This document shows, piece after piece, positions 1 to 64,000 of a stretch of 64,000 nucleotides of DNA. Below the pieces are notes generated by a model, which had not been told where the DNA came from, did no database searches, and saw only the letters and a list, made by a program, of their open reading frames with translations. The stretch is taken from assembly GCA_963677495.2 (NCBI GenBank), contig CAXXOU010000004.1, positions 928,001 through 992,000 of the forward strand, in the 5' to 3' direction. A program made the position numbers and the translations under genes. Position 1 is the stretch's first letter. Each line of letters starts with the position of its first letter. The DNA is from Candidatus Cloacimonadales bacterium. GTDB lineage: Bacteria; Cloacimonadota; Cloacimonadia; Cloacimonadales; JAFGVF01.

Positions 1-832
1 TATAATCTGCTACTGCAGCGGTCATAATAACTATATTTTGTGATGCATAATGTTTCATCACTTCATAATGCATTTCTTCAGCTGTTACTGCTTTAATTGG
101 ATTCAAATATTCAGGTATGGTTTCATTCATTCTGCTATGTATAAATGTGACTTCAGCACCGCGCCAATATGCTGTTCTTGCAAGGGATAAGCCCATTTTT
201 CCACTTGAATGGTTTGTTATGAAACGCATTGGGTCAATATCTTCCTGCGAAGCACCGGCTGTAATCAAAACTTTCTTCCCTTTCATATCTTGATTGCTTG
301 CTGTAATTGCACGTATTGCATGAACAATTTCGATAGGTGCCGGTAATCTTCCTTTTCCTTCATATCCACATGCAAGCATGCCTTTATCAGGTTCTATTAT
401 ATAGTTCCCACGTTCCGCAAGAAGTTTTAAATTTGCTTGGGTAGCTGGGTTTGCATACATATAGATATTCATTGCAGGAGCAAAAAGAATTGGTCTGGGA
501 CTTGCAAGGATAGTTGAACTTAGTAAATCATCTGCGATACCCTGTGCCGTCTTAGCAATGATATTCCCAGTAGCAGGGGCTATTACAATCAAGTCAGCCC
601 ATCCTGCCCAATCAACATGTGCGATTGGCTCATCCAGCTGAAACTCATGCGTTAGTACCTTGTTTCCTGTTATTGCAGCAAAGTTTATTGGTCCAACGAA
701 CTCCTGAGCATGCTTTGTCAAAATTGTTCTAACAACAGCACCTTCTTTCTTAAGTCTGCTTGCAATCTCAATTGCTTTGTATGCAGCAATTCCGCCTGTA
801 ACTCCAAGTAATATTTTTTTATCTTTAAGCAT
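1..832 (-). CDS. coaBC: Bifunctional phosphopantothenoylcysteine decarboxylase/ligase, 5' part (runs off the window edge)
   Basis: Hand-translated from ATG at 832: MLKDKKILLGVTGGIAAYKAIEI...APATGNIIAK...PAMN...LACGYEGKGRL...LITAGASQEDIDPMRFITNHSSGKMG. Absent from the ORF track because it is truncated. Confidence 0.95.
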   Translation of the reverse strand, partial: MLKDKKILLGVTGGIAAYKAIEIASRLKKEGAVVRTILTKHAQEFVGPINFAAITGNKVLTHEFQLDEPIAHVDWAGWADLIVIAPATGNIIAKTAQGIADDLLSSTILASPRPILFAPAMNIYMYANPATQANLKLLAERGNYIIEPDKGMLACGYEGKGRLPAPIEIVHAIRAITASNQDMKGKKVLITAGASQEDIDPMRFITNHSSGKMGLSLARTAYWRGAEVTFIHSRMNETIPEYLNPIKAVTAEEMHYEVMKHYASQNIVIMTAAVADY

Positions 833-1171
833 GTTAACCTACTATCTTCAATTTGTTAAAGATTATTTCCTATTAGTTTCATGTCAAATGAATTCGGATT
901 ATGTGTAATTATATGACTTAGGATGTAATATTTGGACATGGAATCTTTTATTGCTTTGTTGTATTAAATACCTTACAAACTAATTATTGTCATTCCCTAA
1001 TCTTTCTAAGTCTGGATTGTAACAATAAATTTTCATTGATTAATATTGATTTAAAATCGTTTGATATTCATAGTAACGATTATGCTTTAGTACTGCTGTT
1101 ATAGATGCTTCTCGGAAAATTTCTTAATTAAATTGACATTTGATGCTAATCAGTAATTATAGGATTCAATT

Positions 1172-1990
1172 ATGAATACAAAAAGCAATCCAATTGGAAT
1201 ATTTGATTCCGGGGTTGGCGGACTTACAGTTTTTAAAACAATCCGCCAGACATTTCCAGCCGAAAATATTGTTTATTTCGGTGATACAGCCCGAGTCCCT
1301 TATGGACCTAAATCTAAAAACACAGTTATAGAATATTCTATTCAGAACGCTAGTTTTCTGATTCAACAGAATGCAAAGATAATTATAGTTGCTTGCAACA
1401 CTTCTTCAGCAGTGGCATTGCCATACATTAGAAAGATTACTAACATACCGGTTATTGGTGTGATTGTTCCCGGTGCAATAGCAGCCGTAAACTCAACCAG
1501 AAATGGTAAGATTGGTATAATTGGTACAGAAGGTACAGTTAGAAGTGAAGCCTATCCCAATGAGATATTAGCGTTAAAAGAGAATGCTGAGACCCATTCA
1601 ACACCATGTCCTTTATTTGTTTCACTTGCGGAAGAAGGCTGGGAAAACAGCAATGAAGCTGAGACTATAGCACAAACTTACTTGAAAAACTTGATAGATA
1701 AAGGTGTCGATACAATAGTTCTCGGATGTACACATTATCCAATCCTTAAGCAAACTATTCAAAAGGTTGTTGGAGAAGGTATAAGACTAGTAGATAGTTC
1801 AGAGGCTATTATTGATAGCCTTAGGATGATACTTCCCGATCCTGCCAGTGGCAAGATTGGGCATGATTATTTCTTCGTAAGTGATAATGAAGAGAAATTC
1901 TATACACTAGCTTCACGCATTCTGGAAAAAGAGATATATTCCTTGCAGAAAGTTAAGCTCAGAGAGACATGGTTTGTTGATAATAATTAA
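1172..1990 (+). CDS. murI: Glutamate racemase
   Basis: IGIFDSGVGGLTV, ACNT and LGCTHYP catalytic motifs. Confidence 0.97.
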   Translation: MNTKSNPIGIFDSGVGGLTVFKTIRQTFPAENIVYFGDTARVPYGPKSKNTVIEYSIQNASFLIQQNAKIIIVACNTSSAVALPYIRKITNIPVIGVIVPGAIAAVNSTRNGKIGIIGTEGTVRSEAYPNEILALKENAETHSTPCPLFVSLAEEGWENSNEAETIAQTYLKNLIDKGVDTIVLGCTHYPILKQTIQKVVGEGIRLVDSSEAIIDSLRMILPDPASGKIGHDYFFVSDNEEKFYTLASRILEKEIYSLQKVKLRETWFVDNN

Positions 1991-2016
1991 TTTAAATTAC
2001 AATATAGATGAGGTGA

Positions 2017-3615
<1,599 letters not shown>

Positions 3616-3627
3616 AGTTGATTATAG

Positions 3628-3659
3628 AAAAGGGGATGCTTGATTCAGTATCCCCTTTT
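3628..3659. terminator. Bidirectional intrinsic terminator between convergent pyrG and photolyase
   Basis: AAAAGGGGATGCT-TGATTC-AGTATCCCCTTTT. Confidence 0.85.
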
Positions 3660-3664
3660 GTAAT

Positions 3665-5020
3665 TCAAAGTTTATCAATGCTTTGAATATAAGAGACCAT
3701 GTCAAACTTACGCTTTAGACCCTTATCGTTCATGTAACGTACCTTCCCATAAATGGATCGCTCTTTCCAAGCAGTATCATGCTTACCGAAACACCACGCT
3801 ATTCCTGCATAACCATTGGGACTGAAACCATCAATTGAGTATTTATTGTTTAAATAGATTGCAATCTGGTAAGCATCAATCGGATTTTCTGACCATTCCA
3901 GAATTTTTTTCCCCCAGTACATGCGCATGTAACCATGCATTTTACCGGTAAGGATCATTTCTCTTTGGGCTGCATTCCAGTATGTATCGTGAGTGCTTGC
4001 TTTCTCAAATTTATCTAATGAATATACTATTTCTCTTGAATCGTCACTGTGATCAAGTAGGGTTTGTTTTGCCCATTTCGGAAGTGAATTAAAGTTATCA
4101 TAGTTTTCATTAAAATAAACAAAGTTATGTGATAACTCTCGTCTAACGATGAGTTGTTCGAGGAACCTATCACTGTTTATATCTCCGAGTTTGGAAACCC
4201 TATTGATAATTCTTATTGGTGAGATTTGACCAAAGTTTAAGTATGGACTTAAGTCTGATTGATAGTTCTCTCCGACAAGATTACGACCTTCATTATAGTG
4301 GGGAAGACCTTGTTTAACAAAGCTCTCCATGTGTTTTATTGCTCTTCGTTCACCTGATACAAAACTAACAGGTTTTGCAACTTCATTGATTCCCAGTTTA
4401 TCTGCAAATAACTTGATCTTTGGGTAAAATGAGAAATCTTTAGGGAATTGAAGATTCAAACTCTGATGCTCCAATATCGGTGTTTTAACTCTTTTGGTAA
4501 AACTTGAGAGTTTCTCATGTATTTTGGGTCTGAACGTCCTAGCTGCATACTCTTCTTTATCTGAAGCGATCATGACAGGAACTGTAATGTCTGATTCTAT
4601 GAGTGTAAATCTACAAGGTAAACTCAACTGTTTACGAATCTGTCTATCTTCTTTTAAATAAGCAAAGTCTCCAACAACTTCAACTGCATTTTTAGCAAAT
4701 TTAGTGACCCCTTTCACTCTAGTTGTCATTTCTATATGTAGTTGTATACCTCCTGAATAAAGATCTTTTCTAAGTTTATTCATACCTCGAAGTAGAAAAT
4801 CATATTGTCTCGAGTTAAATAAGGGGTAAGTAATATCGATTATATATAATACTAGTAATGGTTTAGAGTACTTATTAGCGAGCTCAATAGCAAAGTTTAA
4901 AGCATAGTTGTCCCTAATTCTCTGGCTTTTATCCATCCAATATAGAACATATTTACCAGCTGGATTATAAGATGCATTATTCTGATGATGAACTCTTTCT
5001 ATTGCTACCATAATAATCAA
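3665..5020 (-). CDS. phrB: Class II CPD deoxyribodipyrimidine photolyase (start may be 5011)
   Basis: VLYWM..QRIRDNYAL, SDLSPYLNFGQIS, WNAAQREM..GKMHGYMRMYWGKK, IYGKVRYM. Confidence 0.93.
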   Translation of the reverse strand: MIIMVAIERVHHQNNASYNPAGKYVLYWMDKSQRIRDNYALNFAIELANKYSKPLLVLYIIDITYPLFNSRQYDFLLRGMNKLRKDLYSGGIQLHIEMTTRVKGVTKFAKNAVEVVGDFAYLKEDRQIRKQLSLPCRFTLIESDITVPVMIASDKEEYAARTFRPKIHEKLSSFTKRVKTPILEHQSLNLQFPKDFSFYPKIKLFADKLGINEVAKPVSFVSGERRAIKHMESFVKQGLPHYNEGRNLVGENYQSDLSPYLNFGQISPIRIINRVSKLGDINSDRFLEQLIVRRELSHNFVYFNENYDNFNSLPKWAKQTLLDHSDDSREIVYSLDKFEKASTHDTYWNAAQREMILTGKMHGYMRMYWGKKILEWSENPIDAYQIAIYLNNKYSIDGFSPNGYAGIAWCFGKHDTAWKERSIYGKVRYMNDKGLKRKFDMVSYIQSIDKL

Positions 5021-5351
5021 CCCCTTTGTGAGTTATATATCTATAGTATAATTCGTATGTCATGGAATGCAATTATTAAGGGTGGTTAAAAAATTTCTAA
5101 TAGTTTAAACTTTGCTCCGGCAACAGATATTCAACTTTTTTATTTCAAATTAGTTATAATAAAGTATACCAGCAGAAGTTTTATCGAAAACAACTTATCC
5201 TTTAACATTGAAACGTTTGCAGTTAACATTAATCGCTTGTCTACAATGGTTATATGTGAGTATCAATATATGAATCCTGCGGGTCACATAATATCTTAAG
5301 AATAAACTCTTCATCAAGATACTAGTACAGAGCTCTAGCACATCTAATTTC

Positions 5352-5418
5352 AATCCAAAACTCCATCCCTTTAACGGGTTTCTAACGGGAAGCTAATGGG
5401 GAGCAGATTAGTAGTTAG
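5352..5418. repeat. 11-bp-period array, TAACGGG family, copy 1
   Basis: TAA(C/T)GGG at 5372, 5383, 5394; flanks align with the IS-interrupted copy at 58320-58330/60699-60765. Confidence 0.75.
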
Positions 5419-5810
5419 CAGCGAAAAACCTATAGCTGGTAGTGATAATTATATATGATTAATTTTGGTATCCAAGACAGTGTGTTAAAGACTTTAATTT
5501 AGTTTCATTGCTCTATCATAATAATCGTGACTCAGGTGTCTGATCCTAATGAGTCTCTTGGGCCTTCCTGGGGAAAATTGATAAGAAAGTCTCCATAATT
5601 GTTGCTGCAAAGGTATTGTGAAAATTCTTTATTATGATAGGGCATAGAGGGATTTTAATTGAGTTGAAGAGTGTTTTAGTCTTCATTTAATAAGAGCGAA
5701 GTATTGTTTCAAAGTATATAAACATGAAACGAATGTAGCACTTTTAGTGCTCTTTGTGGCTTCACTTTTTTTTTAAGAATGGTATTTATACTATGAGCAC
5801 GAGTAAATCT

Positions 5811-5843
5811 AAAAAATAGGCTGATGATATATTCATCAGCCTG
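5811..5843 (-). terminator. Intrinsic terminator of the RDD gene
   Basis: AGGCTGATGA-TATAT-TCATCAGCCT stem with an adjacent A-tract (U-tract on the minus strand). Confidence 0.8.
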
Positions 5844-5873
5844 TATACCTCGGATGAGGGTTATGAAGAAGAT

Positions 5874-7688
5874 CTATAACTTGATTCTACGTTGTTCAAA
5901 TGTGTCCTCATTGAAAGGACCATCGAAGCTGATGTATCTTGTTTCAGGATCCCAGCTAAAAGGTTTATCTGTATAGAGATTAAACATATTCTTTTGTTTG
6001 CTGTTTAGGAATTTAACAATACTCTCTGCATCCATTTTATCTCGTTTAATTTTTGATACTGCTTGCATTAAACCTACTCGCACTTCAAGATCTCTTACTT
6101 TAACTGCATATCTATTGTATGTTGCAATATAGTTTTCAGATAGTATTACACCGAGTGGATTATATAAGTATTCAAAGAATGTGTACTTGTCTTCAATTTG
6201 GTCATCTAATTTATCAACCATTTCATTTGTTGGAAGTTCAGAGAAACTTGCATTCTGCTCATGCATCGTATAAGCATGGTTAACTATGTTGTTTCCTTTA
6301 AAGAAGAGAGGGTTTGCTTTAGCTATCTCTTGCCTGGAAATAGAATAATCCAATATAGCTTCAGAGCTATCAAATAGGCGAGTTATAAAGGCAGCAGCCA
6401 AATTATACTCATGCATATAACCTTTACGCATACTCCATGCTTCCTTTGAGAAAGGTTTCATGCCATCTATATAATCTAATAACCTTGTATCTACATTCTC
6501 TTCGTATGTAATAAGTTTATCAACACCTTTCTGATGAATCATCATCATTATTGTACTAACAAGCTTGAATATAAGAGAATCTGATTGTTCCATAAGATGC
6601 ATACAAACAGCTTCACCTTTTTGCATCAACTTAATAGCTTCATCTCTGTCTCCATCAATATACTCACTAACAAAGTTAAAAACATATAGACGTTCAAACA
6701 TAACCATAGGCATCATAATTGGAACAGGTGAGATCATATCAGGAATAATCTTATGCTCATACTTATCATATTCGAGGAACTTGTAGTATCTATCTCTAAG
6801 ATAACTATAGTTATTATAATGTTTTTTAATCAATTCTCTGTTCTCTTTTGCAAAGGTTATGAACTGTTCATCAGTTAGCTGATGCATTACATCTAACTCA
6901 GGATCAAGTTTATCAACAGGTGAGTTTAAAGCACTTAACTGTTCATTCACATCAATACCACTATCAGGAGCTAAGATATTGAGTATCTTTTCATTCATAT
7001 CTACAGTTCTTTTGAAACCAACCTCAAACGGGCTTTGGTCTTCCGGGATACCAAACGCACTTACTAAGTAGAATCCGTTTTCTTGAGGATACTCATCGGG
7101 TGCATAATTAATCAAAGCAGCTTCAGCTTCATTGGAAAGGGGTTCTTCATATTGCCAGATGATATTGACTGCAATGAGGATTAGAATGGAGATAAGCATG
7201 AAGACTTTACCCACTTTCCAACGGCTGTAATCTGTTTCTGTTCTTTTAGGTATATCATTATTCTTAGCTTTTCTTGAAATAATCATTGTTGAGGCCAGCT
7301 TATCTGCAAAGTTCTGTTGGCGTGAATCGAATAGTGACCATATGAATCCAATCAATAGTGAGAACCAAGATAGAAAGAACCCTGCATATCTGAGTAGTGA
7401 TATTAATAATATTGGTTTCTTACCTGTTTGCGTTTCAATCATTCTCAAGTCTAAACATAACATCCCTACTGTAGCTCCGAACACATACCACATTAAGATT
7501 GAATATACAGCTGGTATAACAAATATTGTTAACATGAAAGCAATTTGAAGCTTCCCGCCAAATAAAGCTCCCTTATTCAAGAGAAGATATACAATATAAA
7601 ATAAACCAACCCATAAAGCAATATCAATAATGAAAGCTCCTAATCGTCTTAATAATAGTAAATTCTGTTTTGTTTCAACTTGTTCCAT
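5874..7688 (-). CDS. RDD-family membrane protein fused to a large extracytoplasmic helical domain
   Basis: RRLGAFIID...GATVGM...LLRY...RQQNFADKLAST RDD motif, then another TM helix and ~420 soluble residues. Confidence 0.8.
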   Translation of the reverse strand: MEQVETKQNLLLLRRLGAFIIDIALWVGLFYIVYLLLNKGALFGGKLQIAFMLTIFVIPAVYSILMWYVFGATVGMLCLDLRMIETQTGKKPILLISLLRYAGFFLSWFSLLIGFIWSLFDSRQQNFADKLASTMIISRKAKNNDIPKRTETDYSRWKVGKVFMLISILILIAVNIIWQYEEPLSNEAEAALINYAPDEYPQENGFYLVSAFGIPEDQSPFEVGFKRTVDMNEKILNILAPDSGIDVNEQLSALNSPVDKLDPELDVMHQLTDEQFITFAKENRELIKKHYNNYSYLRDRYYKFLEYDKYEHKIIPDMISPVPIMMPMVMFERLYVFNFVSEYIDGDRDEAIKLMQKGEAVCMHLMEQSDSLIFKLVSTIMMMIHQKGVDKLITYEENVDTRLLDYIDGMKPFSKEAWSMRKGYMHEYNLAAAFITRLFDSSEAILDYSISRQEIAKANPLFFKGNNIVNHAYTMHEQNASFSELPTNEMVDKLDDQIEDKYTFFEYLYNPLGVILSENYIATYNRYAVKVRDLEVRVGLMQAVSKIKRDKMDAESIVKFLNSKQKNMFNLYTDKPFSWDPETRYISFDGPFNEDTFEQRRIKL

Positions 7689-7727
7689 AAAATACTCCTT
7701 TCGACTAATGTTTTCGTCTTATCATAC

Positions 7728-7744
7728 TGCAAGCAATGTTCCAA
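7728..7744 (-). promoter_or_regulatory. Sigma54 (-24/-12) promoter of the RDD gene
   Basis: Minus strand TTGGAACATTGCTTGCA = GG-N10-GC, 40 bp upstream of the start. Confidence 0.75.
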
Positions 7745-7797
7745 AACGCTAAGACTAAGAAACGTAAGTATATAACGTAATTATGTCTGTTTCACAG

Positions 7798-7834
7798 TGT
7801 CTCAAAATGAACATTAAGTGTTCGATAATGAACA
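7798..7834. promoter_or_regulatory. Tandem dyad enhancer sites for the adjacent NtrC-family activator
   Basis: TGTCTCAAAATGAACA (7798) and TGTTCGATAATGAACA (7819): TGT-N10-ACA, 21 bp apart. Confidence 0.6.
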
Positions 7835-7889
7835 GTTTTATCAGATTGACAACTATCTTAGTAATTCTTAGATAGCGTCAGGAGTATTT

Positions 7890-9260
7890 ATGATTACTGA
7901 TGCACGTATTTTAATTATCGATGATGATGAAGATATTATCTTCTCACTTAGAGTAATGTTAGATTCTATTTGTTCTAATATGGAATCTACCATTGATCCA
8001 AGGGATATCCCTTCGCTAATACGTCGGAACAGCTATGATGTTGTTCTGCTTGATATGAACTTTAATGATGATGCTATTAGTGGGGAAGAGGGGTTCTATT
8101 GGCTTAGTAGAATCAAAGAGATAAATCCTGAGCTTCCCGTAATTTTGATTACAGCTTATGGGGATATAGAACGTGCTATCAGAGCAATTCATTCAGGTGC
8201 ATATGACTTTATTACCAAGCCCTGGCAGAACGAGAAGATTATTGCGACTGTTAATGCAGCTACAAATTATGCAAGAGCAGAACAGAAGGTAAATATTACA
8301 AAAGCTCAACGTGATTACCTAAAAAAAGATATTGAACACGACTTCTCAGATATTATTGGTGATTCTGAGGTTATGCAGGGAGTACTTAAGACAGTCAGGA
8401 CTGTAGCTTCTACAGAAGCAGATGTTCTGATTATTGGAGAGAACGGTACTGGGAAAGAGCTGATTGCAAGAGCGTTACATAAGAATTCCAATAGGGCAGA
8501 TGAGGTGTTCCTCTCGGTGGATATGGGTGCTGTAAACGGGAACTTATTTGAATCAGAGTTGTTTGGACATGTAAAAGGTGCGTTTACAGGTGCTAATAAA
8601 TCACGTGTCGGTAAACTAGTTGCAGCTAACGGTGGTACCCTATTCTTAGATGAGATAGGAAACCTGGCTTTGGAGCAACAAGTGAAGCTCCTAAAAGTAC
8701 TTGAGGATAGACAAAATGTTTCTTTAGGCTCAAATGTAAAAGAAGAAATAGATGTCAGACTAATTAGTGCAACAAATAGTAATCTGGATTTGGATGTTGA
8801 AGAGGGTAAATTTAGAGCTGATCTTTTATTTAGAATAAATACAATAGAAATTCATCTTCCTCCGCTCCGTGACAGGCTAAAAGATGTTCCTAAGCTTTGT
8901 AACTACTTTCTGGAGCTATACAACAACAAATATAACAAGCAGATAAAAGGTCTCACAAACAGTGCTTTAAGCAAACTCATGGGATACCATTTTCCGGGGA
9001 ATATAAGAGAGTTAAAACATATTATTCATAGAGCTGTAATTCTTTGTGAAGATAAAGCAATCAACTCTAATCACATAAATCTCAAAAATAGAATGAAAGG
9101 TAGTAAGTTGAAGCTTGATACCCTCAACATCGAAGCAGCTGAGGAAGCACTTATTAGGGAAGCGATACAGAAATATCAAGGTAACATGACTAAAGCAGCT
9201 AAAGCTCTTGGCATAAACAGGACATCTTTATACAGAAGGATTGAGAAATATGGCTTATAA
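7890..9260 (+). CDS. Sigma54-dependent NtrC-family response regulator (REC-AAA+-Fis HTH)
   Basis: IIDDD/LLDMN receiver, GENGTGKE, ESELFGHVKGAFTGA, LFLDEIG, FPGNIREL, C-terminal HTH. Confidence 0.95.
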   Translation: MITDARILIIDDDEDIIFSLRVMLDSICSNMESTIDPRDIPSLIRRNSYDVVLLDMNFNDDAISGEEGFYWLSRIKEINPELPVILITAYGDIERAIRAIHSGAYDFITKPWQNEKIIATVNAATNYARAEQKVNITKAQRDYLKKDIEHDFSDIIGDSEVMQGVLKTVRTVASTEADVLIIGENGTGKELIARALHKNSNRADEVFLSVDMGAVNGNLFESELFGHVKGAFTGANKSRVGKLVAANGGTLFLDEIGNLALEQQVKLLKVLEDRQNVSLGSNVKEEIDVRLISATNSNLDLDVEEGKFRADLLFRINTIEIHLPPLRDRLKDVPKLCNYFLELYNNKYNKQIKGLTNSALSKLMGYHFPGNIRELKHIIHRAVILCEDKAINSNHINLKNRMKGSKLKLDTLNIEAAEEALIREAIQKYQGNMTKAAKALGINRTSLYRRIEKYGL

Positions 9261-10584
9261 AATTGGCTCAATAAGTAAAGTAACATTCGTTGTAAACCTA
9301 TTCATGTGTATATGTGCAGGAGCATCAGCGTACTTCTTTGCACAGAAAGACTATTTCTCAGCTTGGGTTTCACTTTTGGCTACTGCTATTCTGATTTCAG
9401 GAATTCCAATCTACATTAAAAGAATGATTAGTAACATCACATCTTTGGTCAATTCTTACAATCAGAACTGGAAGAGTAAAGAGGTGGAATTACCAGGATT
9501 TGCTGATGAACTTATAGAGCTAAATCGTGAGTTGATCAGTATGAAGGCACGTATTGAAGATACATGTAAAACAAATGCCATGAGTGCTGTAATCATTGAG
9601 AAGATTATTGAGCATTTACCTTTTGCTGTATTAGTATATGATGAGCAAGCTAAGGTATACTATTCAAATGATATCCTTGTTAATCTAATTGGAGAAAAGG
9701 TCGATTATATCACAGCAGCTAGTCTTAGAAACAGGGAACTTATGAGAAAGATCTCTTTACTGGAAGATGGAAAACAGATAGTCTTTTCGGATAATTCCCA
9801 AGACTTAAGTCGTGAGTTTTTACTATCAAAAAATAGTTTCAGTTTTGATAACAACACACACTTTTTAGTAACAATGAAGGATATCAAGTCCGAGATGGAC
9901 ACACAGGAATCAGTTTCTTGGCAGAAACTCATAAGAGTATTGAACCATGAGATTGCCAATTCTCTTACTCCCATTGCGTCACTTTCTGACACTCTTCTTA
10001 TACAAATGGATAATCCGACTGAGAGTTTTAAATCTAACCTATCATCTTCACTCAAACTTTTCTCTAAAAGAACAAAAGGCCTTATGAAGTTTGTTAAGCG
10101 ATACAGACAACTTGCTGTTATCGAAAAACCTGAACTCAAACCGACAGAACTTAAAGTAATTATTAAAGATACAATCTCATTGTTTGAGAAGGAGTTTGAA
10201 GATAAGGAAATTTCAGTTTCATTAAACGCAACTGAGAGCTCTGCATTTGTAAATGTAGATCAAGCAATGTTCCAACAAGTATTAATAAATCTGATGAAAA
10301 ACTCTATTGAGTCCATGAATCAGTCAGTGCGTAAGAAGCTTTTCATAAACTTAGTAGAGCAGGAAACAGATTCAGTTATAACAATATTGGATACAGGTTC
10401 AGGAATAAGTCCAGATGCTCTTCCGAACATATTTATCCCATTTTTTACTACTAAGAAAGATGGCTCAGGTATTGGACTTGCAATAACAAAACAGATAATC
10501 AGACTTCATAGAGGGGATATAACTGCAACTTCAATTCCTAATGAGGAAACAGTGTTCAAGATTACTTTACCTAATTCATATTAG
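9241..10584 (+). CDS. Membrane sensor histidine kinase (NtrY-like)
   Basis: Two N-terminal TM helices, LNHEIANSLTPI H-box, NLMKNS, DTGSGI, FIPFFTTKKDGSGIGL. Confidence 0.93.
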   Translation: MRNMAYKIGSISKVTFVVNLFMCICAGASAYFFAQKDYFSAWVSLLATAILISGIPIYIKRMISNITSLVNSYNQNWKSKEVELPGFADELIELNRELISMKARIEDTCKTNAMSAVIIEKIIEHLPFAVLVYDEQAKVYYSNDILVNLIGEKVDYITAASLRNRELMRKISLLEDGKQIVFSDNSQDLSREFLLSKNSFSFDNNTHFLVTMKDIKSEMDTQESVSWQKLIRVLNHEIANSLTPIASLSDTLLIQMDNPTESFKSNLSSSLKLFSKRTKGLMKFVKRYRQLAVIEKPELKPTELKVIIKDTISLFEKEFEDKEISVSLNATESSAFVNVDQAMFQQVLINLMKNSIESMNQSVRKKLFINLVEQETDSVITILDTGSGISPDALPNIFIPFFTTKKDGSGIGLAITKQIIRLHRGDITATSIPNEETVFKITLPNSY

Positions 10585-10648
10585 GTATTAACTGCGGGAA
10601 GAATTCTATTGTTCTGTGAAAGTAAAGTGTTGAATAGTAAGATTCAAG

Positions 10649-11644
10649 CTATTTAATCACAGTGAAACCATTAAGTGGACCTTTATCAGAAAGAGTGAAA
10701 TAGCAGGCAACTACGTTCTTATACTTTGCATATAATCTAGCAAGTGTAGGCATATTTATTCCCCCGGACTTTACCTCAATCAATGAATCATTCTCCAATC
10801 GATATAGTTTCGTATGTGATGGACCGGATAATGATTTATGGATAATAGAATAGTAAGTATCCATTTCTGATTGTATCATCGAGAAGTTTGTAGCCATATT
10901 AACATTGATATCTATCTGATTCATCTCTTTACCAGAATCTGATATATCTGTTATTTTCAGTACTCCCTGTCTATTCAAATAATGAATCCTTAGCTGATTA
11001 TTAAAAATCGATAGTTTACATGGCTCATTGTCTAGTGTATCAAATTGATATAGAAGCTGATGACTACCGGTATATATTGAAGACTTTGAGCTAACAACAT
11101 CATAAACTAATGAGTAGTTCGTTCTATTAGCACATGCTGAATCTCTATAATTTGTACCTTTCACAACTTGATTCTTTATAATCTTTAGATTCTCATCTAA
11201 CTCAATTAAACTTGCTTCCTTTATTTCTGATTGCCCACCAATCAAAATTGATTTATAATTAGTTTGTTTTAAAGATATAGCTTCTAGAGGTAGGGAGGTA
11301 GTACGTTGTAAAACTCCCATAGAATTAAAATCAAGTAAGTATGAAGTAAATTTACCTTTTGTTGAAAAAAGAACGCTAAAAGTATCATTTTGCTCTATAC
11401 TTCCCACAAAAACTAATGAATCACCTAGTGTCTTTTCATACTTCGTATTGTTCTGCCAATCAGTGAGTAGAAGATATGTCTCAAATGGCTTCTTGGAAAT
11501 ATCATAAGCAATGATAGAAACAGTCTCATTATTAGTCATAACTATGTTTTGATAGAGTAGTATTTTATTGGGCACTACTGTTTCTGTACATGCAAGCGTG
11601 AGAGTTAAGATAGCAATTAAGCTAAGGTAGGACAACAATTTCAT
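10649..11644 (-). CDS. Hypothetical lipoprotein, paralog of the upstream gene
   Basis: MKLLSYLSL...LTLAC lipobox; YDISKKPFETYLLLTD resembles YNLSKNPPETFLLQSD of the neighbour; start chosen at the second Met of the ORF. Confidence 0.7.
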   Translation of the reverse strand: MKLLSYLSLIAILTLTLACTETVVPNKILLYQNIVMTNNETVSIIAYDISKKPFETYLLLTDWQNNTKYEKTLGDSLVFVGSIEQNDTFSVLFSTKGKFTSYLLDFNSMGVLQRTTSLPLEAISLKQTNYKSILIGGQSEIKEASLIELDENLKIIKNQVVKGTNYRDSACANRTNYSLVYDVVSSKSSIYTGSHQLLYQFDTLDNEPCKLSIFNNQLRIHYLNRQGVLKITDISDSGKEMNQIDINVNMATNFSMIQSEMDTYYSIIHKSLSGPSHTKLYRLENDSLIEVKSGGINMPTLARLYAKYKNVVACYFTLSDKGPLNGFTVIK

Positions 11645-12623
11645 TATGATTAGCTCCATTTATATCTACTTGATAACCGGTTGAGAATACAGTGCCTTCG
11701 AATTCAAAGGGATAGGAATAAATTGCATTCTTAGTACCTCTAAACTTAACTTTCTGAAATTCATCAAACTTAAGAGTATAGAAATTTGTTTCAGTTTTTC
11801 CATTAGTGCTTGAGAATTGGGTTAAATAGTAGAATTTGTTAATAGTGGAAGAGAACACTTGAAAAAAATCACTTCTTTTGATTTTAAAGGATTGATTAGA
11901 AACAACTCTATTAAGAATATTAAACTTAGTTAACTGAATCTCTTCACTATTTACCTGGGTATGCAATTGAATCATGTTTCTCTGTTTAGTTAAGGCACAA
12001 TTCAAAGCATTTTTATTCGTAAACTGGTAGATGGAATCTGAATTTCCTCTATATATATTGCATTTACGGGTTTTCTTATTCATGGAGACATAGATAAACT
12101 GCTCATCTATGAGTATAGCATCAAAAAATATATCACCTTTAAGAGGAATGAACTTCGAGGGTTTAATAAAAGCATCTAAAGTAACTACAATAGGTTTGCT
12201 GTTCTTATCATGTCCAGGCAACACATACCCACCTTTTGGGTGAAGTAACAGCTTTTCAGCTATGAAATCAAAGGTATTTGACTGTACTGTAATTCCTTCT
12301 TTGTCGACTAGTTGAATTATCGATTTGTTTTCAGCTGTATTAAGCAGGAGAACCGTGTTATCTCCTTTTGATTCAGAATCTTTTAGATACATCGACTTAC
12401 CAAGTAAGCGTTTATTAGTAATTTGTCCGGAATCATCTGATTGTAAAAGGAAGGTCTCAGGTGGATTTTTAGAAAGATTATATCCAACAATCTTAAAGCT
12501 TTCAGAAAAGTTCACAATCTCTGAGAATAGAAATAGTTCTCCTGAAACAACTTTTGGGCTGCAGGATAAAAGTATCAATATAACTAGAACAAATAGATAT
12601 CTAAAGATTTTTATATACTTCAT
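11622..12623 (-). CDS. Hypothetical lipoprotein
   Basis: MKYIKIF...LLSC lipobox, beta-rich sequence; start chosen at an internal Met. Confidence 0.7.
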   Translation of the reverse strand: MKYIKIFRYLFVLVILILLSCSPKVVSGELFLFSEIVNFSESFKIVGYNLSKNPPETFLLQSDDSGQITNKRLLGKSMYLKDSESKGDNTVLLLNTAENKSIIQLVDKEGITVQSNTFDFIAEKLLLHPKGGYVLPGHDKNSKPIVVTLDAFIKPSKFIPLKGDIFFDAILIDEQFIYVSMNKKTRKCNIYRGNSDSIYQFTNKNALNCALTKQRNMIQLHTQVNSEEIQLTKFNILNRVVSNQSFKIKRSDFFQVFSSTINKFYYLTQFSSTNGKTETNFYTLKFDEFQKVKFRGTKNAIYSYPFEFEGTVFSTGYQVDINGANHNEIVVLP

Positions 12624-12671
12624 TAGTACCACCTGAATGTGAGTTAATATTGAGCTTATATGCTGTCAAAC

Positions 12672-12699
12672 AAAAAGGCTGCTGATTAAATCAGCAGCC
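12672..12699 (-). terminator. Intrinsic terminator of the C25 peptidase gene
   Basis: AAAAA-GGCTGCTGAT-TAA-ATCAGCAGCC. Confidence 0.85.
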
Positions 12700-12721
12700 A
12701 ATACAAGTTTATGTATAATTT

Positions 12722-15700
12722 CTACTTCATAAGAATTGTTTTCTTAGTAGAAACAGTATCGTTATCAGCTTTAAGTCTATAGAAATAAACACCTGAACTA
12801 AGATTTTCAGGTTCCCAAATCACTCTGCCGGTTTCTCTGGCATCACGATCAAGGTGAATAGTTTCTTTCTTCTGACCTTTAATGTTGAATACTTCAATTC
12901 TTGCATTTTGAACATCATCTTTCAAGCTGAATGCAATTGTTGTAGATGGGTTGAAAGGACTTGGATAGTTGCCATGAAGCATATTAGCAGATGTTACAAA
13001 CTGTACATCTTCTTCTGTATCAACTGTTTGGTTGTAAACAACAACGTCGTCAATATACCATCCTTCACCACCAACGTATCCATCAGAGCCGAATACGAAT
13101 CTGAATCTAACGCTACCGGAAGTGTCACCTAAATCAAATACAGCTTGTGTCCAATCAAATGAACCTGAATAGCATTCCTGATAAGCATCAAACGGAGATG
13201 CAGGATTGTCTGTTATCATATTAGGATAGTTACCTTCAGGGTGAATTGTTTCCCAAGCACCACCTTGAACAGACATCTGTACTAAACCACCATCCCAAGC
13301 CATATAGTTAGCATCATCTTCTGCATCCATCCAATGGAAGAACTGAAGTTCACTATCGGGAAGTATATTCAGTTCCATTGTTTCAAGCGCACCATGTGAA
13401 CTATTTGCATATTCCTGTCCACCGGTTGCACCAAATTTCATACTGTAGTTACCTGCGGTAGTATTGTTTCTTTGTGATGAACGATGCCACTGGTTAGCAA
13501 ATTCAGGTGTAATGATATAGTTTTGGAAATTATGTTCGCTTGGCTCAAAAGAGAATGAACCTGAACTTACATAAACACTAATGATATCTTCAATTGAATT
13601 AGTACCACTACCACCTGCGAAGTAGTTTATATCAATTTGAGTATCAAGTGGACAATTCTCTGAAACTTGAAGTGTCAAAGGAACCGTATTTGTACCGGTA
13701 CCATTTACAGGAATTGATTCAACTATTACGTCAGTTGAGTTCAATGCTATATAAGGAGATGTGTTAATAAGGAATACCATCACATCTGATGCTGGAGCAG
13801 AACCACTATTCTCAAATGTGAAGTAAACTTCTACATCGTCACCCGGTGCTACAAAATAGTTATCACTAATAACGTTAATGTTATCTAATCTAAGGTTAGC
13901 AGCATTAAGTGTGATATTAGATGAGAAGTTAGTAAGGTTTCCATTAAATGTAGCTGTATAGTTTAACTCAACTTCAGTTAAGTCTGTGAATGATCCATTA
14001 ATAATGATTTCAAAAGCATTAGTAATTGAAACTTCCTGGGCATCAGTTAAATCATCAATAGTGATTGTGTTGTTTACAATCTCAATAATATCTGATTGAG
14101 AAGAAAGTGTTAGTGTACCACTTGCATCTGTATCCTGTTGTCCAATATTTTCTACAACAACATCGATAAACACATTATCACCTTGAACAAACAAGTTATC
14201 ATCATCGTGGTAGTTTGTTGAAACACAAGTTACGTAAGGTTCGTTTGAAGGGATTACGTTGAAGTTATAAGTAGTAACATAATAGTTATTTCCTTCTACA
14301 ATAAGCTGATATTGTCCTGGAAGAACTGCTTGATCAAAGAGAGCATAGACAAAACCAAAGTCATCTGCTTCACCCATGTAGATAAGCTCGTTACCAGCCA
14401 AAATTCTAGCTTTTGCATTAGGAATACCTACATCAAAGTTAGCAACAAATGATCCACCTGTTACTTCACCTAATTGTTGTATGTTAGCATACTGAGGAGT
14501 AGCTGTCCATTCGCGCATACCGGGATCACCAAAGAGGTTAACCTGATAATAGCACCAGTACATTGTTCCCGGATCCAAGAAAGGAATAACATCAGCTTTT
14601 GAATCAGCTACAGCCCAACCTATTTCATTAATCTCTTCACCAAAAAGGGCATCAATAAATTCTCTATGGTAATACTGTGATGGTCCGTTAGTACTTCCGT
14701 TGCTTCCCCAACCGTATCTTGAGTTAGAAATCATGGCAACAACACCGTTTTCAATAGCTTGGAAACGTTCTGTTATACAATCATCTGTGTAGTATCCGGG
14801 GCTTGTCTCACGGTTATCAAATGCACCACCATAACAACCTTGTGTAAACACAGTACTGAAGTTATGGTTAGATCCATTGTTAGTAATATTTGTATTAGTT
14901 ATATGGCTATTACTCAGGCGCATTGTATAGGTTGTAGCTGAATGACCAAGATGGTTAACAAAGTTATATCCATTACTTAATGCTGTAAGGATAGTATTTG
15001 CACCCCAGCTACCGTCACCACCTAAATCACGGTCATATATAGTATCGATAGTCCAAGATGAAGGAACACCAATAGTAGTGTAACCATGCATTGAAGAACC
15101 ATCAATCATCTCATCCATGTAATCTCCACCATAGGTAGGAGCATCCCAAAGATATTCACCAACCATAAGGTTAGTCTCAATCTCATTCTCTACAGGGATA
15201 GTTTGGTATGATATGATTTTGTTAATAGCGTTTTGAATCTCAGCGTTATTGTTATAACAGATACGTCCAACAGCAACTTCCTGTATCAAGTCAGTTTCCA
15301 TTAACTCACCGTAAAGATTATCACCATCATCATTCCATGTACCGTCTAAAGAACCGTAATAGATATCAGCTGGTATATCTTCATCAGTATAACTTGCTTC
15401 TTGCATCTGTACATAGAAACCTCTATGTGGAATTACATCAGTGTCTCCACCGAGTAACACAGAAGTGATATTGTTGTTTGTATATTCATCAATAATTGTA
15501 TTTCTAATCTTATCCTGAAGGTCATTACCTGTTCCCATGGCTGCAATATCTTGTACAGTAATGTACTCCATTCTAGCACCTTTAGATGCATAGAAATCCA
15601 TTAAGGGTTGCCATTGAGCAACTTTTGATTGATCCATAATAAGTAAATACTCGTATCCATTAGGTACAGCAACTCTTTGTATTGTTGGTAAAGCATTCTG

Positions 15701-16297
15701 ATTATCAACTAATTTACTGAGTCTATCTAAAGTTTTACTATCACTACGATACTTGCTAGTAGCATTACTTGCTCTAAGTGTACTGCTTGTCTCCATAATA
15801 ACTGTTACGCTTCTATAGAAAGTAATTTCTCCAGATACAGGGTTGTATTCAAAAGGAGAGAAGGAAGCAAAGCCGACAGCATGACCTGAAAGGAAATGTG
15901 TGCTTAAGTTTCTATATTCATCATATGGAAAGAGTCTACTGTCATCATAAATAGCATTGTTCTGCTCAGTGAAAATAGGCTCTCCTTCAAAACTAAGAGG
16001 ATAACTCTCTTGAATTGGTTCGATGTTAAAAGTACCATTGAGTTTCTCAGGTAATCTCTTTACAACTTTAATTTCAGAAACCTCTACACCTGACCCGATA
16101 TAAAGCTTAGTACCTGCCCATGGTAATGAAGGTTCTCCGGGTGTACCGGTATTCATAGTACCGGGTAATGTAATTGTGTCATAACTACCATTTGTTCCAA
16201 TAACAGGGTTACTGAAACTGTAATCCATTCTGACTGATGTTGCAGACAAAGCAGCAAACAACAGTGTTAGAATAGCAACAGAAATAATCTTCTTCAT
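12722..16297 (-). CDS. Secreted gingipain-like C25 cysteine peptidase with propeptide, Ig-like domains and T9SS/FlgD-type C-terminal domain
   Basis: Signal peptide; GEPSLP propeptide; VLLGGD, VAVGRI, NHLGH and TQGCY (His/Cys dyad), NLFGDP; C-terminal NYPSPFNPSTTI...SSGVYFYRL. Confidence 0.9.
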   Translation of the reverse strand: MKKIISVAILTLLFAALSATSVRMDYSFSNPVIGTNGSYDTITLPGTMNTGTPGEPSLPWAGTKLYIGSGVEVSEIKVVKRLPEKLNGTFNIEPIQESYPLSFEGEPIFTEQNNAIYDDSRLFPYDEYRNLSTHFLSGHAVGFASFSPFEYNPVSGEITFYRSVTVIMETSSTLRASNATSKYRSDSKTLDRLSKLVDNQNALPTIQRVAVPNGYEYLLIMDQSKVAQWQPLMDFYASKGARMEYITVQDIAAMGTGNDLQDKIRNTIIDEYTNNNITSVLLGGDTDVIPHRGFYVQMQEASYTDEDIPADIYYGSLDGTWNDDGDNLYGELMETDLIQEVAVGRICYNNNAEIQNAINKIISYQTIPVENEIETNLMVGEYLWDAPTYGGDYMDEMIDGSSMHGYTTIGVPSSWTIDTIYDRDLGGDGSWGANTILTALSNGYNFVNHLGHSATTYTMRLSNSHITNTNITNNGSNHNFSTVFTQGCYGGAFDNRETSPGYYTDDCITERFQAIENGVVAMISNSRYGWGSNGSTNGPSQYYHREFIDALFGEEINEIGWAVADSKADVIPFLDPGTMYWCYYQVNLFGDPGMREWTATPQYANIQQLGEVTGGSFVANFDVGIPNAKARILAGNELIYMGEADDFGFVYALFDQAVLPGQYQLIVEGNNYYVTTYNFNVIPSNEPYVTCVSTNYHDDDNLFVQGDNVFIDVVVENIGQQDTDASGTLTLSSQSDIIEIVNNTITIDDLTDAQEVSITNAFEIIINGSFTDLTEVELNYTATFNGNLTNFSSNITLNAANLRLDNINVISDNYFVAPGDDVEVYFTFENSGSAPASDVMVFLINTSPYIALNSTDVIVESIPVNGTGTNTVPLTLQVSENCPLDTQIDINYFAGGSGTNSIEDIISVYVSSGSFSFEPSEHNFQNYIITPEFANQWHRSSQRNNTTAGNYSMKFGATGGQEYANSSHGALETMELNILPDSELQFFHWMDAEDDANYMAWDGGLVQMSVQGGAWETIHPEGNYPNMITDNPASPFDAYQECYSGSFDWTQAVFDLGDTSGSVRFRFVFGSDGYVGGEGWYIDDVVVYNQTVDTEEDVQFVTSANMLHGNYPSPFNPSTTIAFSLKDDVQNARIEVFNIKGQKKETIHLDRDARETGRVIWEPENLSSGVYFYRLKADNDTVSTKKTILMK

Positions 16298-16343
16298 AAT
16301 TTCTCCATCCTGTATATTTATTCTTTCATCTATCTATAACTTA

Positions 16344-16360
16344 TGCAAATTTAGTTCCGA
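16344..16360 (-). promoter_or_regulatory. Possible sigma54 promoter of the C25 peptidase gene
   Basis: Minus strand TCGGAACTAAATTTGCA = GG-N10-GC, ~47 bp upstream of the start. Confidence 0.45.
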
Positions 16361-16564
16361 TATTAAGTTCATATCATTTCAATATGGTAACAAGACAGTA
16401 TAAATAGGGCTTCCTAGCGTGCAAGATATAATTTCTATAGCATAATGATATAGCAGTATCAAAAGTATATATTAGTCAACTTTGTTCACACTTATTAAAT
16501 CTAGTTTGTAACTATTCCGAGTTGTATTTGTTTATGTTAGTGAAAAATGTTATGAGGAGAAATT

Positions 16565-18016
16565 ATGACTAACTTAAAGAGAATCACATTCCTGATAGCG
16601 ATACTGATGTTAATTCAAGGAATCTGGGCTCAATACCCACTTAATGAAAAAGGACAAAGCCCATTTGTAGATGTTGTTAAGAATAGCGGAGACGCTGTAG
16701 TACAGATAAAGGTAGAGGGTGAAGTTGAAAGCTCAAGGAGTATGACTTCTGAGCTATTTCCATTCTATTTCCCTCAGCAGAGGATGCCACAATCAAGACC
16801 ATTCAAATCAATGGGTAGTGGATTTATTATTAAACATGATAAGAAAAGTAGAGAGACCTGGATTGTAACAAACAACCATGTTGTCGAGTTAGGGGAGAAA
16901 GGCACTATCACAGTTACTCTTGCTGATAAGCGAAAGTATGAAGCTGAGATAGTAGGACTAGATCCGAAAACCGACCTGGCAGTTATCAAGATAGAAGTCG
17001 ATAAAGATGAAAAGATAACATCACTTGATTGGGGAAACTCCAATGCTCTTGATATTGGTGACTGGGTGATCGCAATCGGTAATCCATTCGGAGATGTAGG
17101 TCTTGATAGAACTGTTACAGTTGGTGTTGTTTCAGCTAAAGGACGTTCAGGGTTGAACTTCGGACAAGGTTCCCCTGTTTATCAAGATTATATCCAAACC
17201 GATGCATCTATCAATCCCGGTAACAGTGGAGGTCCCCTTTTAGGGCTATCCGGTGATGTTATTGGTGTTAATGCAGCTATTACAAGTCCTAATGGTGGTA
17301 ACATAGGTATCGGATTCGCGATCCCCTCTACTATCGCTCAGAAAGTAGTTTCAGATATTATTAAAGATAAGGAAGTACACAGAGCTTATCTCGGAATTGC
17401 ACCACAAGAGATTGATGACACTCTCAAAGAGACATTTGACCTGAAAGAGGTAGCTGGTGTTCTTGTCTCACAAGTTGTTGAAGACACTCCGGCAGATAAG
17501 GCAGGACTTAAAAAAGGCGACGTTATTCTTGAAATCGATGACATGAAAGTTCCAAACGTTGCTCTTTTCCGAATCGCAATCGCACATAGACCAATCGGTG
17601 TACCTGTTACAATGAAAATTAACCGTAAAAATAAGATTAAATATTTAAAAGCAACCCTTACTAAGTACCCTGAAGATGGTGAAGCAGGATATATTGCAAA
17701 AGCAGAAGCTGAGACCAAAGAGATTGGTATTGAAGTAGTGAATACTAATAGTGAGATTGGAGAGAAGCTTAAGCTTGATGAGATGGATGGTGTTATAATT
17801 AAATCTATCAAAGATGACTCACCTGCTGAAAAAGCCGGACTCCAGGTAGGACTCGTTATCCTTGAAGTTAATGAAGAGAAAGTAAACTCAGTAAGAGATT
17901 ATGAGAAGAAGATGAAATCAATCCTCAAAAACAAAGATAAAGACAACAGAGTTGTATTGCTTTATGTTGCTGATAAGCAAGGAAACAAGAAGTTCGTTGC
18001 TGTTGAAATTGAATAG
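16565..18016 (+). CDS. degP: DegP/HtrA (Do) serine endoprotease with two PDZ domains
   Basis: TNNHVV, DLAVIK, QTDASINPGNSGGPL, two PDZ repeats, signal peptide. Confidence 0.93.
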   Translation: MTNLKRITFLIAILMLIQGIWAQYPLNEKGQSPFVDVVKNSGDAVVQIKVEGEVESSRSMTSELFPFYFPQQRMPQSRPFKSMGSGFIIKHDKKSRETWIVTNNHVVELGEKGTITVTLADKRKYEAEIVGLDPKTDLAVIKIEVDKDEKITSLDWGNSNALDIGDWVIAIGNPFGDVGLDRTVTVGVVSAKGRSGLNFGQGSPVYQDYIQTDASINPGNSGGPLLGLSGDVIGVNAAITSPNGGNIGIGFAIPSTIAQKVVSDIIKDKEVHRAYLGIAPQEIDDTLKETFDLKEVAGVLVSQVVEDTPADKAGLKKGDVILEIDDMKVPNVALFRIAIAHRPIGVPVTMKINRKNKIKYLKATLTKYPEDGEAGYIAKAEAETKEIGIEVVNTNSEIGEKLKLDEMDGVIIKSIKDDSPAEKAGLQVGLVILEVNEEKVNSVRDYEKKMKSILKNKDKDNRVVLLYVADKQGNKKFVAVEIE

Positions 18017-18034
18017 TAGATAGTGATATAATGA

Positions 18035-18068
18035 ATATAGCGGAAGTCCAAGGACTTCCGCTGTATTT
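18035..18068 (+). terminator. Intrinsic terminator after degP
   Basis: ATATAGCGGAAGTCC-AA-GGACTTCCGCTGTATTT. Confidence 0.8.
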
Positions 18069-18146
18069 GTTGCAACGTAACTCAGCAGTCTCGACTGAGA
18101 ATAACGCCCCGGAGATACGTTTTACGTAACTCAAAAAGCTGCCCTC

Positions 18147-18602
18147 TTATTCCACAATCCAATGCGTCAGATCTTCATATCGTGGAATCATAGGTAACAA
18201 TCCATTATCAACTGCTTCACTGACAGTTCTTATCGGCAAGTCCATATCAACTACTACCTCTGGTGTGACTGTCGTCAAATCTACGGGATAACCGTCTTTC
18301 TTCAATTTAAACATCATCTTCATCAAAAGAGATGCATAACTTGGAGGTCTACATTTGTGCGTATGTGATAGGTTATACCTATCTGTGTAATCTTTCAAAT
18401 CATCGATGTATTCGGGATTTAGATGTGTTTTGTAAACTGCTATGTTTTTAGAAACATCTCCCATATAATGATTATGGTCTGTGATTTCAGGCATTACAAA
18501 TTCTCTAACCCACATGATGTTTCCATCTTCATCACAGCAATAAACAAGTTTTCCATGTTTACCTGATAGTGATTTGAAAGGAAATGCTAAATAACTTTTC
18601 AT
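18147..18602 (-). CDS. Small hypothetical protein (151 aa) with an N-terminal SLSGKHGKLVY motif
   Basis: Intact ORF with a strong AAGGAG RBS; the motif recalls DUF6266-like small FCB-group proteins (from memory, unverified). Confidence 0.75.
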   Translation of the reverse strand: MKSYLAFPFKSLSGKHGKLVYCCDEDGNIMWVREFVMPEITDHNHYMGDVSKNIAVYKTHLNPEYIDDLKDYTDRYNLSHTHKCRPPSYASLLMKMMFKLKKDGYPVDLTTVTPEVVVDMDLPIRTVSEAVDNGLLPMIPRYEDLTHWIVE

Positions 18603-18726
18603 TTTGATCTCCTTTTTTTCCTTTTCACTATCCCTTGCTCACAAAACCTTTAATTTAGTCACAAACATCCAAACTTATTTTAAAAACTTACAAATATCTG
18701 TTAATTTCTGCTTCTCTGTATCTTAG

Positions 18727-18884
18727 TTTTCTCTCTTCTCTCAGCAGTAATAAGTGATTTTATACTAGTTCTAGCTTGGTCTTATGTTGGAATAATCTTA
18801 GTAATTAGGCCAAGGATAGGCCAAGTGTTTGCCAGGAATTTACCAAGTGTTTGCTAAGAATTAATGCCGAGAGAAGAGGGGAAA
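18727..18884. repeat. 11-bp-period dyad array, CTTGG/CCAAG family, enclosed in a ~25-bp inverted repeat
   Basis: CTTGG-like at 18775, 18786, 18797; CCAAG-like at 18810, 18821, 18832, 18843, 18854; outer arms TTTTCTCTCTTCTCTCAGCAGTAAT / ATTAATGCCGAGAGAAGAGGGGAAA. Confidence 0.85.
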
Positions 18885-19036
18885 GTGAAACAGATTTTCC
18901 TGTATTGATAGTGTTTAAAAGGAACAGAAGGGTATAAACATACTGTCATATTAAGTTAACTAAGACTATTACAGAATTATGTAATCTCAATAGTAATCTT
19001 TTACCGATGATACTAGTACCGTTTCGATTGAATTAC

Positions 19037-19067
19037 AAAAAAACGGGAAGCATTTCTGCTTCCCGTT
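19037..19067 (-). terminator. Intrinsic terminator
   Basis: A-tract-CGGGAAGCA-TTTC-TGCTTCCCG. Confidence 0.85.
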
Positions 19068-19085
19068 ACTATTCTATGTAATTTA

Positions 19086-19919
19086 TTAGAATAAATTGTA
19101 TGTTACAGCAACACCGAGTGTTTCTTTGTAATAGATATCTTCATCGATTTCTTTGTCATAATTGAGTTCGAAGTAGAAACCTACACCGACATACTTCATG
19201 ACTTGAATAGTAAGATCATTTTTCCACTGTACATCAAGAGCTTTCCATTCATCCATATCTTCATATAAACCATCAGCTTCTGAGTTGATTAAAGCTTGAT
19301 AGAGACGTAATTCAGATTTGAACTTTGCCATTTTTCCCATGAATACTTCAGAATATTTAGTTACAGATTCGATACCAGAGTCGATAATTGTTGTTTGTCC
19401 TCTTGTCGCAAACTGTCTTGCAGCCCAACCTAATCTGCTGTGAAACTCTCTGTTTTCAAGTTTTACAAAGTATTTTCCAATACCAACAGCTTCAGACCAA
19501 AGGTTTGTATCGAAGAGTTCATTTTCCATGTTTGTGAAATATGTTTCATCTCTAACTGAAGCAAAGAGTGTATAGTGTTTGCTTACATTAAAATCAAAAA
19601 TTGACTCTAAAACGATCTGGTCTTCTGCTTCAGTTGGTTTAAGCCATTCTTCAGTAGTCTTGTTATATGTATGTTTCTGTCCCCATTTCAACTCAGCAGT
19701 ATTAGTCCAATATACTAATTCTGAAAGTGGTCTTTCAGCTGACATATTGACTCTTGCTACCCAATCGATTGCACTTTCTTCATCTCCATTCCAATTGTCA
19801 CTATAATAGCTTTGGTTAAGTAATAGATTTAGGTCACCTTTCACAACCCAAGGTGTTTGTGCGAGCAACATAGATAAACCCATAATTAAAATAAATAAAA
19901 CGGATAGTTTCTTAAACAT
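19086..19919 (-). CDS. Outer-membrane beta-barrel protein (DUF3078-like)
   Basis: Signal peptide, LLLNQSYYSDNWNG motif, amphipathic strands, terminal VTYNLF. Confidence 0.75.
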   Translation of the reverse strand: MFKKLSVLFILIMGLSMLLAQTPWVVKGDLNLLLNQSYYSDNWNGDEESAIDWVARVNMSAERPLSELVYWTNTAELKWGQKHTYNKTTEEWLKPTEAEDQIVLESIFDFNVSKHYTLFASVRDETYFTNMENELFDTNLWSEAVGIGKYFVKLENREFHSRLGWAARQFATRGQTTIIDSGIESVTKYSEVFMGKMAKFKSELRLYQALINSEADGLYEDMDEWKALDVQWKNDLTIQVMKYVGVGFYFELNYDKEIDEDIYYKETLGVAVTYNLF

Positions 19920-19952
19920 ATCTCCTCCTTTTTGTTCAGGTAAATATTATCC

Positions 19953-19993
19953 AAAAAAAAGAAGAGGGCAAGAAATATTTCATTCTTGCCCTT
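19953..19993 (-). terminator. Probable terminator of lysS
   Basis: AGGGCAAGAA...TTCTTGCCCT stem with a nearby A-tract. Confidence 0.65.
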
Positions 19994-20016
19994 AATATTT
20001 GTTAAGTTATGATTAA

Positions 20017-21513
20017 CTATTCCGGTTTCATTGTAGGGAAGAGGATAACCTCTTTTATTGATTCATTTTCAGTTAAAAGCATAACTAGACGGTCGATACC
20101 GATACCAAGTCCACCTGTTGGAGGCATGCCATATTCCATCGCTTCCAAGAAGTCTTCATCTATAACGTTTGCTTCTAAATCTCCAAGCTCTCTTAGCTTA
20201 GATTGTGACTCAAGACGTTCTCTTTGATCAATCGGGTCATTCAATTCTGTGAATGCATTGGCAAATTCGTAACCGGCAATAAAGAGTTCAAAACGCTCTG
20301 TGAACATTGGGTCACCCGGTTTTGCTTTTGCCAGAGGAGAGATCTCTTTCGGATGATCAATCACAAAGGTAGGTTGAATAAGCTTATGCTCTGCAAAATG
20401 TTCAAAGATTTCAGCGATAAGTTTTCCTGAACCTGCACCTTTAGGAATCTCGATGTTCTTCTCTTTGCAAAAAGCAGATAATTCTTCAAAACTATATCCA
20501 CTTACATCAACACCTGCATGCTCTTCAATGAGCTCAAGCATTGTAGCTCTACGGAAAGGAGTTTTAAGAGAAACCTCGTGTCCTGCATAAGTTACATCTG
20601 TGTTGCCATTAACTTTTGCAGCTCCTTGACTGAAGATATCTTCAGTAATCTTCATCATGCCTTCAAGGTTTGAATATGCTTCATAGAGCTCAATAAGAGT
20701 AAACTCAGGATTATGAGTTCTATCCATACCTTCGTTGCGGAAATTCTTTCCAATCTCATAGACTTTCTCATAACCACCGATGATGAGTCTTTTTAAGTAA
20801 AGCTCAGTAGCGATTCTGAGATAAAGGTCAGTTCCAAGTGTATTATGATGAGTGATGAATGGTCTGGCATTAGCGCCACCATACAAAGGCTGAAGAGTAG
20901 GTGTTTCAACTTCAATATATCCGATTCCATCAAGGTAGGTTCTTACAAATGATACGATTCTGGAACGTTTAACGAAAGTTTCTTTGTTCTCAGGATTAAG
21001 AAGTAGGTCTAAATAACGCTTTCTATATCTTAGCTCAATATCATTGAACTCGTCATAACGCACAGCTTTTCCATCCACTATTTTCTCTTTAACAGTTGGA
21101 ATAGGGCGGATGTTCTTACTTAGCATAGTAACTTTACTAACAAGAATTGAGTACTGACCACGTTGAGTCATGAAAGCGGTTCCGTTTATCTGTACGAAAT
21201 CACTAAGGTCACAGAGTTTGAAAACTTCATAGTTCTCATCACCAACTCCGTCTTTCTTAACAAACAGCTGAATCTTACCAGTCATGTCTGTTAATTGAGC
21301 AAATCCAACTTTGCCCTGACGACGCATAGCGGTGAGACGACCGGTTACGATAACAGCCTCTTCGTTCTTTAAGTACTCCTCTTCATTATCAAGTAAATCC
21401 TTGATGTAATGAGTCCTTTCACAACTTGTAGGATATGGGTTGATTCCCAAATCTCTAATCTTTTGCAATTTCTGCTTTTTGAGACCAATAACCTGTTTTA
21501 CATTCTGTTCCAT
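20017..21513 (-). CDS. lysS: Lysyl-tRNA synthetase (class II)
   Basis: RYRKRYLDL, YGGANARPF, LRIATELYLKRL, FRNEG..THNPEF, YGMPPTGGLGIGIDRL. Confidence 0.98.
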   Translation of the reverse strand: MEQNVKQVIGLKKQKLQKIRDLGINPYPTSCERTHYIKDLLDNEEEYLKNEEAVIVTGRLTAMRRQGKVGFAQLTDMTGKIQLFVKKDGVGDENYEVFKLCDLSDFVQINGTAFMTQRGQYSILVSKVTMLSKNIRPIPTVKEKIVDGKAVRYDEFNDIELRYRKRYLDLLLNPENKETFVKRSRIVSFVRTYLDGIGYIEVETPTLQPLYGGANARPFITHHNTLGTDLYLRIATELYLKRLIIGGYEKVYEIGKNFRNEGMDRTHNPEFTLIELYEAYSNLEGMMKITEDIFSQGAAKVNGNTDVTYAGHEVSLKTPFRRATMLELIEEHAGVDVSGYSFEELSAFCKEKNIEIPKGAGSGKLIAEIFEHFAEHKLIQPTFVIDHPKEISPLAKAKPGDPMFTERFELFIAGYEFANAFTELNDPIDQRERLESQSKLRELGDLEANVIDEDFLEAMEYGMPPTGGLGIGIDRLVMLLTENESIKEVILFPTMKPE

Positions 21514-21921
21514 CTTAGCTCCACATTGTTAGTTAAATTAGTTTGCGGTTATCTGTCGTGTATCTGTGGGGGATAGTATATGACAGTGATAACCGCAATT
21601 AAAATCTTTATTACATGACAATTTGTGAATCACATCTTCGATGTCAATAAAGATTTCTATTGAGTACACAATATACGTAGGTGCATCTAGTCACTCAACT
21701 CTTAAAGGAGTTATTCAGAGTGAAGTGTGCGAACGAAGAAGGACTTCTTTAATATCCGAAACTGAAAAGCGAAAGTTCTTGATGCGAGAACGAAGTTGAC
21801 TTCGAGTTATCGGAATTAGCGATTCACACTTCGTTGAGAATCACTTCTTCCTTGGTCATCTTGCAATTGCATCTACGCAGTTGATGCATTCCATATTTAA
21901 ACCATCTACCAAATCGTAGTC

Positions 21922-22239
21922 ATCCCACTATTTTCCCACTGTGCATGCACTGTGCACCCAGTGAAACAGTGGGTTGGCAGTGCCTTCACAGTGGGGCCAC
22001 AGTGCGTACACCGTGCGTTGGTAAAAAGTGCAGTGAAAGGCAGTAAAAAGGGCAAAAAATGTAGCTAAGTCATTGCAAAAGGCACTGAGTATGTTATTCT
22101 AAAGCTGTCGCAATAGCGACCGAAGGGAGATGGGCGAATAGCGAAAATGGCTATAATCAATTTCGTGACAAGACGCACCAACGCAGATGGTGCACTCCAT
22201 AGTTGTAAGTCATTGTAAAATGCACTGCGTATGTCATCC
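21922..22239. repeat. Composite repeat, copy 1: CACTG/CAGTG 11-bp dyad array plus two ~30-bp repeats and one spacer
   Basis: Homologous to 47917-48385; CACT at 21926/21937/21948, CAGTG at 21967/21978/21989/22000; TAAGTCATTG..GCACTG.GTATGT at 22066 and 22206. Confidence 0.9.
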
Positions 22240-22324
22240 ATTAATCATGAAGGCAAAAATTTGCAATAATCCTTGACGATGTAAAACTTATTTGGATTAT
22301 TATCTCTATTGAAAGGGGTGTGTA

Positions 22325-23011
22325 ATGAAGAAAACGCTATTTATAATAATTCTATCAACACTATTCGTGTCTCTATTATTCTCTGTTAAACAAGAAATCA
22401 ATATTTCTAATCAAGTTGTACTTGATGAAATGTTAGATGAATTGGCAACAAAAGCATATGATAACTTCAAAGAAATTCCACCACATAAACTGAAAGATGG
22501 GGATGAACCAATCAGATGTGCTATTATGCCAATCAACAATGACATTAATGATAGGCTATATAACATTTTGAGTAGTAAACTTACTAAGACCGAGTTTGAT
22601 TTCTATGATAGAAAAGAAATTGATACTAACATTGAAGAACTTGCCTTGCAGAATAATGACTTATATCTTGATGATGGTAGTCTTAATTTTGGTAAGTTTA
22701 AACACTGGAAAGGTGCAATATTTGCTGATATGGACTACAAAAGTGAGACCTTCTTACTTAAAAAGACTCATTATTTAATGCTTAATGTGAAGATGGGAGA
22801 CATTGAAACTAATGGGCATCTGTGGCATGAAACCTTTACTACTGTTAGAAAAGATAAATTCCCAATAACATATCTTGTTATAGGATTAGTAGCTCTACTC
22901 TTCATAAGTATTCTGGTCAATATCGGAACTAAAGGTGTTATGACCAACGCGGTCTTAACGATCACCTTTATCCTGATGATACTTTATGCTGTTTGGTATT
23001 TTGTGGTGTAA
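22325..23011 (+). CDS. Exported protein with a CsgG/LpoB-like domain and two C-terminal TM helices
   Basis: Signal peptide; FYDRKEIDTNIEELALQ..GKF..LNVKMGDIETNGHLW pattern; hydrophobic C-terminus. Confidence 0.6.
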   Translation: MKKTLFIIILSTLFVSLLFSVKQEINISNQVVLDEMLDELATKAYDNFKEIPPHKLKDGDEPIRCAIMPINNDINDRLYNILSSKLTKTEFDFYDRKEIDTNIEELALQNNDLYLDDGSLNFGKFKHWKGAIFADMDYKSETFLLKKTHYLMLNVKMGDIETNGHLWHETFTTVRKDKFPITYLVIGLVALLFISILVNIGTKGVMTNAVLTITFILMILYAVWYFVV

Positions 23012-23101
23012 ATTCCCCTCTCGTAGAGGGGTACCGTTGAAACCGGTGGGTGTTTCTATTCCCCTCTTGTAGAGGGGTGCCGACTTGTCGGTGGGGTGTT
23101 T
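23012..23101 (+). repeat. Two tandem ~44-bp double-hairpin repeats (DUF559-associated REP-like family)
   Basis: ATTCCCCTCTnGTAGAGGGGTrCCG-n-CGGTGGG(G)TGTT at 23012 and 23058. Confidence 0.9.
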
Positions 23102-23118
23102 TCCCTAAAGAGTCGATA

Positions 23119-23520
23119 ATGAATAATAAATATAAAAAATACAAGAAGCTACCGTATAATCCTAAGTTGAAAGAGAAAGCAAAAGCTCTTCGGAAAGCAG
23201 GCAATCTTTCAGAAGCACTTCTTTGGCTTCCGCTAAAAAAGAAGAATTTGCTAGGACTAGATTTTCACAGGCAGAAGATTATCGGGAACTATATTGTTGA
23301 TTTTTATTGTCCTGAATTACAATTAGTTGTTGAAATAGACGGTGTTAGTCACGATTTTAAGATTGAATATGATGAACGTAGAGAAAAGTATCTAGAGTCT
23401 TTAGATTTGACTATAATACATTATAGTGATATAGATGTTAAGAGGAATATGAGTGGAGTTATTGACGATTTGATTGATAGATGCGAGAAGTTGATGTGGA
23501 GAGGTGCGCGGTTTGAGTAA
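23119..23520 (+). CDS. DUF559 / Vsr-like PD-(D/E)xK endonuclease domain protein
   Basis: YNPKLKEKAKALRK..SEALLW..FHRQKIIGNYIVDFYCPELQLVVEIDGVSH..DERR; the longer ORF start lies inside the repeat. Confidence 0.9.
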   Translation: MNNKYKKYKKLPYNPKLKEKAKALRKAGNLSEALLWLPLKKKNLLGLDFHRQKIIGNYIVDFYCPELQLVVEIDGVSHDFKIEYDERREKYLESLDLTIIHYSDIDVKRNMSGVIDDLIDRCEKLMWRGARFE

Positions 23521-23562
23521 AACACCCCGTCACTTCGTGCCACCCTTCTGTGAGAGGGGAAT
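23520..23562 (-). repeat. Inverted copy of the DUF559-associated repeat
   Basis: AAACACCCCGTCACTTCGTGCCACCCTTCTGTGAGAGGGGAAT. Confidence 0.85.
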
Positions 23563-23701
23563 AAATCGGTGATCTTGCATTATCTGATATACACTAAAGA
23601 TCTTCTGAATGAGATATAATAGTATCAATAGCAGGACTCATCTTTGCAACGAAGACAAGCTGGTAGCAAGGCATGCATAACAGCTCGGTAGAGCTGTGAA
23701 A

Positions 23702-23745
23702 ATTCCCCTCTTGTAGAGGGGTGCCGTTGGAAACGGTGGGGTGTT
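23702..23745 (+). repeat. DUF559-associated repeat copy
   Basis: ATTCCCCTCTTGTAGAGGGGTGCCGTTGGAAACGGTGGGGTGTT. Confidence 0.9.
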
Positions 23746-23774
23746 CTCCCCAAAAGAGTACAAAAGGAGGAACA

Positions 23775-25610
23775 ATGCCATTTTGTAGCAATTGTGGCAA
23801 CAAAATAGAGGAACATGACAAGTTCTGTCCAAATTGTGGTACTCCTAATCGGAGTAGTAAAGACACTGCGAGCACTAAACCTGCTCAAGGTACAATCCTA
23901 GAACATGGTAGCTACGGACAATCCAATAGTGAACTACCAAAGGGTTTTGAGATTGAAGGTCGATATAGAATAGAACAAAAGCTTGGTAAAGGTGGATTTG
24001 GTACTGTTTATAAGGCATGGGACAGCAATGTAGATGAATACAAAGCCCTAAAGGTAATTGATAATATATTTTACGATGATAAAAGGGTTATTACCTCTCT
24101 CAAGAAAGAAACTAAGTTACTTCTTAAACTTAATTCAAAACATGTTGTGAGAATATTTGATGTACATCTTCAAGGTGATGTTAAGTTCATTGATATGGAG
24201 TATATCGATGGGGGCGACTTAGTAGATTTGATGTTATCTTATGAGGATGAGAAGGTTCCTGAAGAGCGAGTTATTGAGATAGCTAAACAGATATGCCAAG
24301 GTATGATCGATATCCATGCTCATAACATTATCCACAAAGACCTGAAACCACAGAATGTTATACTTACTAAATCCGGTCAGATAAAGATAATGGACTTCGG
24401 TATCTCAGAGACTTTCAGAAGTAGTATGAGTCGTATGAAAGAGACATCAAAGAGCGGTACACCGGCATATATGAGTCCTGAACAACTACTTGGAAAAGAT
24501 GTAGGCAAAGAATCAGATATATGGAGCTTTGGGGTTATGTTGTATGAATTGCTATCAGGTAAACAGCTTTATACAGGTAGCTCCTTGAATGAAGTTTATT
24601 TTCAGATTCAGAATAGGGAGTATACTAAGATTGATCCCGTTAGCTCAAAACTGAATTTTGTTATTGAAAAATGCTTAGTAAAAAAACATATTAACCGATA
24701 TAGATTATTCGAAGATGTACTGAATCAATTAACTAAGAAAAAAATAAATAAACAATTAATTATTACAGAAGATGTTGAGTATAACGAATTAGCGAAAGAG
24801 CACAAAACAAATATTACTAATGAGATTATTGAAACTAAAATTAACGAATTGAGTAATCATGACCATATTTCTAAAACTGGTATCGAAATGATTAGAGTTA
24901 AAAGCGGGGAATTTATTATGGGTAGTAACGAAATAGAAGCGAAACCTAAAGAAATACCTAAGCACAAAGTAACAATAGATAGCTTCTATATTGGGAAATA
25001 TCCAGTATCACAACAACTATGGAAAGGAATCATGGGTAACAATCCTTCAGAATATATAGGAGAAAGAAAACCTGTAGAAAATGTTAGTTGGTATGATGCT
25101 GTAGAATTTTGCAATAAACTTAGTGATAAAGAAGGATTGGAAAAATGCTATATTGGTTCTGTTGGTAATATCAGATGCAACTGGAACGCGAATGGATACA
25201 GATTGCCTACTGAAGCTGAATGGGAATTTTCAGCTAGAGGGGGAGGATCAAGTGAATTATATAAATATTCCGGTAGTAACAATATTGATGATGTATGTGT
25301 ATATTTATCAAAAAATGGAATTGGATCGAAAGAAATTGGTACAAAAATGCCAAACGAATTAGGAATATATGATATGAGTGGTAATGTTTGGGAATGGTGC
25401 TGGGATCTGTATGGAGAATATATTTCTAAAACTGTTTCAAATCCAACTGGAAGCACTGAAGGGACACATCGTGTATATAGAGGTGGTTGTTGGTATAGCT
25501 ATAGCTCTCATTGTCGATGTGCATTTCGTAGCAAAAACCATCCCATGGTTAAAAATGCGTTCATTGGTTTTCGAATTGCTCGTTCAATAATGAATTCTCA
25601 TGAGGACTAA
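23775..25610 (+). CDS. Zinc-ribbon + Hanks-type Ser/Thr kinase + FGE-sulfatase (SUMF1/C-lectin fold) protein 1
   Basis: CSNC..CPNC; GKGGFGTVY, ALK, HKDLKPQN, DFG, GTPAYMSPE; RLPTEAEWE, GIYDMSGNVWEW, RGG.W, GFR; ATG after an AGGAGG RBS. Confidence 0.93.
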   Translation: MPFCSNCGNKIEEHDKFCPNCGTPNRSSKDTASTKPAQGTILEHGSYGQSNSELPKGFEIEGRYRIEQKLGKGGFGTVYKAWDSNVDEYKALKVIDNIFYDDKRVITSLKKETKLLLKLNSKHVVRIFDVHLQGDVKFIDMEYIDGGDLVDLMLSYEDEKVPEERVIEIAKQICQGMIDIHAHNIIHKDLKPQNVILTKSGQIKIMDFGISETFRSSMSRMKETSKSGTPAYMSPEQLLGKDVGKESDIWSFGVMLYELLSGKQLYTGSSLNEVYFQIQNREYTKIDPVSSKLNFVIEKCLVKKHINRYRLFEDVLNQLTKKKINKQLIITEDVEYNELAKEHKTNITNEIIETKINELSNHDHISKTGIEMIRVKSGEFIMGSNEIEAKPKEIPKHKVTIDSFYIGKYPVSQQLWKGIMGNNPSEYIGERKPVENVSWYDAVEFCNKLSDKEGLEKCYIGSVGNIRCNWNANGYRLPTEAEWEFSARGGGSSELYKYSGSNNIDDVCVYLSKNGIGSKEIGTKMPNELGIYDMSGNVWEWCWDLYGEYISKTVSNPTGSTEGTHRVYRGGCWYSYSSHCRCAFRSKNHPMVKNAFIGFRIARSIMNSHED

Positions 25611-27332
25611 ATGCCATATTGCGTACATTGTTCAAAAGAGATACAATCTGATTGGAAGGTTTGCCCCTTTTGTGGGAAACCTAATGTTTTGAGTCAGAAT
25701 ATGGAAAGTAATGATTCTGTAAAATCTGATACTATCTTAGAAACCGGTGGTTACGGACAATCAATAAGCGAACTACCTAAAGGTTATGAGATAGAAGGAC
25801 GATATAGAATTGATGCAAAACTTGGTAAAGGTGGTTTCGGTACTGTCTATAGAGCTTGGGATAACAATGTAGATGAATACAAAGCTCTCAAAGTGATTGA
25901 TAATATCTTTTATGATGATAAGAGGGTGATTGCATCCCTGAAGAAGGAAACCAAGTTATTGCTGAAGCTCAACTCTAAGTATGTTGTCCGTATCTTTGAT
26001 GTGCATCTTCAAGGAGATGTTAAGTTCATCGATATGGAGTATATAGATGGAGGTGACTTAGTAGATTTGATGCTTTCTTATGATGATGAGAAAGTCCCTG
26101 AAGATAAGGTAATCGAGATAGCAATACAAATATGCCAAGGGATGATTGATATTCATGCTCACAATATTATTCACAAAGACCTTAAACCACAGAATGTTAT
26201 GCTTACTAAATCCGGCCAAGTAAAGATAATGGACTTCGGTATCTCAGAGACTTTCAGAAGTAGTATGAGTCGTATGAAAGAGACATCAAAGAGCGGTACA
26301 CCTGCATATATGAGTCCGGAACAACTACTCGGAAAAGATGTAGGTAAAGAATCGGATATCTGGAGCTTTGGGGTTATGTTGTATGAGTTGCTTTCAGGGA
26401 AACAGCTCTATACCGGTAGCTCAGTGAATGAGGTTTATTTTCAGATACAGAATAGGGAGTATGAAGTCATTGATAATGTCCCTGATTTCATGAACTCTGT
26501 ACTTGAAAAATGTGTTGTACAAAGTTTTAAGGATAGGTTTTCTGATTTTGAGACTTTATCAAAATCTTTAAGTAAACAGAAGTCATTGAAAAAATCAAGT
26601 TTTGCGAATTATACTTCGAAAACAGGGATTGAGATGATTGCTGTTGAGGGTGGAAGCTTTACTCTTGGAAAAAAGGGAGCGTTCAATACGGGAAGCGAGA
26701 CTGAAGCAAGTGTTGATGATTGTTTCATTTCTACCTACCAAATAACTATCAGTAAATGGAATGAAATTATAGAAGATAACTTAAGAAAAGGGAAATACAT
26801 AAATCATCCTGTAACTAAAGTTTCATTCAAAGAAGTTGTACTTTTTTTGAACAAACTAAGTGAGTTGGAAGGGTGTCAACCTTGTTACACTAACATCAAC
26901 ACAAATATACAATGTGATTTTGGTGCTGATGGTTATAGATTACCAACTGAATCAGAATGGGAATTTGCTGCGAAAGGTGGTAACCTGAGACGTGGATACA
27001 AGTATAGTGGAAGTGATAAAGCATCAGAAGTTGCTTGGTGTTGGCCTCATTCATTCAAATCAATTACACATGTTGGAAGATTAAAATCTAATGAGTTAGG
27101 AATCTATGATATGAGTGGTAATGTTTGGGAATGGTGCTGGGATTGGTTTGGTGATTACCCACAACAGAAACTACAAAATTATAAAGGTCCTAAATTCGGT
27201 TCATTAAAAACTGTAAGGGGAGGAGACTGTATAAACACTGCATATTCTAGTCGTGTTATTAATCGTTCTTACATGAGACCTGATGCTAAAACAAAACTGC
27301 TTGGTTTCAGAATTGCTAGGAGTAGGGTTTGA
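25611..27332 (+). CDS. Zinc-ribbon + Ser/Thr kinase + FGE-sulfatase protein 2
   Basis: CVHC..CPFC; same kinase motifs; RLPTESEWE, GIYDMSGNVWEW, LGFRIAR; starts immediately after the stop of kinase 1. Confidence 0.93.
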   Translation: MPYCVHCSKEIQSDWKVCPFCGKPNVLSQNMESNDSVKSDTILETGGYGQSISELPKGYEIEGRYRIDAKLGKGGFGTVYRAWDNNVDEYKALKVIDNIFYDDKRVIASLKKETKLLLKLNSKYVVRIFDVHLQGDVKFIDMEYIDGGDLVDLMLSYDDEKVPEDKVIEIAIQICQGMIDIHAHNIIHKDLKPQNVMLTKSGQVKIMDFGISETFRSSMSRMKETSKSGTPAYMSPEQLLGKDVGKESDIWSFGVMLYELLSGKQLYTGSSVNEVYFQIQNREYEVIDNVPDFMNSVLEKCVVQSFKDRFSDFETLSKSLSKQKSLKKSSFANYTSKTGIEMIAVEGGSFTLGKKGAFNTGSETEASVDDCFISTYQITISKWNEIIEDNLRKGKYINHPVTKVSFKEVVLFLNKLSELEGCQPCYTNINTNIQCDFGADGYRLPTESEWEFAAKGGNLRRGYKYSGSDKASEVAWCWPHSFKSITHVGRLKSNELGIYDMSGNVWEWCWDWFGDYPQQKLQNYKGPKFGSLKTVRGGDCINTAYSSRVINRSYMRPDAKTKLLGFRIARSRV

Positions 27333-27368
27333 GATATGTGAATTGTTAAAGCATAGATTACGGGGATT

Positions 27369-27527
27369 GTAGGGCACGCAGCTTGCTTTTGCCCACAGCT
27401 CGATGAGCTGTATTCATGATGACTGAAATTTATGAGATATACTAAAGAAGTTTAGGAAATAATATAAATTAGCTTCTTTGGCAGAGCTTAGCTATCGCTA
27501 AGCAGACAAGCTGGCAGCATGTCCTAC
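27369..27527. repeat. GTAG-ended REPIN/MITE-like unit, copy 1
   Basis: Left GTAGGGCACGCAGCTTGC.., right GAGCTTAGCTATCGCTAAG.AGACAAGCTGGCAGCATGTCCTAC; both ends recur at 32071-32264, right end also at 57461. Confidence 0.85.
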
Positions 27528-27546
27528 TAGTAAAAGTCTGGTTGTG

Positions 27547-27634
27547 AACCACGAAATAACCACGGGCAAACCACGCCCATACTACGCGAGCCGTGGTTAA
27601 CCCCTGGTTTACACGTGGTCAACCCGTGGTAAAG
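27547..27634. repeat. 11-bp-period dyad array, CCACG/CGTGG family, copy 1
   Basis: CCACG-like at 27549, 27560, 27571, 27582; CGTGG-like at 27592, 27603, 27614, 27625. Confidence 0.9.
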
Positions 27635-27665
27635 TATGACAGATGTGTTGGAAATTGGTGAGGGG

Positions 27666-27709
27666 AAACACCCCGCCGTTGACACGGCACCCCTCTACAA
27701 GAGGGGAAT
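27666..27709 (-). repeat. Inverted DUF559-associated repeat copy
   Basis: AAACACCCCGCCGTTGACACGGCACCCCTCTACAAGAGGGGAAT. Confidence 0.9.
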
Positions 27710-27725
27710 GGGAAAAGGAGAGTAG

Positions 27726-29054
27726 ATGAAGAATTATTGGATTATAGTATTATTAGTGCTGTTTGGATGCACACAAACAAAAAAGATGGAGCCTGAGAGG
27801 AGTAAGGTTACTCACACAATTGAGAAGATTGATTGGATTGAGGAAACTCCTGAGAATACTGATAAGTACATTTATGCTGTGGGGACAGGATCTGATGCTG
27901 CTAGTGCTGATGTGGATGCACGCAATGGGATTGCATCATACTTTGAAACACGCGTTAAGACGCAGTATGAGGAGCAATGGTCTGATGTGGAAACAGAGGA
28001 GAGAAGCTACTTCCAAAGCATGATAACAGAATCAACTATCAGTAATTCAGAAGCTGTATTACCGGGGTTGATGATAATAAAAAGGGCTGAGAAGAACGGT
28101 TCTCATTATTCATTAGCTGCTCTAAATATGACTCTTCTTAAGAAATATCAAAAAAACCTAAACTCTCACTTTGATACGCAACTTCTTCAAGCTGAGATGG
28201 AAGATGACCCTGGTATAGCGTTACAGATGATATACTCAGCATCAACATTACTTGTTAAAAGCGTAGAGCCAATTTTCTATGCAGAGAAAGTACCTGCTAT
28301 TATCCAGTTAAATAGCCAACTCAATGAACTCTATGACGGATTTGAAGTTGAAACTAAGCTAATTAGGGACATGGTTAGTGATGAGTATGAGCAAGTATTA
28401 GTGACACTTACCCATGAAGGTGTTCCGGTTACAGACTATCCCTTTACGATGACAGGTTGTGAATGGAACCCGGATGATAAAGGGAACTATGTTGTTGATG
28501 TATCTGATATAACACAGAGTGCTGTGAGTTTCAAACTTGCATTTGATTATGATAAAGTAACCCTTCCCGAGGAGATAAAATCATACGAAGTGGATATGGC
28601 AAAGAAGTTCATGCGTAACTTGCTAACACGAGATATCTCAACAACATTAACAATTCCAAGAGTTCCAAGAGCATTAGTTATAACAAAAGTGAACTGTGAT
28701 CAACAACTAAATGATAGTTTAATTAATGATACAATCGTAGGGAATCTCTTAGCGGAAGGCATTAAACATGAAGAAGATAAGAGATACGCTAATGTAGTCA
28801 TAAAAGCTATTATTAATGTAAACTACTCTTCCGAAACTGCCTTAGGACATTGCTATAAATCGAATGTGATAATAGAAATAAAGATGAAAGATGAGGATAG
28901 TAAAGTTGTTGAACTTGCAACTGACGAGCAGACAAAAGCATTTGATAAAGACAAAAATAAGGCTGCATCAAAGTCCTTGAAGAAACTGAATCAAATCTTA
29001 ATCGATAGAATTGATGAAGTTACTAAACACATAAATGACAAAATGGGGTTCTAA
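27726..29054 (+). CDS. LPP20-family lipoprotein
   Basis: LFGC lipobox; DWI..P...YIYAVGTG....ADVDARNGIASYF pattern. Confidence 0.7.
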   Translation: MKNYWIIVLLVLFGCTQTKKMEPERSKVTHTIEKIDWIEETPENTDKYIYAVGTGSDAASADVDARNGIASYFETRVKTQYEEQWSDVETEERSYFQSMITESTISNSEAVLPGLMIIKRAEKNGSHYSLAALNMTLLKKYQKNLNSHFDTQLLQAEMEDDPGIALQMIYSASTLLVKSVEPIFYAEKVPAIIQLNSQLNELYDGFEVETKLIRDMVSDEYEQVLVTLTHEGVPVTDYPFTMTGCEWNPDDKGNYVVDVSDITQSAVSFKLAFDYDKVTLPEEIKSYEVDMAKKFMRNLLTRDISTTLTIPRVPRALVITKVNCDQQLNDSLINDTIVGNLLAEGIKHEEDKRYANVVIKAIINVNYSSETALGHCYKSNVIIEIKMKDEDSKVVELATDEQTKAFDKDKNKAASKSLKKLNQILIDRIDEVTKHINDKMGF

Positions 29055-29821
29055 TGAACATTGAGTTTTCAGGGTTATCACATATAGGATCTAAGTCAGA
29101 AGAGAATGAGGATAGCTATCTTCTTCCTCAATATAATGATACCTTTGATATAGAGCCGGATGTGGAGAATAAAGGGCATCTGTTTACATTGTGTGATGGT
29201 ATGGGTGGACATAATGCCGGTGAGATAGCAAGTAGATTGTGTTGCAACTGGTTGTTTAAAGAGTTTTATGAAGACAGTGTTCCTGATTCTGAGTTAAGTG
29301 AATGGTTTGCAGATGAGATTGATAGTCTTAATAATCGTTTATACAACCTATCACTGGAACACAGTGAATACACCGGTATGGGTACTACATTAGTTAACCT
29401 GCTTATTCATAATGGGGTTGCATACTATAACAATGTAGGGGACAGCAGACTTTATTTAATCAGAGATAATAAGCTAATGCAACTAACAGAGGATGATTCC
29501 GATGTTTGGAAGCAGTTTCGTTCCGGTTTTATAACAAAGGATGAGATACTTACAAGTGCAAGAAAGAATGTGATAACTCAGGCAATTGCAGTCGGTTCGT
29601 TTGTTGAAGTACATAGATATGACACACTTGAAGTAGAATCTGGTGATTGTTTTCTTCTCTGCTCTGATGGATTGACTGATTATGTATATGATAGAGATAT
29701 CGAAGCCATTTTTAGAGAATACACTAATGTAGATGATATTGCCAACGCTCTTGTAGAGCAAGCGATTGAAAACGATACTAATGACGATACAACAGTTATT
29801 GTTGTGGAGATTATGGAGTAG
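29054..29821 (+). CDS. PP2C-family Ser/Thr protein phosphatase (Stp1/PrpC-like)
   Basis: ENEDS, LCDGMGGHNAGEIAS, GMGTT, NVGDSRLY, LLCSDGLTD, DDTTVIVV; TAATG overlap with the upstream gene. Confidence 0.95.
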   Translation: MNIEFSGLSHIGSKSEENEDSYLLPQYNDTFDIEPDVENKGHLFTLCDGMGGHNAGEIASRLCCNWLFKEFYEDSVPDSELSEWFADEIDSLNNRLYNLSLEHSEYTGMGTTLVNLLIHNGVAYYNNVGDSRLYLIRDNKLMQLTEDDSDVWKQFRSGFITKDEILTSARKNVITQAIAVGSFVEVHRYDTLEVESGDCFLLCSDGLTDYVYDRDIEAIFREYTNVDDIANALVEQAIENDTNDDTTVIVVEIME

Positions 29822-29824
29822 AGT

Positions 29825-32074
29825 ATGGCTATATTCGATGAGATATATTGGGAAAAGGGTACTGAGAAGTATTTCTATACTCTTGATGAAATTAATAAGG
29901 CTGCCCAGGTAGCTAAAGAAAAGCATATTGAAAACCGTAGTGTTTTGAAAAGGATGAAGCATTTCTTTAAGTCTAATCAGACAGTTATGGAGATAGATAA
30001 GGATCTTCGAAATGATTATAAAGTGAAATCTGAGGGTAAGAAACCTTTAGAGTTAGCACGAATCCTATCTGATGCATTAATCAAATCCCACTTTTGTTGC
30101 AGTGCTGCAGATTTTAAAAGTGCTCCAATGGAAGCCTATTACAAGTTTCTGGAAAGTGAATACAATCAGTTGAGTAAAGTGTTCATAACAAAAGCTTTTA
30201 TTGCACCTGAGACCATTAATAACTGGGAACCGGTGAAGCAAGCACTTGCTGTTCAAAGAGGATTTGGGAAAGAGGTGCAATCTCAATTGATTAAGATTGA
30301 GAACTTTGAACTGATAAAGCAGGCAAAAGCTGAGATTACAGAGCAGTTATCCGGATTGAAATATGAATACAAAATAGAGTGCATAAACAATGCAAAAGAT
30401 AGGTTTAAAGCTATCTCGCAGTTTGAATATAAAGATGATTATAAAGGTTACTTCTCTCTAATCAACAAAGATGTACTCCTCGTGAACAAGGCAGTCTCCG
30501 AACAGATTGAAAACAGGATTGAAAAGGAGAAGAAACAAAAACATCCTTCTATTAAAGTTTTAACTACTCAGATGGAGCGTTACCATCAATTAGAAACTGA
30601 TTTTGAAACATTCTCAAGTAGCTATAATAATCATAAGTATAAGAATGAACTGGAAAAACTTCAGAAATTAACTGATAGGATGCTAGTATTAGCAGAAAAA
30701 GAATCCGCTACGCTAAAGCGGATTACAGAAATGAAAAGTCCATACAAGCTCATTATTGAATCAGCCAAAAGAGTAGATGAATTAACAATGATACTGGACC
30801 AATTCACGCAAGACTATAAAGAGATACTGAATGCGAAGCATGAATTGCAGGATAGCTTGAATAGATATAAACAATCCATTTCAAACAAATTAGAGCAGCT
30901 ATTTTTACCTATTGAAGCAATTCTAAATGCAACTATATCAGATGTTGGTAGCTGCTACTCATGGCTTGAAGGTTTTGCGCAATGGAAAGATTTGCGACAG
31001 AAGCTTTCAGGTGTTGTTCTGCTTCAGAATAAGTTTGAAGCAATACATACAGAGCAACTAAGAAAGATAAAGCAGTGGTTATTGTCATACAAACTATCTA
31101 GAGATAACTTCGATAATGCAATCTGCGATTATGAAACATTAAAAGAGAGAGTGATCTTAGCCGGACTTTCATCAGAGTTGCTTAGAAACACAGAAGATGT
31201 GAAGAAAAAAGGTCTATCATTTAAAACAGACGCTGATATTGCCTGCAGGGCAATTCACTCTCTACAACAAAGTATAGCAGAGGATAAGCTTGATGCGATT
31301 GATTATGATTATAATCTACTTGAAAAAGTAGTGCTTAAATATAAGAATAATAATGTTTTAATGTTTGCTGATTTGAAGATCAAGTATGAGACTCTGTTAT
31401 CTGAGTTTGAATTGATAAAGTGTAGCGTTAAAGATGTATTAGAGAAACTTGCGTTCACCGGAGATCTTTGTTTATTACACCCAATTTCAAACAAAAGATA
31501 TCTTTTTATCACTTCAAGCACATTGGAGATAGGTTGTGCAAATGAAAAGGATGTTTTCTATCGTAACAGTAAGTTACATATCCCGTTAGCATCAATATCA
31601 GGTAGTCATGGAGTCTTAGATTGTTCCAAGCTAATGTATAGAGATAATAACTCAACAAATGGTAGTTACTCAGCTCAATCACGTGTTAGAAAAGAGTATA
31701 TAGATTTGAACAAAGATGATGATCTGAATCTTGCTATGCAATTTACATTTGATGTGAAACGATTTAATCAACTCGCAGTCCTTAAGTTAACATGGTTTGA
31801 TCGAAATAAAGAGAATCTAGTGAGGTTCTTTAATTCAACTCAGGAGTTTATAGAGTTCTGGGGGAAGTTATATATAGTTCTTGTTTCGCATGATGCAGTT
31901 CTATATATTTCTAAGCTGAACGGTGAAGTTGTTGATCAGATTGATGTTGAAGAAAACTATTATAAGATAGAAGTGAATGACCGAAAGTATAGTTTTAGTG
32001 ATTCATTGGAATTAATAAGTACAACAATTCTTAGGAAAGGAAATACAAAGATTCCACTTTTAGTGGAGAAGTAG
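29825..32074 (+). CDS. Long coiled-coil protein with a C-terminal degenerate FHA-like domain
   Basis: ~540 helical residues, then LEIGC...ISGSHG...YRDNNSTNGSY (FHA consensus GR..SRxH..D..STNGT). Confidence 0.65.
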   Translation: MAIFDEIYWEKGTEKYFYTLDEINKAAQVAKEKHIENRSVLKRMKHFFKSNQTVMEIDKDLRNDYKVKSEGKKPLELARILSDALIKSHFCCSAADFKSAPMEAYYKFLESEYNQLSKVFITKAFIAPETINNWEPVKQALAVQRGFGKEVQSQLIKIENFELIKQAKAEITEQLSGLKYEYKIECINNAKDRFKAISQFEYKDDYKGYFSLINKDVLLVNKAVSEQIENRIEKEKKQKHPSIKVLTTQMERYHQLETDFETFSSSYNNHKYKNELEKLQKLTDRMLVLAEKESATLKRITEMKSPYKLIIESAKRVDELTMILDQFTQDYKEILNAKHELQDSLNRYKQSISNKLEQLFLPIEAILNATISDVGSCYSWLEGFAQWKDLRQKLSGVVLLQNKFEAIHTEQLRKIKQWLLSYKLSRDNFDNAICDYETLKERVILAGLSSELLRNTEDVKKKGLSFKTDADIACRAIHSLQQSIAEDKLDAIDYDYNLLEKVVLKYKNNNVLMFADLKIKYETLLSEFELIKCSVKDVLEKLAFTGDLCLLHPISNKRYLFITSSTLEIGCANEKDVFYRNSKLHIPLASISGSHGVLDCSKLMYRDNNSTNGSYSAQSRVRKEYIDLNKDDDLNLAMQFTFDVKRFNQLAVLKLTWFDRNKENLVRFFNSTQEFIEFWGKLYIVLVSHDAVLYISKLNGEVVDQIDVEENYYKIEVNDRKYSFSDSLELISTTILRKGNTKIPLLVEK

Positions 32075-32264
32075 GGCACGCAGCTTGCTTGCCCAAAGCT
32101 CGATAGAGTTATTTATTCCCCTCTAGCAGAGGGGTGCCGTGTAAACGGCGGGGTGTTGAAACTTTGTATTATATGAAAGTTTAAATTGCAAAAGAGAACA
32201 GATAAACAACTGTCAGTGGCGGAGCTTAGCTATCGCTAAGAGACAAGCTGGCAGCATGTCCTAC
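32071..32264. repeat. GTAG-ended unit, copy 2, with a DUF559-associated repeat nested at 32115-32157
   Basis: Same ends as 27369-27527; internal ATTCCCCTCTAGCAGAGGGGTGCCGTGTAAACGGCGGGGTGTT. Confidence 0.85.
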
Positions 32265-32276
32265 AAAGGAGGAATA

Positions 32277-33665
32277 GTGCCATTTTGCAGTAAATGTGGT
32301 AAACAGATAACAGATGATGATAGATTCTGCCCCGGGTGTGGTACTCCCAATAGAACGGCTTCATCAGAGACAATAAGTGCTAATCAGACTATAATTGAGA
32401 ACAATCCAGGTCAATATGGTTTGAATGTAGGAGAACTCAAAAAAGGTTTTGAGATTGAAGGAAGATACAGGATTGAAGAAAAGATTGGTAAAGGTGGATT
32501 CGGTACCGTATATAAAGCCTGGGATATAAATGTTGAGACTTGGAAAGCACTGAAAGTTATAGATAACATCTTTTATGATGATAAGATGGTTATAGCTAAT
32601 CTCAGAAAAGAAGCAAAACTACTTATGAGTCTAAATACCGAGCATGTTGTTCGTATCTGGGATGTGCATCTCAATGGTGATATTAAGTTTATAGATATGG
32701 AGTATATTGATGGAGGAGACTTAGTAGATTTAATGCTGTCATATCCTGATCGTAAAGTACCTGAAGACCGGTTAATTCCTATCTTAAAGCAGATATGCGA
32801 AGGAATGATAAAGATTCATGACCATAACATCATCCACAAAGACCTAAAACCTCAGAACATCATGCTTACGAAAGAGGGTACTGTTAAGATAATGGACTTT
32901 GGTATTTCCGAGACTTTTAGAACAAGTATGAGTCGTTTAAAAGAGAGTAAAAAGAGCGGTACACCGGCATATATGAGTCCTGAACAGCTTCTCGGAAAAG
33001 ATGTAGGTAAAGAGTCTGATGTATGGAGTTTCGGTGTTATGACTTACGAACTTGTAACAGGTAAGCAGATGTTTACTGGGACAAGTAGTAATGAAGTCTT
33101 CATGCAAATTAAGGAAAGAGATTTAGACATACAGGAAGTCAATAACTCAAAGATAAGAGTAATTATTCAAAAGAGTATCATCAAAGACTTTAATGAGCGA
33201 AATGGCTCTTTCGAGAGGATTGCTAATTTCCTTACACGAAGTGTTAATAATACAAGCTCGAACAATCATACAAATCCTAAACCAATTGAGAAAGCATCAT
33301 CAAAAGAAAGTGTGAAGACAGAACGTACTCATGTCAAAGTATTTGCTGCAATATCTATATTAGTAAATCTATTCTATCTCTTTGCTTATATAGGCTTAGC
33401 GATGGATGGAGAAGAATTTATAGTTCCTCTTTTACTTAATGGAATAGGTCTGGTAATAGTCATGATATTAAAAATACGAAAGCATATTAAGTCGATTCAA
33501 TTATTTAAAACGATACTCTTTGCAAGTATGCTATACTTTATATCTTCTATCTGGTTCTTTGTACTTAGTGAAGAGATGCCTATAGTGATGCTTTCTGTGA
33601 TATTATTTATTATCGATATTGTGATTATTCAGATTTATGAAAAGAGATCAATGTCTAAGAAATAG
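32277..33665 (+). CDS. Zinc-ribbon + Ser/Thr kinase 3 with four C-terminal TM helices
   Basis: GTG start after AGGAGG; CSKC..CPGC; full kinase motifs; hydrophobic C-terminus in place of the FGE domain. Confidence 0.92.
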   Translation: MPFCSKCGKQITDDDRFCPGCGTPNRTASSETISANQTIIENNPGQYGLNVGELKKGFEIEGRYRIEEKIGKGGFGTVYKAWDINVETWKALKVIDNIFYDDKMVIANLRKEAKLLMSLNTEHVVRIWDVHLNGDIKFIDMEYIDGGDLVDLMLSYPDRKVPEDRLIPILKQICEGMIKIHDHNIIHKDLKPQNIMLTKEGTVKIMDFGISETFRTSMSRLKESKKSGTPAYMSPEQLLGKDVGKESDVWSFGVMTYELVTGKQMFTGTSSNEVFMQIKERDLDIQEVNNSKIRVIIQKSIIKDFNERNGSFERIANFLTRSVNNTSSNNHTNPKPIEKASSKESVKTERTHVKVFAAISILVNLFYLFAYIGLAMDGEEFIVPLLLNGIGLVIVMILKIRKHIKSIQLFKTILFASMLYFISSIWFFVLSEEMPIVMLSVILFIIDIVIIQIYEKRSMSKK

Positions 33666-33703
33666 AGTTTTGACACTTCGTATTAAATACAATGAAATGA
33701 AAG

Positions 33704-33736
33704 AAAAAGGAGTGTTACATTTTATATAACACTCCT
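33704..33736. terminator. Terminator between convergent genes
   Basis: AAAAAGGAGTGTTA..TAACACTCCT. Confidence 0.7.
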
Positions 33737-33756
33737 AAAATTTTGATATCTATCTA

Positions 33757-34662
33757 TTACATTATAGCTTTCTTTTTCTCAACTACTGTGGAAACATGAA
33801 CAAGTTCATATCCTGCTTCTTTGGCAAGACGTAAGAACTCTTTGAGTTGGTTCAGTTTATTAGTTGATAAGCAGTGTGTAATTACAATAGTAGGATTATT
33901 CTTTGTATTCTTTTTCTCAAGTTCAACCAGCTTCTTAGCTGCGTTTCCTATTGAAGAGTCTGGAACATCCAAGAAGATATGTCTTCTGTTTGTTGGAATT
34001 CCAACAGTGTGGGCTGTCTTTTGAACAACTGATTTTGCATTCGTGAAGCTATCGATAAAGAACATATTGTTCTCTTTGAGTTTTTCACAAACAGATTTCA
34101 TAACACGTTTGTCAGCTGTGGCTTTACTTCCCATATGATTATTGATTCCAAGAGCATTGGGAAGTTGATTTATATAATCCTCCATACGAGCAGCAATCTC
34201 CTCATCTGAAAGTGATGTGAGAATGGCATTTTCTCCCGGATTATCTTTCGGATAACTGAGTGGTTCCATCGGAACATGGATAATTACTTCTCTACCTTGA
34301 AGCATTGCAGCTACCATGATATCCTTGCTATGAGGAAGATCAGGCATAATAGCGAATCCTACTTCTATTGGAAGATCAAAGAACTGTTCAATTCTATCAT
34401 TCTTATTCTGACCAAAATCATCAATGAGCACACAGAGTTTTTTGCCTGTATGCTTAACAACAGGCTCAGTTGCAATTGGCGTATCATCATGAGGAATCTC
34501 GGTTTCATCAACTTCTGCATACTCAGGTTTATCTTCATTCGCGACCTGCTCAGGTTTATTCTTTATCTTAGTACAGGTGATTGGGATAATCACAATCAAA
34601 GCGACCAAGAGTATGAACACCCAGTTCATGCCATTATTGTATTTCTTCTTTTCCAGCATCAA
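33757..34662 (-). CDS. Divergent polysaccharide deacetylase family protein (YibQ-like)
   Basis: VLIDDFG, IIHVPMEP, GINNHMGS, FFIDS, RRHIFLD; N-terminal TM helix. Confidence 0.9.
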   Translation of the reverse strand: MMLEKKKYNNGMNWVFILLVALIVIIPITCTKIKNKPEQVANEDKPEYAEVDETEIPHDDTPIATEPVVKHTGKKLCVLIDDFGQNKNDRIEQFFDLPIEVGFAIMPDLPHSKDIMVAAMLQGREVIIHVPMEPLSYPKDNPGENAILTSLSDEEIAARMEDYINQLPNALGINNHMGSKATADKRVMKSVCEKLKENNMFFIDSFTNAKSVVQKTAHTVGIPTNRRHIFLDVPDSSIGNAAKKLVELEKKNTKNNPTIVITHCLSTNKLNQLKEFLRLAKEAGYELVHVSTVVEKKKAIM

Positions 34663-35224
34663 TTCTCTCCCAACTAACTACAGAGCCAACAGTTATTCCG
34701 GCCATATCGCTAATGCCGGCATTAATTTCTAGAACATACATGATTGGAGTATAACAAATGATTGGATCTTCGCTATAAGGTACAGTATCCTTAGATATCT
34801 GCACAATCTTAAAGTCCTCATCAATGAAAATCATATCAAGAGGGAGATACGTATTCTTCATCCAGAAGCTGATAGGTTGTGGTCTATCGTAGATAAAAAG
34901 CATCCCTTGATTGGGAGCCATCTTCTTACGGTACATAAGACCTTGTTCCATCTCTTTTGGTGTCTCTACAATCTCAATATCGAAATCACCGAGTTTATAG
35001 TCACCATCTTTAATGGTCATTGTTGCATGTTTGGTAAATGTAATCTCTTTTTCCTCTGCTTGTTCTGTAACAGTTTCTATTAGCTTAGAAGCAGCAATCT
35101 TTGAAAATACCACTTTAAAAAAGTATGAGAAGAGCAGGAAAGCAATGCCATACATCACAAGTTTGATTGTATTCTTTCTCTTCATCTCTTTTAAAGAGCG
35201 TTTCTGTCTATCAATATTAGCCAT
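34634..35224 (-). CDS. DUF192 domain membrane-anchored protein
   Basis: GLMYRK...GMLF...FWMKNTYLPLDMIFID...YVLEINAG. Confidence 0.9.
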   Translation of the reverse strand: MANIDRQKRSLKEMKRKNTIKLVMYGIAFLLFSYFFKVVFSKIAASKLIETVTEQAEEKEITFTKHATMTIKDGDYKLGDFDIEIVETPKEMEQGLMYRKKMAPNQGMLFIYDRPQPISFWMKNTYLPLDMIFIDEDFKIVQISKDTVPYSEDPIICYTPIMYVLEINAGISDMAGITVGSVVSWERIDAGKEEIQ

Positions 35225-35281
35225 TTAAACTCCGTTATTAGTAATAATCGTATTGCAGATAATATCTTTTCTGCGTCAAGT

Positions 35282-38155
35282 TTATTTCATCAGTACCATT
35301 TTTTCTGTTTGCTTAACATCTCCTGCTTCAAGACGATAGAAGTAGATTCCTGAAGCTACTTTGCTTCCATTAGAGTTCAAGCCATTCCACTCGATGCTTT
35401 GTTTACCTGCATTCATCATACCATCAACAAGTGTATTCACTGTACGCCCCTTTACATCATAAACTGAAAGGGTTGCTTTTGTATTATTATGTGCAATCGA
35501 GAAATTTATCGTTGTGGTTGGATTGAAAGGATTAGGGAAGTTGCCAAGAAGCTCTGTCTGAATCTGTGGAATGGAAGATTCATCATTTGGAAGTACATCT
35601 ATTTGCTCATTGAACTCGTAATAATTGCAGGAAATAGTGGCTTCTGTATCCTCAGGAGAATCAACATAACTCATCAAGTCACTAATATAAATCTCCATGT
35701 TCTCTTCAATATTCGGGATAAACAAGCACTTATACTGATCTGTGTATGCATAGTAACCGGCAGAATGAGTTGCATTGAATGTTGAAGGATGTGGCTCTAA
35801 TAAGTCTATAATTCCTATGAAAGCTACAATTTGTCCAACACCATAATTTATTATTTGGAATTCGGGCTCAGGACTAGCTTGGCTTGAGGGATAGTAGATC
35901 AAGTCAATACTAGGTTGCATTAACTGCAAATCTACACCACTTTGCACTGGCATTTGATCAAGATTACCTCGCATATATCTTCTGAGGATACCTGCGTCCA
36001 TATAGTCGATAATATCATTATTGTCTGTATTGGCAGTATCAAAAGAAGTAAGAGTCCAGTTAGTTTCTTCGTTGAGAACATAATCAGCGTACATATCAAT
36101 ATCTGATTTTGAGATAATTCTGTCATTGTTGATATCACCAATAATAGGTAGGGAAGAGGTGACTTCAAAGTTATCTATCTTCATACCATTAGCTGTAACT
36201 CCCTGGTCAGTATCTAATCTGAATCTTACGTAAAGATTATCATATCCGGTAATGTCATAAGTAAGTTCATGCCAGTTTTCAAAATCGTTATAACTATCAA
36301 TTTCATCCCATACAGTACCATTTGATGATACTTCCAGGTAACCGTAGTCATATCCCTCTTCTAAATCATAGAACATATCAAACTTGATTTGAACAGGTAG
36401 TCCACTTGTTTGGATAGGTGATGCGATTCTGGAATAGATATTAAGGTTGTTTGAATATTGACCTGAAGGGGAATCTGACAGCGTATTAGAGCCATTACTA
36501 TTTTCTATACCCCAGCTACCTGTTGTTTGCCAATGAGATAAACCTGATTCAAAGTCATCTGAGAAGAGAACATTCTCATCTGAGAATACTATACAAATAT
36601 CTTCAGAACTATCCCAGAGTGAAACTTCTGTGTTTAGGAATGTTGCTTCTGTGAATGCTACTACAGAATACTCACCTTGCATCATTGTTGCAGTGAAACG
36701 TCCTTCAGTATCAACGTTAAATGAATTCTCTGCATCGAAAGTTAACTGACCAGCATTAAAGAGCGTTCCATTACCATGTCTTGCAACTCCATTAAAAGTT
36801 ATCTCTTGAGCCTGAGCTAATTCAAAGTTAACTGTTACATGTCCGGAAGCAGGAACAACCACATCTTCTACAGTAACGCTTCTATAGCCATCTTTTCTGG
36901 CTGTAATAGTATATGTGCCCGGTAACAACAATCTATGATAATCGCCTACATTTGGATGGGATAATATGGTTTTAGCATTACCCTCAATTATAATCTCAGC
37001 TTCAATAGGAGTGCGTGAATCATCTGTAACTATACCTTTAATACCGTTTTGAGCAAATTCTATGTATGAGAGTAAAGACTCCTGATTCTCATTCCAAAGG
37101 CTAGGTAGTAAGCTTTCATTAGGCCATTTTACATCCCACTGCTCACAAGTTATGTCAAAGCAGTTTGTTGTGTGGTAGCTCCAATCCTGTATCGAACCAT
37201 GAGTTTCATACCAGGCATTACCGTTTGTAATACCATTATTGAATTCGGTACTATTATACATTGTTGAGTTGTTTTCTACATAAGTAAGGGACATCTCCTG
37301 AAAAAGTAGATCATCCGGAGCTAAGGTCGGAGTATAATCCCATGGATAATTCATAACAGTTGCACCGGAATGGAATACGAGACTGGCAGTGAAGTAATGT
37401 CCTTCTGTCCAGTTCATAATAGCTTGTGTTTCCGGTTGCCAGGTGTTTCCATCAGGATGTTGCACTCCGGCTGGAGTAGGGAAATTTCTATTTAAATCAA
37501 CTCCGTTTTGGTTGTATCTCTCATGGTTTATATATCCATCAGGATTCATCAATGGATTGATCCATAACTCGGTATTGTTCACAATATCTGTGATTCTCTG
37601 GTCAGTTCCATAATCATCTGTCAATTGGTTAATTAATCTAGCCATTTGGTCTAAACCAATAGGCTCATCACCATGAATAGTAGCGATGTATCTTACTTCA
37701 GGTTCAGCTTCATCCAAAGTAACATTATCAGAAATCTTAAGGAAAAGGATATCGTTACCATTGACTGAATCACCAATATCAATCAATTGGCAGATGTCAG
37801 GATGGTCAGATACAGTGTTTTGCATGAAGTTTACATATTCATTATAGCTGAAATAATCACGCATTGGGTCACGAGTGTTCTTAGTCTCTTCCCAAAGCTG
37901 GTCAGCATACTCTTTAGCCTGATTAGGAATGTAATTGATTGAATAGCCATTATTAGAAAGTGTATCTATATCATCTTCAAAAAGGTATAAATATATAGTG
38001 TTTCCTTGTACTTTGTCCACATCGATGCCGTGTTTGTTCATGAAATTGATATCAGCTCTGATATCACTGCTTGTGATTGTTGCAGTTTTGTATTCAGCAG
38101 TCAAAGACCCTACCAAAGACAGAATTACAACAAGTAAAGGGATAATCTTCTTCAT
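35282..38155 (-). CDS. Secreted M14 zinc carboxypeptidase with regulatory domain, dockerin-like repeat and T9SS/FlgD-type CTD
   Basis: IHGDE, NPDG, DLNRNF, FHSG, GSIQDWSY; GDINND..D and NTDNND..DYMD; NFPNPFNPTTTI..ASGIYFYRL. Confidence 0.9.
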   Translation of the reverse strand: MKKIIPLLVVILSLVGSLTAEYKTATITSSDIRADINFMNKHGIDVDKVQGNTIYLYLFEDDIDTLSNNGYSINYIPNQAKEYADQLWEETKNTRDPMRDYFSYNEYVNFMQNTVSDHPDICQLIDIGDSVNGNDILFLKISDNVTLDEAEPEVRYIATIHGDEPIGLDQMARLINQLTDDYGTDQRITDIVNNTELWINPLMNPDGYINHERYNQNGVDLNRNFPTPAGVQHPDGNTWQPETQAIMNWTEGHYFTASLVFHSGATVMNYPWDYTPTLAPDDLLFQEMSLTYVENNSTMYNSTEFNNGITNGNAWYETHGSIQDWSYHTTNCFDITCEQWDVKWPNESLLPSLWNENQESLLSYIEFAQNGIKGIVTDDSRTPIEAEIIIEGNAKTILSHPNVGDYHRLLLPGTYTITARKDGYRSVTVEDVVVPASGHVTVNFELAQAQEITFNGVARHGNGTLFNAGQLTFDAENSFNVDTEGRFTATMMQGEYSVVAFTEATFLNTEVSLWDSSEDICIVFSDENVLFSDDFESGLSHWQTTGSWGIENSNGSNTLSDSPSGQYSNNLNIYSRIASPIQTSGLPVQIKFDMFYDLEEGYDYGYLEVSSNGTVWDEIDSYNDFENWHELTYDITGYDNLYVRFRLDTDQGVTANGMKIDNFEVTSSLPIIGDINNDRIISKSDIDMYADYVLNEETNWTLTSFDTANTDNNDIIDYMDAGILRRYMRGNLDQMPVQSGVDLQLMQPSIDLIYYPSSQASPEPEFQIINYGVGQIVAFIGIIDLLEPHPSTFNATHSAGYYAYTDQYKCLFIPNIEENMEIYISDLMSYVDSPEDTEATISCNYYEFNEQIDVLPNDESSIPQIQTELLGNFPNPFNPTTTINFSIAHNNTKATLSVYDVKGRTVNTLVDGMMNAGKQSIEWNGLNSNGSKVASGIYFYRLEAGDVKQTEKMVLMK

Positions 38156-38346
38156 AATCTCCTCTATTTGGTCATTGTTTTAGTAATGGAACAAATTACA
38201 GAAATATTGTCAATTAGTTTTAAAGATTGAATCAGATGTAAATACTGACAAACCGACTAGCCTAATATCACTACTAGTTTTTCTTATGTGTGAGATGTAA
38301 TTTGCAGATAAAAGTGTGTTAGCTGTCAGGTTCAAATGTTATATTT

Positions 38347-38428
38347 AACCACGGATGAACCACGGGTATTCCACGCCCAAACCACGCGAGTCGTGGTTAA
38401 CCCGCGGTTTACCCGTGGTCAAGTATGA
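38347..38428. repeat. 11-bp-period dyad array, CCACG/CGTGG family, copy 2
   Basis: CCACG at 38349, 38360, 38371, 38382; CGTGG-like at 38392, 38403, 38414. Confidence 0.9.
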
Positions 38429-38525
38429 AAGAAAAGTAAAACAAAGGAGCGGATGGTATTCACTTAATGCTCCATAGAAACTCTAAGTGAATCTATTCTA
38501 TTAATTAGAAGATCTGATGGTCTAT

Positions 38526-40175
38526 TTAGAACGCAACGTTCTCGATTTTAGAATCATTTTTATATACGATAAGTTTAGTATTTCCCTTAAGAGTAGCATT
38601 AATAAATTCATTATTACTAAAAGTAGCATATAATGCTTTCTTGAAGTATGGTTTTGCAGGGAGAAGTTCTTGTGGTAACTCAGACTCAGGGACACGAAGT
38701 ATCTGATAAATACTATCTTTAAGTTCTTTTGCTGAGATTTGGACTAATGCTTTCGGTAAGTGTGGCTTATGAACATATAGACACCAGTCGTAACGTAAAG
38801 AATCCTTGCAATAATCAACAAACCCGGGATAATCCATAGAAAGATACTCAATTAATAAAGAATAGGCTAAATAGTAATCTTTTTTGGGTTCAAAACCTTT
38901 AGAGATGCAATGGCTCATCAGACCTTGGAAGAATCTGAAAGGGTTTTCGAGTCTAGGGGATAGGTAAGACATTGTATTTGGTAGTCGTTCACTATTATAA
39001 TAGAGATCAAAGAAATGAGTGAATTTATCCATATAAGTCAAATCCTTAAAGCTCATCCATTCATTCGAGAGAATCTGATAGGGAGGAGAACTCATAGACT
39101 TAATCTCATACTCTTCGGCATCTTCAGCCATTTCCGTACCTGGAAGAACTTTGAGAACTCCCAATTGCAAATATTGTGGAGCAGTACTGATTGCTTGATT
39201 AAAAGATTGCTCAAATGAATCCAAGTCTTCAAATGGCAATCCTGCAATTAAATCTAGATGAACATGGATGTTATCAAGTGTATTTAGTTGTCTTAGTATA
39301 GATTCAACCTTATCAAATCTACTTCTTCTTGAGACAGCATCTAATGTCCGAGGATTAGTTGTTTGCAATCCTATTTCAAACTGCAACAAACCTTTAGGCA
39401 TAGTCTTGAGTAAAGCAATATCTTCTTCAGTCACAATATCCGGTTTTATTTCGAAATGGAAAGTTGTATTAGGATTAAGTTCTGCTAAGTATGCCCATAC
39501 TTCTCTTGCGAATTCACGGTTTGCATTAAAAGAGCGGTCTACAAGTTTCACTACTCTTGGTTGGAAGCTAAGCAATTGCTTTAGTTCCTGTTTTACTACT
39601 TCAATCTCTTTGTACTCAAATGGGATATCATCACGAGATGATAAGCAAAAGCTACATTTATAGGGACAACCGCGACTGGCTTCATAATAGATGTATTTGC
39701 CCTTGAGCAGTTCTTTGTCGCTTTCTAAGTAGGGGAAAGGTAGTTCTTTGATGCTTATATGTTGCCCCTGAATTATTTCATACTCCCCGCAGAACTCGTT
39801 GTATGCAAGGTATTGAAATGCTAACTCACCGGGACCTACTATTATCTTATCTACTAAGTTAAGAGTTTCCTCCATAAATGGATTATCAAATGAAACTTCC
39901 GGTCCACCCATGACAATAGTACAATCCGGTTTGATAGCCTTTATCATAGGGGTAAGTTTAGAAATATAATCTGAATTCCATATATAAGCCGATAAGCAAA
40001 TAACATCACAATCAGACTCATTGATTAATGCTAAAGTCTCAAGAATATCTGCATTAATAGATGTTTCTTTAAGCTCTACTTCCATATCATAATCATAAAT
40101 CATTGTACGAAGGTAATAAAGAGCAAGGTTGCTATGTGTATAACGAGCGTTTATGCCTAATAAGAGTACTTTCAT
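38526..40175 (-). CDS. B12-binding-domain radical SAM protein (DUF4080-type)
   Basis: INARYTHSNLA, GGPEVS, YYEASRGCPYKCSFCLS (CxxxCxxC), HLDLIAGLP; start taken at MKVLLLG. Confidence 0.9.
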   Translation of the reverse strand: MKVLLLGINARYTHSNLALYYLRTMIYDYDMEVELKETSINADILETLALINESDCDVICLSAYIWNSDYISKLTPMIKAIKPDCTIVMGGPEVSFDNPFMEETLNLVDKIIVGPGELAFQYLAYNEFCGEYEIIQGQHISIKELPFPYLESDKELLKGKYIYYEASRGCPYKCSFCLSSRDDIPFEYKEIEVVKQELKQLLSFQPRVVKLVDRSFNANREFAREVWAYLAELNPNTTFHFEIKPDIVTEEDIALLKTMPKGLLQFEIGLQTTNPRTLDAVSRRSRFDKVESILRQLNTLDNIHVHLDLIAGLPFEDLDSFEQSFNQAISTAPQYLQLGVLKVLPGTEMAEDAEEYEIKSMSSPPYQILSNEWMSFKDLTYMDKFTHFFDLYYNSERLPNTMSYLSPRLENPFRFFQGLMSHCISKGFEPKKDYYLAYSLLIEYLSMDYPGFVDYCKDSLRYDWCLYVHKPHLPKALVQISAKELKDSIYQILRVPESELPQELLPAKPYFKKALYATFSNNEFINATLKGNTKLIVYKNDSKIENVAF

Positions 40176-40195
40176 TTTATCCTTTTGAGAGTATA

Positions 40196-40225
40196 AAAGA
40201 GGAGACATACAGCGTGTATGTCTCC
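40196..40225 (-). terminator. Hairpin after pepD
   Basis: GGAGACATAC-AGCGT-GTATGTCTCC. Confidence 0.65.
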
Positions 40226-40240
40226 ATAAATAATGGTTGG

Positions 40241-41701
40241 TTATAGTTCCTGCATGAGGTTTACGATTAAATCGTAAATCTTAGGAACATCACTTATCTT
40301 GAGTCTTTCATCAGGAGTATGTACATCGACAAGGTTAGGTCCAATCGATAACATATCAAGATTAGGGTATTTACTACCTATTACACCACATTCAAGACCC
40401 GCATGAATAACTTCAATTTTAGCATCTTTATTGTATAGCTTATGATAAGTAGCTTTTGCTTTTTCAAGAAGTGGAGATTCCCAAACGGGTTCCCAAGCAT
40501 CGTAAGGAGCTCTTTGTTCCATACGTGCTTTAGCAAGAAAAGCTAATCCTTGAATCTTCTCAGTTATATCATCAAGTGATGACATAATTGAACTTCTCTG
40601 ACTTGAAACTATTTCAACCTGGTCATCATGAGTTCTAAGAATAGCTAAGTTGTTAGATGTCTCAACTAAACCATCTACTTCAGGGCTCATTCTGTAAACA
40701 CCATGAGGGAAGGCAGCAAGAAGGTAAACCATTGGTGCCATTGTAGCTGTTGTGAAGCCCATTCTGTTGTCGTATTCAATCCTTTCTGATTTAAGGAATA
40801 GATCAGGGTCTGTTTTGCTGAACTCTCTTTGTAAGATTGTTTTGTGGTATTCAACCAAACCTTCAATGAATGCAGCATTAGTTGGTAAGGCATAGAATAT
40901 AGCTTCTGCTGTAGATGGGATAGCATTATGTGCTGTTCCACCTTCAACTTTTACAAGTCTTACTGAAACATTCTTATCCAGGAATAGGATTGTTCTAATA
41001 AGAACTTTAATCGCATTAGCAGTCTGTTTGTTTATCGTAATACCTGAATGTCCACCAACAAGTCCACCGACTGTGAGCTTGAATGGCACCATTACTTCCG
41101 GAACTTCTTCAAAATCAGCATCAAGATATAGTCTGGATTCTCCACCACCTGCACAACCTATAGTGAATACACCTTCCTCTTCCGAGTCAATATTGATTAA
41201 GTATGATCCTTTCAGAACTCCGGCTTCCAGTTCTGTTGCACCTGTAAGTCCGGTTTCTTCATCAACAGTAAAGAGTAGCTCCATAGCAGGATGTGGTACA
41301 TCTTCATCAATTGCCATTTGCATTGCAATTGCAAGAGCAATGCCATTATCAGCACCAAGTGTAGTGTTGTCAGCTCTAAGCCAATCACCTTCGATTATGT
41401 GTTTGATTGAATCTTTCATAAAGTCATGCTTGGAGTCGGGAGTTTTAACACATACCATATCCATATGACCTTGGAAAATCACACCGGGTTTATCTTCCAT
41501 GCCAGGTGTAGCAGGTACCCTGATTATAACATTGTTTACTTTATCTCTAATTGTCTCAAAGCCATGCTCCATTCCCCAGTCTGATAACCAGTCACTGATA
41601 GCATCTTCATGTTTTGATTTACGTGGAATCTTGTTAATAGCTTCGAATATATCCAGTATTTTCTGAGTTCTGGATTCACCCAATAAAATTGTATCTGCCA
41701 T
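40241..41701 (-). CDS. pepD: Aminoacyl-histidine dipeptidase (M20C)
   Basis: QGHMDMV, TTLGADNGI, TVDEETGLTGA, NIDSEEEG, GGHSG, IHAGLECG, HTPDE. Confidence 0.95.
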   Translation of the reverse strand: MADTILLGESRTQKILDIFEAINKIPRKSKHEDAISDWLSDWGMEHGFETIRDKVNNVIIRVPATPGMEDKPGVIFQGHMDMVCVKTPDSKHDFMKDSIKHIIEGDWLRADNTTLGADNGIALAIAMQMAIDEDVPHPAMELLFTVDEETGLTGATELEAGVLKGSYLINIDSEEEGVFTIGCAGGGESRLYLDADFEEVPEVMVPFKLTVGGLVGGHSGITINKQTANAIKVLIRTILFLDKNVSVRLVKVEGGTAHNAIPSTAEAIFYALPTNAAFIEGLVEYHKTILQREFSKTDPDLFLKSERIEYDNRMGFTTATMAPMVYLLAAFPHGVYRMSPEVDGLVETSNNLAILRTHDDQVEIVSSQRSSIMSSLDDITEKIQGLAFLAKARMEQRAPYDAWEPVWESPLLEKAKATYHKLYNKDAKIEVIHAGLECGVIGSKYPNLDMLSIGPNLVDVHTPDERLKISDVPKIYDLIVNLMQEL

Positions 41702-41771
41702 AGCATCCTCACTAAGTTTATTTTTTGATAGTAGAAATGAGGGTGTGGCTTATGTCAAGAATTATGTGATA

Positions 41772-42380
41772 TTAAGGATGAAGTAGACCACTCATAAAAC
41801 CAATTTTTACTCCTAGTGATATATGTTTTAGTTGAGATTCAAAATTATCACTAAGCATATTACTTGAGAACGTGTAATATATCTCAAACGTATAATCATG
41901 TATATGGCTCATCATTGAAACACTCCCACCGTAGGCAGTCTTGAAATTACTAATGTTAGGAGTATAAACATCATCTACTCGAGGATGGTAGTCAACCGGT
42001 ATGAATAAAACAGGATTCATACTAACATAGAATCGCTCTTTTACGGTTTCTTTTATCAAAAGTAGTATTCCTGTACTTAGATTAAGAGTGTGTACAATAT
42101 CATCCTGCCTAATCAGGAGCTTTTCACCGTAACCGGTTTTCATAGAATCGAAGTAGTGAGTACTACTAACTTCTACCTGTGTATTGAAGAATAGCTTCTT
42201 GTTAACATTTTTTACAAAGCCCATGGAAAGATTATAGTCATAGCTAGTAGTTTCGTAGTTATGATCATTACTTTGAGTAGCACCTCCGCCACCAACTTTA
42301 AAGGTAAATGATTGCTTTACTGAGAATAATGGTATAGAGAGGACTGCAAATAGTACTAGCAAACACGTTTTCTTAATCAT
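41772..42380 (-). CDS. Small putative outer-membrane beta-barrel protein, paralog 3
   Basis: Signal peptide, alternating strands, shares FK.G.G and SLGVKIGF with neighbours. Confidence 0.65.
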   Translation of the reverse strand: MIKKTCLLVLFAVLSIPLFSVKQSFTFKVGGGGATQSNDHNYETTSYDYNLSMGFVKNVNKKLFFNTQVEVSSTHYFDSMKTGYGEKLLIRQDDIVHTLNLSTGILLLIKETVKERFYVSMNPVLFIPVDYHPRVDDVYTPNISNFKTAYGGSVSMMSHIHDYTFEIYYTFSSNMLSDNFESQLKHISLGVKIGFMSGLLHP

Positions 42381-42394
42381 TAAACAACCTTAGC

Positions 42395-43072
42395 CTATCC
42401 TTTTGAAGCTTCTTTGTACAAGAACTGATATCCAATTGAAATACCAATTGAACATGGGCACCATCTCGCGTTGAAGTTACTACTTAAAGCATCATGTGCA
42501 AAGACTGAGTATACTTCAAAAAGAGCGTTCTTTGCACTTGCCATAAACCCAACTTTTATTCCAACAGTAGATGTGAAGTCAGATAGCTCAGGAGCTAGTT
42601 CATCATTTTTACTTGGAGAGAAGTTAATCGGCACACTGAACAAAGGCTCAAGAAATAGATAATAATCATTCTTTTTAACCTTTTTTACAGGTACTATTAG
42701 ATTTACACCATACTCAATGTTTGTGAGTTTATCGTCTTGGGACATTAAGACTTTATATAATCCTGATTCGATGTCTTCGTCGTCTGCACGACATGAGTTG
42801 GAAAACCTGAATGACCTGAGAGTAATCTCCGGAGCAATTACTATTTGCGAACGTATATCAAATGCTTTAGCGATAGAGAATGAATAATCTCCGGTTGTTA
42901 GCGAGTTTTCATATTCATTAGTGGTAAAGAAAGTTGTTGTATAATATGAATCAGTGTCTTGCACATAAAGCCCTAAACCTGCTTTAAAGAGTATGCCATT
43001 TAGTGCTAATGAAGGTATGCAGATAGTTAAGAAACAGATTACAAGAATCAATTTACTAATCAGTTTGTTCAT
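42395..43072 (-). CDS. Small putative outer-membrane beta-barrel protein, paralog 2
   Basis: Signal peptide; SCRADDEDIESGLYK; GISIGYQF. Confidence 0.7.
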   Translation of the reverse strand: MNKLISKLILVICFLTICIPSLALNGILFKAGLGLYVQDTDSYYTTTFFTTNEYENSLTTGDYSFSIAKAFDIRSQIVIAPEITLRSFRFSNSCRADDEDIESGLYKVLMSQDDKLTNIEYGVNLIVPVKKVKKNDYYLFLEPLFSVPINFSPSKNDELAPELSDFTSTVGIKVGFMASAKNALFEVYSVFAHDALSSNFNARWCPCSIGISIGYQFLYKEASKG

Positions 43073-43103
43073 TTACTTATACCATTACTTATAGAATTAT
43101 GAA

Positions 43104-43766
43104 TCAATCTTGGAACTGGTATCCAATCATTACTCCGAAAGAGTTGGGAGAGTACTCAGCATTGAAATCATCTTTCAATATGTTCGAGGTGAGTGTTGTA
43201 TATAATTCAAAAACTGCATGTTTTGTGATAGCCATTACAGATACTCTTCCTCCTACTGCCGGTTGCAAATCAGATATTTCAGGTGATAGGTAATCATTCT
43301 TTTCAGCAACATACTTAACCGGGATGGACAATAAAGGTCCAAAGCTCATACAATAATGAGTATTGGCCATTGTTACAACTGGGAAAACAGTATTTCCGGC
43401 AAGCTCTATCAATGAGATATTATCGTGTTTTCTTACTAGGAGTTTATACTTACCGGATTCTAAATCTTCATCATCAGCTTTGCACGAAGTGTTGAAACGT
43501 ATAGATCTATAAGTCAGTTCCGGCGCAAACAGTGCTTTCTTATAGAAAGGGAAACTTGCTGACACTGCCACAGAATAATCAAAGTTGCCTAAAGTGTTTT
43601 CACTTTCAAAAGTACTGAATATAAAATGATCAGTGTAATAGGAATCTGTGTGTTGAAAGAATAATCCAACCCCACCTTTTAGGATTAGATTATCAAATGC
43701 AACTAAAGGAGTAATAACTACAAGAAAACCAACAATAACAAAGAATCTCATTTGTAAATATTTCAT
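43104..43766 (-). CDS. Small putative outer-membrane beta-barrel protein, paralog 1
   Basis: Signal peptide; SCKADDEDLESGKYK; GVMIGYQF. Confidence 0.7.
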   Translation of the reverse strand: MKYLQMRFFVIVGFLVVITPLVAFDNLILKGGVGLFFQHTDSYYTDHFIFSTFESENTLGNFDYSVAVSASFPFYKKALFAPELTYRSIRFNTSCKADDEDLESGKYKLLVRKHDNISLIELAGNTVFPVVTMANTHYCMSFGPLLSIPVKYVAEKNDYLSPEISDLQPAVGGRVSVMAITKHAVFELYTTLTSNILKDDFNAEYSPNSFGVMIGYQFQD

Positions 43767-43997
43767 GATGCAACGGTAATAGATATATTTTTACTCGTCA
43801 ATATTTTTTTATTTGAAATCACCTTCATAATTTAAATATCGCAAGTAGTTTTAATATCAAACTGTCAATATAAAAATGGTTGTCCTCGATGCGATAATCA
43901 GAGCGTGATTAGTAGCTATTCAGTATCAAGGACAACCAGAGAGAGGGTTAGTATATTCAATATGACATACCTTTCAGGAAATCCCTTCACATTAAAT

Positions 43998-44030
43998 AAA
44001 AAAAAGGGAAGGTTGTTTCCAACCTTCCCT
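43998..44030 (-). terminator. Intrinsic terminator of nifJ
   Basis: A-tract-GGGAAGGTTG-TTTC-CAACCTTCCC. Confidence 0.88.
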
Positions 44031-44047
44031 GAATTTATCTAACTGAA

Positions 44048-47000
44048 TTAGTCAGCTAATTTCTTGTATTGTACATATCTGTCTTCAAGGAACTTCTTAA
44101 GTTCAGCATGATACTGTTCATACTTCTCCGGGAAGTTTCTCTTAAGAGATGTGTATCTCTTTTCGCTATCGATGAACTCAAGTGGATCAGCCTTAGGTTC
44201 TCTTGAATCAAGAACGAATGGGTTTTTGCCTTCTTCTTTGAGTCTTGGGTCGTATCTGTAGTTAATCCAATAACCACACTCAACAACAGCTTTTTCAGCT
44301 TTCTGACTGTTACCCATATCGATACCGTGGTTGATACATGGAGCATAAGCAAGGATGATTGAAGGTCCCGGATAAGCTTCAGCTTCCTGGATAGCTTTAA
44401 GAGCTTGAGCCTTATTGGCACCCATTGAGATTGAAGCAACGTATACATAACCATAGCTCATCATCATCATACCAAGGTCTTTCTTAACTGTTGGTTTTCC
44501 TGACTCAGCAAACTTAGCAACTGAACCAAGAGGAGTAGCTTTAGAAGCCTGTCCACCAGTGTTAGAATAAACCTCTGTATCCATAACAAGGATGTTAACA
44601 TTCTTGTTAGATGCCATAACGTGATCAAGTCCACCGTAACCGATGTCATAAGCCCAACCGTCACCACCGAAGCACCAAACACTCTTGTCTACAAGGTAGC
44701 TTTGAAGTTCGATACATTTGCGTACGATAGGTTCAGTAGTAGCATCTGCTTTTTCAAGAAGCTTAGGAAGAAGTCTTTGGATCTCAGCAGCATCTGCTTT
44801 AGCCTGCTCATCAACAGCATCCCAATTATCAAGTCTTCTATTGAATACTTCAATGCAACTGTCGCATGTAAGAAGTGCAGTAGCTTTTTCAAGACTAGCT
44901 CTAAGAAGTTTTCTATTAGAATCAACAGCTAAGCGGAAACCGAATCCGTATTCTGCATTATCTTCAAACAGTGAGTTAGCCCATGTAGGACCATGACCAT
45001 TTTTATTCTTACAGTAAGGGATTGTTGGGAAAGTACCACCCCAGATTGATGAACAACCTGTAGCGTTAGCAACAATCATTCTGTCACCGAAGAGCTGAGT
45101 AAGAAGTTTAACATAAGGAGTTTCACCACAACCTGCACATGCGCCTGAGAACTCAAGCAATGGCTGTTTGAACTGTGAAGTCTTAATGTTGATGTTCTTC
45201 ATTTTACCAAGTACATCAGTTGGTAAAGTCTCGAAGAATTCGTAGTTAGCCTGTTCACCGGCAACTCTTTCTTCTTCGATAGGTTTCATTTCTAGAGCAG
45301 CTTTCGGACATTCGTTTACACAAACACGGCAACCCTGACAGTCATCAATATAAACTTGAAGTTTATACTGAAGATCAGTTTCACCCATAGCATTAAGAGT
45401 GTTGAATGTTTCAGGAGCGCCGTTCATATCATCATTAGCAATAAGTTTAGGTCTGATTGCAGCGTGAGGGCAAACTACTGAACACTGGTTACATTGGATA
45501 CATTTTTCAGCAATCCAATGTGGTACGAATGGTGCAACACCACGTTTCTCAAGTTTAGTTGTAGCAGAAGGTACGAAACCATCATAAGGCATTTCTGAAA
45601 CCTTGATGTCATCACCTTTTTCTCTCATAATAGGTTCGATAACTGTTTTTGTGAACTCATCAGCATCGTCAGCAACAAGTTTCTTCATTGCAACGAACTC
45701 AGAACCCATATCAGCAGGAATCTTAATTTCTACAAGAGCAGCTTCAGTTTTATCAACAGCTTCGATGTTCATCTTAACAATCTCGTCACCTTTCTTTGAG
45801 TATGACTTGATAATAGCGTTTTTGATGAGCTCGATAGCTTTATCTTTAGCAAGAACACCGGAGATAATGAAGAAAGCAGCCTGCATTACAGTATTAATTC
45901 TTCCACCAAGTCCAACACCTTCAGCGATTTCAAGAGCATTGATGTTGTAGAATTTAACTTTCTTTTCAACGATTGTTTTCTGCATATCTTCTGTAAGGTT
46001 AGCAAAGATCTCTTCCTGAGTCCAATGTGAGTTAAGAAGGAATACACCACCCTCTTTAATCCCTTCAAGAAGGTCATAACGACCGATGAAAGCAGGATTA
46101 TGTACAGCGATGAAGTCAGCGTTCTGGATAAGATACTGAGAACGGATAGGAGTGTCACCGAATCTTAAGTGACTACGTGTGATACCACCAGATTTCTTTG
46201 AATCGTACTGGAAGTAACCCTGAGCATATTTGTCAGTGTTGTCACCAATGATTTTGATACTGTTTTTATTAGCACCAACAGTACCGTCTGATCCAAGACC
46301 CCAGAACTTACAACTGATAGTTCCTTGAGGAATAGTGTTGATTTTTTCTGTAACAGGAAGTGAAAGGTTAGACACGTCATCTTCGATACCAACAGTGAAA
46401 CCATGGAAACCATCGTTATCAAGGTGGTTATAAACAGCTTTAACCATTGAAGGTGTAAACTCTTTTGATGAGAGACCATAACGTCCACCGATAATTGTGT
46501 AATCTTTACCTTTAAGAGCTGCAACTACGTCAATATATAAAGGCTCGCCAATTGAACCCGGTTCTTTAGTTCTATCAAGAACAGCTATTTTCTTCACTGA
46601 TTCTGGAATAGCATTAACGAAAGCATCGATTGAGAATGGTCTGTATAAACGAACTTTTAAGAGTCCGTATTTTGAACCGTTTGCATTAAGGTATTCAATT
46701 GTTTCATCAATAGTTTCACAACCGGAACCCATAGCAATGATAATTGATTCAGCATCTGGAGCACCCACATAATCAAAGAGATGGTAGTTACGACCAATCT
46801 TTGTTGCAAGTTCATCCATGTAAGCTTGAACCTGAGCAGGAGCAGCTACATAAGTATTGTTAGTTGTCTCACGACCCTGGAAATAAACATCAGGATTCTG
46901 AGCACCAACTTTTACACGTGGGTTTTCAGGATTAAGTGCACGAGCTCTGAAGTTTTCTACATGCTTCATATCAAGCATAGAACCAAGTGTATCATAATCG

Positions 47001-47560
47001 ATAACTTCAGCTTTCTGAATTTCGTTAGAAGTTCTGAAACCATCAAAGAACACGAGGAATGGAATTTCTGTTTTAAGTGTTGCAAGGTTTGCAACAACAG
47101 AAAGGTCCATAACTTCCTGAACTGAGTTACATGCGATCATCGCATAACCTGTGTTTCTTGCTGACATCACGTCTGAGTGGTCACCAAAGATTGAAAGAGA
47201 TTGTGCAGCTAAAGAACGAGCTGAAACGTAGAATACAGTTGGAAGCATTTCACCTGCAATCTTATGCATGTTTGGAAGCATAAGCATAAGCCCTTGTGAA
47301 GCAGTAAATGTACTTGTTAATGCACCGGCTGATAATGAACCGTGTACAGCACCTGCAGCACCGGCTTCTGATTGCATCTCTACAACATCAACCTGTGTTC
47401 CGAAGATATTCTTTAAACCATTAGCAGACCAAGCATCAGCGAGTTCTCCCATGGTTGAAGATGGAGTAATGGGGTAAATAGCAGCAACATCACTAAACGC
47501 ATACGCGATGTGAGCAGCGGCCATGTTTCCTTCCATTGTCTGTTTCTTGAATTGTGCCAT
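44048..47560 (-). CDS. nifJ: Pyruvate:ferredoxin (flavodoxin) oxidoreductase
   Basis: AIYPITPSS, MQSEAGAAG, GLGSDGTVGANK, two 4Fe-4S motifs, FSGACAGCGETPY, GGDGWAYDIG; start set by AGGAG spacing. Confidence 0.97.
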   Translation of the reverse strand: MAQFKKQTMEGNMAAAHIAYAFSDVAAIYPITPSSTMGELADAWSANGLKNIFGTQVDVVEMQSEAGAAGAVHGSLSAGALTSTFTASQGLMLMLPNMHKIAGEMLPTVFYVSARSLAAQSLSIFGDHSDVMSARNTGYAMIACNSVQEVMDLSVVANLATLKTEIPFLVFFDGFRTSNEIQKAEVIDYDTLGSMLDMKHVENFRARALNPENPRVKVGAQNPDVYFQGRETTNNTYVAAPAQVQAYMDELATKIGRNYHLFDYVGAPDAESIIIAMGSGCETIDETIEYLNANGSKYGLLKVRLYRPFSIDAFVNAIPESVKKIAVLDRTKEPGSIGEPLYIDVVAALKGKDYTIIGGRYGLSSKEFTPSMVKAVYNHLDNDGFHGFTVGIEDDVSNLSLPVTEKINTIPQGTISCKFWGLGSDGTVGANKNSIKIIGDNTDKYAQGYFQYDSKKSGGITRSHLRFGDTPIRSQYLIQNADFIAVHNPAFIGRYDLLEGIKEGGVFLLNSHWTQEEIFANLTEDMQKTIVEKKVKFYNINALEIAEGVGLGGRINTVMQAAFFIISGVLAKDKAIELIKNAIIKSYSKKGDEIVKMNIEAVDKTEAALVEIKIPADMGSEFVAMKKLVADDADEFTKTVIEPIMREKGDDIKVSEMPYDGFVPSATTKLEKRGVAPFVPHWIAEKCIQCNQCSVVCPHAAIRPKLIANDDMNGAPETFNTLNAMGETDLQYKLQVYIDDCQGCRVCVNECPKAALEMKPIEEERVAGEQANYEFFETLPTDVLGKMKNINIKTSQFKQPLLEFSGACAGCGETPYVKLLTQLFGDRMIVANATGCSSIWGGTFPTIPYCKNKNGHGPTWANSLFEDNAEYGFGFRLAVDSNRKLLRASLEKATALLTCDSCIEVFNRRLDNWDAVDEQAKADAAEIQRLLPKLLEKADATTEPIVRKCIELQSYLVDKSVWCFGGDGWAYDIGYGGLDHVMASNKNVNILVMDTEVYSNTGGQASKATPLGSVAKFAESGKPTVKKDLGMMMMSYGYVYVASISMGANKAQALKAIQEAEAYPGPSIILAYAPCINHGIDMGNSQKAEKAVVECGYWINYRYDPRLKEEGKNPFVLDSREPKADPLEFIDSEKRYTSLKRNFPEKYEQYHAELKKFLEDRYVQYKKLAD

Positions 47561-47916
47561 TCTCATCTCCTTTTCGAGTTTTATTTGTTGTTTATATATA
47601 TCAAAAAATCTTCCATACTTTCGTTTATGACAGCGAAATTATAAACCGTAAAGTGTCAATTATTTTCCGTGTTTTCTGTGATGATTTTCACAATAATCTT
47701 AACAATTATCTTTAACACTTAAGCAACAATCCTATAAAATACTATATGTCATCTTGTTATCAGGTTTTGAAAAGTCATTAAATGGCTATCAATCAACTAT
47801 GAATTTGTTTTTCACTATAGCTTCTGCTTAAATCTTATTCTAACTTCAATCATAAAGATACCATCATATGCTTGTTCATTGTTCTCCCAATCTAAACTAT
47901 CTAACAAAACCGTGTT

Positions 47917-48385
47917 ATCCCACTGTTTTCCCACTGTGCACGCACTGTGCACCCAGTGAAACAGTGGGTTGGCAGTGCCTTCACAGTGGGGACACAGTGC
48001 AAACACAGTGCGTTGATAGAATGTGCAGTAAAAGAGAGCTAAAAGGACAATAAACGCGGCTAAGTTATTGTAAATGGCACTGTGTATATCTCTTTCGGAC
48101 TTGCTCCGCAGCGAAGCGTGGGGCGAGAACGAAAACTTAGGAAAAGAGACTTCGAAGTACATTTCAGGAAGTCCGTTGCTTTATCAGGCCGACAAACTCC
48201 CTGAAATGCCGTAAGTTGTTGCAAATCGCGCTGTGTATGTATTCGGATATTGTTGCAATAGTGACCAAAGGGAGATAGGTGAATAGTGAAAAGTAGCAAT
48301 AATCCAATTCGTGACAAGACGCACCAACGCAGATGGTGCACTCCATAGTTGTAAGTTATTGCAAATCGCACTGCAAATGTCATCC
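47917..48385. repeat. Composite repeat, copy 2: CACTG/CAGTG 11-bp dyad array plus three ~30-bp repeats and two spacers
   Basis: CACTG at 47921/47932/47943; CAGTG at 47962/47973/47984/47995/48006; repeats at 48061, 48212, 48352. Confidence 0.9.
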
Positions 48386-48582
48386 TGAGTGGAATGAACG
48401 TAATGAAAAGAAGTGAATGAAGTCGATGGGTCGCTCGGATGGCTTTAGTGGATTTATGATAGAGTATTGACTTATCTTTTTATGTTTTCCTATCGGAAAA
48501 TTGCTCTTCTTTAGTTGGGAGACTAAAGTTATCGGAGAGGTACTTCGACTGCGTTCGCAAAACTCACTTCGCTCAGTATGAC
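48378..48582. repeat. TGTCAT-ended REP/MITE-like element
   Basis: TGTCATCCTGAGTGGAATGAA ... CACTTCGCTCAGTATGAC inverted ends; another half at 48623; an eroded relative at ~21710-21843. Confidence 0.6.
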
Positions 48583-48740
48583 GTGTTGGTACTCGGATTT
48601 GCATCAGCAAATCCCTTAACATTGTCACCCTGAGGGGAATGAAGGCAGTTAAACGAATAGAAGTTGTTTATATATTGTTTGACAATATAATGCCCTAAAT
48701 TGTCTTGGAATATAAAATAAGATTTAGAATGAGGAAATTG

Positions 48741-49736
48741 ATGAAGCGTAAAGAAGTCGTATCTTTAGTACTTTTGATACTAGTGTTGGGTTTAGGGTTT
48801 TGGCAATATAAGAACAGGAAATATACAGATAAACGCAGTAGAATTATGTTAGATACTATCGTTGAGATATCAGTATCATCTCAACACAAAGATATTCTCC
48901 CGATAATTGAGAAAGGTTTTACGTTAGTTGAGCATTATGAGCAGAAGTTCAGTGAATATAGAGATAGTTCTCTAGTTTGGACTATTAATCATTCAAACGG
49001 CCATCCTGTAGATATAGATGCAGAAACTTATGAACTTCTTAAATACGCAGAACAGCTTTATAAAGATACGGATGGTGCTTTTGATGTGACAGTCGGTACA
49101 GTTGTGAATGCATGGGATTTTGATAATAAAAAAGTTCCTACAGAGACAGAACTGGCAGAAGCACTTAAGTACGTTGGCTTCGATAAGATTAAATATAATG
49201 AAAAAGAGATAATCGTACCTGCAGGAACAAAGTTAACATTTGGAGCCATAGCTAAAGGTTACATTTTAGATAGAGTTGCTGAAGAACTTGCTAAAGAGGA
49301 TATAGTTTGTGGATATATCACAACTAGAAGTAGCTATAGATCTTTTGGTGCTGAAAGACGTATTCAAAGGGTCGGTATCCAGCATCCAAGAAAGTTGAAT
49401 GAACTTGTTTCTATATTGAAACTAAAAGAGCAAGCGATTGGAACTTCCGGGGATTATCAAAGATATTTTGAGATTGATGATGTACGTTATCATCATATAT
49501 TGAATGCAAAAACCGGTAAACCTGTAAGAGATGTATTCTCGGTTACAGTAATAGCTGGAAATGCCTTTATCGCTGATGGATTGTCTACAGCTGTGTTTGT
49601 TATGGAACCTCAGAAAGCAATTGATTACATAAAATCAGTTGATAACTGTGAAGCAGTGATTTATCATCAGGATGGGGAAGAGATTATAGCTCTAAAAACT
49701 CTAGGAATGAAAGACTTATTAGAAGATGAAAAATAA
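48741..49736 (+). CDS. apbE: FAD:protein FMN transferase
   Basis: TDGAFDVTVG, FGAIAKGYILD, VGIQHPR, GTSGDYQRYF, RYHHIL, ADGLSTA; start at MKRKEVV after GAGGA. Confidence 0.93.
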   Translation: MKRKEVVSLVLLILVLGLGFWQYKNRKYTDKRSRIMLDTIVEISVSSQHKDILPIIEKGFTLVEHYEQKFSEYRDSSLVWTINHSNGHPVDIDAETYELLKYAEQLYKDTDGAFDVTVGTVVNAWDFDNKKVPTETELAEALKYVGFDKIKYNEKEIIVPAGTKLTFGAIAKGYILDRVAEELAKEDIVCGYITTRSSYRSFGAERRIQRVGIQHPRKLNELVSILKLKEQAIGTSGDYQRYFEIDDVRYHHILNAKTGKPVRDVFSVTVIAGNAFIADGLSTAVFVMEPQKAIDYIKSVDNCEAVIYHQDGEEIIALKTLGMKDLLEDEK

Positions 49737-50502
49737 ACAAGATATCCAAAGTTTGCCTGATGAACGTAATGTTCATATTGATAAGGTCGGAGTTAAGGAT
49801 GTTAAGTATCCAATTATTGTAGATGATAAAATAAATGGAACACAGCAAACAATAGCTGACTTAGATATATATGTGCAACTTCCTCATCATCATAGAGGAA
49901 CACATATGTCACGTTTTCTGGAAGTCTTGAATGAATTCCACAAAGACTCATTAGTAGATAAGCTTCCTGAGTTTCTTGTAGAGATAAAGAAAAGACTTAA
50001 TGCTGAAGCTTCTTTTGTAAATGTACGCTTCCCGTATTTCGTTAGAAAGACTGCCCCTGTTTCAGGTATCAGTTCCTTACTAGACTATTCCTGTTTCTTT
50101 GAAGCAAGTCATAAAGATAAGTATGAGTTGATACTTGGAGTTGTTGTCCCAGTAACCTCATTATGCCCATGTTCAAAAGAGATTAGTGAGTATGGTGCAC
50201 ATAACCAACGCTCTCACATTACTATTAAGGTGAAGTTTGAAGAGTTTGTTTGGCTTGAGGACCTCATTACTATAGCAGAGGAGACAGCCAGTTGTGAAGT
50301 CTACCCACTTCTGAAACGAGTAGATGAGAAGTATGTTACTGAAAAAGCATATGACAATCCACGTTTTGTGGAAGATATAGTTAGAGAAGTCGCTGTGAGA
50401 CTTAGAGCGGATAAGCGTGTAACCGGGTTCAGAGTGGAATCAGAGAACTTTGAATCTATCCATAACCATAGCGCTTACGCATTTGTTGAGGAGAATTTTT
50501 AA
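49726..50502 (+). CDS. folE2: GTP cyclohydrolase IB
   Basis: IDKVGVK, RGTHMSRF, TSLCPCSKEIS.YGAHNQRS, NPRFVED, ESIHNHSA. Confidence 0.96.
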   Translation: MKNKQDIQSLPDERNVHIDKVGVKDVKYPIIVDDKINGTQQTIADLDIYVQLPHHHRGTHMSRFLEVLNEFHKDSLVDKLPEFLVEIKKRLNAEASFVNVRFPYFVRKTAPVSGISSLLDYSCFFEASHKDKYELILGVVVPVTSLCPCSKEISEYGAHNQRSHITIKVKFEEFVWLEDLITIAEETASCEVYPLLKRVDEKYVTEKAYDNPRFVEDIVREVAVRLRADKRVTGFRVESENFESIHNHSAYAFVEENF

Positions 50503-50507
50503 AACTA

Positions 50508-53042
50508 ATGATAAAGAATAGAACTAAAGACTTTACGCTCGATAACGGGTTTAAAGTCATACATACACAGGATAATAGTAGAGGTATTGTTGCCCTACAG
50601 GTTTACATCAAATGTGGCTCAGTGTGGGAATCACCTGAAGAAGCGGGATATTCTCACTTTATGGAGCATCTTGTGTTTAAAAGCACGACGAGTTATCCGA
50701 ACAACAGTTTAATGGATATTGCTTCATCTCTGGGTGGAGCAATTAATGCTTATACAGAATATGATTCAACTTGCTTCTATATTACGATCCCTTCCGAGTA
50801 TATTAGAGAGGGTGTTAAGATTCTTTCCGAACTTGTGCATTCAGCAAACTTCAATGAAAAGGAGTTCAAGTCTGAAAGACAGGTTGTAATTGAGGAGCTT
50901 AAACAGTATCAAAACGACCCGGAAGAGAACTTCATTGAGAAGATACCTGCTGTGTTCTTTGAACATAATCCCTATAGGAATCCGATTGTTGGGACAATGG
51001 AGAGTTTGAAGAGCTCTACACCTGAAAAACTGAGAGAGTTTTACCATAAACACTATCGTCCTGATAACTGCTTCTTTGTCGTTTCAGGTGATTACCAATT
51101 AGAAGAGTTGAACTCGATAGTAGATGATTACTTTGCTACCTGGAATTCTACAGACTCAGATGAGATTGTAATTAAACCGGAAGAGTTTCCTAAAGGATTT
51201 AAATACTCTTTCATTGAGAGCAAAATTAGAAAAGACCTAGTTGCATTTGTTGTGCCTGAGCCTTCTGATCTTCATCCTGATGCCCATTCTCACAATATGA
51301 CAATGAAGGCATTTGCTTCAGGGAAAAGCTCAATATTATGGAAACGACTTTATCTTCAAGAACAATTGGTTGATTCAGTTAAACTTTATTCATTCAGTGG
51401 TCGTAATGATGGTTTAGCAGCAGTGGTTGTATTCCCTAAGAAGAATAAGGATATACCATCAATATATAGAATCATTCTTGAAGAATTAGCAAGATTGAAG
51501 CGTTATGGACTAAGCAGTGAAGCTATTAGGAAGCATAGATTGGATCTTGAAAACTCATATAAATATGGGTTTGAGTTTATTGAAAGCCTTAGCTCAAGTC
51601 TTGGTAGTGAAGAGATACTTGGTGATTATAACTATCTTTATGAATATCCGGTCAAGATAGCACAAGTGAACTCTATGACTGTTAAGAAAGTGATTAACAA
51701 TCTTATCAATATAGAGCATACTCAGATCGCACATACAGGAAAAGTTAGTGTTGATGAAAATGAACTTCGTAAGATATATAACGAATTTTATGAGCATAAA
51801 GATGAAGAGATATCAACTAAGAAGTATGAAGAGTTTGAACTACCAAATGGTGTTACACTTCAGCTAAAGAAAGTAACAGGAAAGCCAACAGTAGGTCTTG
51901 CTGCATCATTCAAAGTCTCACAATTAGATGAACCTGCAGAACTTCGAGGTATCAATGCAATGACTGTTGCAATGCTTCAGTATGGTAATATTAAAAGAGA
52001 TTATGAATCATTATTGGAGTATTGTGTTGAGAATGGCATTAGTCTCACATGTGATCCTATGGTTGATTGTACAGTCATTAAGTCAAAATGCTTTAGCGAC
52101 AGATTATCTCAAACAGTAGCACTACTTGCTGATGTGATTGAGCAACCACTTTTCCCAATGAGTCATGTTAAACAGTTTAAGAATACTTGTCTTAGTGCTT
52201 TGGATCGTATCAAGGATTATCCGGCATCCATGGCACACAAGAAGTATAAAAAGCTTTTACTCGGTGATACAAGTAGGTATGTAAGCAGCATAGGTGAGAA
52301 GAAGCATGTTAAAGCTCTTACAAGGCAGAAAGTGATAGATTGGTATGATAAGTATTACAAGAATACTAAGATAAACATAGCTGTTGTTGGTGATATAGAC
52401 TTCTTGGAAGTAAAGCAGATGTTTGAGAAATATTTCAAGATTAAGAGAACTAAGCAAGGCAAGAAAAGAAGATTAAACAATGAAATAATCAACTTCGGTA
52501 CTAAAGTAATTGATACAAAACAGACTCAAGCAGTGATAAATTGCGGTGGAAAGAGCTGTTCCTATTCACAAAAGGAGTATAATACTTCTTTCTTTGTTCT
52601 TTCTCAAATCATTGGTGGAGATATGAACTCCCGTTTGTTTGAACTTCTTCGAGAGGAGCATGGTCTTGCTTATAGTGTAAGTTTTGAGAACAACTCATTC
52701 TGTGACTTTGGATACTTCAATGTGAACTGCATTACTGACAGAGATAGTGATAAGTTTGCTTTGAAATTAATTAAAGAAACTTTGCTTGACATTGCAGTGA
52801 ATGGTGTGACAGAAGAGGAGTTGGTTATAGCTAAAAACTATATTAAAGGCCAACGACTAATCGGGGAAGAGAGCATGATGACACAAGCAAAGATTATTAG
52901 CTATCTGAAAGCTCTCGGTTATGATTACACATATTATCTAACAAGAGATAAAAGATTAGAGGATGTTACCGTTGAAAGCATCAAGCATGTTGCTTCACTA
53001 TACTTCAAAGCCGGTAACTTCAATACGCTAATCTACAAATAA
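50508..53042 (+). CDS. M16 (pitrilysin-family) zinc peptidase, tandem domains
   Basis: GYSHFMEHLVFK (HxxEH), INAYT, SRLFELLREEHGLAYSV. Confidence 0.92.
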   Translation: MIKNRTKDFTLDNGFKVIHTQDNSRGIVALQVYIKCGSVWESPEEAGYSHFMEHLVFKSTTSYPNNSLMDIASSLGGAINAYTEYDSTCFYITIPSEYIREGVKILSELVHSANFNEKEFKSERQVVIEELKQYQNDPEENFIEKIPAVFFEHNPYRNPIVGTMESLKSSTPEKLREFYHKHYRPDNCFFVVSGDYQLEELNSIVDDYFATWNSTDSDEIVIKPEEFPKGFKYSFIESKIRKDLVAFVVPEPSDLHPDAHSHNMTMKAFASGKSSILWKRLYLQEQLVDSVKLYSFSGRNDGLAAVVVFPKKNKDIPSIYRIILEELARLKRYGLSSEAIRKHRLDLENSYKYGFEFIESLSSSLGSEEILGDYNYLYEYPVKIAQVNSMTVKKVINNLINIEHTQIAHTGKVSVDENELRKIYNEFYEHKDEEISTKKYEEFELPNGVTLQLKKVTGKPTVGLAASFKVSQLDEPAELRGINAMTVAMLQYGNIKRDYESLLEYCVENGISLTCDPMVDCTVIKSKCFSDRLSQTVALLADVIEQPLFPMSHVKQFKNTCLSALDRIKDYPASMAHKKYKKLLLGDTSRYVSSIGEKKHVKALTRQKVIDWYDKYYKNTKINIAVVGDIDFLEVKQMFEKYFKIKRTKQGKKRRLNNEIINFGTKVIDTKQTQAVINCGGKSCSYSQKEYNTSFFVLSQIIGGDMNSRLFELLREEHGLAYSVSFENNSFCDFGYFNVNCITDRDSDKFALKLIKETLLDIAVNGVTEEELVIAKNYIKGQRLIGEESMMTQAKIISYLKALGYDYTYYLTRDKRLEDVTVESIKHVASLYFKAGNFNTLIYK

Positions 53043-53052
53043 GGTTTATATA

Positions 53053-55875
53053 ATGAAAGAAAAGATAATCATTAAAGGTGCAAGTGAACATAATCTAAAG
53101 AAGATTGATGTAGTGATTCCAAGAAACAAACTTGTAGTGTTTACAGGGGTTTCAGGTTCAGGTAAATCATCTCTTGCATTTGATACACTTTACGCAGAAG
53201 GACAAAGACGCTATGTAGAGTCTCTTTCTGCATATGCACGCCAGTTCCTTGGGCAGATGGAGAAACCTAAAGTTGATTATATCGAAGGTTTATCTCCTGC
53301 TATCTCAATTGAACAGAAAGCAGCAAGTAAGAACCCTCGTTCAACAGTTGGTACTGTAACAGAGATTTATGACTACCTAAGAATCCTATTCGCAAGAGTA
53401 GGTGTACAGCATTGTCCTGAATGTGGTAAAGAGATTGGTGCTCAGTCAGTAGATCAGATGATAGAGCATATAATGAAGCATGGGGATAAGACTAAACTTC
53501 AAATCTTAGCACCTTTAGTACAAAACAGAAAGGGTACTCATGCCGAGGTGATTCAGGAAGCTAAGGATGAAGGATTCGCTCGTATCAAGATTAATGGGGT
53601 TGTAAGACAACTCGATGAAGAGATTGTCCTTGATAAGAAGAGTAAACACACAATCGAAGTTGTGGTTGATAGAATTGTATTGAAAGATGGGATAGAGGGT
53701 CGTTTAACTGACTCATTAGAAACTGCTCTTAAGCTTGCTGATGGAATGGTTAAGATTGACTATGTAGAAGAGGAACATGAGGAACTGTTATCAGAGCAAT
53801 ATGCTTGTTCTGATTGTGGAATTGGTTTTGAAGAGTTATCGCCACAACACTTTTCATTTAATAGCCCGATTGGTGCTTGCCCTGAATGTAATGGTCTTGG
53901 TTATAAACTTGAAATAGACCCAGAGTTGGTTGTTCCTAATCCTAAACTCTCATTACGTAGAGGAGCTGTAGCAGCTTGGGGACCTTTAGGCAGGAAAACA
54001 GATAGCTGGACTTATCAGCAGATTCTTGCTTATGCTAAAGAACTGGATTTCTCACTTGAAACTCCATGGAAAGACTTACCAAAAGCAATACAGGATTTCC
54101 TATTATATGGTAAGAAGCGCAAAAAATTCCGTGTTAAATGGGAACGTAATGGTGCTATCTATGAGTTTGATTCTAAGCATGAGGGTATAATCAATACACT
54201 TGCCAGAAGAATGAAGGATACAAACTCTGAAGGTGCAAGACGCTATTACATGCGATATGTCAGTGATAAACCATGTTCTGTTTGTAACGGAACTAAGCTT
54301 AAACCTCAAAGTCGCTCAGTCCTCATAGAGAAAAAGAACATTACTGACGTAACTTCAATGACTATTCAGGAAGCTGAAAACTTCTTCACAGGTTTAAATC
54401 TTGAAGGTAACAAACTGATTATTGCGGAAGAAGTACTTAAAGAGATTAATGCAAGACTCGGTTTCTTAATGTCTGTTGGATTGCATTACCTTAACCTTGA
54501 TAGAAGATCTCCAACACTTTCCGGTGGTGAATCCCAAAGAATCAGATTGGCAAGTCAGATTGGTTCGCAGCTTGTAGGAGTTATGTACATTCTCGATGAA
54601 CCAAGTATTGGTCTTCATCAGCGTGATAATGATAGACTTATTCATATGCTTACAAAGCTTCGTGACCTTGGAAACACAGTCATTGTGGTTGAGCATGATG
54701 AAGATACAATCAGAACTGCTGATGAGATTCTAGATTTCGGACCACGAGCCGGTGTTTTTGGTGGTGATATTGTAGCACAAGGTTCACTAAAGAAGATTCT
54801 TCATAATAAGAAATCACTTACAGCCCAGTATCTGAGTGGAAAGCTAAGTATTGATGTTCCGGAAGAGAGACTTACACCGGGAGAGCATAAACTTGTTATC
54901 AAAGGTGCAAAGCACAATAACCTTAAAAATCTTGATGTAGAGATTCCTCTCGGTCTCTTTGTTTGTGTTACAGGTGTTTCAGGTTCAGGTAAGAGTTCAC
55001 TTATTAACCAGACACTTTATCCTGCATTGAACAATCACTTCTACAAGTCTTCAATGAAGATAGGTAAACATGAAGAGATTCTCGGATTAGAGCATATTGA
55101 TAAGATTATAAGTATCGACCAGCAACCTATTGGTCGTACTCCACGTTCTAATCCTTCAACATATATTAAGCTTTTTGACCATATTCGTAACCTTTTCGCT
55201 GAGCTTCCTGCTTCTAAGATTAGAGGTTATAAACCGGGACGCTTCTCTTTTAATGTAAAGGGTGGACGTTGCGAATCATGTCAGGGAGCAGGTGTAAAGC
55301 AGATTGAGATGCATTTCTTATCTGATGTGTTCGTTACTTGCGAAGTTTGTAAAGGAAAGCGTTATAACAATGAGACTTTGAGTGTGAAGTATAAAGGTCT
55401 TAGTATCTCAGAAGTGCTTGATCTTGATGTACAACAGGCGATTGAATACTTTGAGAACTTCCCACCGATAAAGCGTAAACTTCAGACACTACATGATGTT
55501 GGACTTGATTACGTAAAACTTGGTCAACCATCGACAACTCTTTCTGGTGGTGAAGCCCAGAGAATCAAGCTGGCAAAAGAGCTTAGTAAGACAAGTACAG
55601 GTAACACATTATATGTCCTTGATGAACCTACAACAGGTCTTCATTTCGATGATATAAACAGACTGATGAAGGTTCTTCAGCGTTTAGTAGCAATGGGTAA
55701 CAGTGTGATTGTTATCGAGCATAATATGGATGTTATTAAAACAGCAGATTATATTATTGACCTTGGACCTGAAGGTGGAGATGGTGGTGGAACAATCGTC
55801 ACAACCGGAACACCGGAAGAGGTTGTGAAGTGCAAGAAATCATATACAGGTAAGTATTTAAAGAAACATTTATAG
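53053..55875 (+). CDS. uvrA: Excinuclease ABC subunit A
   Basis: Two GVSGSGKSS Walker A motifs, LSGGE signatures, zinc fingers, [17 protein letters not shown]. Confidence 0.98.
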
Positions 55876-55896
55876 AGAATTATAGAGGAGATATAG

Positions 55897-56856
55897 ATGC
55901 TCAGCTTTGTTAAAAAACTTAAGAGTAAACTCGCTAAAACAAAGAGCAGTTTTGTAGGGAAGATTGCCGAGACCATTAAACTTCGTGGTAAGGTTGATGA
56001 AGAGCTCATGGAGGAGCTTGAGGAGATACTCATTCGCTCCGATGTTGGTGTGAACATGAGTATTGAGATTATTGAGAAGCTTCGTGAAGAGGTACGCTAT
56101 CATAAATATACACAATCTGATGATGTACTTAATGCTCTTCAGAAGATTATGGGTGATTTCCTTCTGAAGGATTATGAAGATCTACCAACTCACTTTGATT
56201 TAGATAAGAAGAAACCGTTCATTTTCCTCTTCATCGGTGTGAATGGTGTTGGTAAAACTACTACCATTGGTAAGCTTGCAAGTCGTTATGCGAAAGAGGG
56301 CAAGAAAGTTCTTCTCATTGCAGGTGACACTTTCCGTGCAGCAGCTATCGAACAGCTTACTATCTGGTCAGAGCGTTCTGGAGTTTCTATAGTTAAGCGT
56401 GAGCAGGACTCTGATCCTTCTTCAGTTGTTTATGATGGAATTGCATCTGCTATAAGTAAAGACTATGACGTTGTTCTCATAGATACTGCAGGTAGACAGC
56501 ATAATAAAGTAAACCTGATGAACGAGTTAAACAAAATCGAAAGAACAATAAAGAAACTTGTACCTGAAGGACCAACAGAGACAATCCTTGTGGTTGATGC
56601 AACTACAGGTCAGAATGCTGTGACACAAGCAAAAACATTCAATAAGGTAGTAGAGCTCAGTGGTCTTGCTTTAACCAAGATGGATGGTACTGCTAAAGGT
56701 GGTGTTGTTCTCGGTATCAAGCATGAACTTAATATTCCTATTAGGCTTATTGGTATCGGTGAAGGTATCGATGATTTGAAAGACTTTGATGTTAAAGATT
56801 TCGTTGAAGCTATGTTCACTGCTGATTCAAGCACTGAGAGTGGGGAAGAGGAATGA
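55897..56856 (+). CDS. ftsY: Signal recognition particle receptor
   Basis: GVNGVGKTTTIGKLA, DTFRAAAIEQL, DTAGR, TKMDGTAKGG. Confidence 0.97.
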   Translation: MLSFVKKLKSKLAKTKSSFVGKIAETIKLRGKVDEELMEELEEILIRSDVGVNMSIEIIEKLREEVRYHKYTQSDDVLNALQKIMGDFLLKDYEDLPTHFDLDKKKPFIFLFIGVNGVGKTTTIGKLASRYAKEGKKVLLIAGDTFRAAAIEQLTIWSERSGVSIVKREQDSDPSSVVYDGIASAISKDYDVVLIDTAGRQHNKVNLMNELNKIERTIKKLVPEGPTETILVVDATTGQNAVTQAKTFNKVVELSGLALTKMDGTAKGGVVLGIKHELNIPIRLIGIGEGIDDLKDFDVKDFVEAMFTADSSTESGEEE

Positions 56857-57410
56857 AGAAGTATATAATCCTTCTTCTCACAGTCATAGCTGTTTCAACA
56901 TTGTTTGCTGTTTCGGGTCTGCGTGAAAGCATTATCCAGGGACTGGAAGCAAGAAATTTAGACCCACGTTTAATCATAGTACTAATCTCTATGCTACCAA
57001 TTATTGAGCTTAGGGGAGCTATTCCTGTAGCCATTCTTATGTTTGGTCTACCATGGTATGAAGCAGTGATGTGGGCGGTACTTGGAAATATGATTCCTAT
57101 CCCAATCTTGATAATCTTCATTGGTTGGCTTGATAAAGTCGCACATAAAATACCGATTCTAAGAAGATTCCTAGATTGGCTCTTTGCCAGAACCCGTAAG
57201 AAAGGTAAATCAATCGAACTCTATAAAGAGATAGGTCTAACACTCTTCGTAGCTGTTCCACTGCCTGTAACTGGTGGCTGGACAGGTGCAATGGCATGTT
57301 ATCTCTTCGGGCTTAAGTTCTGGAAGTCACTAATCTGTATCTTTGCAGGTGTTCTCATTGCATCAGGTATTATGACAGCTCTTTCATTAGCAGGTAAAAT
57401 AGCTTTATAA
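56853..57410 (+). CDS. Small multidrug export-like membrane protein (COG2426)
   Basis: SMLPIIELRGAIP, GNMIP, LFVAVPLPVTGGWTG. Confidence 0.88.
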   Translation: MKKYIILLLTVIAVSTLFAVSGLRESIIQGLEARNLDPRLIIVLISMLPIIELRGAIPVAILMFGLPWYEAVMWAVLGNMIPIPILIIFIGWLDKVAHKIPILRRFLDWLFARTRKKGKSIELYKEIGLTLFVAVPLPVTGGWTGAMACYLFGLKFWKSLICIFAGVLIASGIMTALSLAGKIAL

Positions 57411-57431
57411 GCAATAACTTAAATAGTTTTT

Positions 57432-57459
57432 AAAAGCAGTGGTCAGCCACTGCTTTTTT
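57432..57459 (+). terminator. Intrinsic terminator of the apbE-ftsY run
   Basis: AAAAGCAGTGG-TCAG-CCACTGCTTTTTT. Confidence 0.88.
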
Positions 57460-57460
57460 A

Positions 57461-57547
57461 GTAGGACATGCTACCAGCTTGTCCGCTTAGCGAAGCTAAG
57501 CATATTCCCCTCTCGTAGAGGGGTGCCGTTTTAACGGTGGGGTGTTT
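57461..57547 (+). repeat. GTAG-type repeat fused to a DUF559-associated repeat
   Basis: GTAGGACATGCTACCAGCTTGTCCGCTTAGCGAAGCTAAGC then ATTCCCCTCTCGTAGAGGGGTGCCGTTTTAACGGTGGGGTGTTT. Confidence 0.88.
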
Positions 57548-57598
57548 CTTCCTTCGAGGTAACCATTTGCAAGGTTTTCAACCATTCCAAAGGTACAG

Positions 57599-57723
57599 AT
57601 TTTAGTGTTTCAGATATCAGCCCTTGGGCAGAACATGAATAGCTATGGGTGCAAACATTATAATATTTTAGTGTTTCAGATATCAGCCCTTTGGGCTGAA
57701 CATGAATAGCTATGGGTGCAAAC
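57599..57723. repeat. ~58-bp near-perfect direct repeat, 66-bp period, containing palindromes
   Basis: ATTTTAGTGTTTCAGATATCAGCCCTT(T)GGGC(A/T)GAACATGAATAGCTATGGGTGCAAAC at 57599 and 57665. Confidence 0.9.
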
Positions 57724-58143
57724 CCATAGAAATGAGACATAAACAAACCCCAGCCCTTAGGGCTGAATAATTGCTTTATACACACATCTTATATTTTTTA
57801 TACGTGGAGACACCTAGGGGCTTAAGAAAGTTTATGATAGAGCATTTAACCACCAGATGAATCTGGTGGCTCTGGGAAGCATTTGCATATCAGTTTTAAC
57901 AGCTATTTCACTCTCACTCCTCTGCCATAATTACTATTCATTAGATATCTCAATCTTATCAAATTCGAGTCTAAAACCTGTTAAAGAATAACTACATTTC
58001 AAAAGGGATTCAACAGGTGTCTCATTCGAGATGGATGATAATTGTAGCAGAGCAGTGACGGTTTCATGATTTTGAGATTCATTTAAAAGGTTTCATATTT
58101 TATTCTGCTGGATCTCTGCTGAAAGTCTGATATCCACACCTAC

Positions 58144-58224
58144 TTTACTCCCGAGCCTCCCGGGGGCCTCTCGGGGATAGGCGGGGGAGGGCCCCGAGTG
58201 GTCCCCGTGTGCGACGGGAGAAAA
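58144..58224. repeat. GC-rich 11-bp-period dyad array, CGGGG/CCCCG family
   Basis: CGGGG at 58161, 58172, (GGGGG 58183); CCCCG at 58192, 58203; outer IR TTTACTCCCG/CGGGAGAAAA. Confidence 0.65.
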
Positions 58225-58428
58225 TACCAGAATTCCATCAGACATTCCTCAAACGATTTCATACTATTATTCACTATCTTACTATTATTCTTAAATACCT
58301 TAACTCCCAATTTGCACCTAATCCAATTGCTGTCAATGGCAGTGAGAAATGGTACACGATGGCAGTGAAAAGTGGTACAAAACTGCCAACCTTTAAAAAT
58401 GACTACTTCAAGACAGTTTGGAGTAGGT

Positions 58429-59904
58429 ATGATTGGAGTAGAAGTGTATCATTCAATAAAAACTATGCATAAGCAAGGGCATAGTCAGCGTAAGATCGCA
58501 GAGGAGTTGTCTCTATCAAAGACAACAGTAGGTAAATACATAAATATGACACTTGATGAGTTCATGGAACTAATAAACAATAGCATTCGTGAAAGCAGTT
58601 TTGCCATATGTGAGCAATATGTCCGCGAAAGGCTTAGCAAATATCCACGATTAAGAGCTAGTGTACTATATTTAGAAGTTAAGAAAAAGTTCCCTGAGAT
58701 AAAAGCAAAAGACAGAGCTTTCCGAGATTTTGTTCGTAAGCTAAAGCAGACTTATCCTGTCGATAAATACCGTAATTATGCAGTAATCGAGACGGCTCCC
58801 GGTGTTCAGGTTCAAGTTGATCCAGGTGAGATGAAAGTAGTTTTGGGTAATAAACGTCAAAGAGTTTATTTTATAGTTTTTGTGCTTTCCCACTCGCGTC
58901 AAAGCTATGTCCATTGGAGCACAACACCATATAACACATCAAGGTTTATTGAAGCTCATCGTGAAGCTTTTATCTATTTTGAAGGTATCCCTTCAGAGTG
59001 TGTTTACGACCAGACAAAGCTTGTAGTAATACAGGAACGCTATCGGGAAGTAATCTTAAATAATCAGTTCCATCAGTTTGCAGCAAAAACGGGCTTTCAT
59101 CCTCATGTATGCGAAGGCTATGATCCACAAAGCAAGGGTAAAGTAGAGCGTAATGTCTCAGAAGTAAAGCATGGCTTTATGTATGGCAAAGAGTTCAAAG
59201 ACCTGGCAGACCTGCGTTCACGCGGACTTGAGTGGCTTTTACACTTTAACGGCAGAACCCATGGCACAACCCGTAAAGTACCATCAGAAGTATGGCAAGA
59301 AGAGAGGTTAAAGCTAAAAGATATTCCAGAGTTTATCTTCACTTTAGAAGTTCGTAATGCAGATAAAACAGGCTTAATCTCGTATGAGGGTAATAAGTAC
59401 TCTGTTCCATTAGAGTATCAGCGAAAACAGGTATATGTGCAAAAAGAAAAGAGCACTTTAGTGGTGATGGATATTTATACAAGAAAGGAAATCTGCCAAC
59501 ATGAGCTATGCACAGAAAAAGGCAAAATCATCAAAAACACTAATCATTATCGGGATTTTACGGTAGTGCTACAAGAGCTTATTGAGCGAGTAAAGGATGA
59601 GATGAGTGAATATATCCAAGGAGAAGAACTAATCCAGAGGCTTGTTAATGATAACCCTAAAATAGCAAGGGATCAGTTGAGAGCCTTAAGCAAGTTTAAG
59701 CGTAACTATGAAACAGATGTATGGGAGTCAGTGCTTCCTGAGGTAATGACTCTTTCGCATGTAAAGGCAACAGCCATAGAGAAGCTTCTGAATGCAAAAG
59801 TAAGACAAATGAAGCTAAATGAATTATCAGAATCAGAACCACAACAAGACTCAGAGAGTTCATTAATAGAGCGCTCATTAGATGACTACATGAAGGTGTT
59901 ATAA
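58429..59904 (+). CDS. istA: IS21 transposase
   Basis: N-terminal HTH (SQRKIAEELSLSKTTVGKY), ETAPGVQVQVD, VYDQ, PQSKGKVER, HGTT, YSVP; start taken at MIGVEVY. Confidence 0.95.
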   Translation: MIGVEVYHSIKTMHKQGHSQRKIAEELSLSKTTVGKYINMTLDEFMELINNSIRESSFAICEQYVRERLSKYPRLRASVLYLEVKKKFPEIKAKDRAFRDFVRKLKQTYPVDKYRNYAVIETAPGVQVQVDPGEMKVVLGNKRQRVYFIVFVLSHSRQSYVHWSTTPYNTSRFIEAHREAFIYFEGIPSECVYDQTKLVVIQERYREVILNNQFHQFAAKTGFHPHVCEGYDPQSKGKVERNVSEVKHGFMYGKEFKDLADLRSRGLEWLLHFNGRTHGTTRKVPSEVWQEERLKLKDIPEFIFTLEVRNADKTGLISYEGNKYSVPLEYQRKQVYVQKEKSTLVVMDIYTRKEICQHELCTEKGKIIKNTNHYRDFTVVLQELIERVKDEMSEYIQGEELIQRLVNDNPKIARDQLRALSKFKRNYETDVWESVLPEVMTLSHVKATAIEKLLNAKVRQMKLNELSESEPQQDSESSLIERSLDDYMKVL

Positions 59905-59905
59905 G

Positions 59906-60637
59906 ATGATAGAGATAACTAAAACATACATCAAAAGGGCTCGTTGTACTCATATTTTGAATACTCTTGAAAGTGCAGTTTTAGAAGCAGAGAAACAGAA
60001 TATGACTTATCTGGAGTTCGTACATTATCTATTTGAAAAAGAGAACTCAGGAAGGAATCAAACCAATATCAACAGAAGACTTAAACAGGCTCACATCCCG
60101 GTAATAAAGACCTTTGATGAGTTCGACTATGCTTATCAACAAGTAATAACCAAAAGACAAGTAAAGGAGTGGAAGAACTTTGTCTGGCTGGAGCAGAGGA
60201 GGAATATAATTTTAATGGGACCTCCGGGAGTAGGTAAGACTCATGTTGCAACAGCACTCAGTTATGAAGCAATAAAGGCAGGATATAAGGTGGTGTTTTA
60301 TAATCTGAACAACCTTATCGAAGAACTTGTACTAGCTGAAGCAGATAACAACATAGATAAATATCTAAGCAATATAGCCAAGAATGATCTGATAGTTATA
60401 GATGAGATGGGGTATCTTCCTCTCCAGACAAAGGCAGCTAATCTGTTCTTTAGACTCATCCATCTCTTATACGAATTTAGATCAGTAATCATAACATCGA
60501 ATAGGTTGTTTAATGAATGGGGAGCTATTTTTAACGACAATGTGATAGCAACTGCTATTCTTGATAGATTACTCCATCACTCACAACCAATTACAATGCT
60601 CGGAGACAGCTTTAGACTAAGGAATTTTCAAAAATGA
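59906..60637 (+). CDS. istB: IS21 helper ATPase
   Basis: GPPGVGKTH, LIVIDEMGYLP, IITSN, AILDRLLHH, GDSFR. Confidence 0.96.
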   Translation: MIEITKTYIKRARCTHILNTLESAVLEAEKQNMTYLEFVHYLFEKENSGRNQTNINRRLKQAHIPVIKTFDEFDYAYQQVITKRQVKEWKNFVWLEQRRNIILMGPPGVGKTHVATALSYEAIKAGYKVVFYNLNNLIEELVLAEADNNIDKYLSNIAKNDLIVIDEMGYLPLQTKAANLFFRLIHLLYEFRSVIITSNRLFNEWGAIFNDNVIATAILDRLLHHSQPITMLGDSFRLRNFQK

Positions 60638-60698
60638 AGACTGTACCATTTTTAAATGCCAAACTGTACCAATTTAAAATGCCATTGACACCAATTGC

Positions 60699-60765
60699 CA
60701 TCCATCATAACGAGTTTCTAACGGGGAGCTAACGGGAAGCTAACGGGGAGCGATTGAGTAGTAAG
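60699..60765. repeat. 11-bp-period array, TAACGGG family, copy 2 (right part; left flank cut by IS21)
   Basis: TAACG(A/G)G at 60708, 60719, 60730, 60741. Confidence 0.85.
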
Positions 60766-60808
60766 AAGATTAAATTGGATATCGAAGCATGGATTGTATC
60801 TACTTTTC

Positions 60809-61203
60809 GTAGGGGCACAACAACTTGTGCCCTTGTATAATGATTATGTGACTGTTGAAAGATGTTTTCCGAATAGTGTGGAGACATCTGAGGGCTTAAG
60901 ATGTTAAGCCCCTACATGTACTGCGACTCTCCAGAGTTGCTGTGACGACAAAGTCGTCATCTCCACTGACAGTAATTTTGGTTATAACAGTTCAAGTTCA
61001 TTCTAAGTCAGTTGTCATCTCTTCAGTCAATACTACTTATAGTACACGATAAGCTTTCCCGATATAGCTTTGCAAGCTATGAGCAAGTGGGGACACTCGC
61101 ACTACTTTGCAGTCCTACATGGGTGGAATGTGAATAGCCCCGGGTTTTGTGAACCCGGGGTCATGTACCCCAAAAGACCATTAGAACCCTGAAGGGGTTC
61201 AAC
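60809..61203. repeat. Cluster of short REP-like palindromes
   Basis: GTAGGGGCACAACAACTTGTGCCC; GGGCTTAAGATGTTAAGCCC (related to 57804); GCGACTCTCCAGAGTTGC; GACGACAAAGTCGTC; CCCCGGGTTTTGTGAACCCGGGG; GAACCCTGAAGGGGTTC. Confidence 0.7.
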
Positions 61204-61351
61204 GATTACTTGACAAAGAAGATGATGTTACTCAAATAATGATATGATTATGAGGGTAGGTATTTCCTACCCTCATATTTAGATTGCATAAACTATGTAG
61301 ATGCATTAAACCTACATAGTAGGTAAGTCCATATAAAACAAAGCAGGTCCT

Positions 61352-63778
61352 ATGAGAAAAATATTATTAGTTTTATTATTCATCATGTTAGTGTTATATA
61401 TTAATGCAACGACTCTCGAAGTCTCTCTCGATGGAACACATCAATATACGTCTATCCAATCAGCTATTAATGCTTCCAATAATGGAGATATGGTTCTTGT
61501 GCACCCTGGTAGGTACTTTGAAAATATCGACTTCATCGGAAAGAGTATTACCGTTTGCAGTGAATACATAACTAATCCTGACTGGAGTATTGTTGAGTCA
61601 ACGATCATTGATGGTAATCAGCAATCCAGTTGCGTTAGAGTAGGGAATGATGAAGAAAATGCAATTTTGTTAGGATTCACTATTACTAAAGGGTATGGAT
61701 ATGGTTCCAATAGATTTGGGGGTGGTATTATCGTACATGGTGATAGTTTTTTAGAAGTAGTTGACTGTTTAATTAGCGAAAATAATGCCCAAAATGGAGG
61801 AGGTGTTAGTAGTGCTTATAATGGTAACATATCCTTATCTGGATGTGTTATTCGTGATAACATAACAATAAGCCAAGGAGGAGGAGTTGGAGTTTATAAT
61901 GCTAGTATATTTTTTGATCCAAATAATCTAAACAGCATCCATAATAATTATGGAGATGTACAAGACATCTTCCTTTATAATGTAACTTGCAACGATATTG
62001 TCTTAGATACTCTCAGTATGAATATGACTGAACCCGATGGTTTCTTTGTTTCTTATTACGCTCCACCATTAAACACAAATCCAATCCCAACTATATCAGT
62101 ACAGAACACTTATTTTAACCAAGTTGATGCTGATCTCTATGTTTCACCTAGTGGTGATGACAATAATGATGGATTAACCCCAGAAACTGCCCTAAAAACA
62201 ATCGCTTATGCGAATAAAATTGTTCAACCTGATAGTCTTAATCCTAATGCTGTTTATCTAATGCCCGGGATCTATGGGAGAACAACTAATAATCAGATAT
62301 TCCCGATTGCTTGCCAGTCTCATACAAAGATGCTGGGAATCGGGGAATTCCCTACAGATGTAGTAATAGGGGATGATTGGGGGATAAACTTGTTGATTAC
62401 TTCTAATGCTACAAATGTTGAAATTGGTAATTTATCAGTAACATACTGCGATGATATGAATAATACAGTTTTTACAATAGTCAGAAGTTCGAATATCCAT
62501 ATTCATGATATTGATTGTAATAACAATATTTCAAGGTTTCCGGGAATCGAAGTATTTAAATGTGATGAAGTTTTGTTAGAAAACATCAACATACATGATA
62601 TTGAAAATACAGTGGATATGATTACTTCGATTTATACTTATGAATCTAGTAACATTGTCTTCAATAACACTGTTGTTAATAATACAATAAGTAACTGTGA
62701 GCATGGCTTTGTCTCAGTCATGAATTTGGATGATAGCGATGTAACACTTAATAATACAATTATAACTAATAACATTCGAACAGATTCCAGTAATTTAGTA
62801 CAGTATGGTAACACAAGCCCCAGTTCACCCGGTGGAAACCTTGAAGTGAATAACTTTCTTATGTATAATAACACATTTGCAAGTGGAGGAGAGACCTTTT
62901 CAGTTGTCAGTAGTTATGATCAGAATTACCTGAATAATCTTACTATTGCTCATAATACAGGACCAGGATATGCAGTTAGATTCATTGGGGATATTGTGAT
63001 GAAAAACAGTATTCTCTACAACCCAAATTGTGGTGGTGAACTGCATCTTTGGGCTTATCCACCGAGTGACCCCGATCCAATAATTACAACAGCGGAAGTT
63101 GATTATAACTTGATAAGAAATGGAGAAGCAGGAGTTGTAGGAGCTGACAATATAAACAACACTCTTGTTTGGGGAACACATAATTTAGACACAAGCCCTC
63201 TCTTTAGAGGAGATATGGAAGGAGATATACCTGTAGGAGACCCGAGATGGGTGCAACTGACAGAGAACTCACCATGCGTGAATTCAGGAACACCTGATAC
63301 ACTTGGTATGAACTTACCAACTATGGATATAACAGGTAACCCAAGAGTGTGGGGGAACATTATTGATATGGGAGCACATGAGTATAACCCTACAGTTGGA
63401 AACAGTGATGAAACAGCTCCAACACCACCTGCAACGATACAGGTGTCGCATTTCCCGAATCCAATAACTCCTAATGGTAACAACGGGAAAGTCGCTTTTA
63501 TCGAGTTCACACTTCCTAAGAAACCAATAGAGAAACCTACTTTAGAGATATACAATATCAAAGGGCAGAAGGTAAGGGATCTGAAGATAACACAGAGTTT
63601 TTCTCAGCTTGTGAGGAGTGCAGGACTATCCTCAGAGGATAAACAAACCGGGGAGCATTATTCTAAGATTTGGGACTGTAAGGATAATAATCGTAAGACT
63701 GTAGCATCGGGTATTTACTTCTACAAGGTTAGCTGTGAGGGGGAAGAAGCTATTGGAAAATTAATGATTATGAAGTAG
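61352..63778 (+). CDS. Secreted parallel beta-helix (pectin-lyase fold/DUF1565-like) protein with T9SS/FlgD-type CTD
   Basis: Signal peptide, YTSIQSAI..GDMVLVHPGRY.ENI, LYVSPSGDDNNDGLT, SPCVNSG..IDMGAHE, FPNP..IYNIKGQKVR..ASGIYFY. Confidence 0.85.
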   Translation: MRKILLVLLFIMLVLYINATTLEVSLDGTHQYTSIQSAINASNNGDMVLVHPGRYFENIDFIGKSITVCSEYITNPDWSIVESTIIDGNQQSSCVRVGNDEENAILLGFTITKGYGYGSNRFGGGIIVHGDSFLEVVDCLISENNAQNGGGVSSAYNGNISLSGCVIRDNITISQGGGVGVYNASIFFDPNNLNSIHNNYGDVQDIFLYNVTCNDIVLDTLSMNMTEPDGFFVSYYAPPLNTNPIPTISVQNTYFNQVDADLYVSPSGDDNNDGLTPETALKTIAYANKIVQPDSLNPNAVYLMPGIYGRTTNNQIFPIACQSHTKMLGIGEFPTDVVIGDDWGINLLITSNATNVEIGNLSVTYCDDMNNTVFTIVRSSNIHIHDIDCNNNISRFPGIEVFKCDEVLLENINIHDIENTVDMITSIYTYESSNIVFNNTVVNNTISNCEHGFVSVMNLDDSDVTLNNTIITNNIRTDSSNLVQYGNTSPSSPGGNLEVNNFLMYNNTFASGGETFSVVSSYDQNYLNNLTIAHNTGPGYAVRFIGDIVMKNSILYNPNCGGELHLWAYPPSDPDPIITTAEVDYNLIRNGEAGVVGADNINNTLVWGTHNLDTSPLFRGDMEGDIPVGDPRWVQLTENSPCVNSGTPDTLGMNLPTMDITGNPRVWGNIIDMGAHEYNPTVGNSDETAPTPPATIQVSHFPNPITPNGNNGKVAFIEFTLPKKPIEKPTLEIYNIKGQKVRDLKITQSFSQLVRSAGLSSEDKQTGEHYSKIWDCKDNNRKTVASGIYFYKVSCEGEEAIGKLMIMK

Positions 63779-63780
63779 CT

Positions 63781-63971
63781 TATAGCCTATAGCCGATAGC
63801 CTATAGTTAAGCTGTCACCATAGCGACCGAATGGGAGTTGGGTGAATAGCGGACATGTGGCATAATTCATCACTATGAGTCCAACTCGTTTTAAGTATTC
63901 TAGGAAGTCCGTTTTCTCTACATAAACTTCGTTCTGACAAACTCCCTAGAATATTTGAAACTCGCTATGAC
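63781..63971. repeat. Heptamer run plus modules shared with the 22 kb and 48 kb composite repeats
   Basis: TATAGCC-like x4 from 63781; ATAGCGACCGAATGGGAGTTGGGTGAATAGCG (cf. ~22113, ~48267); AGGAAGTCCGTT..GACAAACTCCCT (cf. 48166). Confidence 0.75.
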
Positions 63972-64000
63972 TCCAATGATTAATTTAGGATTAAAAATTA

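Follow-up and report, generated by a model that had tools for sequence, protein, structure and literature searches.

About 300 sites in the Cloacimonadota genome studied here (G000) carry arrays of short cores repeated every 11 bp, and they belong to 14 sequence families. In most of these families, a home copy lies shortly upstream of a gene encoding a class I protein, a member of a family of small proteins of approximately 150 aa, and the remaining copies are gene-less. Sites of all families pooled are spaced far more evenly along the chromosome than chance. We propose that the arrays are DNA addresses of the class I family, which would spread from them and exclude neighboring arrays. We give this reading, with its presumed binding, spreading, and copying route, somewhat less than an even chance.

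Core matching in the 64-kb window, the whole stretch of DNA that was analyzed, recovered all eight arrays of the original prediction in exact 11-bp phase (Table 1), allowing at most one mismatch per 5-bp core and two per 7-mer. The layout described for them also stands, with left cores followed by reverse-complement cores in six arrays and a single arm in both TAACGGG arrays. Two points needed revision. The linkers, described as variable, are indeed not identical but less free than supposed, the units being degenerate 11-mers. All eight arrays are present, but those at 58161 and 60708 form one composite site split by an IS21 element and lie 208 bp apart after both IS genes are subtracted.

Table 1. 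Arrays and associated features in the 64-kb window (window coordinates).
Feature	Coordinates	Strand	Details
TAACGGG-family array	5347..5425		TAACGGG x3 at 5372, one arm
Class I gene, home gene of CCAAG family, candidate reader	18147..18602	-	151 aa, uncharacterized
Sigma-70-like consensus match, between CCAAG array and gene	18677..18704	-	10/12, not above chance here
CCAAG-family element, home copy	18745..18867		123 bp between terminal inverted repeats, 3+5 cores: CTTGG x3 at 18775, then CCAAG x5 (18810-18854)
CACTG-family array	21890..22040		CACTG x4 at 21926, then CAGTG x5
CCACG-family array	27522..27645		CCACG x4 at 27549, then CGTGG x4
CCACG-family array	38323..38444		4+3 cores, at 38349
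CACTG-family array	47890..48037		4+5 cores, at 47921
CGGGG-family array	58079..58212		CGGGG x3 at 58161, then CCCCG x2
IS21 between two arrays of composite site	58372..60690	+	istA 58372-59904, istB 59906-60637, right end 60690
TAACGGG-family array	60683..60778		TAACGGG x4 at 60708, one arm

The 11-bp period was compared with chance. In the ORF-free DNA of the window (6,881 bp), the detector gives seven loci at period 11 and zero or one at periods 7-10 and 12-15, and 200 dinucleotide shuffles gave a mean of 0.06 loci (maximum 1); the array at 47921 was masked in this control because it overlaps a spurious 115-aa ORF. The arrays had been said not to match CRISPR, which agrees with the repeat unit of 11 bp, and an Rfam scan of the window for known RNA families gave no match at gathering score. 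A short-read contig matches positions 16600-20728 with zero differences, an agreement that is not independent, as all four runs came from one sample.

Genome-wide, period 11 yields 238 intergenic loci, whereas periods 9, 10, 12, and 13 yield 8, 10, 2, and 0. In another genome, G014, 41 loci occur at period 9, exceeding its period-11 count. Among the families represented in the window, CACTG has 67 sites in G000 (home gene at C4:1447767), CCAAG 44, TAACGGG 26, and CGGGG eight, the home copy of the last being located 42 bp upstream of a class I gene that is truncated (C4:469605); the home gene of the CCACG family is at C4:453465. For the TAACGGG family and two small families, no home gene was found in G000.

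The arrays are clearly copied units, each family being an element of about 90-190 bp whose copies are 80-92% identical over their whole length. Element lengths are fixed and differ in 11-bp steps, and doublets appear to be co-copied. Terminal inverted repeats are clear in CCAAG and CGGGA and weak or not seen in CCACG, CACTG, and CCCTA. The suggestion that the arrays are ends of a mobile element is thus right about copying and otherwise unproven, since neither target-site duplications nor an associated transposase or integrase were found. In three families, the longest direct repeat was 5.2-6.0 bp in own flanks and 5.5-5.6 bp in mismatched flanks, a comparison too coarse to resolve very short duplications, and no integrase or transposase recurred beside genes of the small-protein family in a nearest-neighbor survey.

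REP, REPIN, and BIME sequences with their RAYTs, and MITEs, are likewise dispersed intergenic palindromic families that have one cognate gene each and are targeted by insertion sequences. The arrays resemble them in dispersal and palindromy, and all six IS3 copies lie within 700 bp of an array. They differ in their 11-bp internal phase, their lack of target-site duplication, and their spacing across families, and the home gene has no Pfam match and is not a recognized HUH (Y1) transposase. A 144-aa gene beside CCAAG arrays was discarded as a candidate reader, as its sequence and ends read as an IS3-type OrfA. A role for the elements as hairpins of RNA or single-stranded DNA (A-form, 11 bp per turn), serving as REP/REPIN-like substrates, is extremely improbable. 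They are imperfect palindromes in a genome rich in REP-like repeats and RAYT-like genes, and the outer flanks of two families show a slight excess of pairing (1.8-1.9 SD). However, the arms of CCAAG and CACTG pair with their own partners no better than expected (999 vs 987+-11 and 895 vs 895+-5, respectively), no clear case of compensatory change between arms was seen, only 36-60% of positions pair, TAACGGG copies are one-armed, and Rfam gave no match. Seven genes of this genome are presumably RAYT-like, and one of them has an array within 600 bp.

In G000, an array lies at most 1.5 kb upstream of 14 of the 15 intact class I genes. The same holds for 263 of the 578 control genes whose upstream DNA is open (permutation p=0.0001) and for none of the seven genes for class II, a paralogous group of small proteins. 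These home arrays cover ten families, and six class I genes have rare ones (p=0.001). A fixed promoter beside the home arrays is unsupported: sigma-70-like matches number 7 vs 4 of 38, by a consensus that may not be the lineage's own. A direct-repeat motif of 19-22 bp occurs upstream of class I and class II genes.

Two further families of the order show the same arrangement with different core words. Across genomes, a period-11 array lies upstream of 40 of 93 genes of the small-protein family, about six of these matches being palindromic words and probably false, against 9, 3, 0, and 2 at other periods; downstream, only 4 of 90 have one. In family f4, arrays precede 16 of 37 class I genes and 2 of 32 class II genes and follow none of 35. 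On a quick tree, arrays map to class I clades and to none of 25 class II clade rows. The dispersed array families of G013 and G014 are those in front of their own class I genes, and samples in which no class I gene was seen are poor in arrays (two weak matches in 200 kb of G004, one in 200 kb of G031, one in 100 kb of G005, and none in 100 kb of G024). Of 27 homologs from f7, f11, f12, and G005, one is preceded by a strong array, and G027, which has 34 matches, shows only two weak arrays in 200 kb.

Array and protein also vary together. Array-unit similarity is 0.37-0.44 below 60% protein identity and 0.76 above 80%, and proteins 50-80% identical often have different cores; no column of the proteins stood out clearly when specificity residues were sought. 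The median pI of class I proteins is basic (9.3, with 77 of 89 above 8), G014 C1:1678030 and G013 C1:2413097 being basic examples, and that of class II proteins is less so (6.1); the window's own class I protein is acidic (pI 5.8, net charge 0 over residues 1-60). The original prediction had the arrays as loading sites for a polymerizing protein with a separate specificity for each family. That idea gains a candidate in the 150-aa paralogous family, as a home array stands before nearly every class I gene, and binding and polymerization by it are our inference. Adjacency and co-variation would also be expected from plain co-inheritance.

Searches of Pfam (27 members), PHROGs, and PDB sequences returned no significant match for the 150-aa family, and Foldseek found none in PDB or BFVD at E<=0.001. 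In a VIA structural comparison, ribbon-helix-helix proteins fill the top rows at Z 2.7-3.7, the best being 3.7. The class I protein has a confident predicted fold without clear structural match, which does not by itself demonstrate a new fold. For the N-terminal half, small viral proteins (0.89) and DUF6266 (0.86) are among the nearest clusters in Atlas, and both are leads only. The link to DUF6266 (PF19781), which we had presumed, was not confirmed, there being no Pfam match in 27 members; a genome search for DUF6266 gave no match, but neither did its control.

Across all families in G000, the coefficient of variation (CV) of spacing is 0.59, compared with an expected 0.85+-0.05; 21 gaps are shorter than 5 kb (65 expected) and eight longer than 30 kb (21 expected). 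Other dispersed repeats in G000 do not have such evenness (CV 1.05 vs 0.99). Few gaps fall under about 5 kb in G000 and under about 9 kb in two other genomes. Among the matches listed, at most the best 40 candidates per family, G014 has none of 93 gaps below 8 kb (18-26 expected) and G013 one of 126 below 9 kb (22-29 expected); the CV of G014, among the same matches, was not significant against a family-rotation null (p=0.10). The G014 count excludes a fourth query that matched mostly flanking repeats and had one copy 547 bp from another array. Exclusion is not absolute, since 38 different-family pairs lie within 800 bp in G000, many recurring with the same spacing as if co-copied. GC skew of the contigs resembles that of long ordinary replichores. 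Even spacing across families is compatible with a spreading protein.

Such spacing might also come from selfish, non-autonomous elements, in which the array would be an iteron-like origin or end of an island comprising class I, array, primase-helicase, cargo, partner, and class II; some recombinase would copy it and target immunity would space the copies, with class I as a linked passenger or helper. Gap distributions resemble filling with an exclusion zone, and fixed lengths, terminal inverted repeats in some families, and doublets fit copying of this kind. Window arrays sit at synteny breaks relative to G001, one junction having a CACTG array in G001 and a CCAAG array in the window genome, but array-free breaks are common too. 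A strict DnaA box is present in 34 of 34 CCCTA-family copies. In two of eight larger contexts (L225, L226) a BT4734-like/PriCT-2/DUF3987 primase-helicase is divergent from class I, with an array-like stretch between the two genes in L225 and none detected in L226. The PF08800 primase adjoins class I in some f4 islands; searches of G000, G001, G013, and G014 did not find it, a control genome being positive. Given also the lack of target-site duplications and of a recurring integrase or transposase, and because immunity across unrelated cores would still require a common protein coat, we consider this explanation unlikely.

A class I and a class II gene often flank 5-12 kb of variable cargo, and three of the contexts scanned contain restriction-modification genes. 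It is conceivable that the two are coat proteins for gene transfer and that an array seeds a particle around approximately 10 kb of DNA, array-bearing segments being transferred more often, which would spread the arrays and even them out. Relative to each other, G000 and G001 show shuffled blocks of 1-9 kb, and the Atlas clusters include the small viral proteins already mentioned as a lead. Against this, the proteins have no significant match to viral structures or PHROGs, two scans of IMG/VR viral contigs, for which a single protein of each class served as query, gave no relative, and no lysis, export, or terminase gene recurred beside the family genes in the nearest-neighbor survey. Drive alone would not obviously yield a nearly empty zone below 9 kb either, and we regard packaging as very unlikely.

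In many loci, a partner protein of about 200 aa is encoded beside a gene of class I or class II. Its model (pLDDT 75) has a predicted OmpR/PhoB-like winged helix with a coiled-coil insert, and residues 14-211 match OmpR-type DNA-binding domains (Z 8.1-8.5, rmsd 2.6-3.2, 85-96 aligned); the matches (BaeR, CadC, GlnR, CssR) reappear as non-significant Foldseek rows, and Z near 8 is frequent for helical models. PMC5930380 describes SARP and OmpR-PhoB operators as short cores (heptamers for OmpR-type domains) that recur each 11 bp, with cooperative binding along a single face of the DNA. The arrays share this phase and might accordingly be activator sites read by the partner, their arms serving two divergent promoters. 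We find this rather improbable, as G000 has 7 partner genes for 14 array families and G014 has 2 for at least 3, so that the partners do not number one per core word. Partners also track class II, being present in the array-poor G004 and G005. Unlike such operators, whole elements and flanks are copied here, with opposed arms and with copies between convergent genes (29 of 111 such gaps have arrays), and regulons leave copied flanks and even spacing unexplained.

A close parallel to a class I protein with its array is ParR/parC of ParMRC plasmid partition (R1, C. perfringens pCW3-like), where a small-protein gene also lies beside a short-repeat array. PMC9426499 describes at least ten ParR/parC families, three of which were tested and bind their cognate site only, with 11-bp repeats in R1 parC and 8-bp repeats 3 bp apart in parC-B. 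Here, no ParM, ParA, or TubZ-type NTPase was found among recurring nearest neighbors, in island maps, or in Pfam scans, the comparison above does not establish class I as ribbon-helix-helix, and the sites are chromosomal, evenly spaced, and in the hundreds.

Opposed arrays are known elsewhere too: work by Rozgaja in 2011 is said to describe two oppositely oriented low-affinity DnaA arrays at 11-bp phase in E. coli oriC, guiding progressive binding. The CCCTA family has DnaA boxes, but the array cores themselves are of other sequence. No DnaA box lies within 60 bp in four of the window's five families; in CCAAG, 4 of 30 copies have one. DnaA was rejected as the general reader. ParB spreading from parS and transposition target immunity likewise begin with nucleation at a site, and their influence extends over about 10 kb. 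They differ in having one sequence family, compared with many here, and neither a ParB-type domain nor a target-selecting ATPase is linked with the arrays.

Under the class I address reading, each paralogue would recognize the 5-7 bp cores of one family, its own, with one unit to each turn of the helix, and by binding the home array would also control its own gene. The two opposed arms would seed a nucleoprotein filament spreading both ways for several kilobases, and the coated domain would block a new array of any family or make it useless. Copying is assumed to be by a host or island recombinase, and the chromosome would end up tiled with domains of about 10-15 kb. As a wider and distinctly doubtful proposal, this may be a chromosome-tiling system of fast-diversifying small proteins, each reading its own helically phased address, one per about 10-15 kb, with coated domains that mark DNA as self, partition the nucleoid, or seed the packaging of segments of about 10 kb. 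With regard to self-marking, class I and II genes bracket restriction-modification cargo.

What is new here is the home copy of an array family upstream of a class I paralogue and the keeping apart of different families. A literature search confined to sources other than subscription journals found no description of such arrays, and no bacterial repeat class is known to us whose unrelated sequence families keep a common exclusion distance on the chromosome. The unusual evenness of the gene-less copies points to an undescribed way of marking or organizing bacterial DNA. If the address reading is true, it would add a new layer of chromosome organization or self-marking in a widespread uncultured phylum, and would provide many dozens of protein-address pairs from nature, all on a single 150-aa scaffold of unrecognized fold, useful for studies of specificity evolution and as orthogonal DNA-binding parts. 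Chromosome tiling, if true, would be the bacterial counterpart of centromere-type turnover, new pairs of protein and address displacing old ones.

All eight intergenic arrays with an 11-bp period that the original prediction had placed in the window were recovered in exact 11-bp phase, and the opposed arms it described were seen in six of the eight. The window corresponds to C4:928001-992000 of a 3.4-Mb, four-contig genome (G000), and proteins related to those it encodes are named Cloacimonadota. ORF-free window DNA held seven loci at period 11; each neighbouring period gave 0-1, and 200 shuffles averaged 0.06. Across the genome, exact 5-mer triples recurred with period 11 at 177 loci and with the harmonic period of 22 at 78, every other period from 6 to 25 giving at most 13. 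Most array loci (238 of 286) are intergenic, and a search of the window for known RNA families in Rfam returned no matches. Among gaps of at least 150 bp, arrays occupy tandem (115/489), divergent (80/206) and convergent (29/111) ones alike, so a role as promoter operators alone does not account for them.

The arrays are copied elements. Core clustering gave 14 multi-copy families and 14 singletons, and adding degenerate copies brought the sites in G000 to 304, led by CACTG (n = 67), CCACG (n = 48, sub-families combined in one cluster), CCAAG (n = 44), CCCTA (n = 36) and TAACGGG (n = 26), with two in the smallest family. Copies of the families present in the window are 80-92% identical, and element lengths in G000 are fixed, differing by 11-bp steps. 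The CCAAG and CGGGA families have terminal inverted repeats; target-site duplications were looked for in three array families and none were seen. No clear case of compensatory change between arms was found, and we consider it very improbable that the arrays act as hairpins. In G000, 38 pairs of neighbouring arrays are less than 800 bp apart, each pair being of two different families, and several pairs recur at identical spacing, as though co-copied; one such pair in the window is separated by an IS21 insertion.

Other elements were observed near the arrays. Of 17 IS21 copies in G000, 6 have an array no more than 700 bp away, and an IS3-type element (144-aa first ORF, from which the assignment was read) adjoins a CCAAG array in 6/6 copies, a strict target preference. 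A strict DnaA box is present in 34/34 CCCTA copies, and one class I lineage (G000 CCCTA and loci L003, L030, L032, L041 and L042) has an inverted pair of DnaA-box-like 9-mers at the array centre or end. Relative to the related genome G001, window gene order is shuffled in 1-9 kb blocks of 70-85% DNA identity, and the placeable arrays sit at block borders. GC-rich palindromic repeats like the one in the window occur beside DUF559 nuclease genes. Judged from translations, two of three kinase-like genes end in an FGE-sulfatase-like C-terminal domain and a PP2C-like phosphatase gene adjoins; these kinase-like and phosphatase genes had no matches in G001.

Features of the window, related loci and array elements
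Feature	Position	Remarks
Class I gene	window 18147-18602	138 bp from CCAAG site
Direct repeat and TATA-GAGG box	window 18626-18675	weak example
DUF559 nuclease gene	window 23050-23520	
Three paralogous Ser/Thr kinase-like genes	window 23721-27332 and 32256-33665	read from translations
GC-rich palindromic repeat	window 27665-27697	separate from 11-bp arrays
Close array pair	window 58161 and 60708	
Class II paralogue	G000 C4:992928	928 bp past window end; upstream array absent
IS3-type elements beside CCAAG arrays	G000 C4:221018, C2:235206	examples
Primase-helicase islands	L225:5351-7849, L226:5809-8262, L229:873-3332	
CCAAG element		123 bp; variants 112, 134
CGGGA element		106 bp; variants 95, 73
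CCACG elements		91, 80, 69 bp

The protein family of the window class I gene has 24 members in G000. Within the phylum, 121 of 202 genomes contain a match, and the family also matches 458 clusters formed at 50% identity. An array-less subgroup, first spotted by eye, was placed by a quick tree as a 25-row clade with zero arrays (class II; SH-aLRT 85, and 100 for its G000 subclade), and arrays fall on the remaining clades (class I). An array lies within 1.5 kb upstream of 14/15 intact class I genes in G000 vs 263/578 control genes (p = 0.0001) and of 0/7 class II genes; a less sensitive earlier array map gave 12/15 class I genes (p = 0.004). These home copies span 10 array families, and that of an eleventh, CGGGG, precedes a class I gene that is truncated. 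For TAACGGG and two small families G000 holds no home gene, and words similar to theirs are found upstream of class I genes in G002. Most class I proteins are basic, the window copy being an acidic exception. The class I model predicts a three-stranded sheet at residues 14-34 followed by five helices (pLDDT 96, pTM 0.81), with no clear match in the sequence or structure libraries searched. Class I proteins are probably the readers of the arrays.

In G000 and relatives, 40 of 93 family genes (a few rows being gene fragments) have an upstream period-11 array, about six of them doubtful palindromes, against 9, 3, 0 and 2 at periods 9, 10, 12 and 13; downstream arrays occur in 4/90. In a new gene set drawn from family f4, arrays lie upstream of 16/37 class I and 2/32 class II genes, classes being assigned by an N-terminal pattern that misfiles a few proteins, including one of the two class II positives, and downstream of 0/35. 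Sampling 400 kb of each genome found 20 arrays (G014) and 19 (G013), most of which belong to families that precede class I genes of the same genome; three families number at least about 40, 13 and at least about 40 copies in G014, and four number at least 39, at least 40, at least 40 and 7 in G013. Weak hits per 100-200 kb sampled were two in G004, one each in G005 and G031 and none in G024; the family copies inspected in G004 and G005 belong to class II or are divergent, whereas no family match was obtained in G031 or G024. A strong upstream array in only 1/27 homologues from f7, f11, f12 and G005 counts against a general link. Array similarity follows protein identity only above ~60% (Mantel rho 0.17, 52 pairs), and co-inheritance alone would also produce such tracking. 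Within part of the order, gene and array are generally linked. Separately, longer homologues of 170-200 aa are strongly expanded in G027 (34 matches) and G021 (22 matches), their arrays being weak or absent, and the G014 sample (L153-L172) contains another repeat class, with a 9-bp period (41 intergenic loci in 400 kb).

Arrays are evenly spaced along the G000 chromosome, at a median distance of 11 kb. The spacing CV of occupied gaps is 0.59 vs 0.85±0.05 after shuffling occupancy between size-matched gaps, with 21 distances below 5 kb (65 expected) and 8 above 30 kb (21 expected). Rotating each family independently leaves this contrast in place (0.59 vs 0.86), so the even spacing acts across families; other dispersed repeats of G000 lack the effect (1.05 vs 0.99). 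Array maps of G014 and G013 are incomplete, and their uniform and rotation nulls were built without gene maps. Among the matches listed for three G014 families, the smallest of 93 gaps is 9,216 bp, and none is below 8 kb where 26 (uniform) or 18 (rotation) were expected; the CV did not differ significantly from rotation (p = 0.10). Among those listed for G013, 1 of 126 gaps is below 9 kb (29 or 22 expected; CV 0.52). Along an unbroken 320-kb stretch of G014, neighbouring arrays lie 9-35 kb from each other, except for two pairs separated by less than 600 bp. Such spacing could reflect selfish, origin-derived elements with target immunity, which we regard as unlikely, or packaging signals, which seem improbable.

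Five class I genes in G000 are oriented away from a class II gene, with ~5-9 kb of cargo in between, and related islands contain restriction-modification genes and a ~200-aa partner protein with modest-scoring likeness to OmpR-type winged helices. This fold is known to read 11-bp repeats (PMC5930380), which makes the partner a real rival reader, with the arrays as its operators. Against this, partner copy number (seven in G000, two in G014, one each in G004, G005 and G006) tracks class II, and we give this alternative a rather low probability, below that of selfish elements and above that of packaging signals. A distinct motif consists of a TATA-GAGG box that in many cases follows a direct repeat spaced at 19-22 bp. 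It occurs upstream of 30/90 class I, 28/62 class II and 56/578 control genes, and may be a promoter, perhaps for an alternative sigma factor, or the partner's site. Islands of some f4 genomes include a BT4734-like primase-helicase divergent from class I; BT4734-like proteins are listed among AEP primase families (PMC5862659), and searches for that family found none in G000, G001, G013 or G014. Three islands with BT4734-like/PriCT-2/DUF3987 primase-helicases have class I and class II genes at their borders and no visible integrase, possibly representing an undescribed type of mobile element.

The arrays resemble a multi-family ParR/parC code on top of REP-like dispersal. However, no partition NTPase was found to recur beside the family genes, the home gene is not a RAYT, and neither hairpin covariation nor duplication at element ends is seen; they thus belong to neither class. 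A literature search found no description of such arrays, and we rate the pattern as categorically new and offer the mechanism as a proposal. Each class I paralogue would bind its own cores one helical turn apart, as ParR binds parC repeats (PMC9426499), with opposed arms starting a filament in both directions. The resulting coat would span several kb and exclude new arrays of any family, either by blocking insertion or because close pairs would be useless or harmful. We favour this model as a whole at slightly less than even confidence; new paralogue-array pairs would then spread over older ones.

Follow-up and report, generated by a model that had tools for sequence, protein, structure and literature searches.

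Candidate cognate pairing between a multicopy Cloacimonadota protein family and 11-bp-phased dyad arrays

We analyzed a 64,000-nucleotide stretch of a Candidatus Cloacimonadales bacterium genome (assembly GCA_963677495.2, contig CAXXOU010000004.1, positions 928,001 to 992,000 of the forward strand; hereafter the window), in which a small gene, P0001, lies next to an array of short words spaced 11 bp apart. Genes of the P0001 family often carry such arrays upstream, in this genome and in its relatives, and the sequence of the array follows the clade of the protein. Judged from these sequence comparisons, P0001 probably binds its own type of element specifically and is a candidate cognate array-binding protein. 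The features of the locus, in window coordinates, are listed below.

18147..18602, minus strand: P0001 gene, 151 aa, member of a multicopy Cloacimonadota family and candidate array reader
18609..18614, minus strand: Shine-Dalgarno sequence AAGGAG, 6 nt ahead of the P0001 ATG
18677..18704, minus strand: candidate sigma-70-like promoter lying between the element and P0001, 10/12 matches, such sites in the region being not above chance
18039..18062, unstranded: terminator-like hairpin common to the 3' ends of degP and P0001
19042..19067, unstranded: terminator-like hairpin of the upstream DUF3078 gene, isolating element plus gene
18727..18884, unstranded: dyad element of ~150 bp, CCAAG family, with 39 genomic copies, 30 of them in the GGCCAAG subfamily of this copy
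18727..18751, unstranded: left terminal arm (CAGCAGTAAT anchor)
18775..18801, unstranded: short array arm, CTTGG-type words in 11-bp steps at 18775, 18786 and 18797
18797..18814, unstranded: central dyad with orientation flip (word, 8-bp spacer, inverted word)
18810..18858, unstranded: long array arm, five CCAAG-type words in 11-bp steps at 18810, 18821, 18832, 18843 and 18854
18860..18884, unstranded: right terminal arm, pairing with 18727-18751

The original prediction had described a 151-aa gene with a strong ribosome-binding site, flanked by degP on one side and an outer-membrane protein gene on the other with terminators on both sides, and all of these were present, with degP at 16565-18016 (plus strand) and the DUF3078 outer-membrane-type gene at 19086-19919 (minus strand). 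The CTTGG/CCAAG array was likewise seen where it had been placed, 125-282 bp upstream and inside a 25-bp inverted repeat (18727-18751/18860-18884) with 21 of 25 positions paired; the repeat corresponds to the ends of a dispersed element, and the three short-arm words read CTTGG, GTTGG and CTTAG. The original prediction called it the only array in the window beside a small standalone gene of unknown function; the window holds seven arrays and P0001 as the sole gene of its family. P0001 is a real gene under purifying selection: compared with an 82%-identical paralogue, it differs at 22, 12 and 68 sites in codon positions 1, 2 and 3, respectively. Short-read contigs matched 16500-20728 with zero differences, and the reading of the locus as an assembly artifact was rejected on that basis; the contigs came from four runs on a single sample, which may be the source. 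A conserved function of the degP and outer-membrane protein locus was rejected because the two genes lie 93 kb apart in the relative G001.

Other signals surround the gene. An 11/12 sigma-70-like promoter with an extended -10 (18003-18032, plus strand) sits at the end of degP and is oriented to read across the hairpin into the P0001 3' end, where it might yield an antisense RNA, and a distinct short repeat with ~14 genomic copies occupies 18075-18135, between the terminator and the P0001 stop codon. A promoter-like TATA..TAGAGG motif, which occurs 52 times in the genome, precedes six of 22 paralogues (C4:23771, 453917, 1071359 and 1447755, C1:775355 and C3:297242 in this genome, G000) and is absent before P0001.

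P0001 had been described as an orphan, a label that does not apply: the genome carries 22 paralogues of full length, one of them interrupted by an internal stop, plus two fragments, and their neighbors are unrelated and varied. Among 31 genomes searched, 22 contained the family in 1-37 copies each, a range taken from whole-genome searches because the family alignment is too divergent for collection scans; 161 representatives were collected at E values up to 0.001. The 37 family matches in G027 (L051-L070) include an expanded clade of 181-aa proteins. Its copies are nearly identical and mostly have no array, a pattern suggesting that they were amplified recently by a different route. The hotspots in which the paralogues lie are rich in other repeats and mobile genes. 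Region 23050-23520 and the flanks of many paralogues are hotspots shared with other repeat-flanked small genes, including DUF559 and genes that we take to be of four-helix-bundle and IS200/RAYT types, and these hotspots also contain 7-bp tandem and REP-like repeats.

The AlphaFold monomer of P0001 (pLDDT 96) places three N-terminal strands ahead of helices. Pfam yielded no match for P0001 and weak HMG-box matches for two of 108 members, PHROGs and PDB sequence searches returned nothing usable for the family, and no phage record matched below an E value of 7. Foldseek searches of PDB and viral structures gave no usable structural match, the best E value (0.15) being that of the DUF6266 domain against an uncharacterized viral protein, and a wide VIA-align structure search gave no Z score of 5 or more. 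Several ribbon-helix-helix chains aligned at Z scores of 2.7-3.7 over about 45 residues, confined to residues 45-108 of P0001, which is not a fold assignment. Such blank results from family and structure searches are no proof of a new fold. An invariant catalytic set (HUH, DDE or other) was sought across the family and none was found. P0001 is acidic (net charge -5); in hand-picked sets, median net charge was +4 for array-associated members (n = 40) versus -1 for others (n = 21).

The array had been regarded as P0001's own, a view that was abandoned together with that of a private operator unique to the gene, because the element is one of 39 dispersed copies in the genome. The CCAAG family splits into subtypes of 30, eight and one copies, comprising 30 of GGCCAAG type and eight of AACCCAAG type. 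The first of these adjoins P0001; the second adjoins the 82% paralogue and that paralogue's orthologue in G001, which keep it in different neighborhoods. Copies with both anchors (n = 34) span 128 bp in 31 cases, 139 bp in two and 117 bp in one. Median identity between copies is 72% while length varies by only ±11 bp; from this change by whole units only, we infer selection on spacing. The 25-bp terminal arms are conserved across copies, so that MITE-like terminal inverted repeats are present, and 20 of the 39 copies lie in divergent gaps.

All six copies of a 1.36-kb IS3-type insertion sequence (≥99.9% identical; C2:141739-143089, C2:234320-235670, C2:359475-360825, C3:92609-93959, C4:220988-222338 and C4:1237819-1239169 in G000) lie within ~45 bp of a CCAAG right arm. 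The right end of the insertion sequence terminates in ACTGCA, like the element arm, although six common bases are too few to assign a transposase. The association suggests that the insertion sequence inserts beside end-like targets, as IS911 reportedly does.

Periodic arrays are widespread in this genome, where 320 loci were detected at a lag of 11 bp compared to 6, 17 and 0 at lags of 10, 12 and 13 bp. Array loci numbered 281, of which 250 were intergenic, compared to 0-1 in three shuffles of the intergenic DNA. They comprise many dispersed families with different words, and 37% of gaps of at least 250 bp contain an array. Other arrays in the window are solo copies:

5370..5415, unstranded: solo array of the TAACG family, with a second copy at 60701-60766; cognate gene not found
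21920..22021, unstranded: solo array of the CACTG family, with another copy at 47905-48016 and without a convincing cognate gene
27544..27637, unstranded: solo array of the CCACG family, with a second copy at 38344-38388 and a family copy upstream of paralogue C4:453917

CACTG is the largest family (67 copies) and TAACG has about 20. The nearest gene-linked CACTG copy is distant, at -899 from paralogue 1447755, whose 91%-identical orthologue in G001 has no CACTG array although G001 does contain CACTG copies. No partner gene was found for TAACG, and a search for divergent readers of both families found none; similarly, G001 holds CGGGA copies without a matching gene. The suggestion that the remaining arrays are solo copies served by paralogues elsewhere therefore survives in part, in that 22 paralogues do exist, but CACTG and TAACG have no detectable one. 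Among small ORFs near arrays, the P0001 family formed the largest cluster (n = 14), followed by IS3 transposases.

Across 500 kb compared with G001, none of 185 syntenic adjacencies shared an array and two had an array only in this genome, which indicates that solo copies turn over; empty orthologous sites were seen for elements. Half of the synteny breaks (19/38, counting two gaps per break and not length-matched) adjoined an array. The P0001 locus is itself one of the array-adjoining breaks between G000 and G001 (L236-L255, L101-L105). In a separate association, the GTCAC, CCTCC, CCACC and TTGAT families abut an inverted pair of the 9-mer TTATCCACA, which we take to be the DnaA box (for example, C3:25042-25100, C1:203177-203231 and C4:693296-693347 in G000), whereas the CCAAG family does not.

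Two of the checks put forward with the original prediction, enrichment of arrays upstream of homologues and covariation of the core with protein clade, were run. Within this genome, an array occurred within 1 kb upstream of 14 of the 22 paralogues and within 1 kb downstream of none. Of the length-matched control genes, 30-48% had an array within 600 bp, compared to 2/7, 5/8 and 3/6 of paralogues; the crude position test fails in this genome because it is saturated with arrays. An array-associated clade (SH-aLRT 97, from a quick IQ-TREE search) had arrays within 1.3 kb of 14 of 15 members compared to one of seven remaining paralogues (Fisher P = 6e-4), a split drawn after seeing the data. Whole clades of the protein family are without arrays.

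In six relatives with low background, arrays were found in the upstream 1 kb of 22 of 63 homologues, compared to 21 of 960 random 1-kb windows (GC filter of 0.3; homologues were those fetched, a subset of all). Downstream, where a shorter window of up to 400 bp was used, there were none in 82. Sampling 300 kb from four genomes that lack the protein revealed no array of 11-bp period, and 200 kb from two genomes with fetched members of an array-less clade contained two AT-rich borderline matches. The pairing of gene and array persists in different gene neighborhoods, a broken gene in G001 retains the array of its clade, and solo copies in G001, G013, G014, G026, G157 and G158 match families that also occur upstream of a gene in the same genome.

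For covariation, we used 104 proteins from seven relatives and this genome, of which 44 had an upstream array. The fraction of protein pairs sharing an array rose with identity, from 0/769 pairs below 40% to 7/125 at 40-50%, 12/36 at 50-65% and 14/16 at ≥65%. Restricting the comparison to cross-genome pairs gave 0/675 in the lowest identity class and 6/7 in the highest. Array and protein distances were correlated (Mantel r = 0.58, 0 of 5,000 permutations, kin being not independent), with counter-cases in three pairs at 59-69% identity that have different arrays. In this genome, the 15 gene-proximal arrays fell into 11-12 families compared to 7.1-7.5 expected by random draws (P = 0.001-0.003); whether all families possess a gene-proximal copy was also tested, without a significant result (P = 0.14-0.45).

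The start of P0001 had been likened to DUF6266, a resemblance that held up as probable remote homology of the N-terminal module and as a shared association with arrays, but not as family membership. Neither P0001 nor any other protein in the genome matched Pfam DUF6266 (PF19781) above the cut-off, DUF6266 was absent from the 25 families shown for 108 members of the P0001 family, and the model matched in two of 151 genomes of the phylum, one over the cut-off; the same model matched 33 and five times in two Bacteroidota genomes, so the search works. Profile alignment of the P0001 family to DUF6266 by hhalign gave probabilities of 26% (E = 7e-4, 98 columns), 31% (E = 5e-4, 58 columns) and 11%, covering the first 60-110 residues and ending by residue 118. 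An HMM of the DUF6266 N terminus recovered six of the 22 paralogues among 24 matches from 26,934 segments, each individually non-significant, and the Atlas feature score was 0.85. Both families consist of multicopy small genes with the N-terminal pattern SGK.G..V...G..Y.R..P...T..Q/N and a predicted strand-strand-strand-helix order at the same positions. They differ in that DUF6266 proteins are about 210 aa (198-position model) whereas the P0001 family ends at ~150 aa, without the C-terminal half of ~100 aa.

DUF6266 loci resemble the P0001 family further in having upstream arrays with locus-specific words and solo copies. In seven Bacteroidota genomes, an 11-bp array lay within 1 kb upstream of 15 of 41 loci (14 distinct arrays; 41 of 46 returned loci, five partial matches having been left out) and downstream of 0/41, compared to 4/400 random windows from three of the seven genomes. 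Two clear solo arrays in this sample matched gene-proximal families of the same genome. The DUF6266 alignment matched no viral contigs, and no paper on DUF6266 function was found in the literature searched. A true DUF6266 gene on a 3-kb contig (L154:337-1462) immediately follows a short tyrosine-recombinase-like gene, and its close relatives also occur on contigs of 0.8-3.6 kb, possibly as a small mobile element.

The short words, one per helical turn and next to a gene, share their geometry with parC and iteron arrays. In the R1 parC-ParR system and in plasmid iterons, words placed once per turn lie beside the gene of a protein that coats them cooperatively and is often autoregulated, and E. 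coli oriC contains oppositely oriented DnaA sites spaced by 11 bp. Unlike parC/ParR or iterons, which occupy one locus per replicon, the arrays here form 281 chromosomal loci of many families, and no partition ATPase, tubulin-like, Rep or origin genes are linked to them. In genomic logic, the closest system is REPIN-RAYT, for which the available text of Bertels and Rainey 2011 (PMC3116915) describes dispersed extragenic palindromic repeats that fall into several groups by sequence, with a different gene for each group next to one of its copies or clusters, and infers gene-repeat co-evolution. Most array groups here similarly have a copy beside their own gene and many solo copies, CACTG and TAACG excepted. 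Unlike RAYTs, the P0001 family does not belong to the IS200-like Y1/HUH transposases (Pfam and PDB sequence searches gave no match, and HUH is not conserved), and the element consists of 11-bp-phased words over about 150 bp rather than two REPs, lies upstream of the gene only and, for CCAAG, occurs mostly in divergent gaps. The BrickBuilt minisatellite MITE of Porphyromonas gingivalis is also an intergenic, multicopy FCB element with internal tandem repeats and inverted ends, but it is described in the available text of PMC4596501 as a single family with a 23-nt unit, and neither a central flip nor a cognate gene appears there, unlike the CCAAG element. The system thus resembles REPIN-RAYT in genomic logic and parC and iterons in geometry and is a member of neither.

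Under the explanation that we favor, the shared N-terminal sheet-plus-helix module of P0001 would recognize the word. By analogy with ParR on parC and DnaA at oriC, the protein might nucleate at the central dyad and coat the element outward, one unit per DNA turn. The gene-proximal copy may be an autoregulatory operator that sets P0001's own expression, a role that would explain the always-upstream position. Gene and word would diverge in concert, so that each paralogue acquires an address of its own, and the solo copies, probably spread by other (host or insertion sequence) machinery because the protein has no recognizable catalytic motif, would offer that paralogue additional docking sites.

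The protein could instead propagate the arrays, as a RAYT-like factor of which each paralogue copies its own element or recruits a recombinase, making the pair a selfish or domesticated replicator. One gene per repeat family would fit the logic of REPIN-RAYT as far as the available text of PMC3116915 describes it, and so would solo copies at non-orthologous sites, synteny breaks adjoining arrays and the absence of arrays from sampled genomes without the gene. We nonetheless consider propagation unlikely given the missing catalytic set, elements on one side of the gene only and abundant families with no partner gene. In addition, a sharp boundary was looked for in the elements and their ends fade gradually, no target-site duplication was identifiable (the empty G001 site being too diverged to read one) and no excision joints were found in short-read contigs from four runs of one sample, a weak test. 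Covariation between linked DNA segments is equally given by plain co-inheritance, which brings in a mobile cassette whose array is read by another protein, such as DnaA, a nucleoid protein or an unlinked transposase, while the small protein is otherwise employed. The TTATCCACA pairs beside several families, the partner-less families, the location of paralogues in hotspots rich in repeats and mobile genes and the acidity of P0001 all agree with such a cassette. What makes it quite unlikely in our judgment is that the word changes completely across two phyla and at <30% protein identity, whereas the upstream position and exact 11-bp period are kept; no one host factor would recognize dozens of words that are unrelated to each other, and the CCAAG element has no 9-mer pair of the TTATCCACA type.

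An A-form helix has 11 bp per turn, so the period of the arrays would also suit an element acting as structured RNA or as a single-stranded DNA hairpin, a guide or scaffold bound by the protein. CCAAG copies do form stable folds, with a median z of about -5.5 for either strand, and complementarity between arms within a copy exceeds that of shuffled arms (33.2 versus 32.3 of 60 pairs, P about 0.001). However, this excess of about one pair in 60 is equal on both strands, which does not favor an RNA stem, only ~55% of arm positions pair, favored variants disrupt pairing in the terminal arm and the Rfam search gave only sub-threshold matches, all of which leave a nucleic acid hairpin very unlikely. 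Lastly, genes and arrays might coincide by chance through accumulating in the same long, repeat-rich intergenic gaps. The high share of long gaps with an array and the lack of excess in the length-matched comparison in this genome are in keeping with chance, which probably accounts for single cases such as 1447755, but it can yield neither family-specific pairing across genomes, nor 15- to 35-fold enrichment in low-background genomes, nor the absence of downstream cases. As a general explanation, chance is largely refuted and we consider it extremely improbable.

Specific binding of each element type by its cognate protein, the reading preferred here, may extend beyond P0001. We tentatively propose, as a possibility that we hold with somewhat less than even confidence, that FCB bacteria carry diversifying protein-DNA address pairs, in which a new-fold module common to the Cloacimonadota family and DUF6266 would read an 11-bp-phased dyad array and co-evolve with the word of that array. 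There could be up to dozens of mutually orthogonal pairs per genome, and the dispersed copies might organize, regulate or rearrange the chromosome. No published description of such gene-paired 11-bp arrays was found in a search that covered the literature outside subscription journals and bioRxiv supplements; the available text of PMC5317091 concerns an unrelated 18-nt palindrome in Caldithrix. If the proteins bind these elements, as is likely, the gene-paired 11-bp system would be an undescribed protein-plus-DNA-address system in two phyla.

If true, this proposal would provide the first function for DUF6266 and for the unnamed Cloacimonadota family, and hundreds of FCB intergenic repeats would be explained as a second gene-partnered repeat system besides REPIN-RAYT, one that is transposase-free. 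Dozens of natural protein-word pairs on one scaffold would form a data set for a recognition code and a source of orthogonal DNA-binding tools. The DUF6266 version is present in culturable Pedobacter strains, where direct testing is possible.
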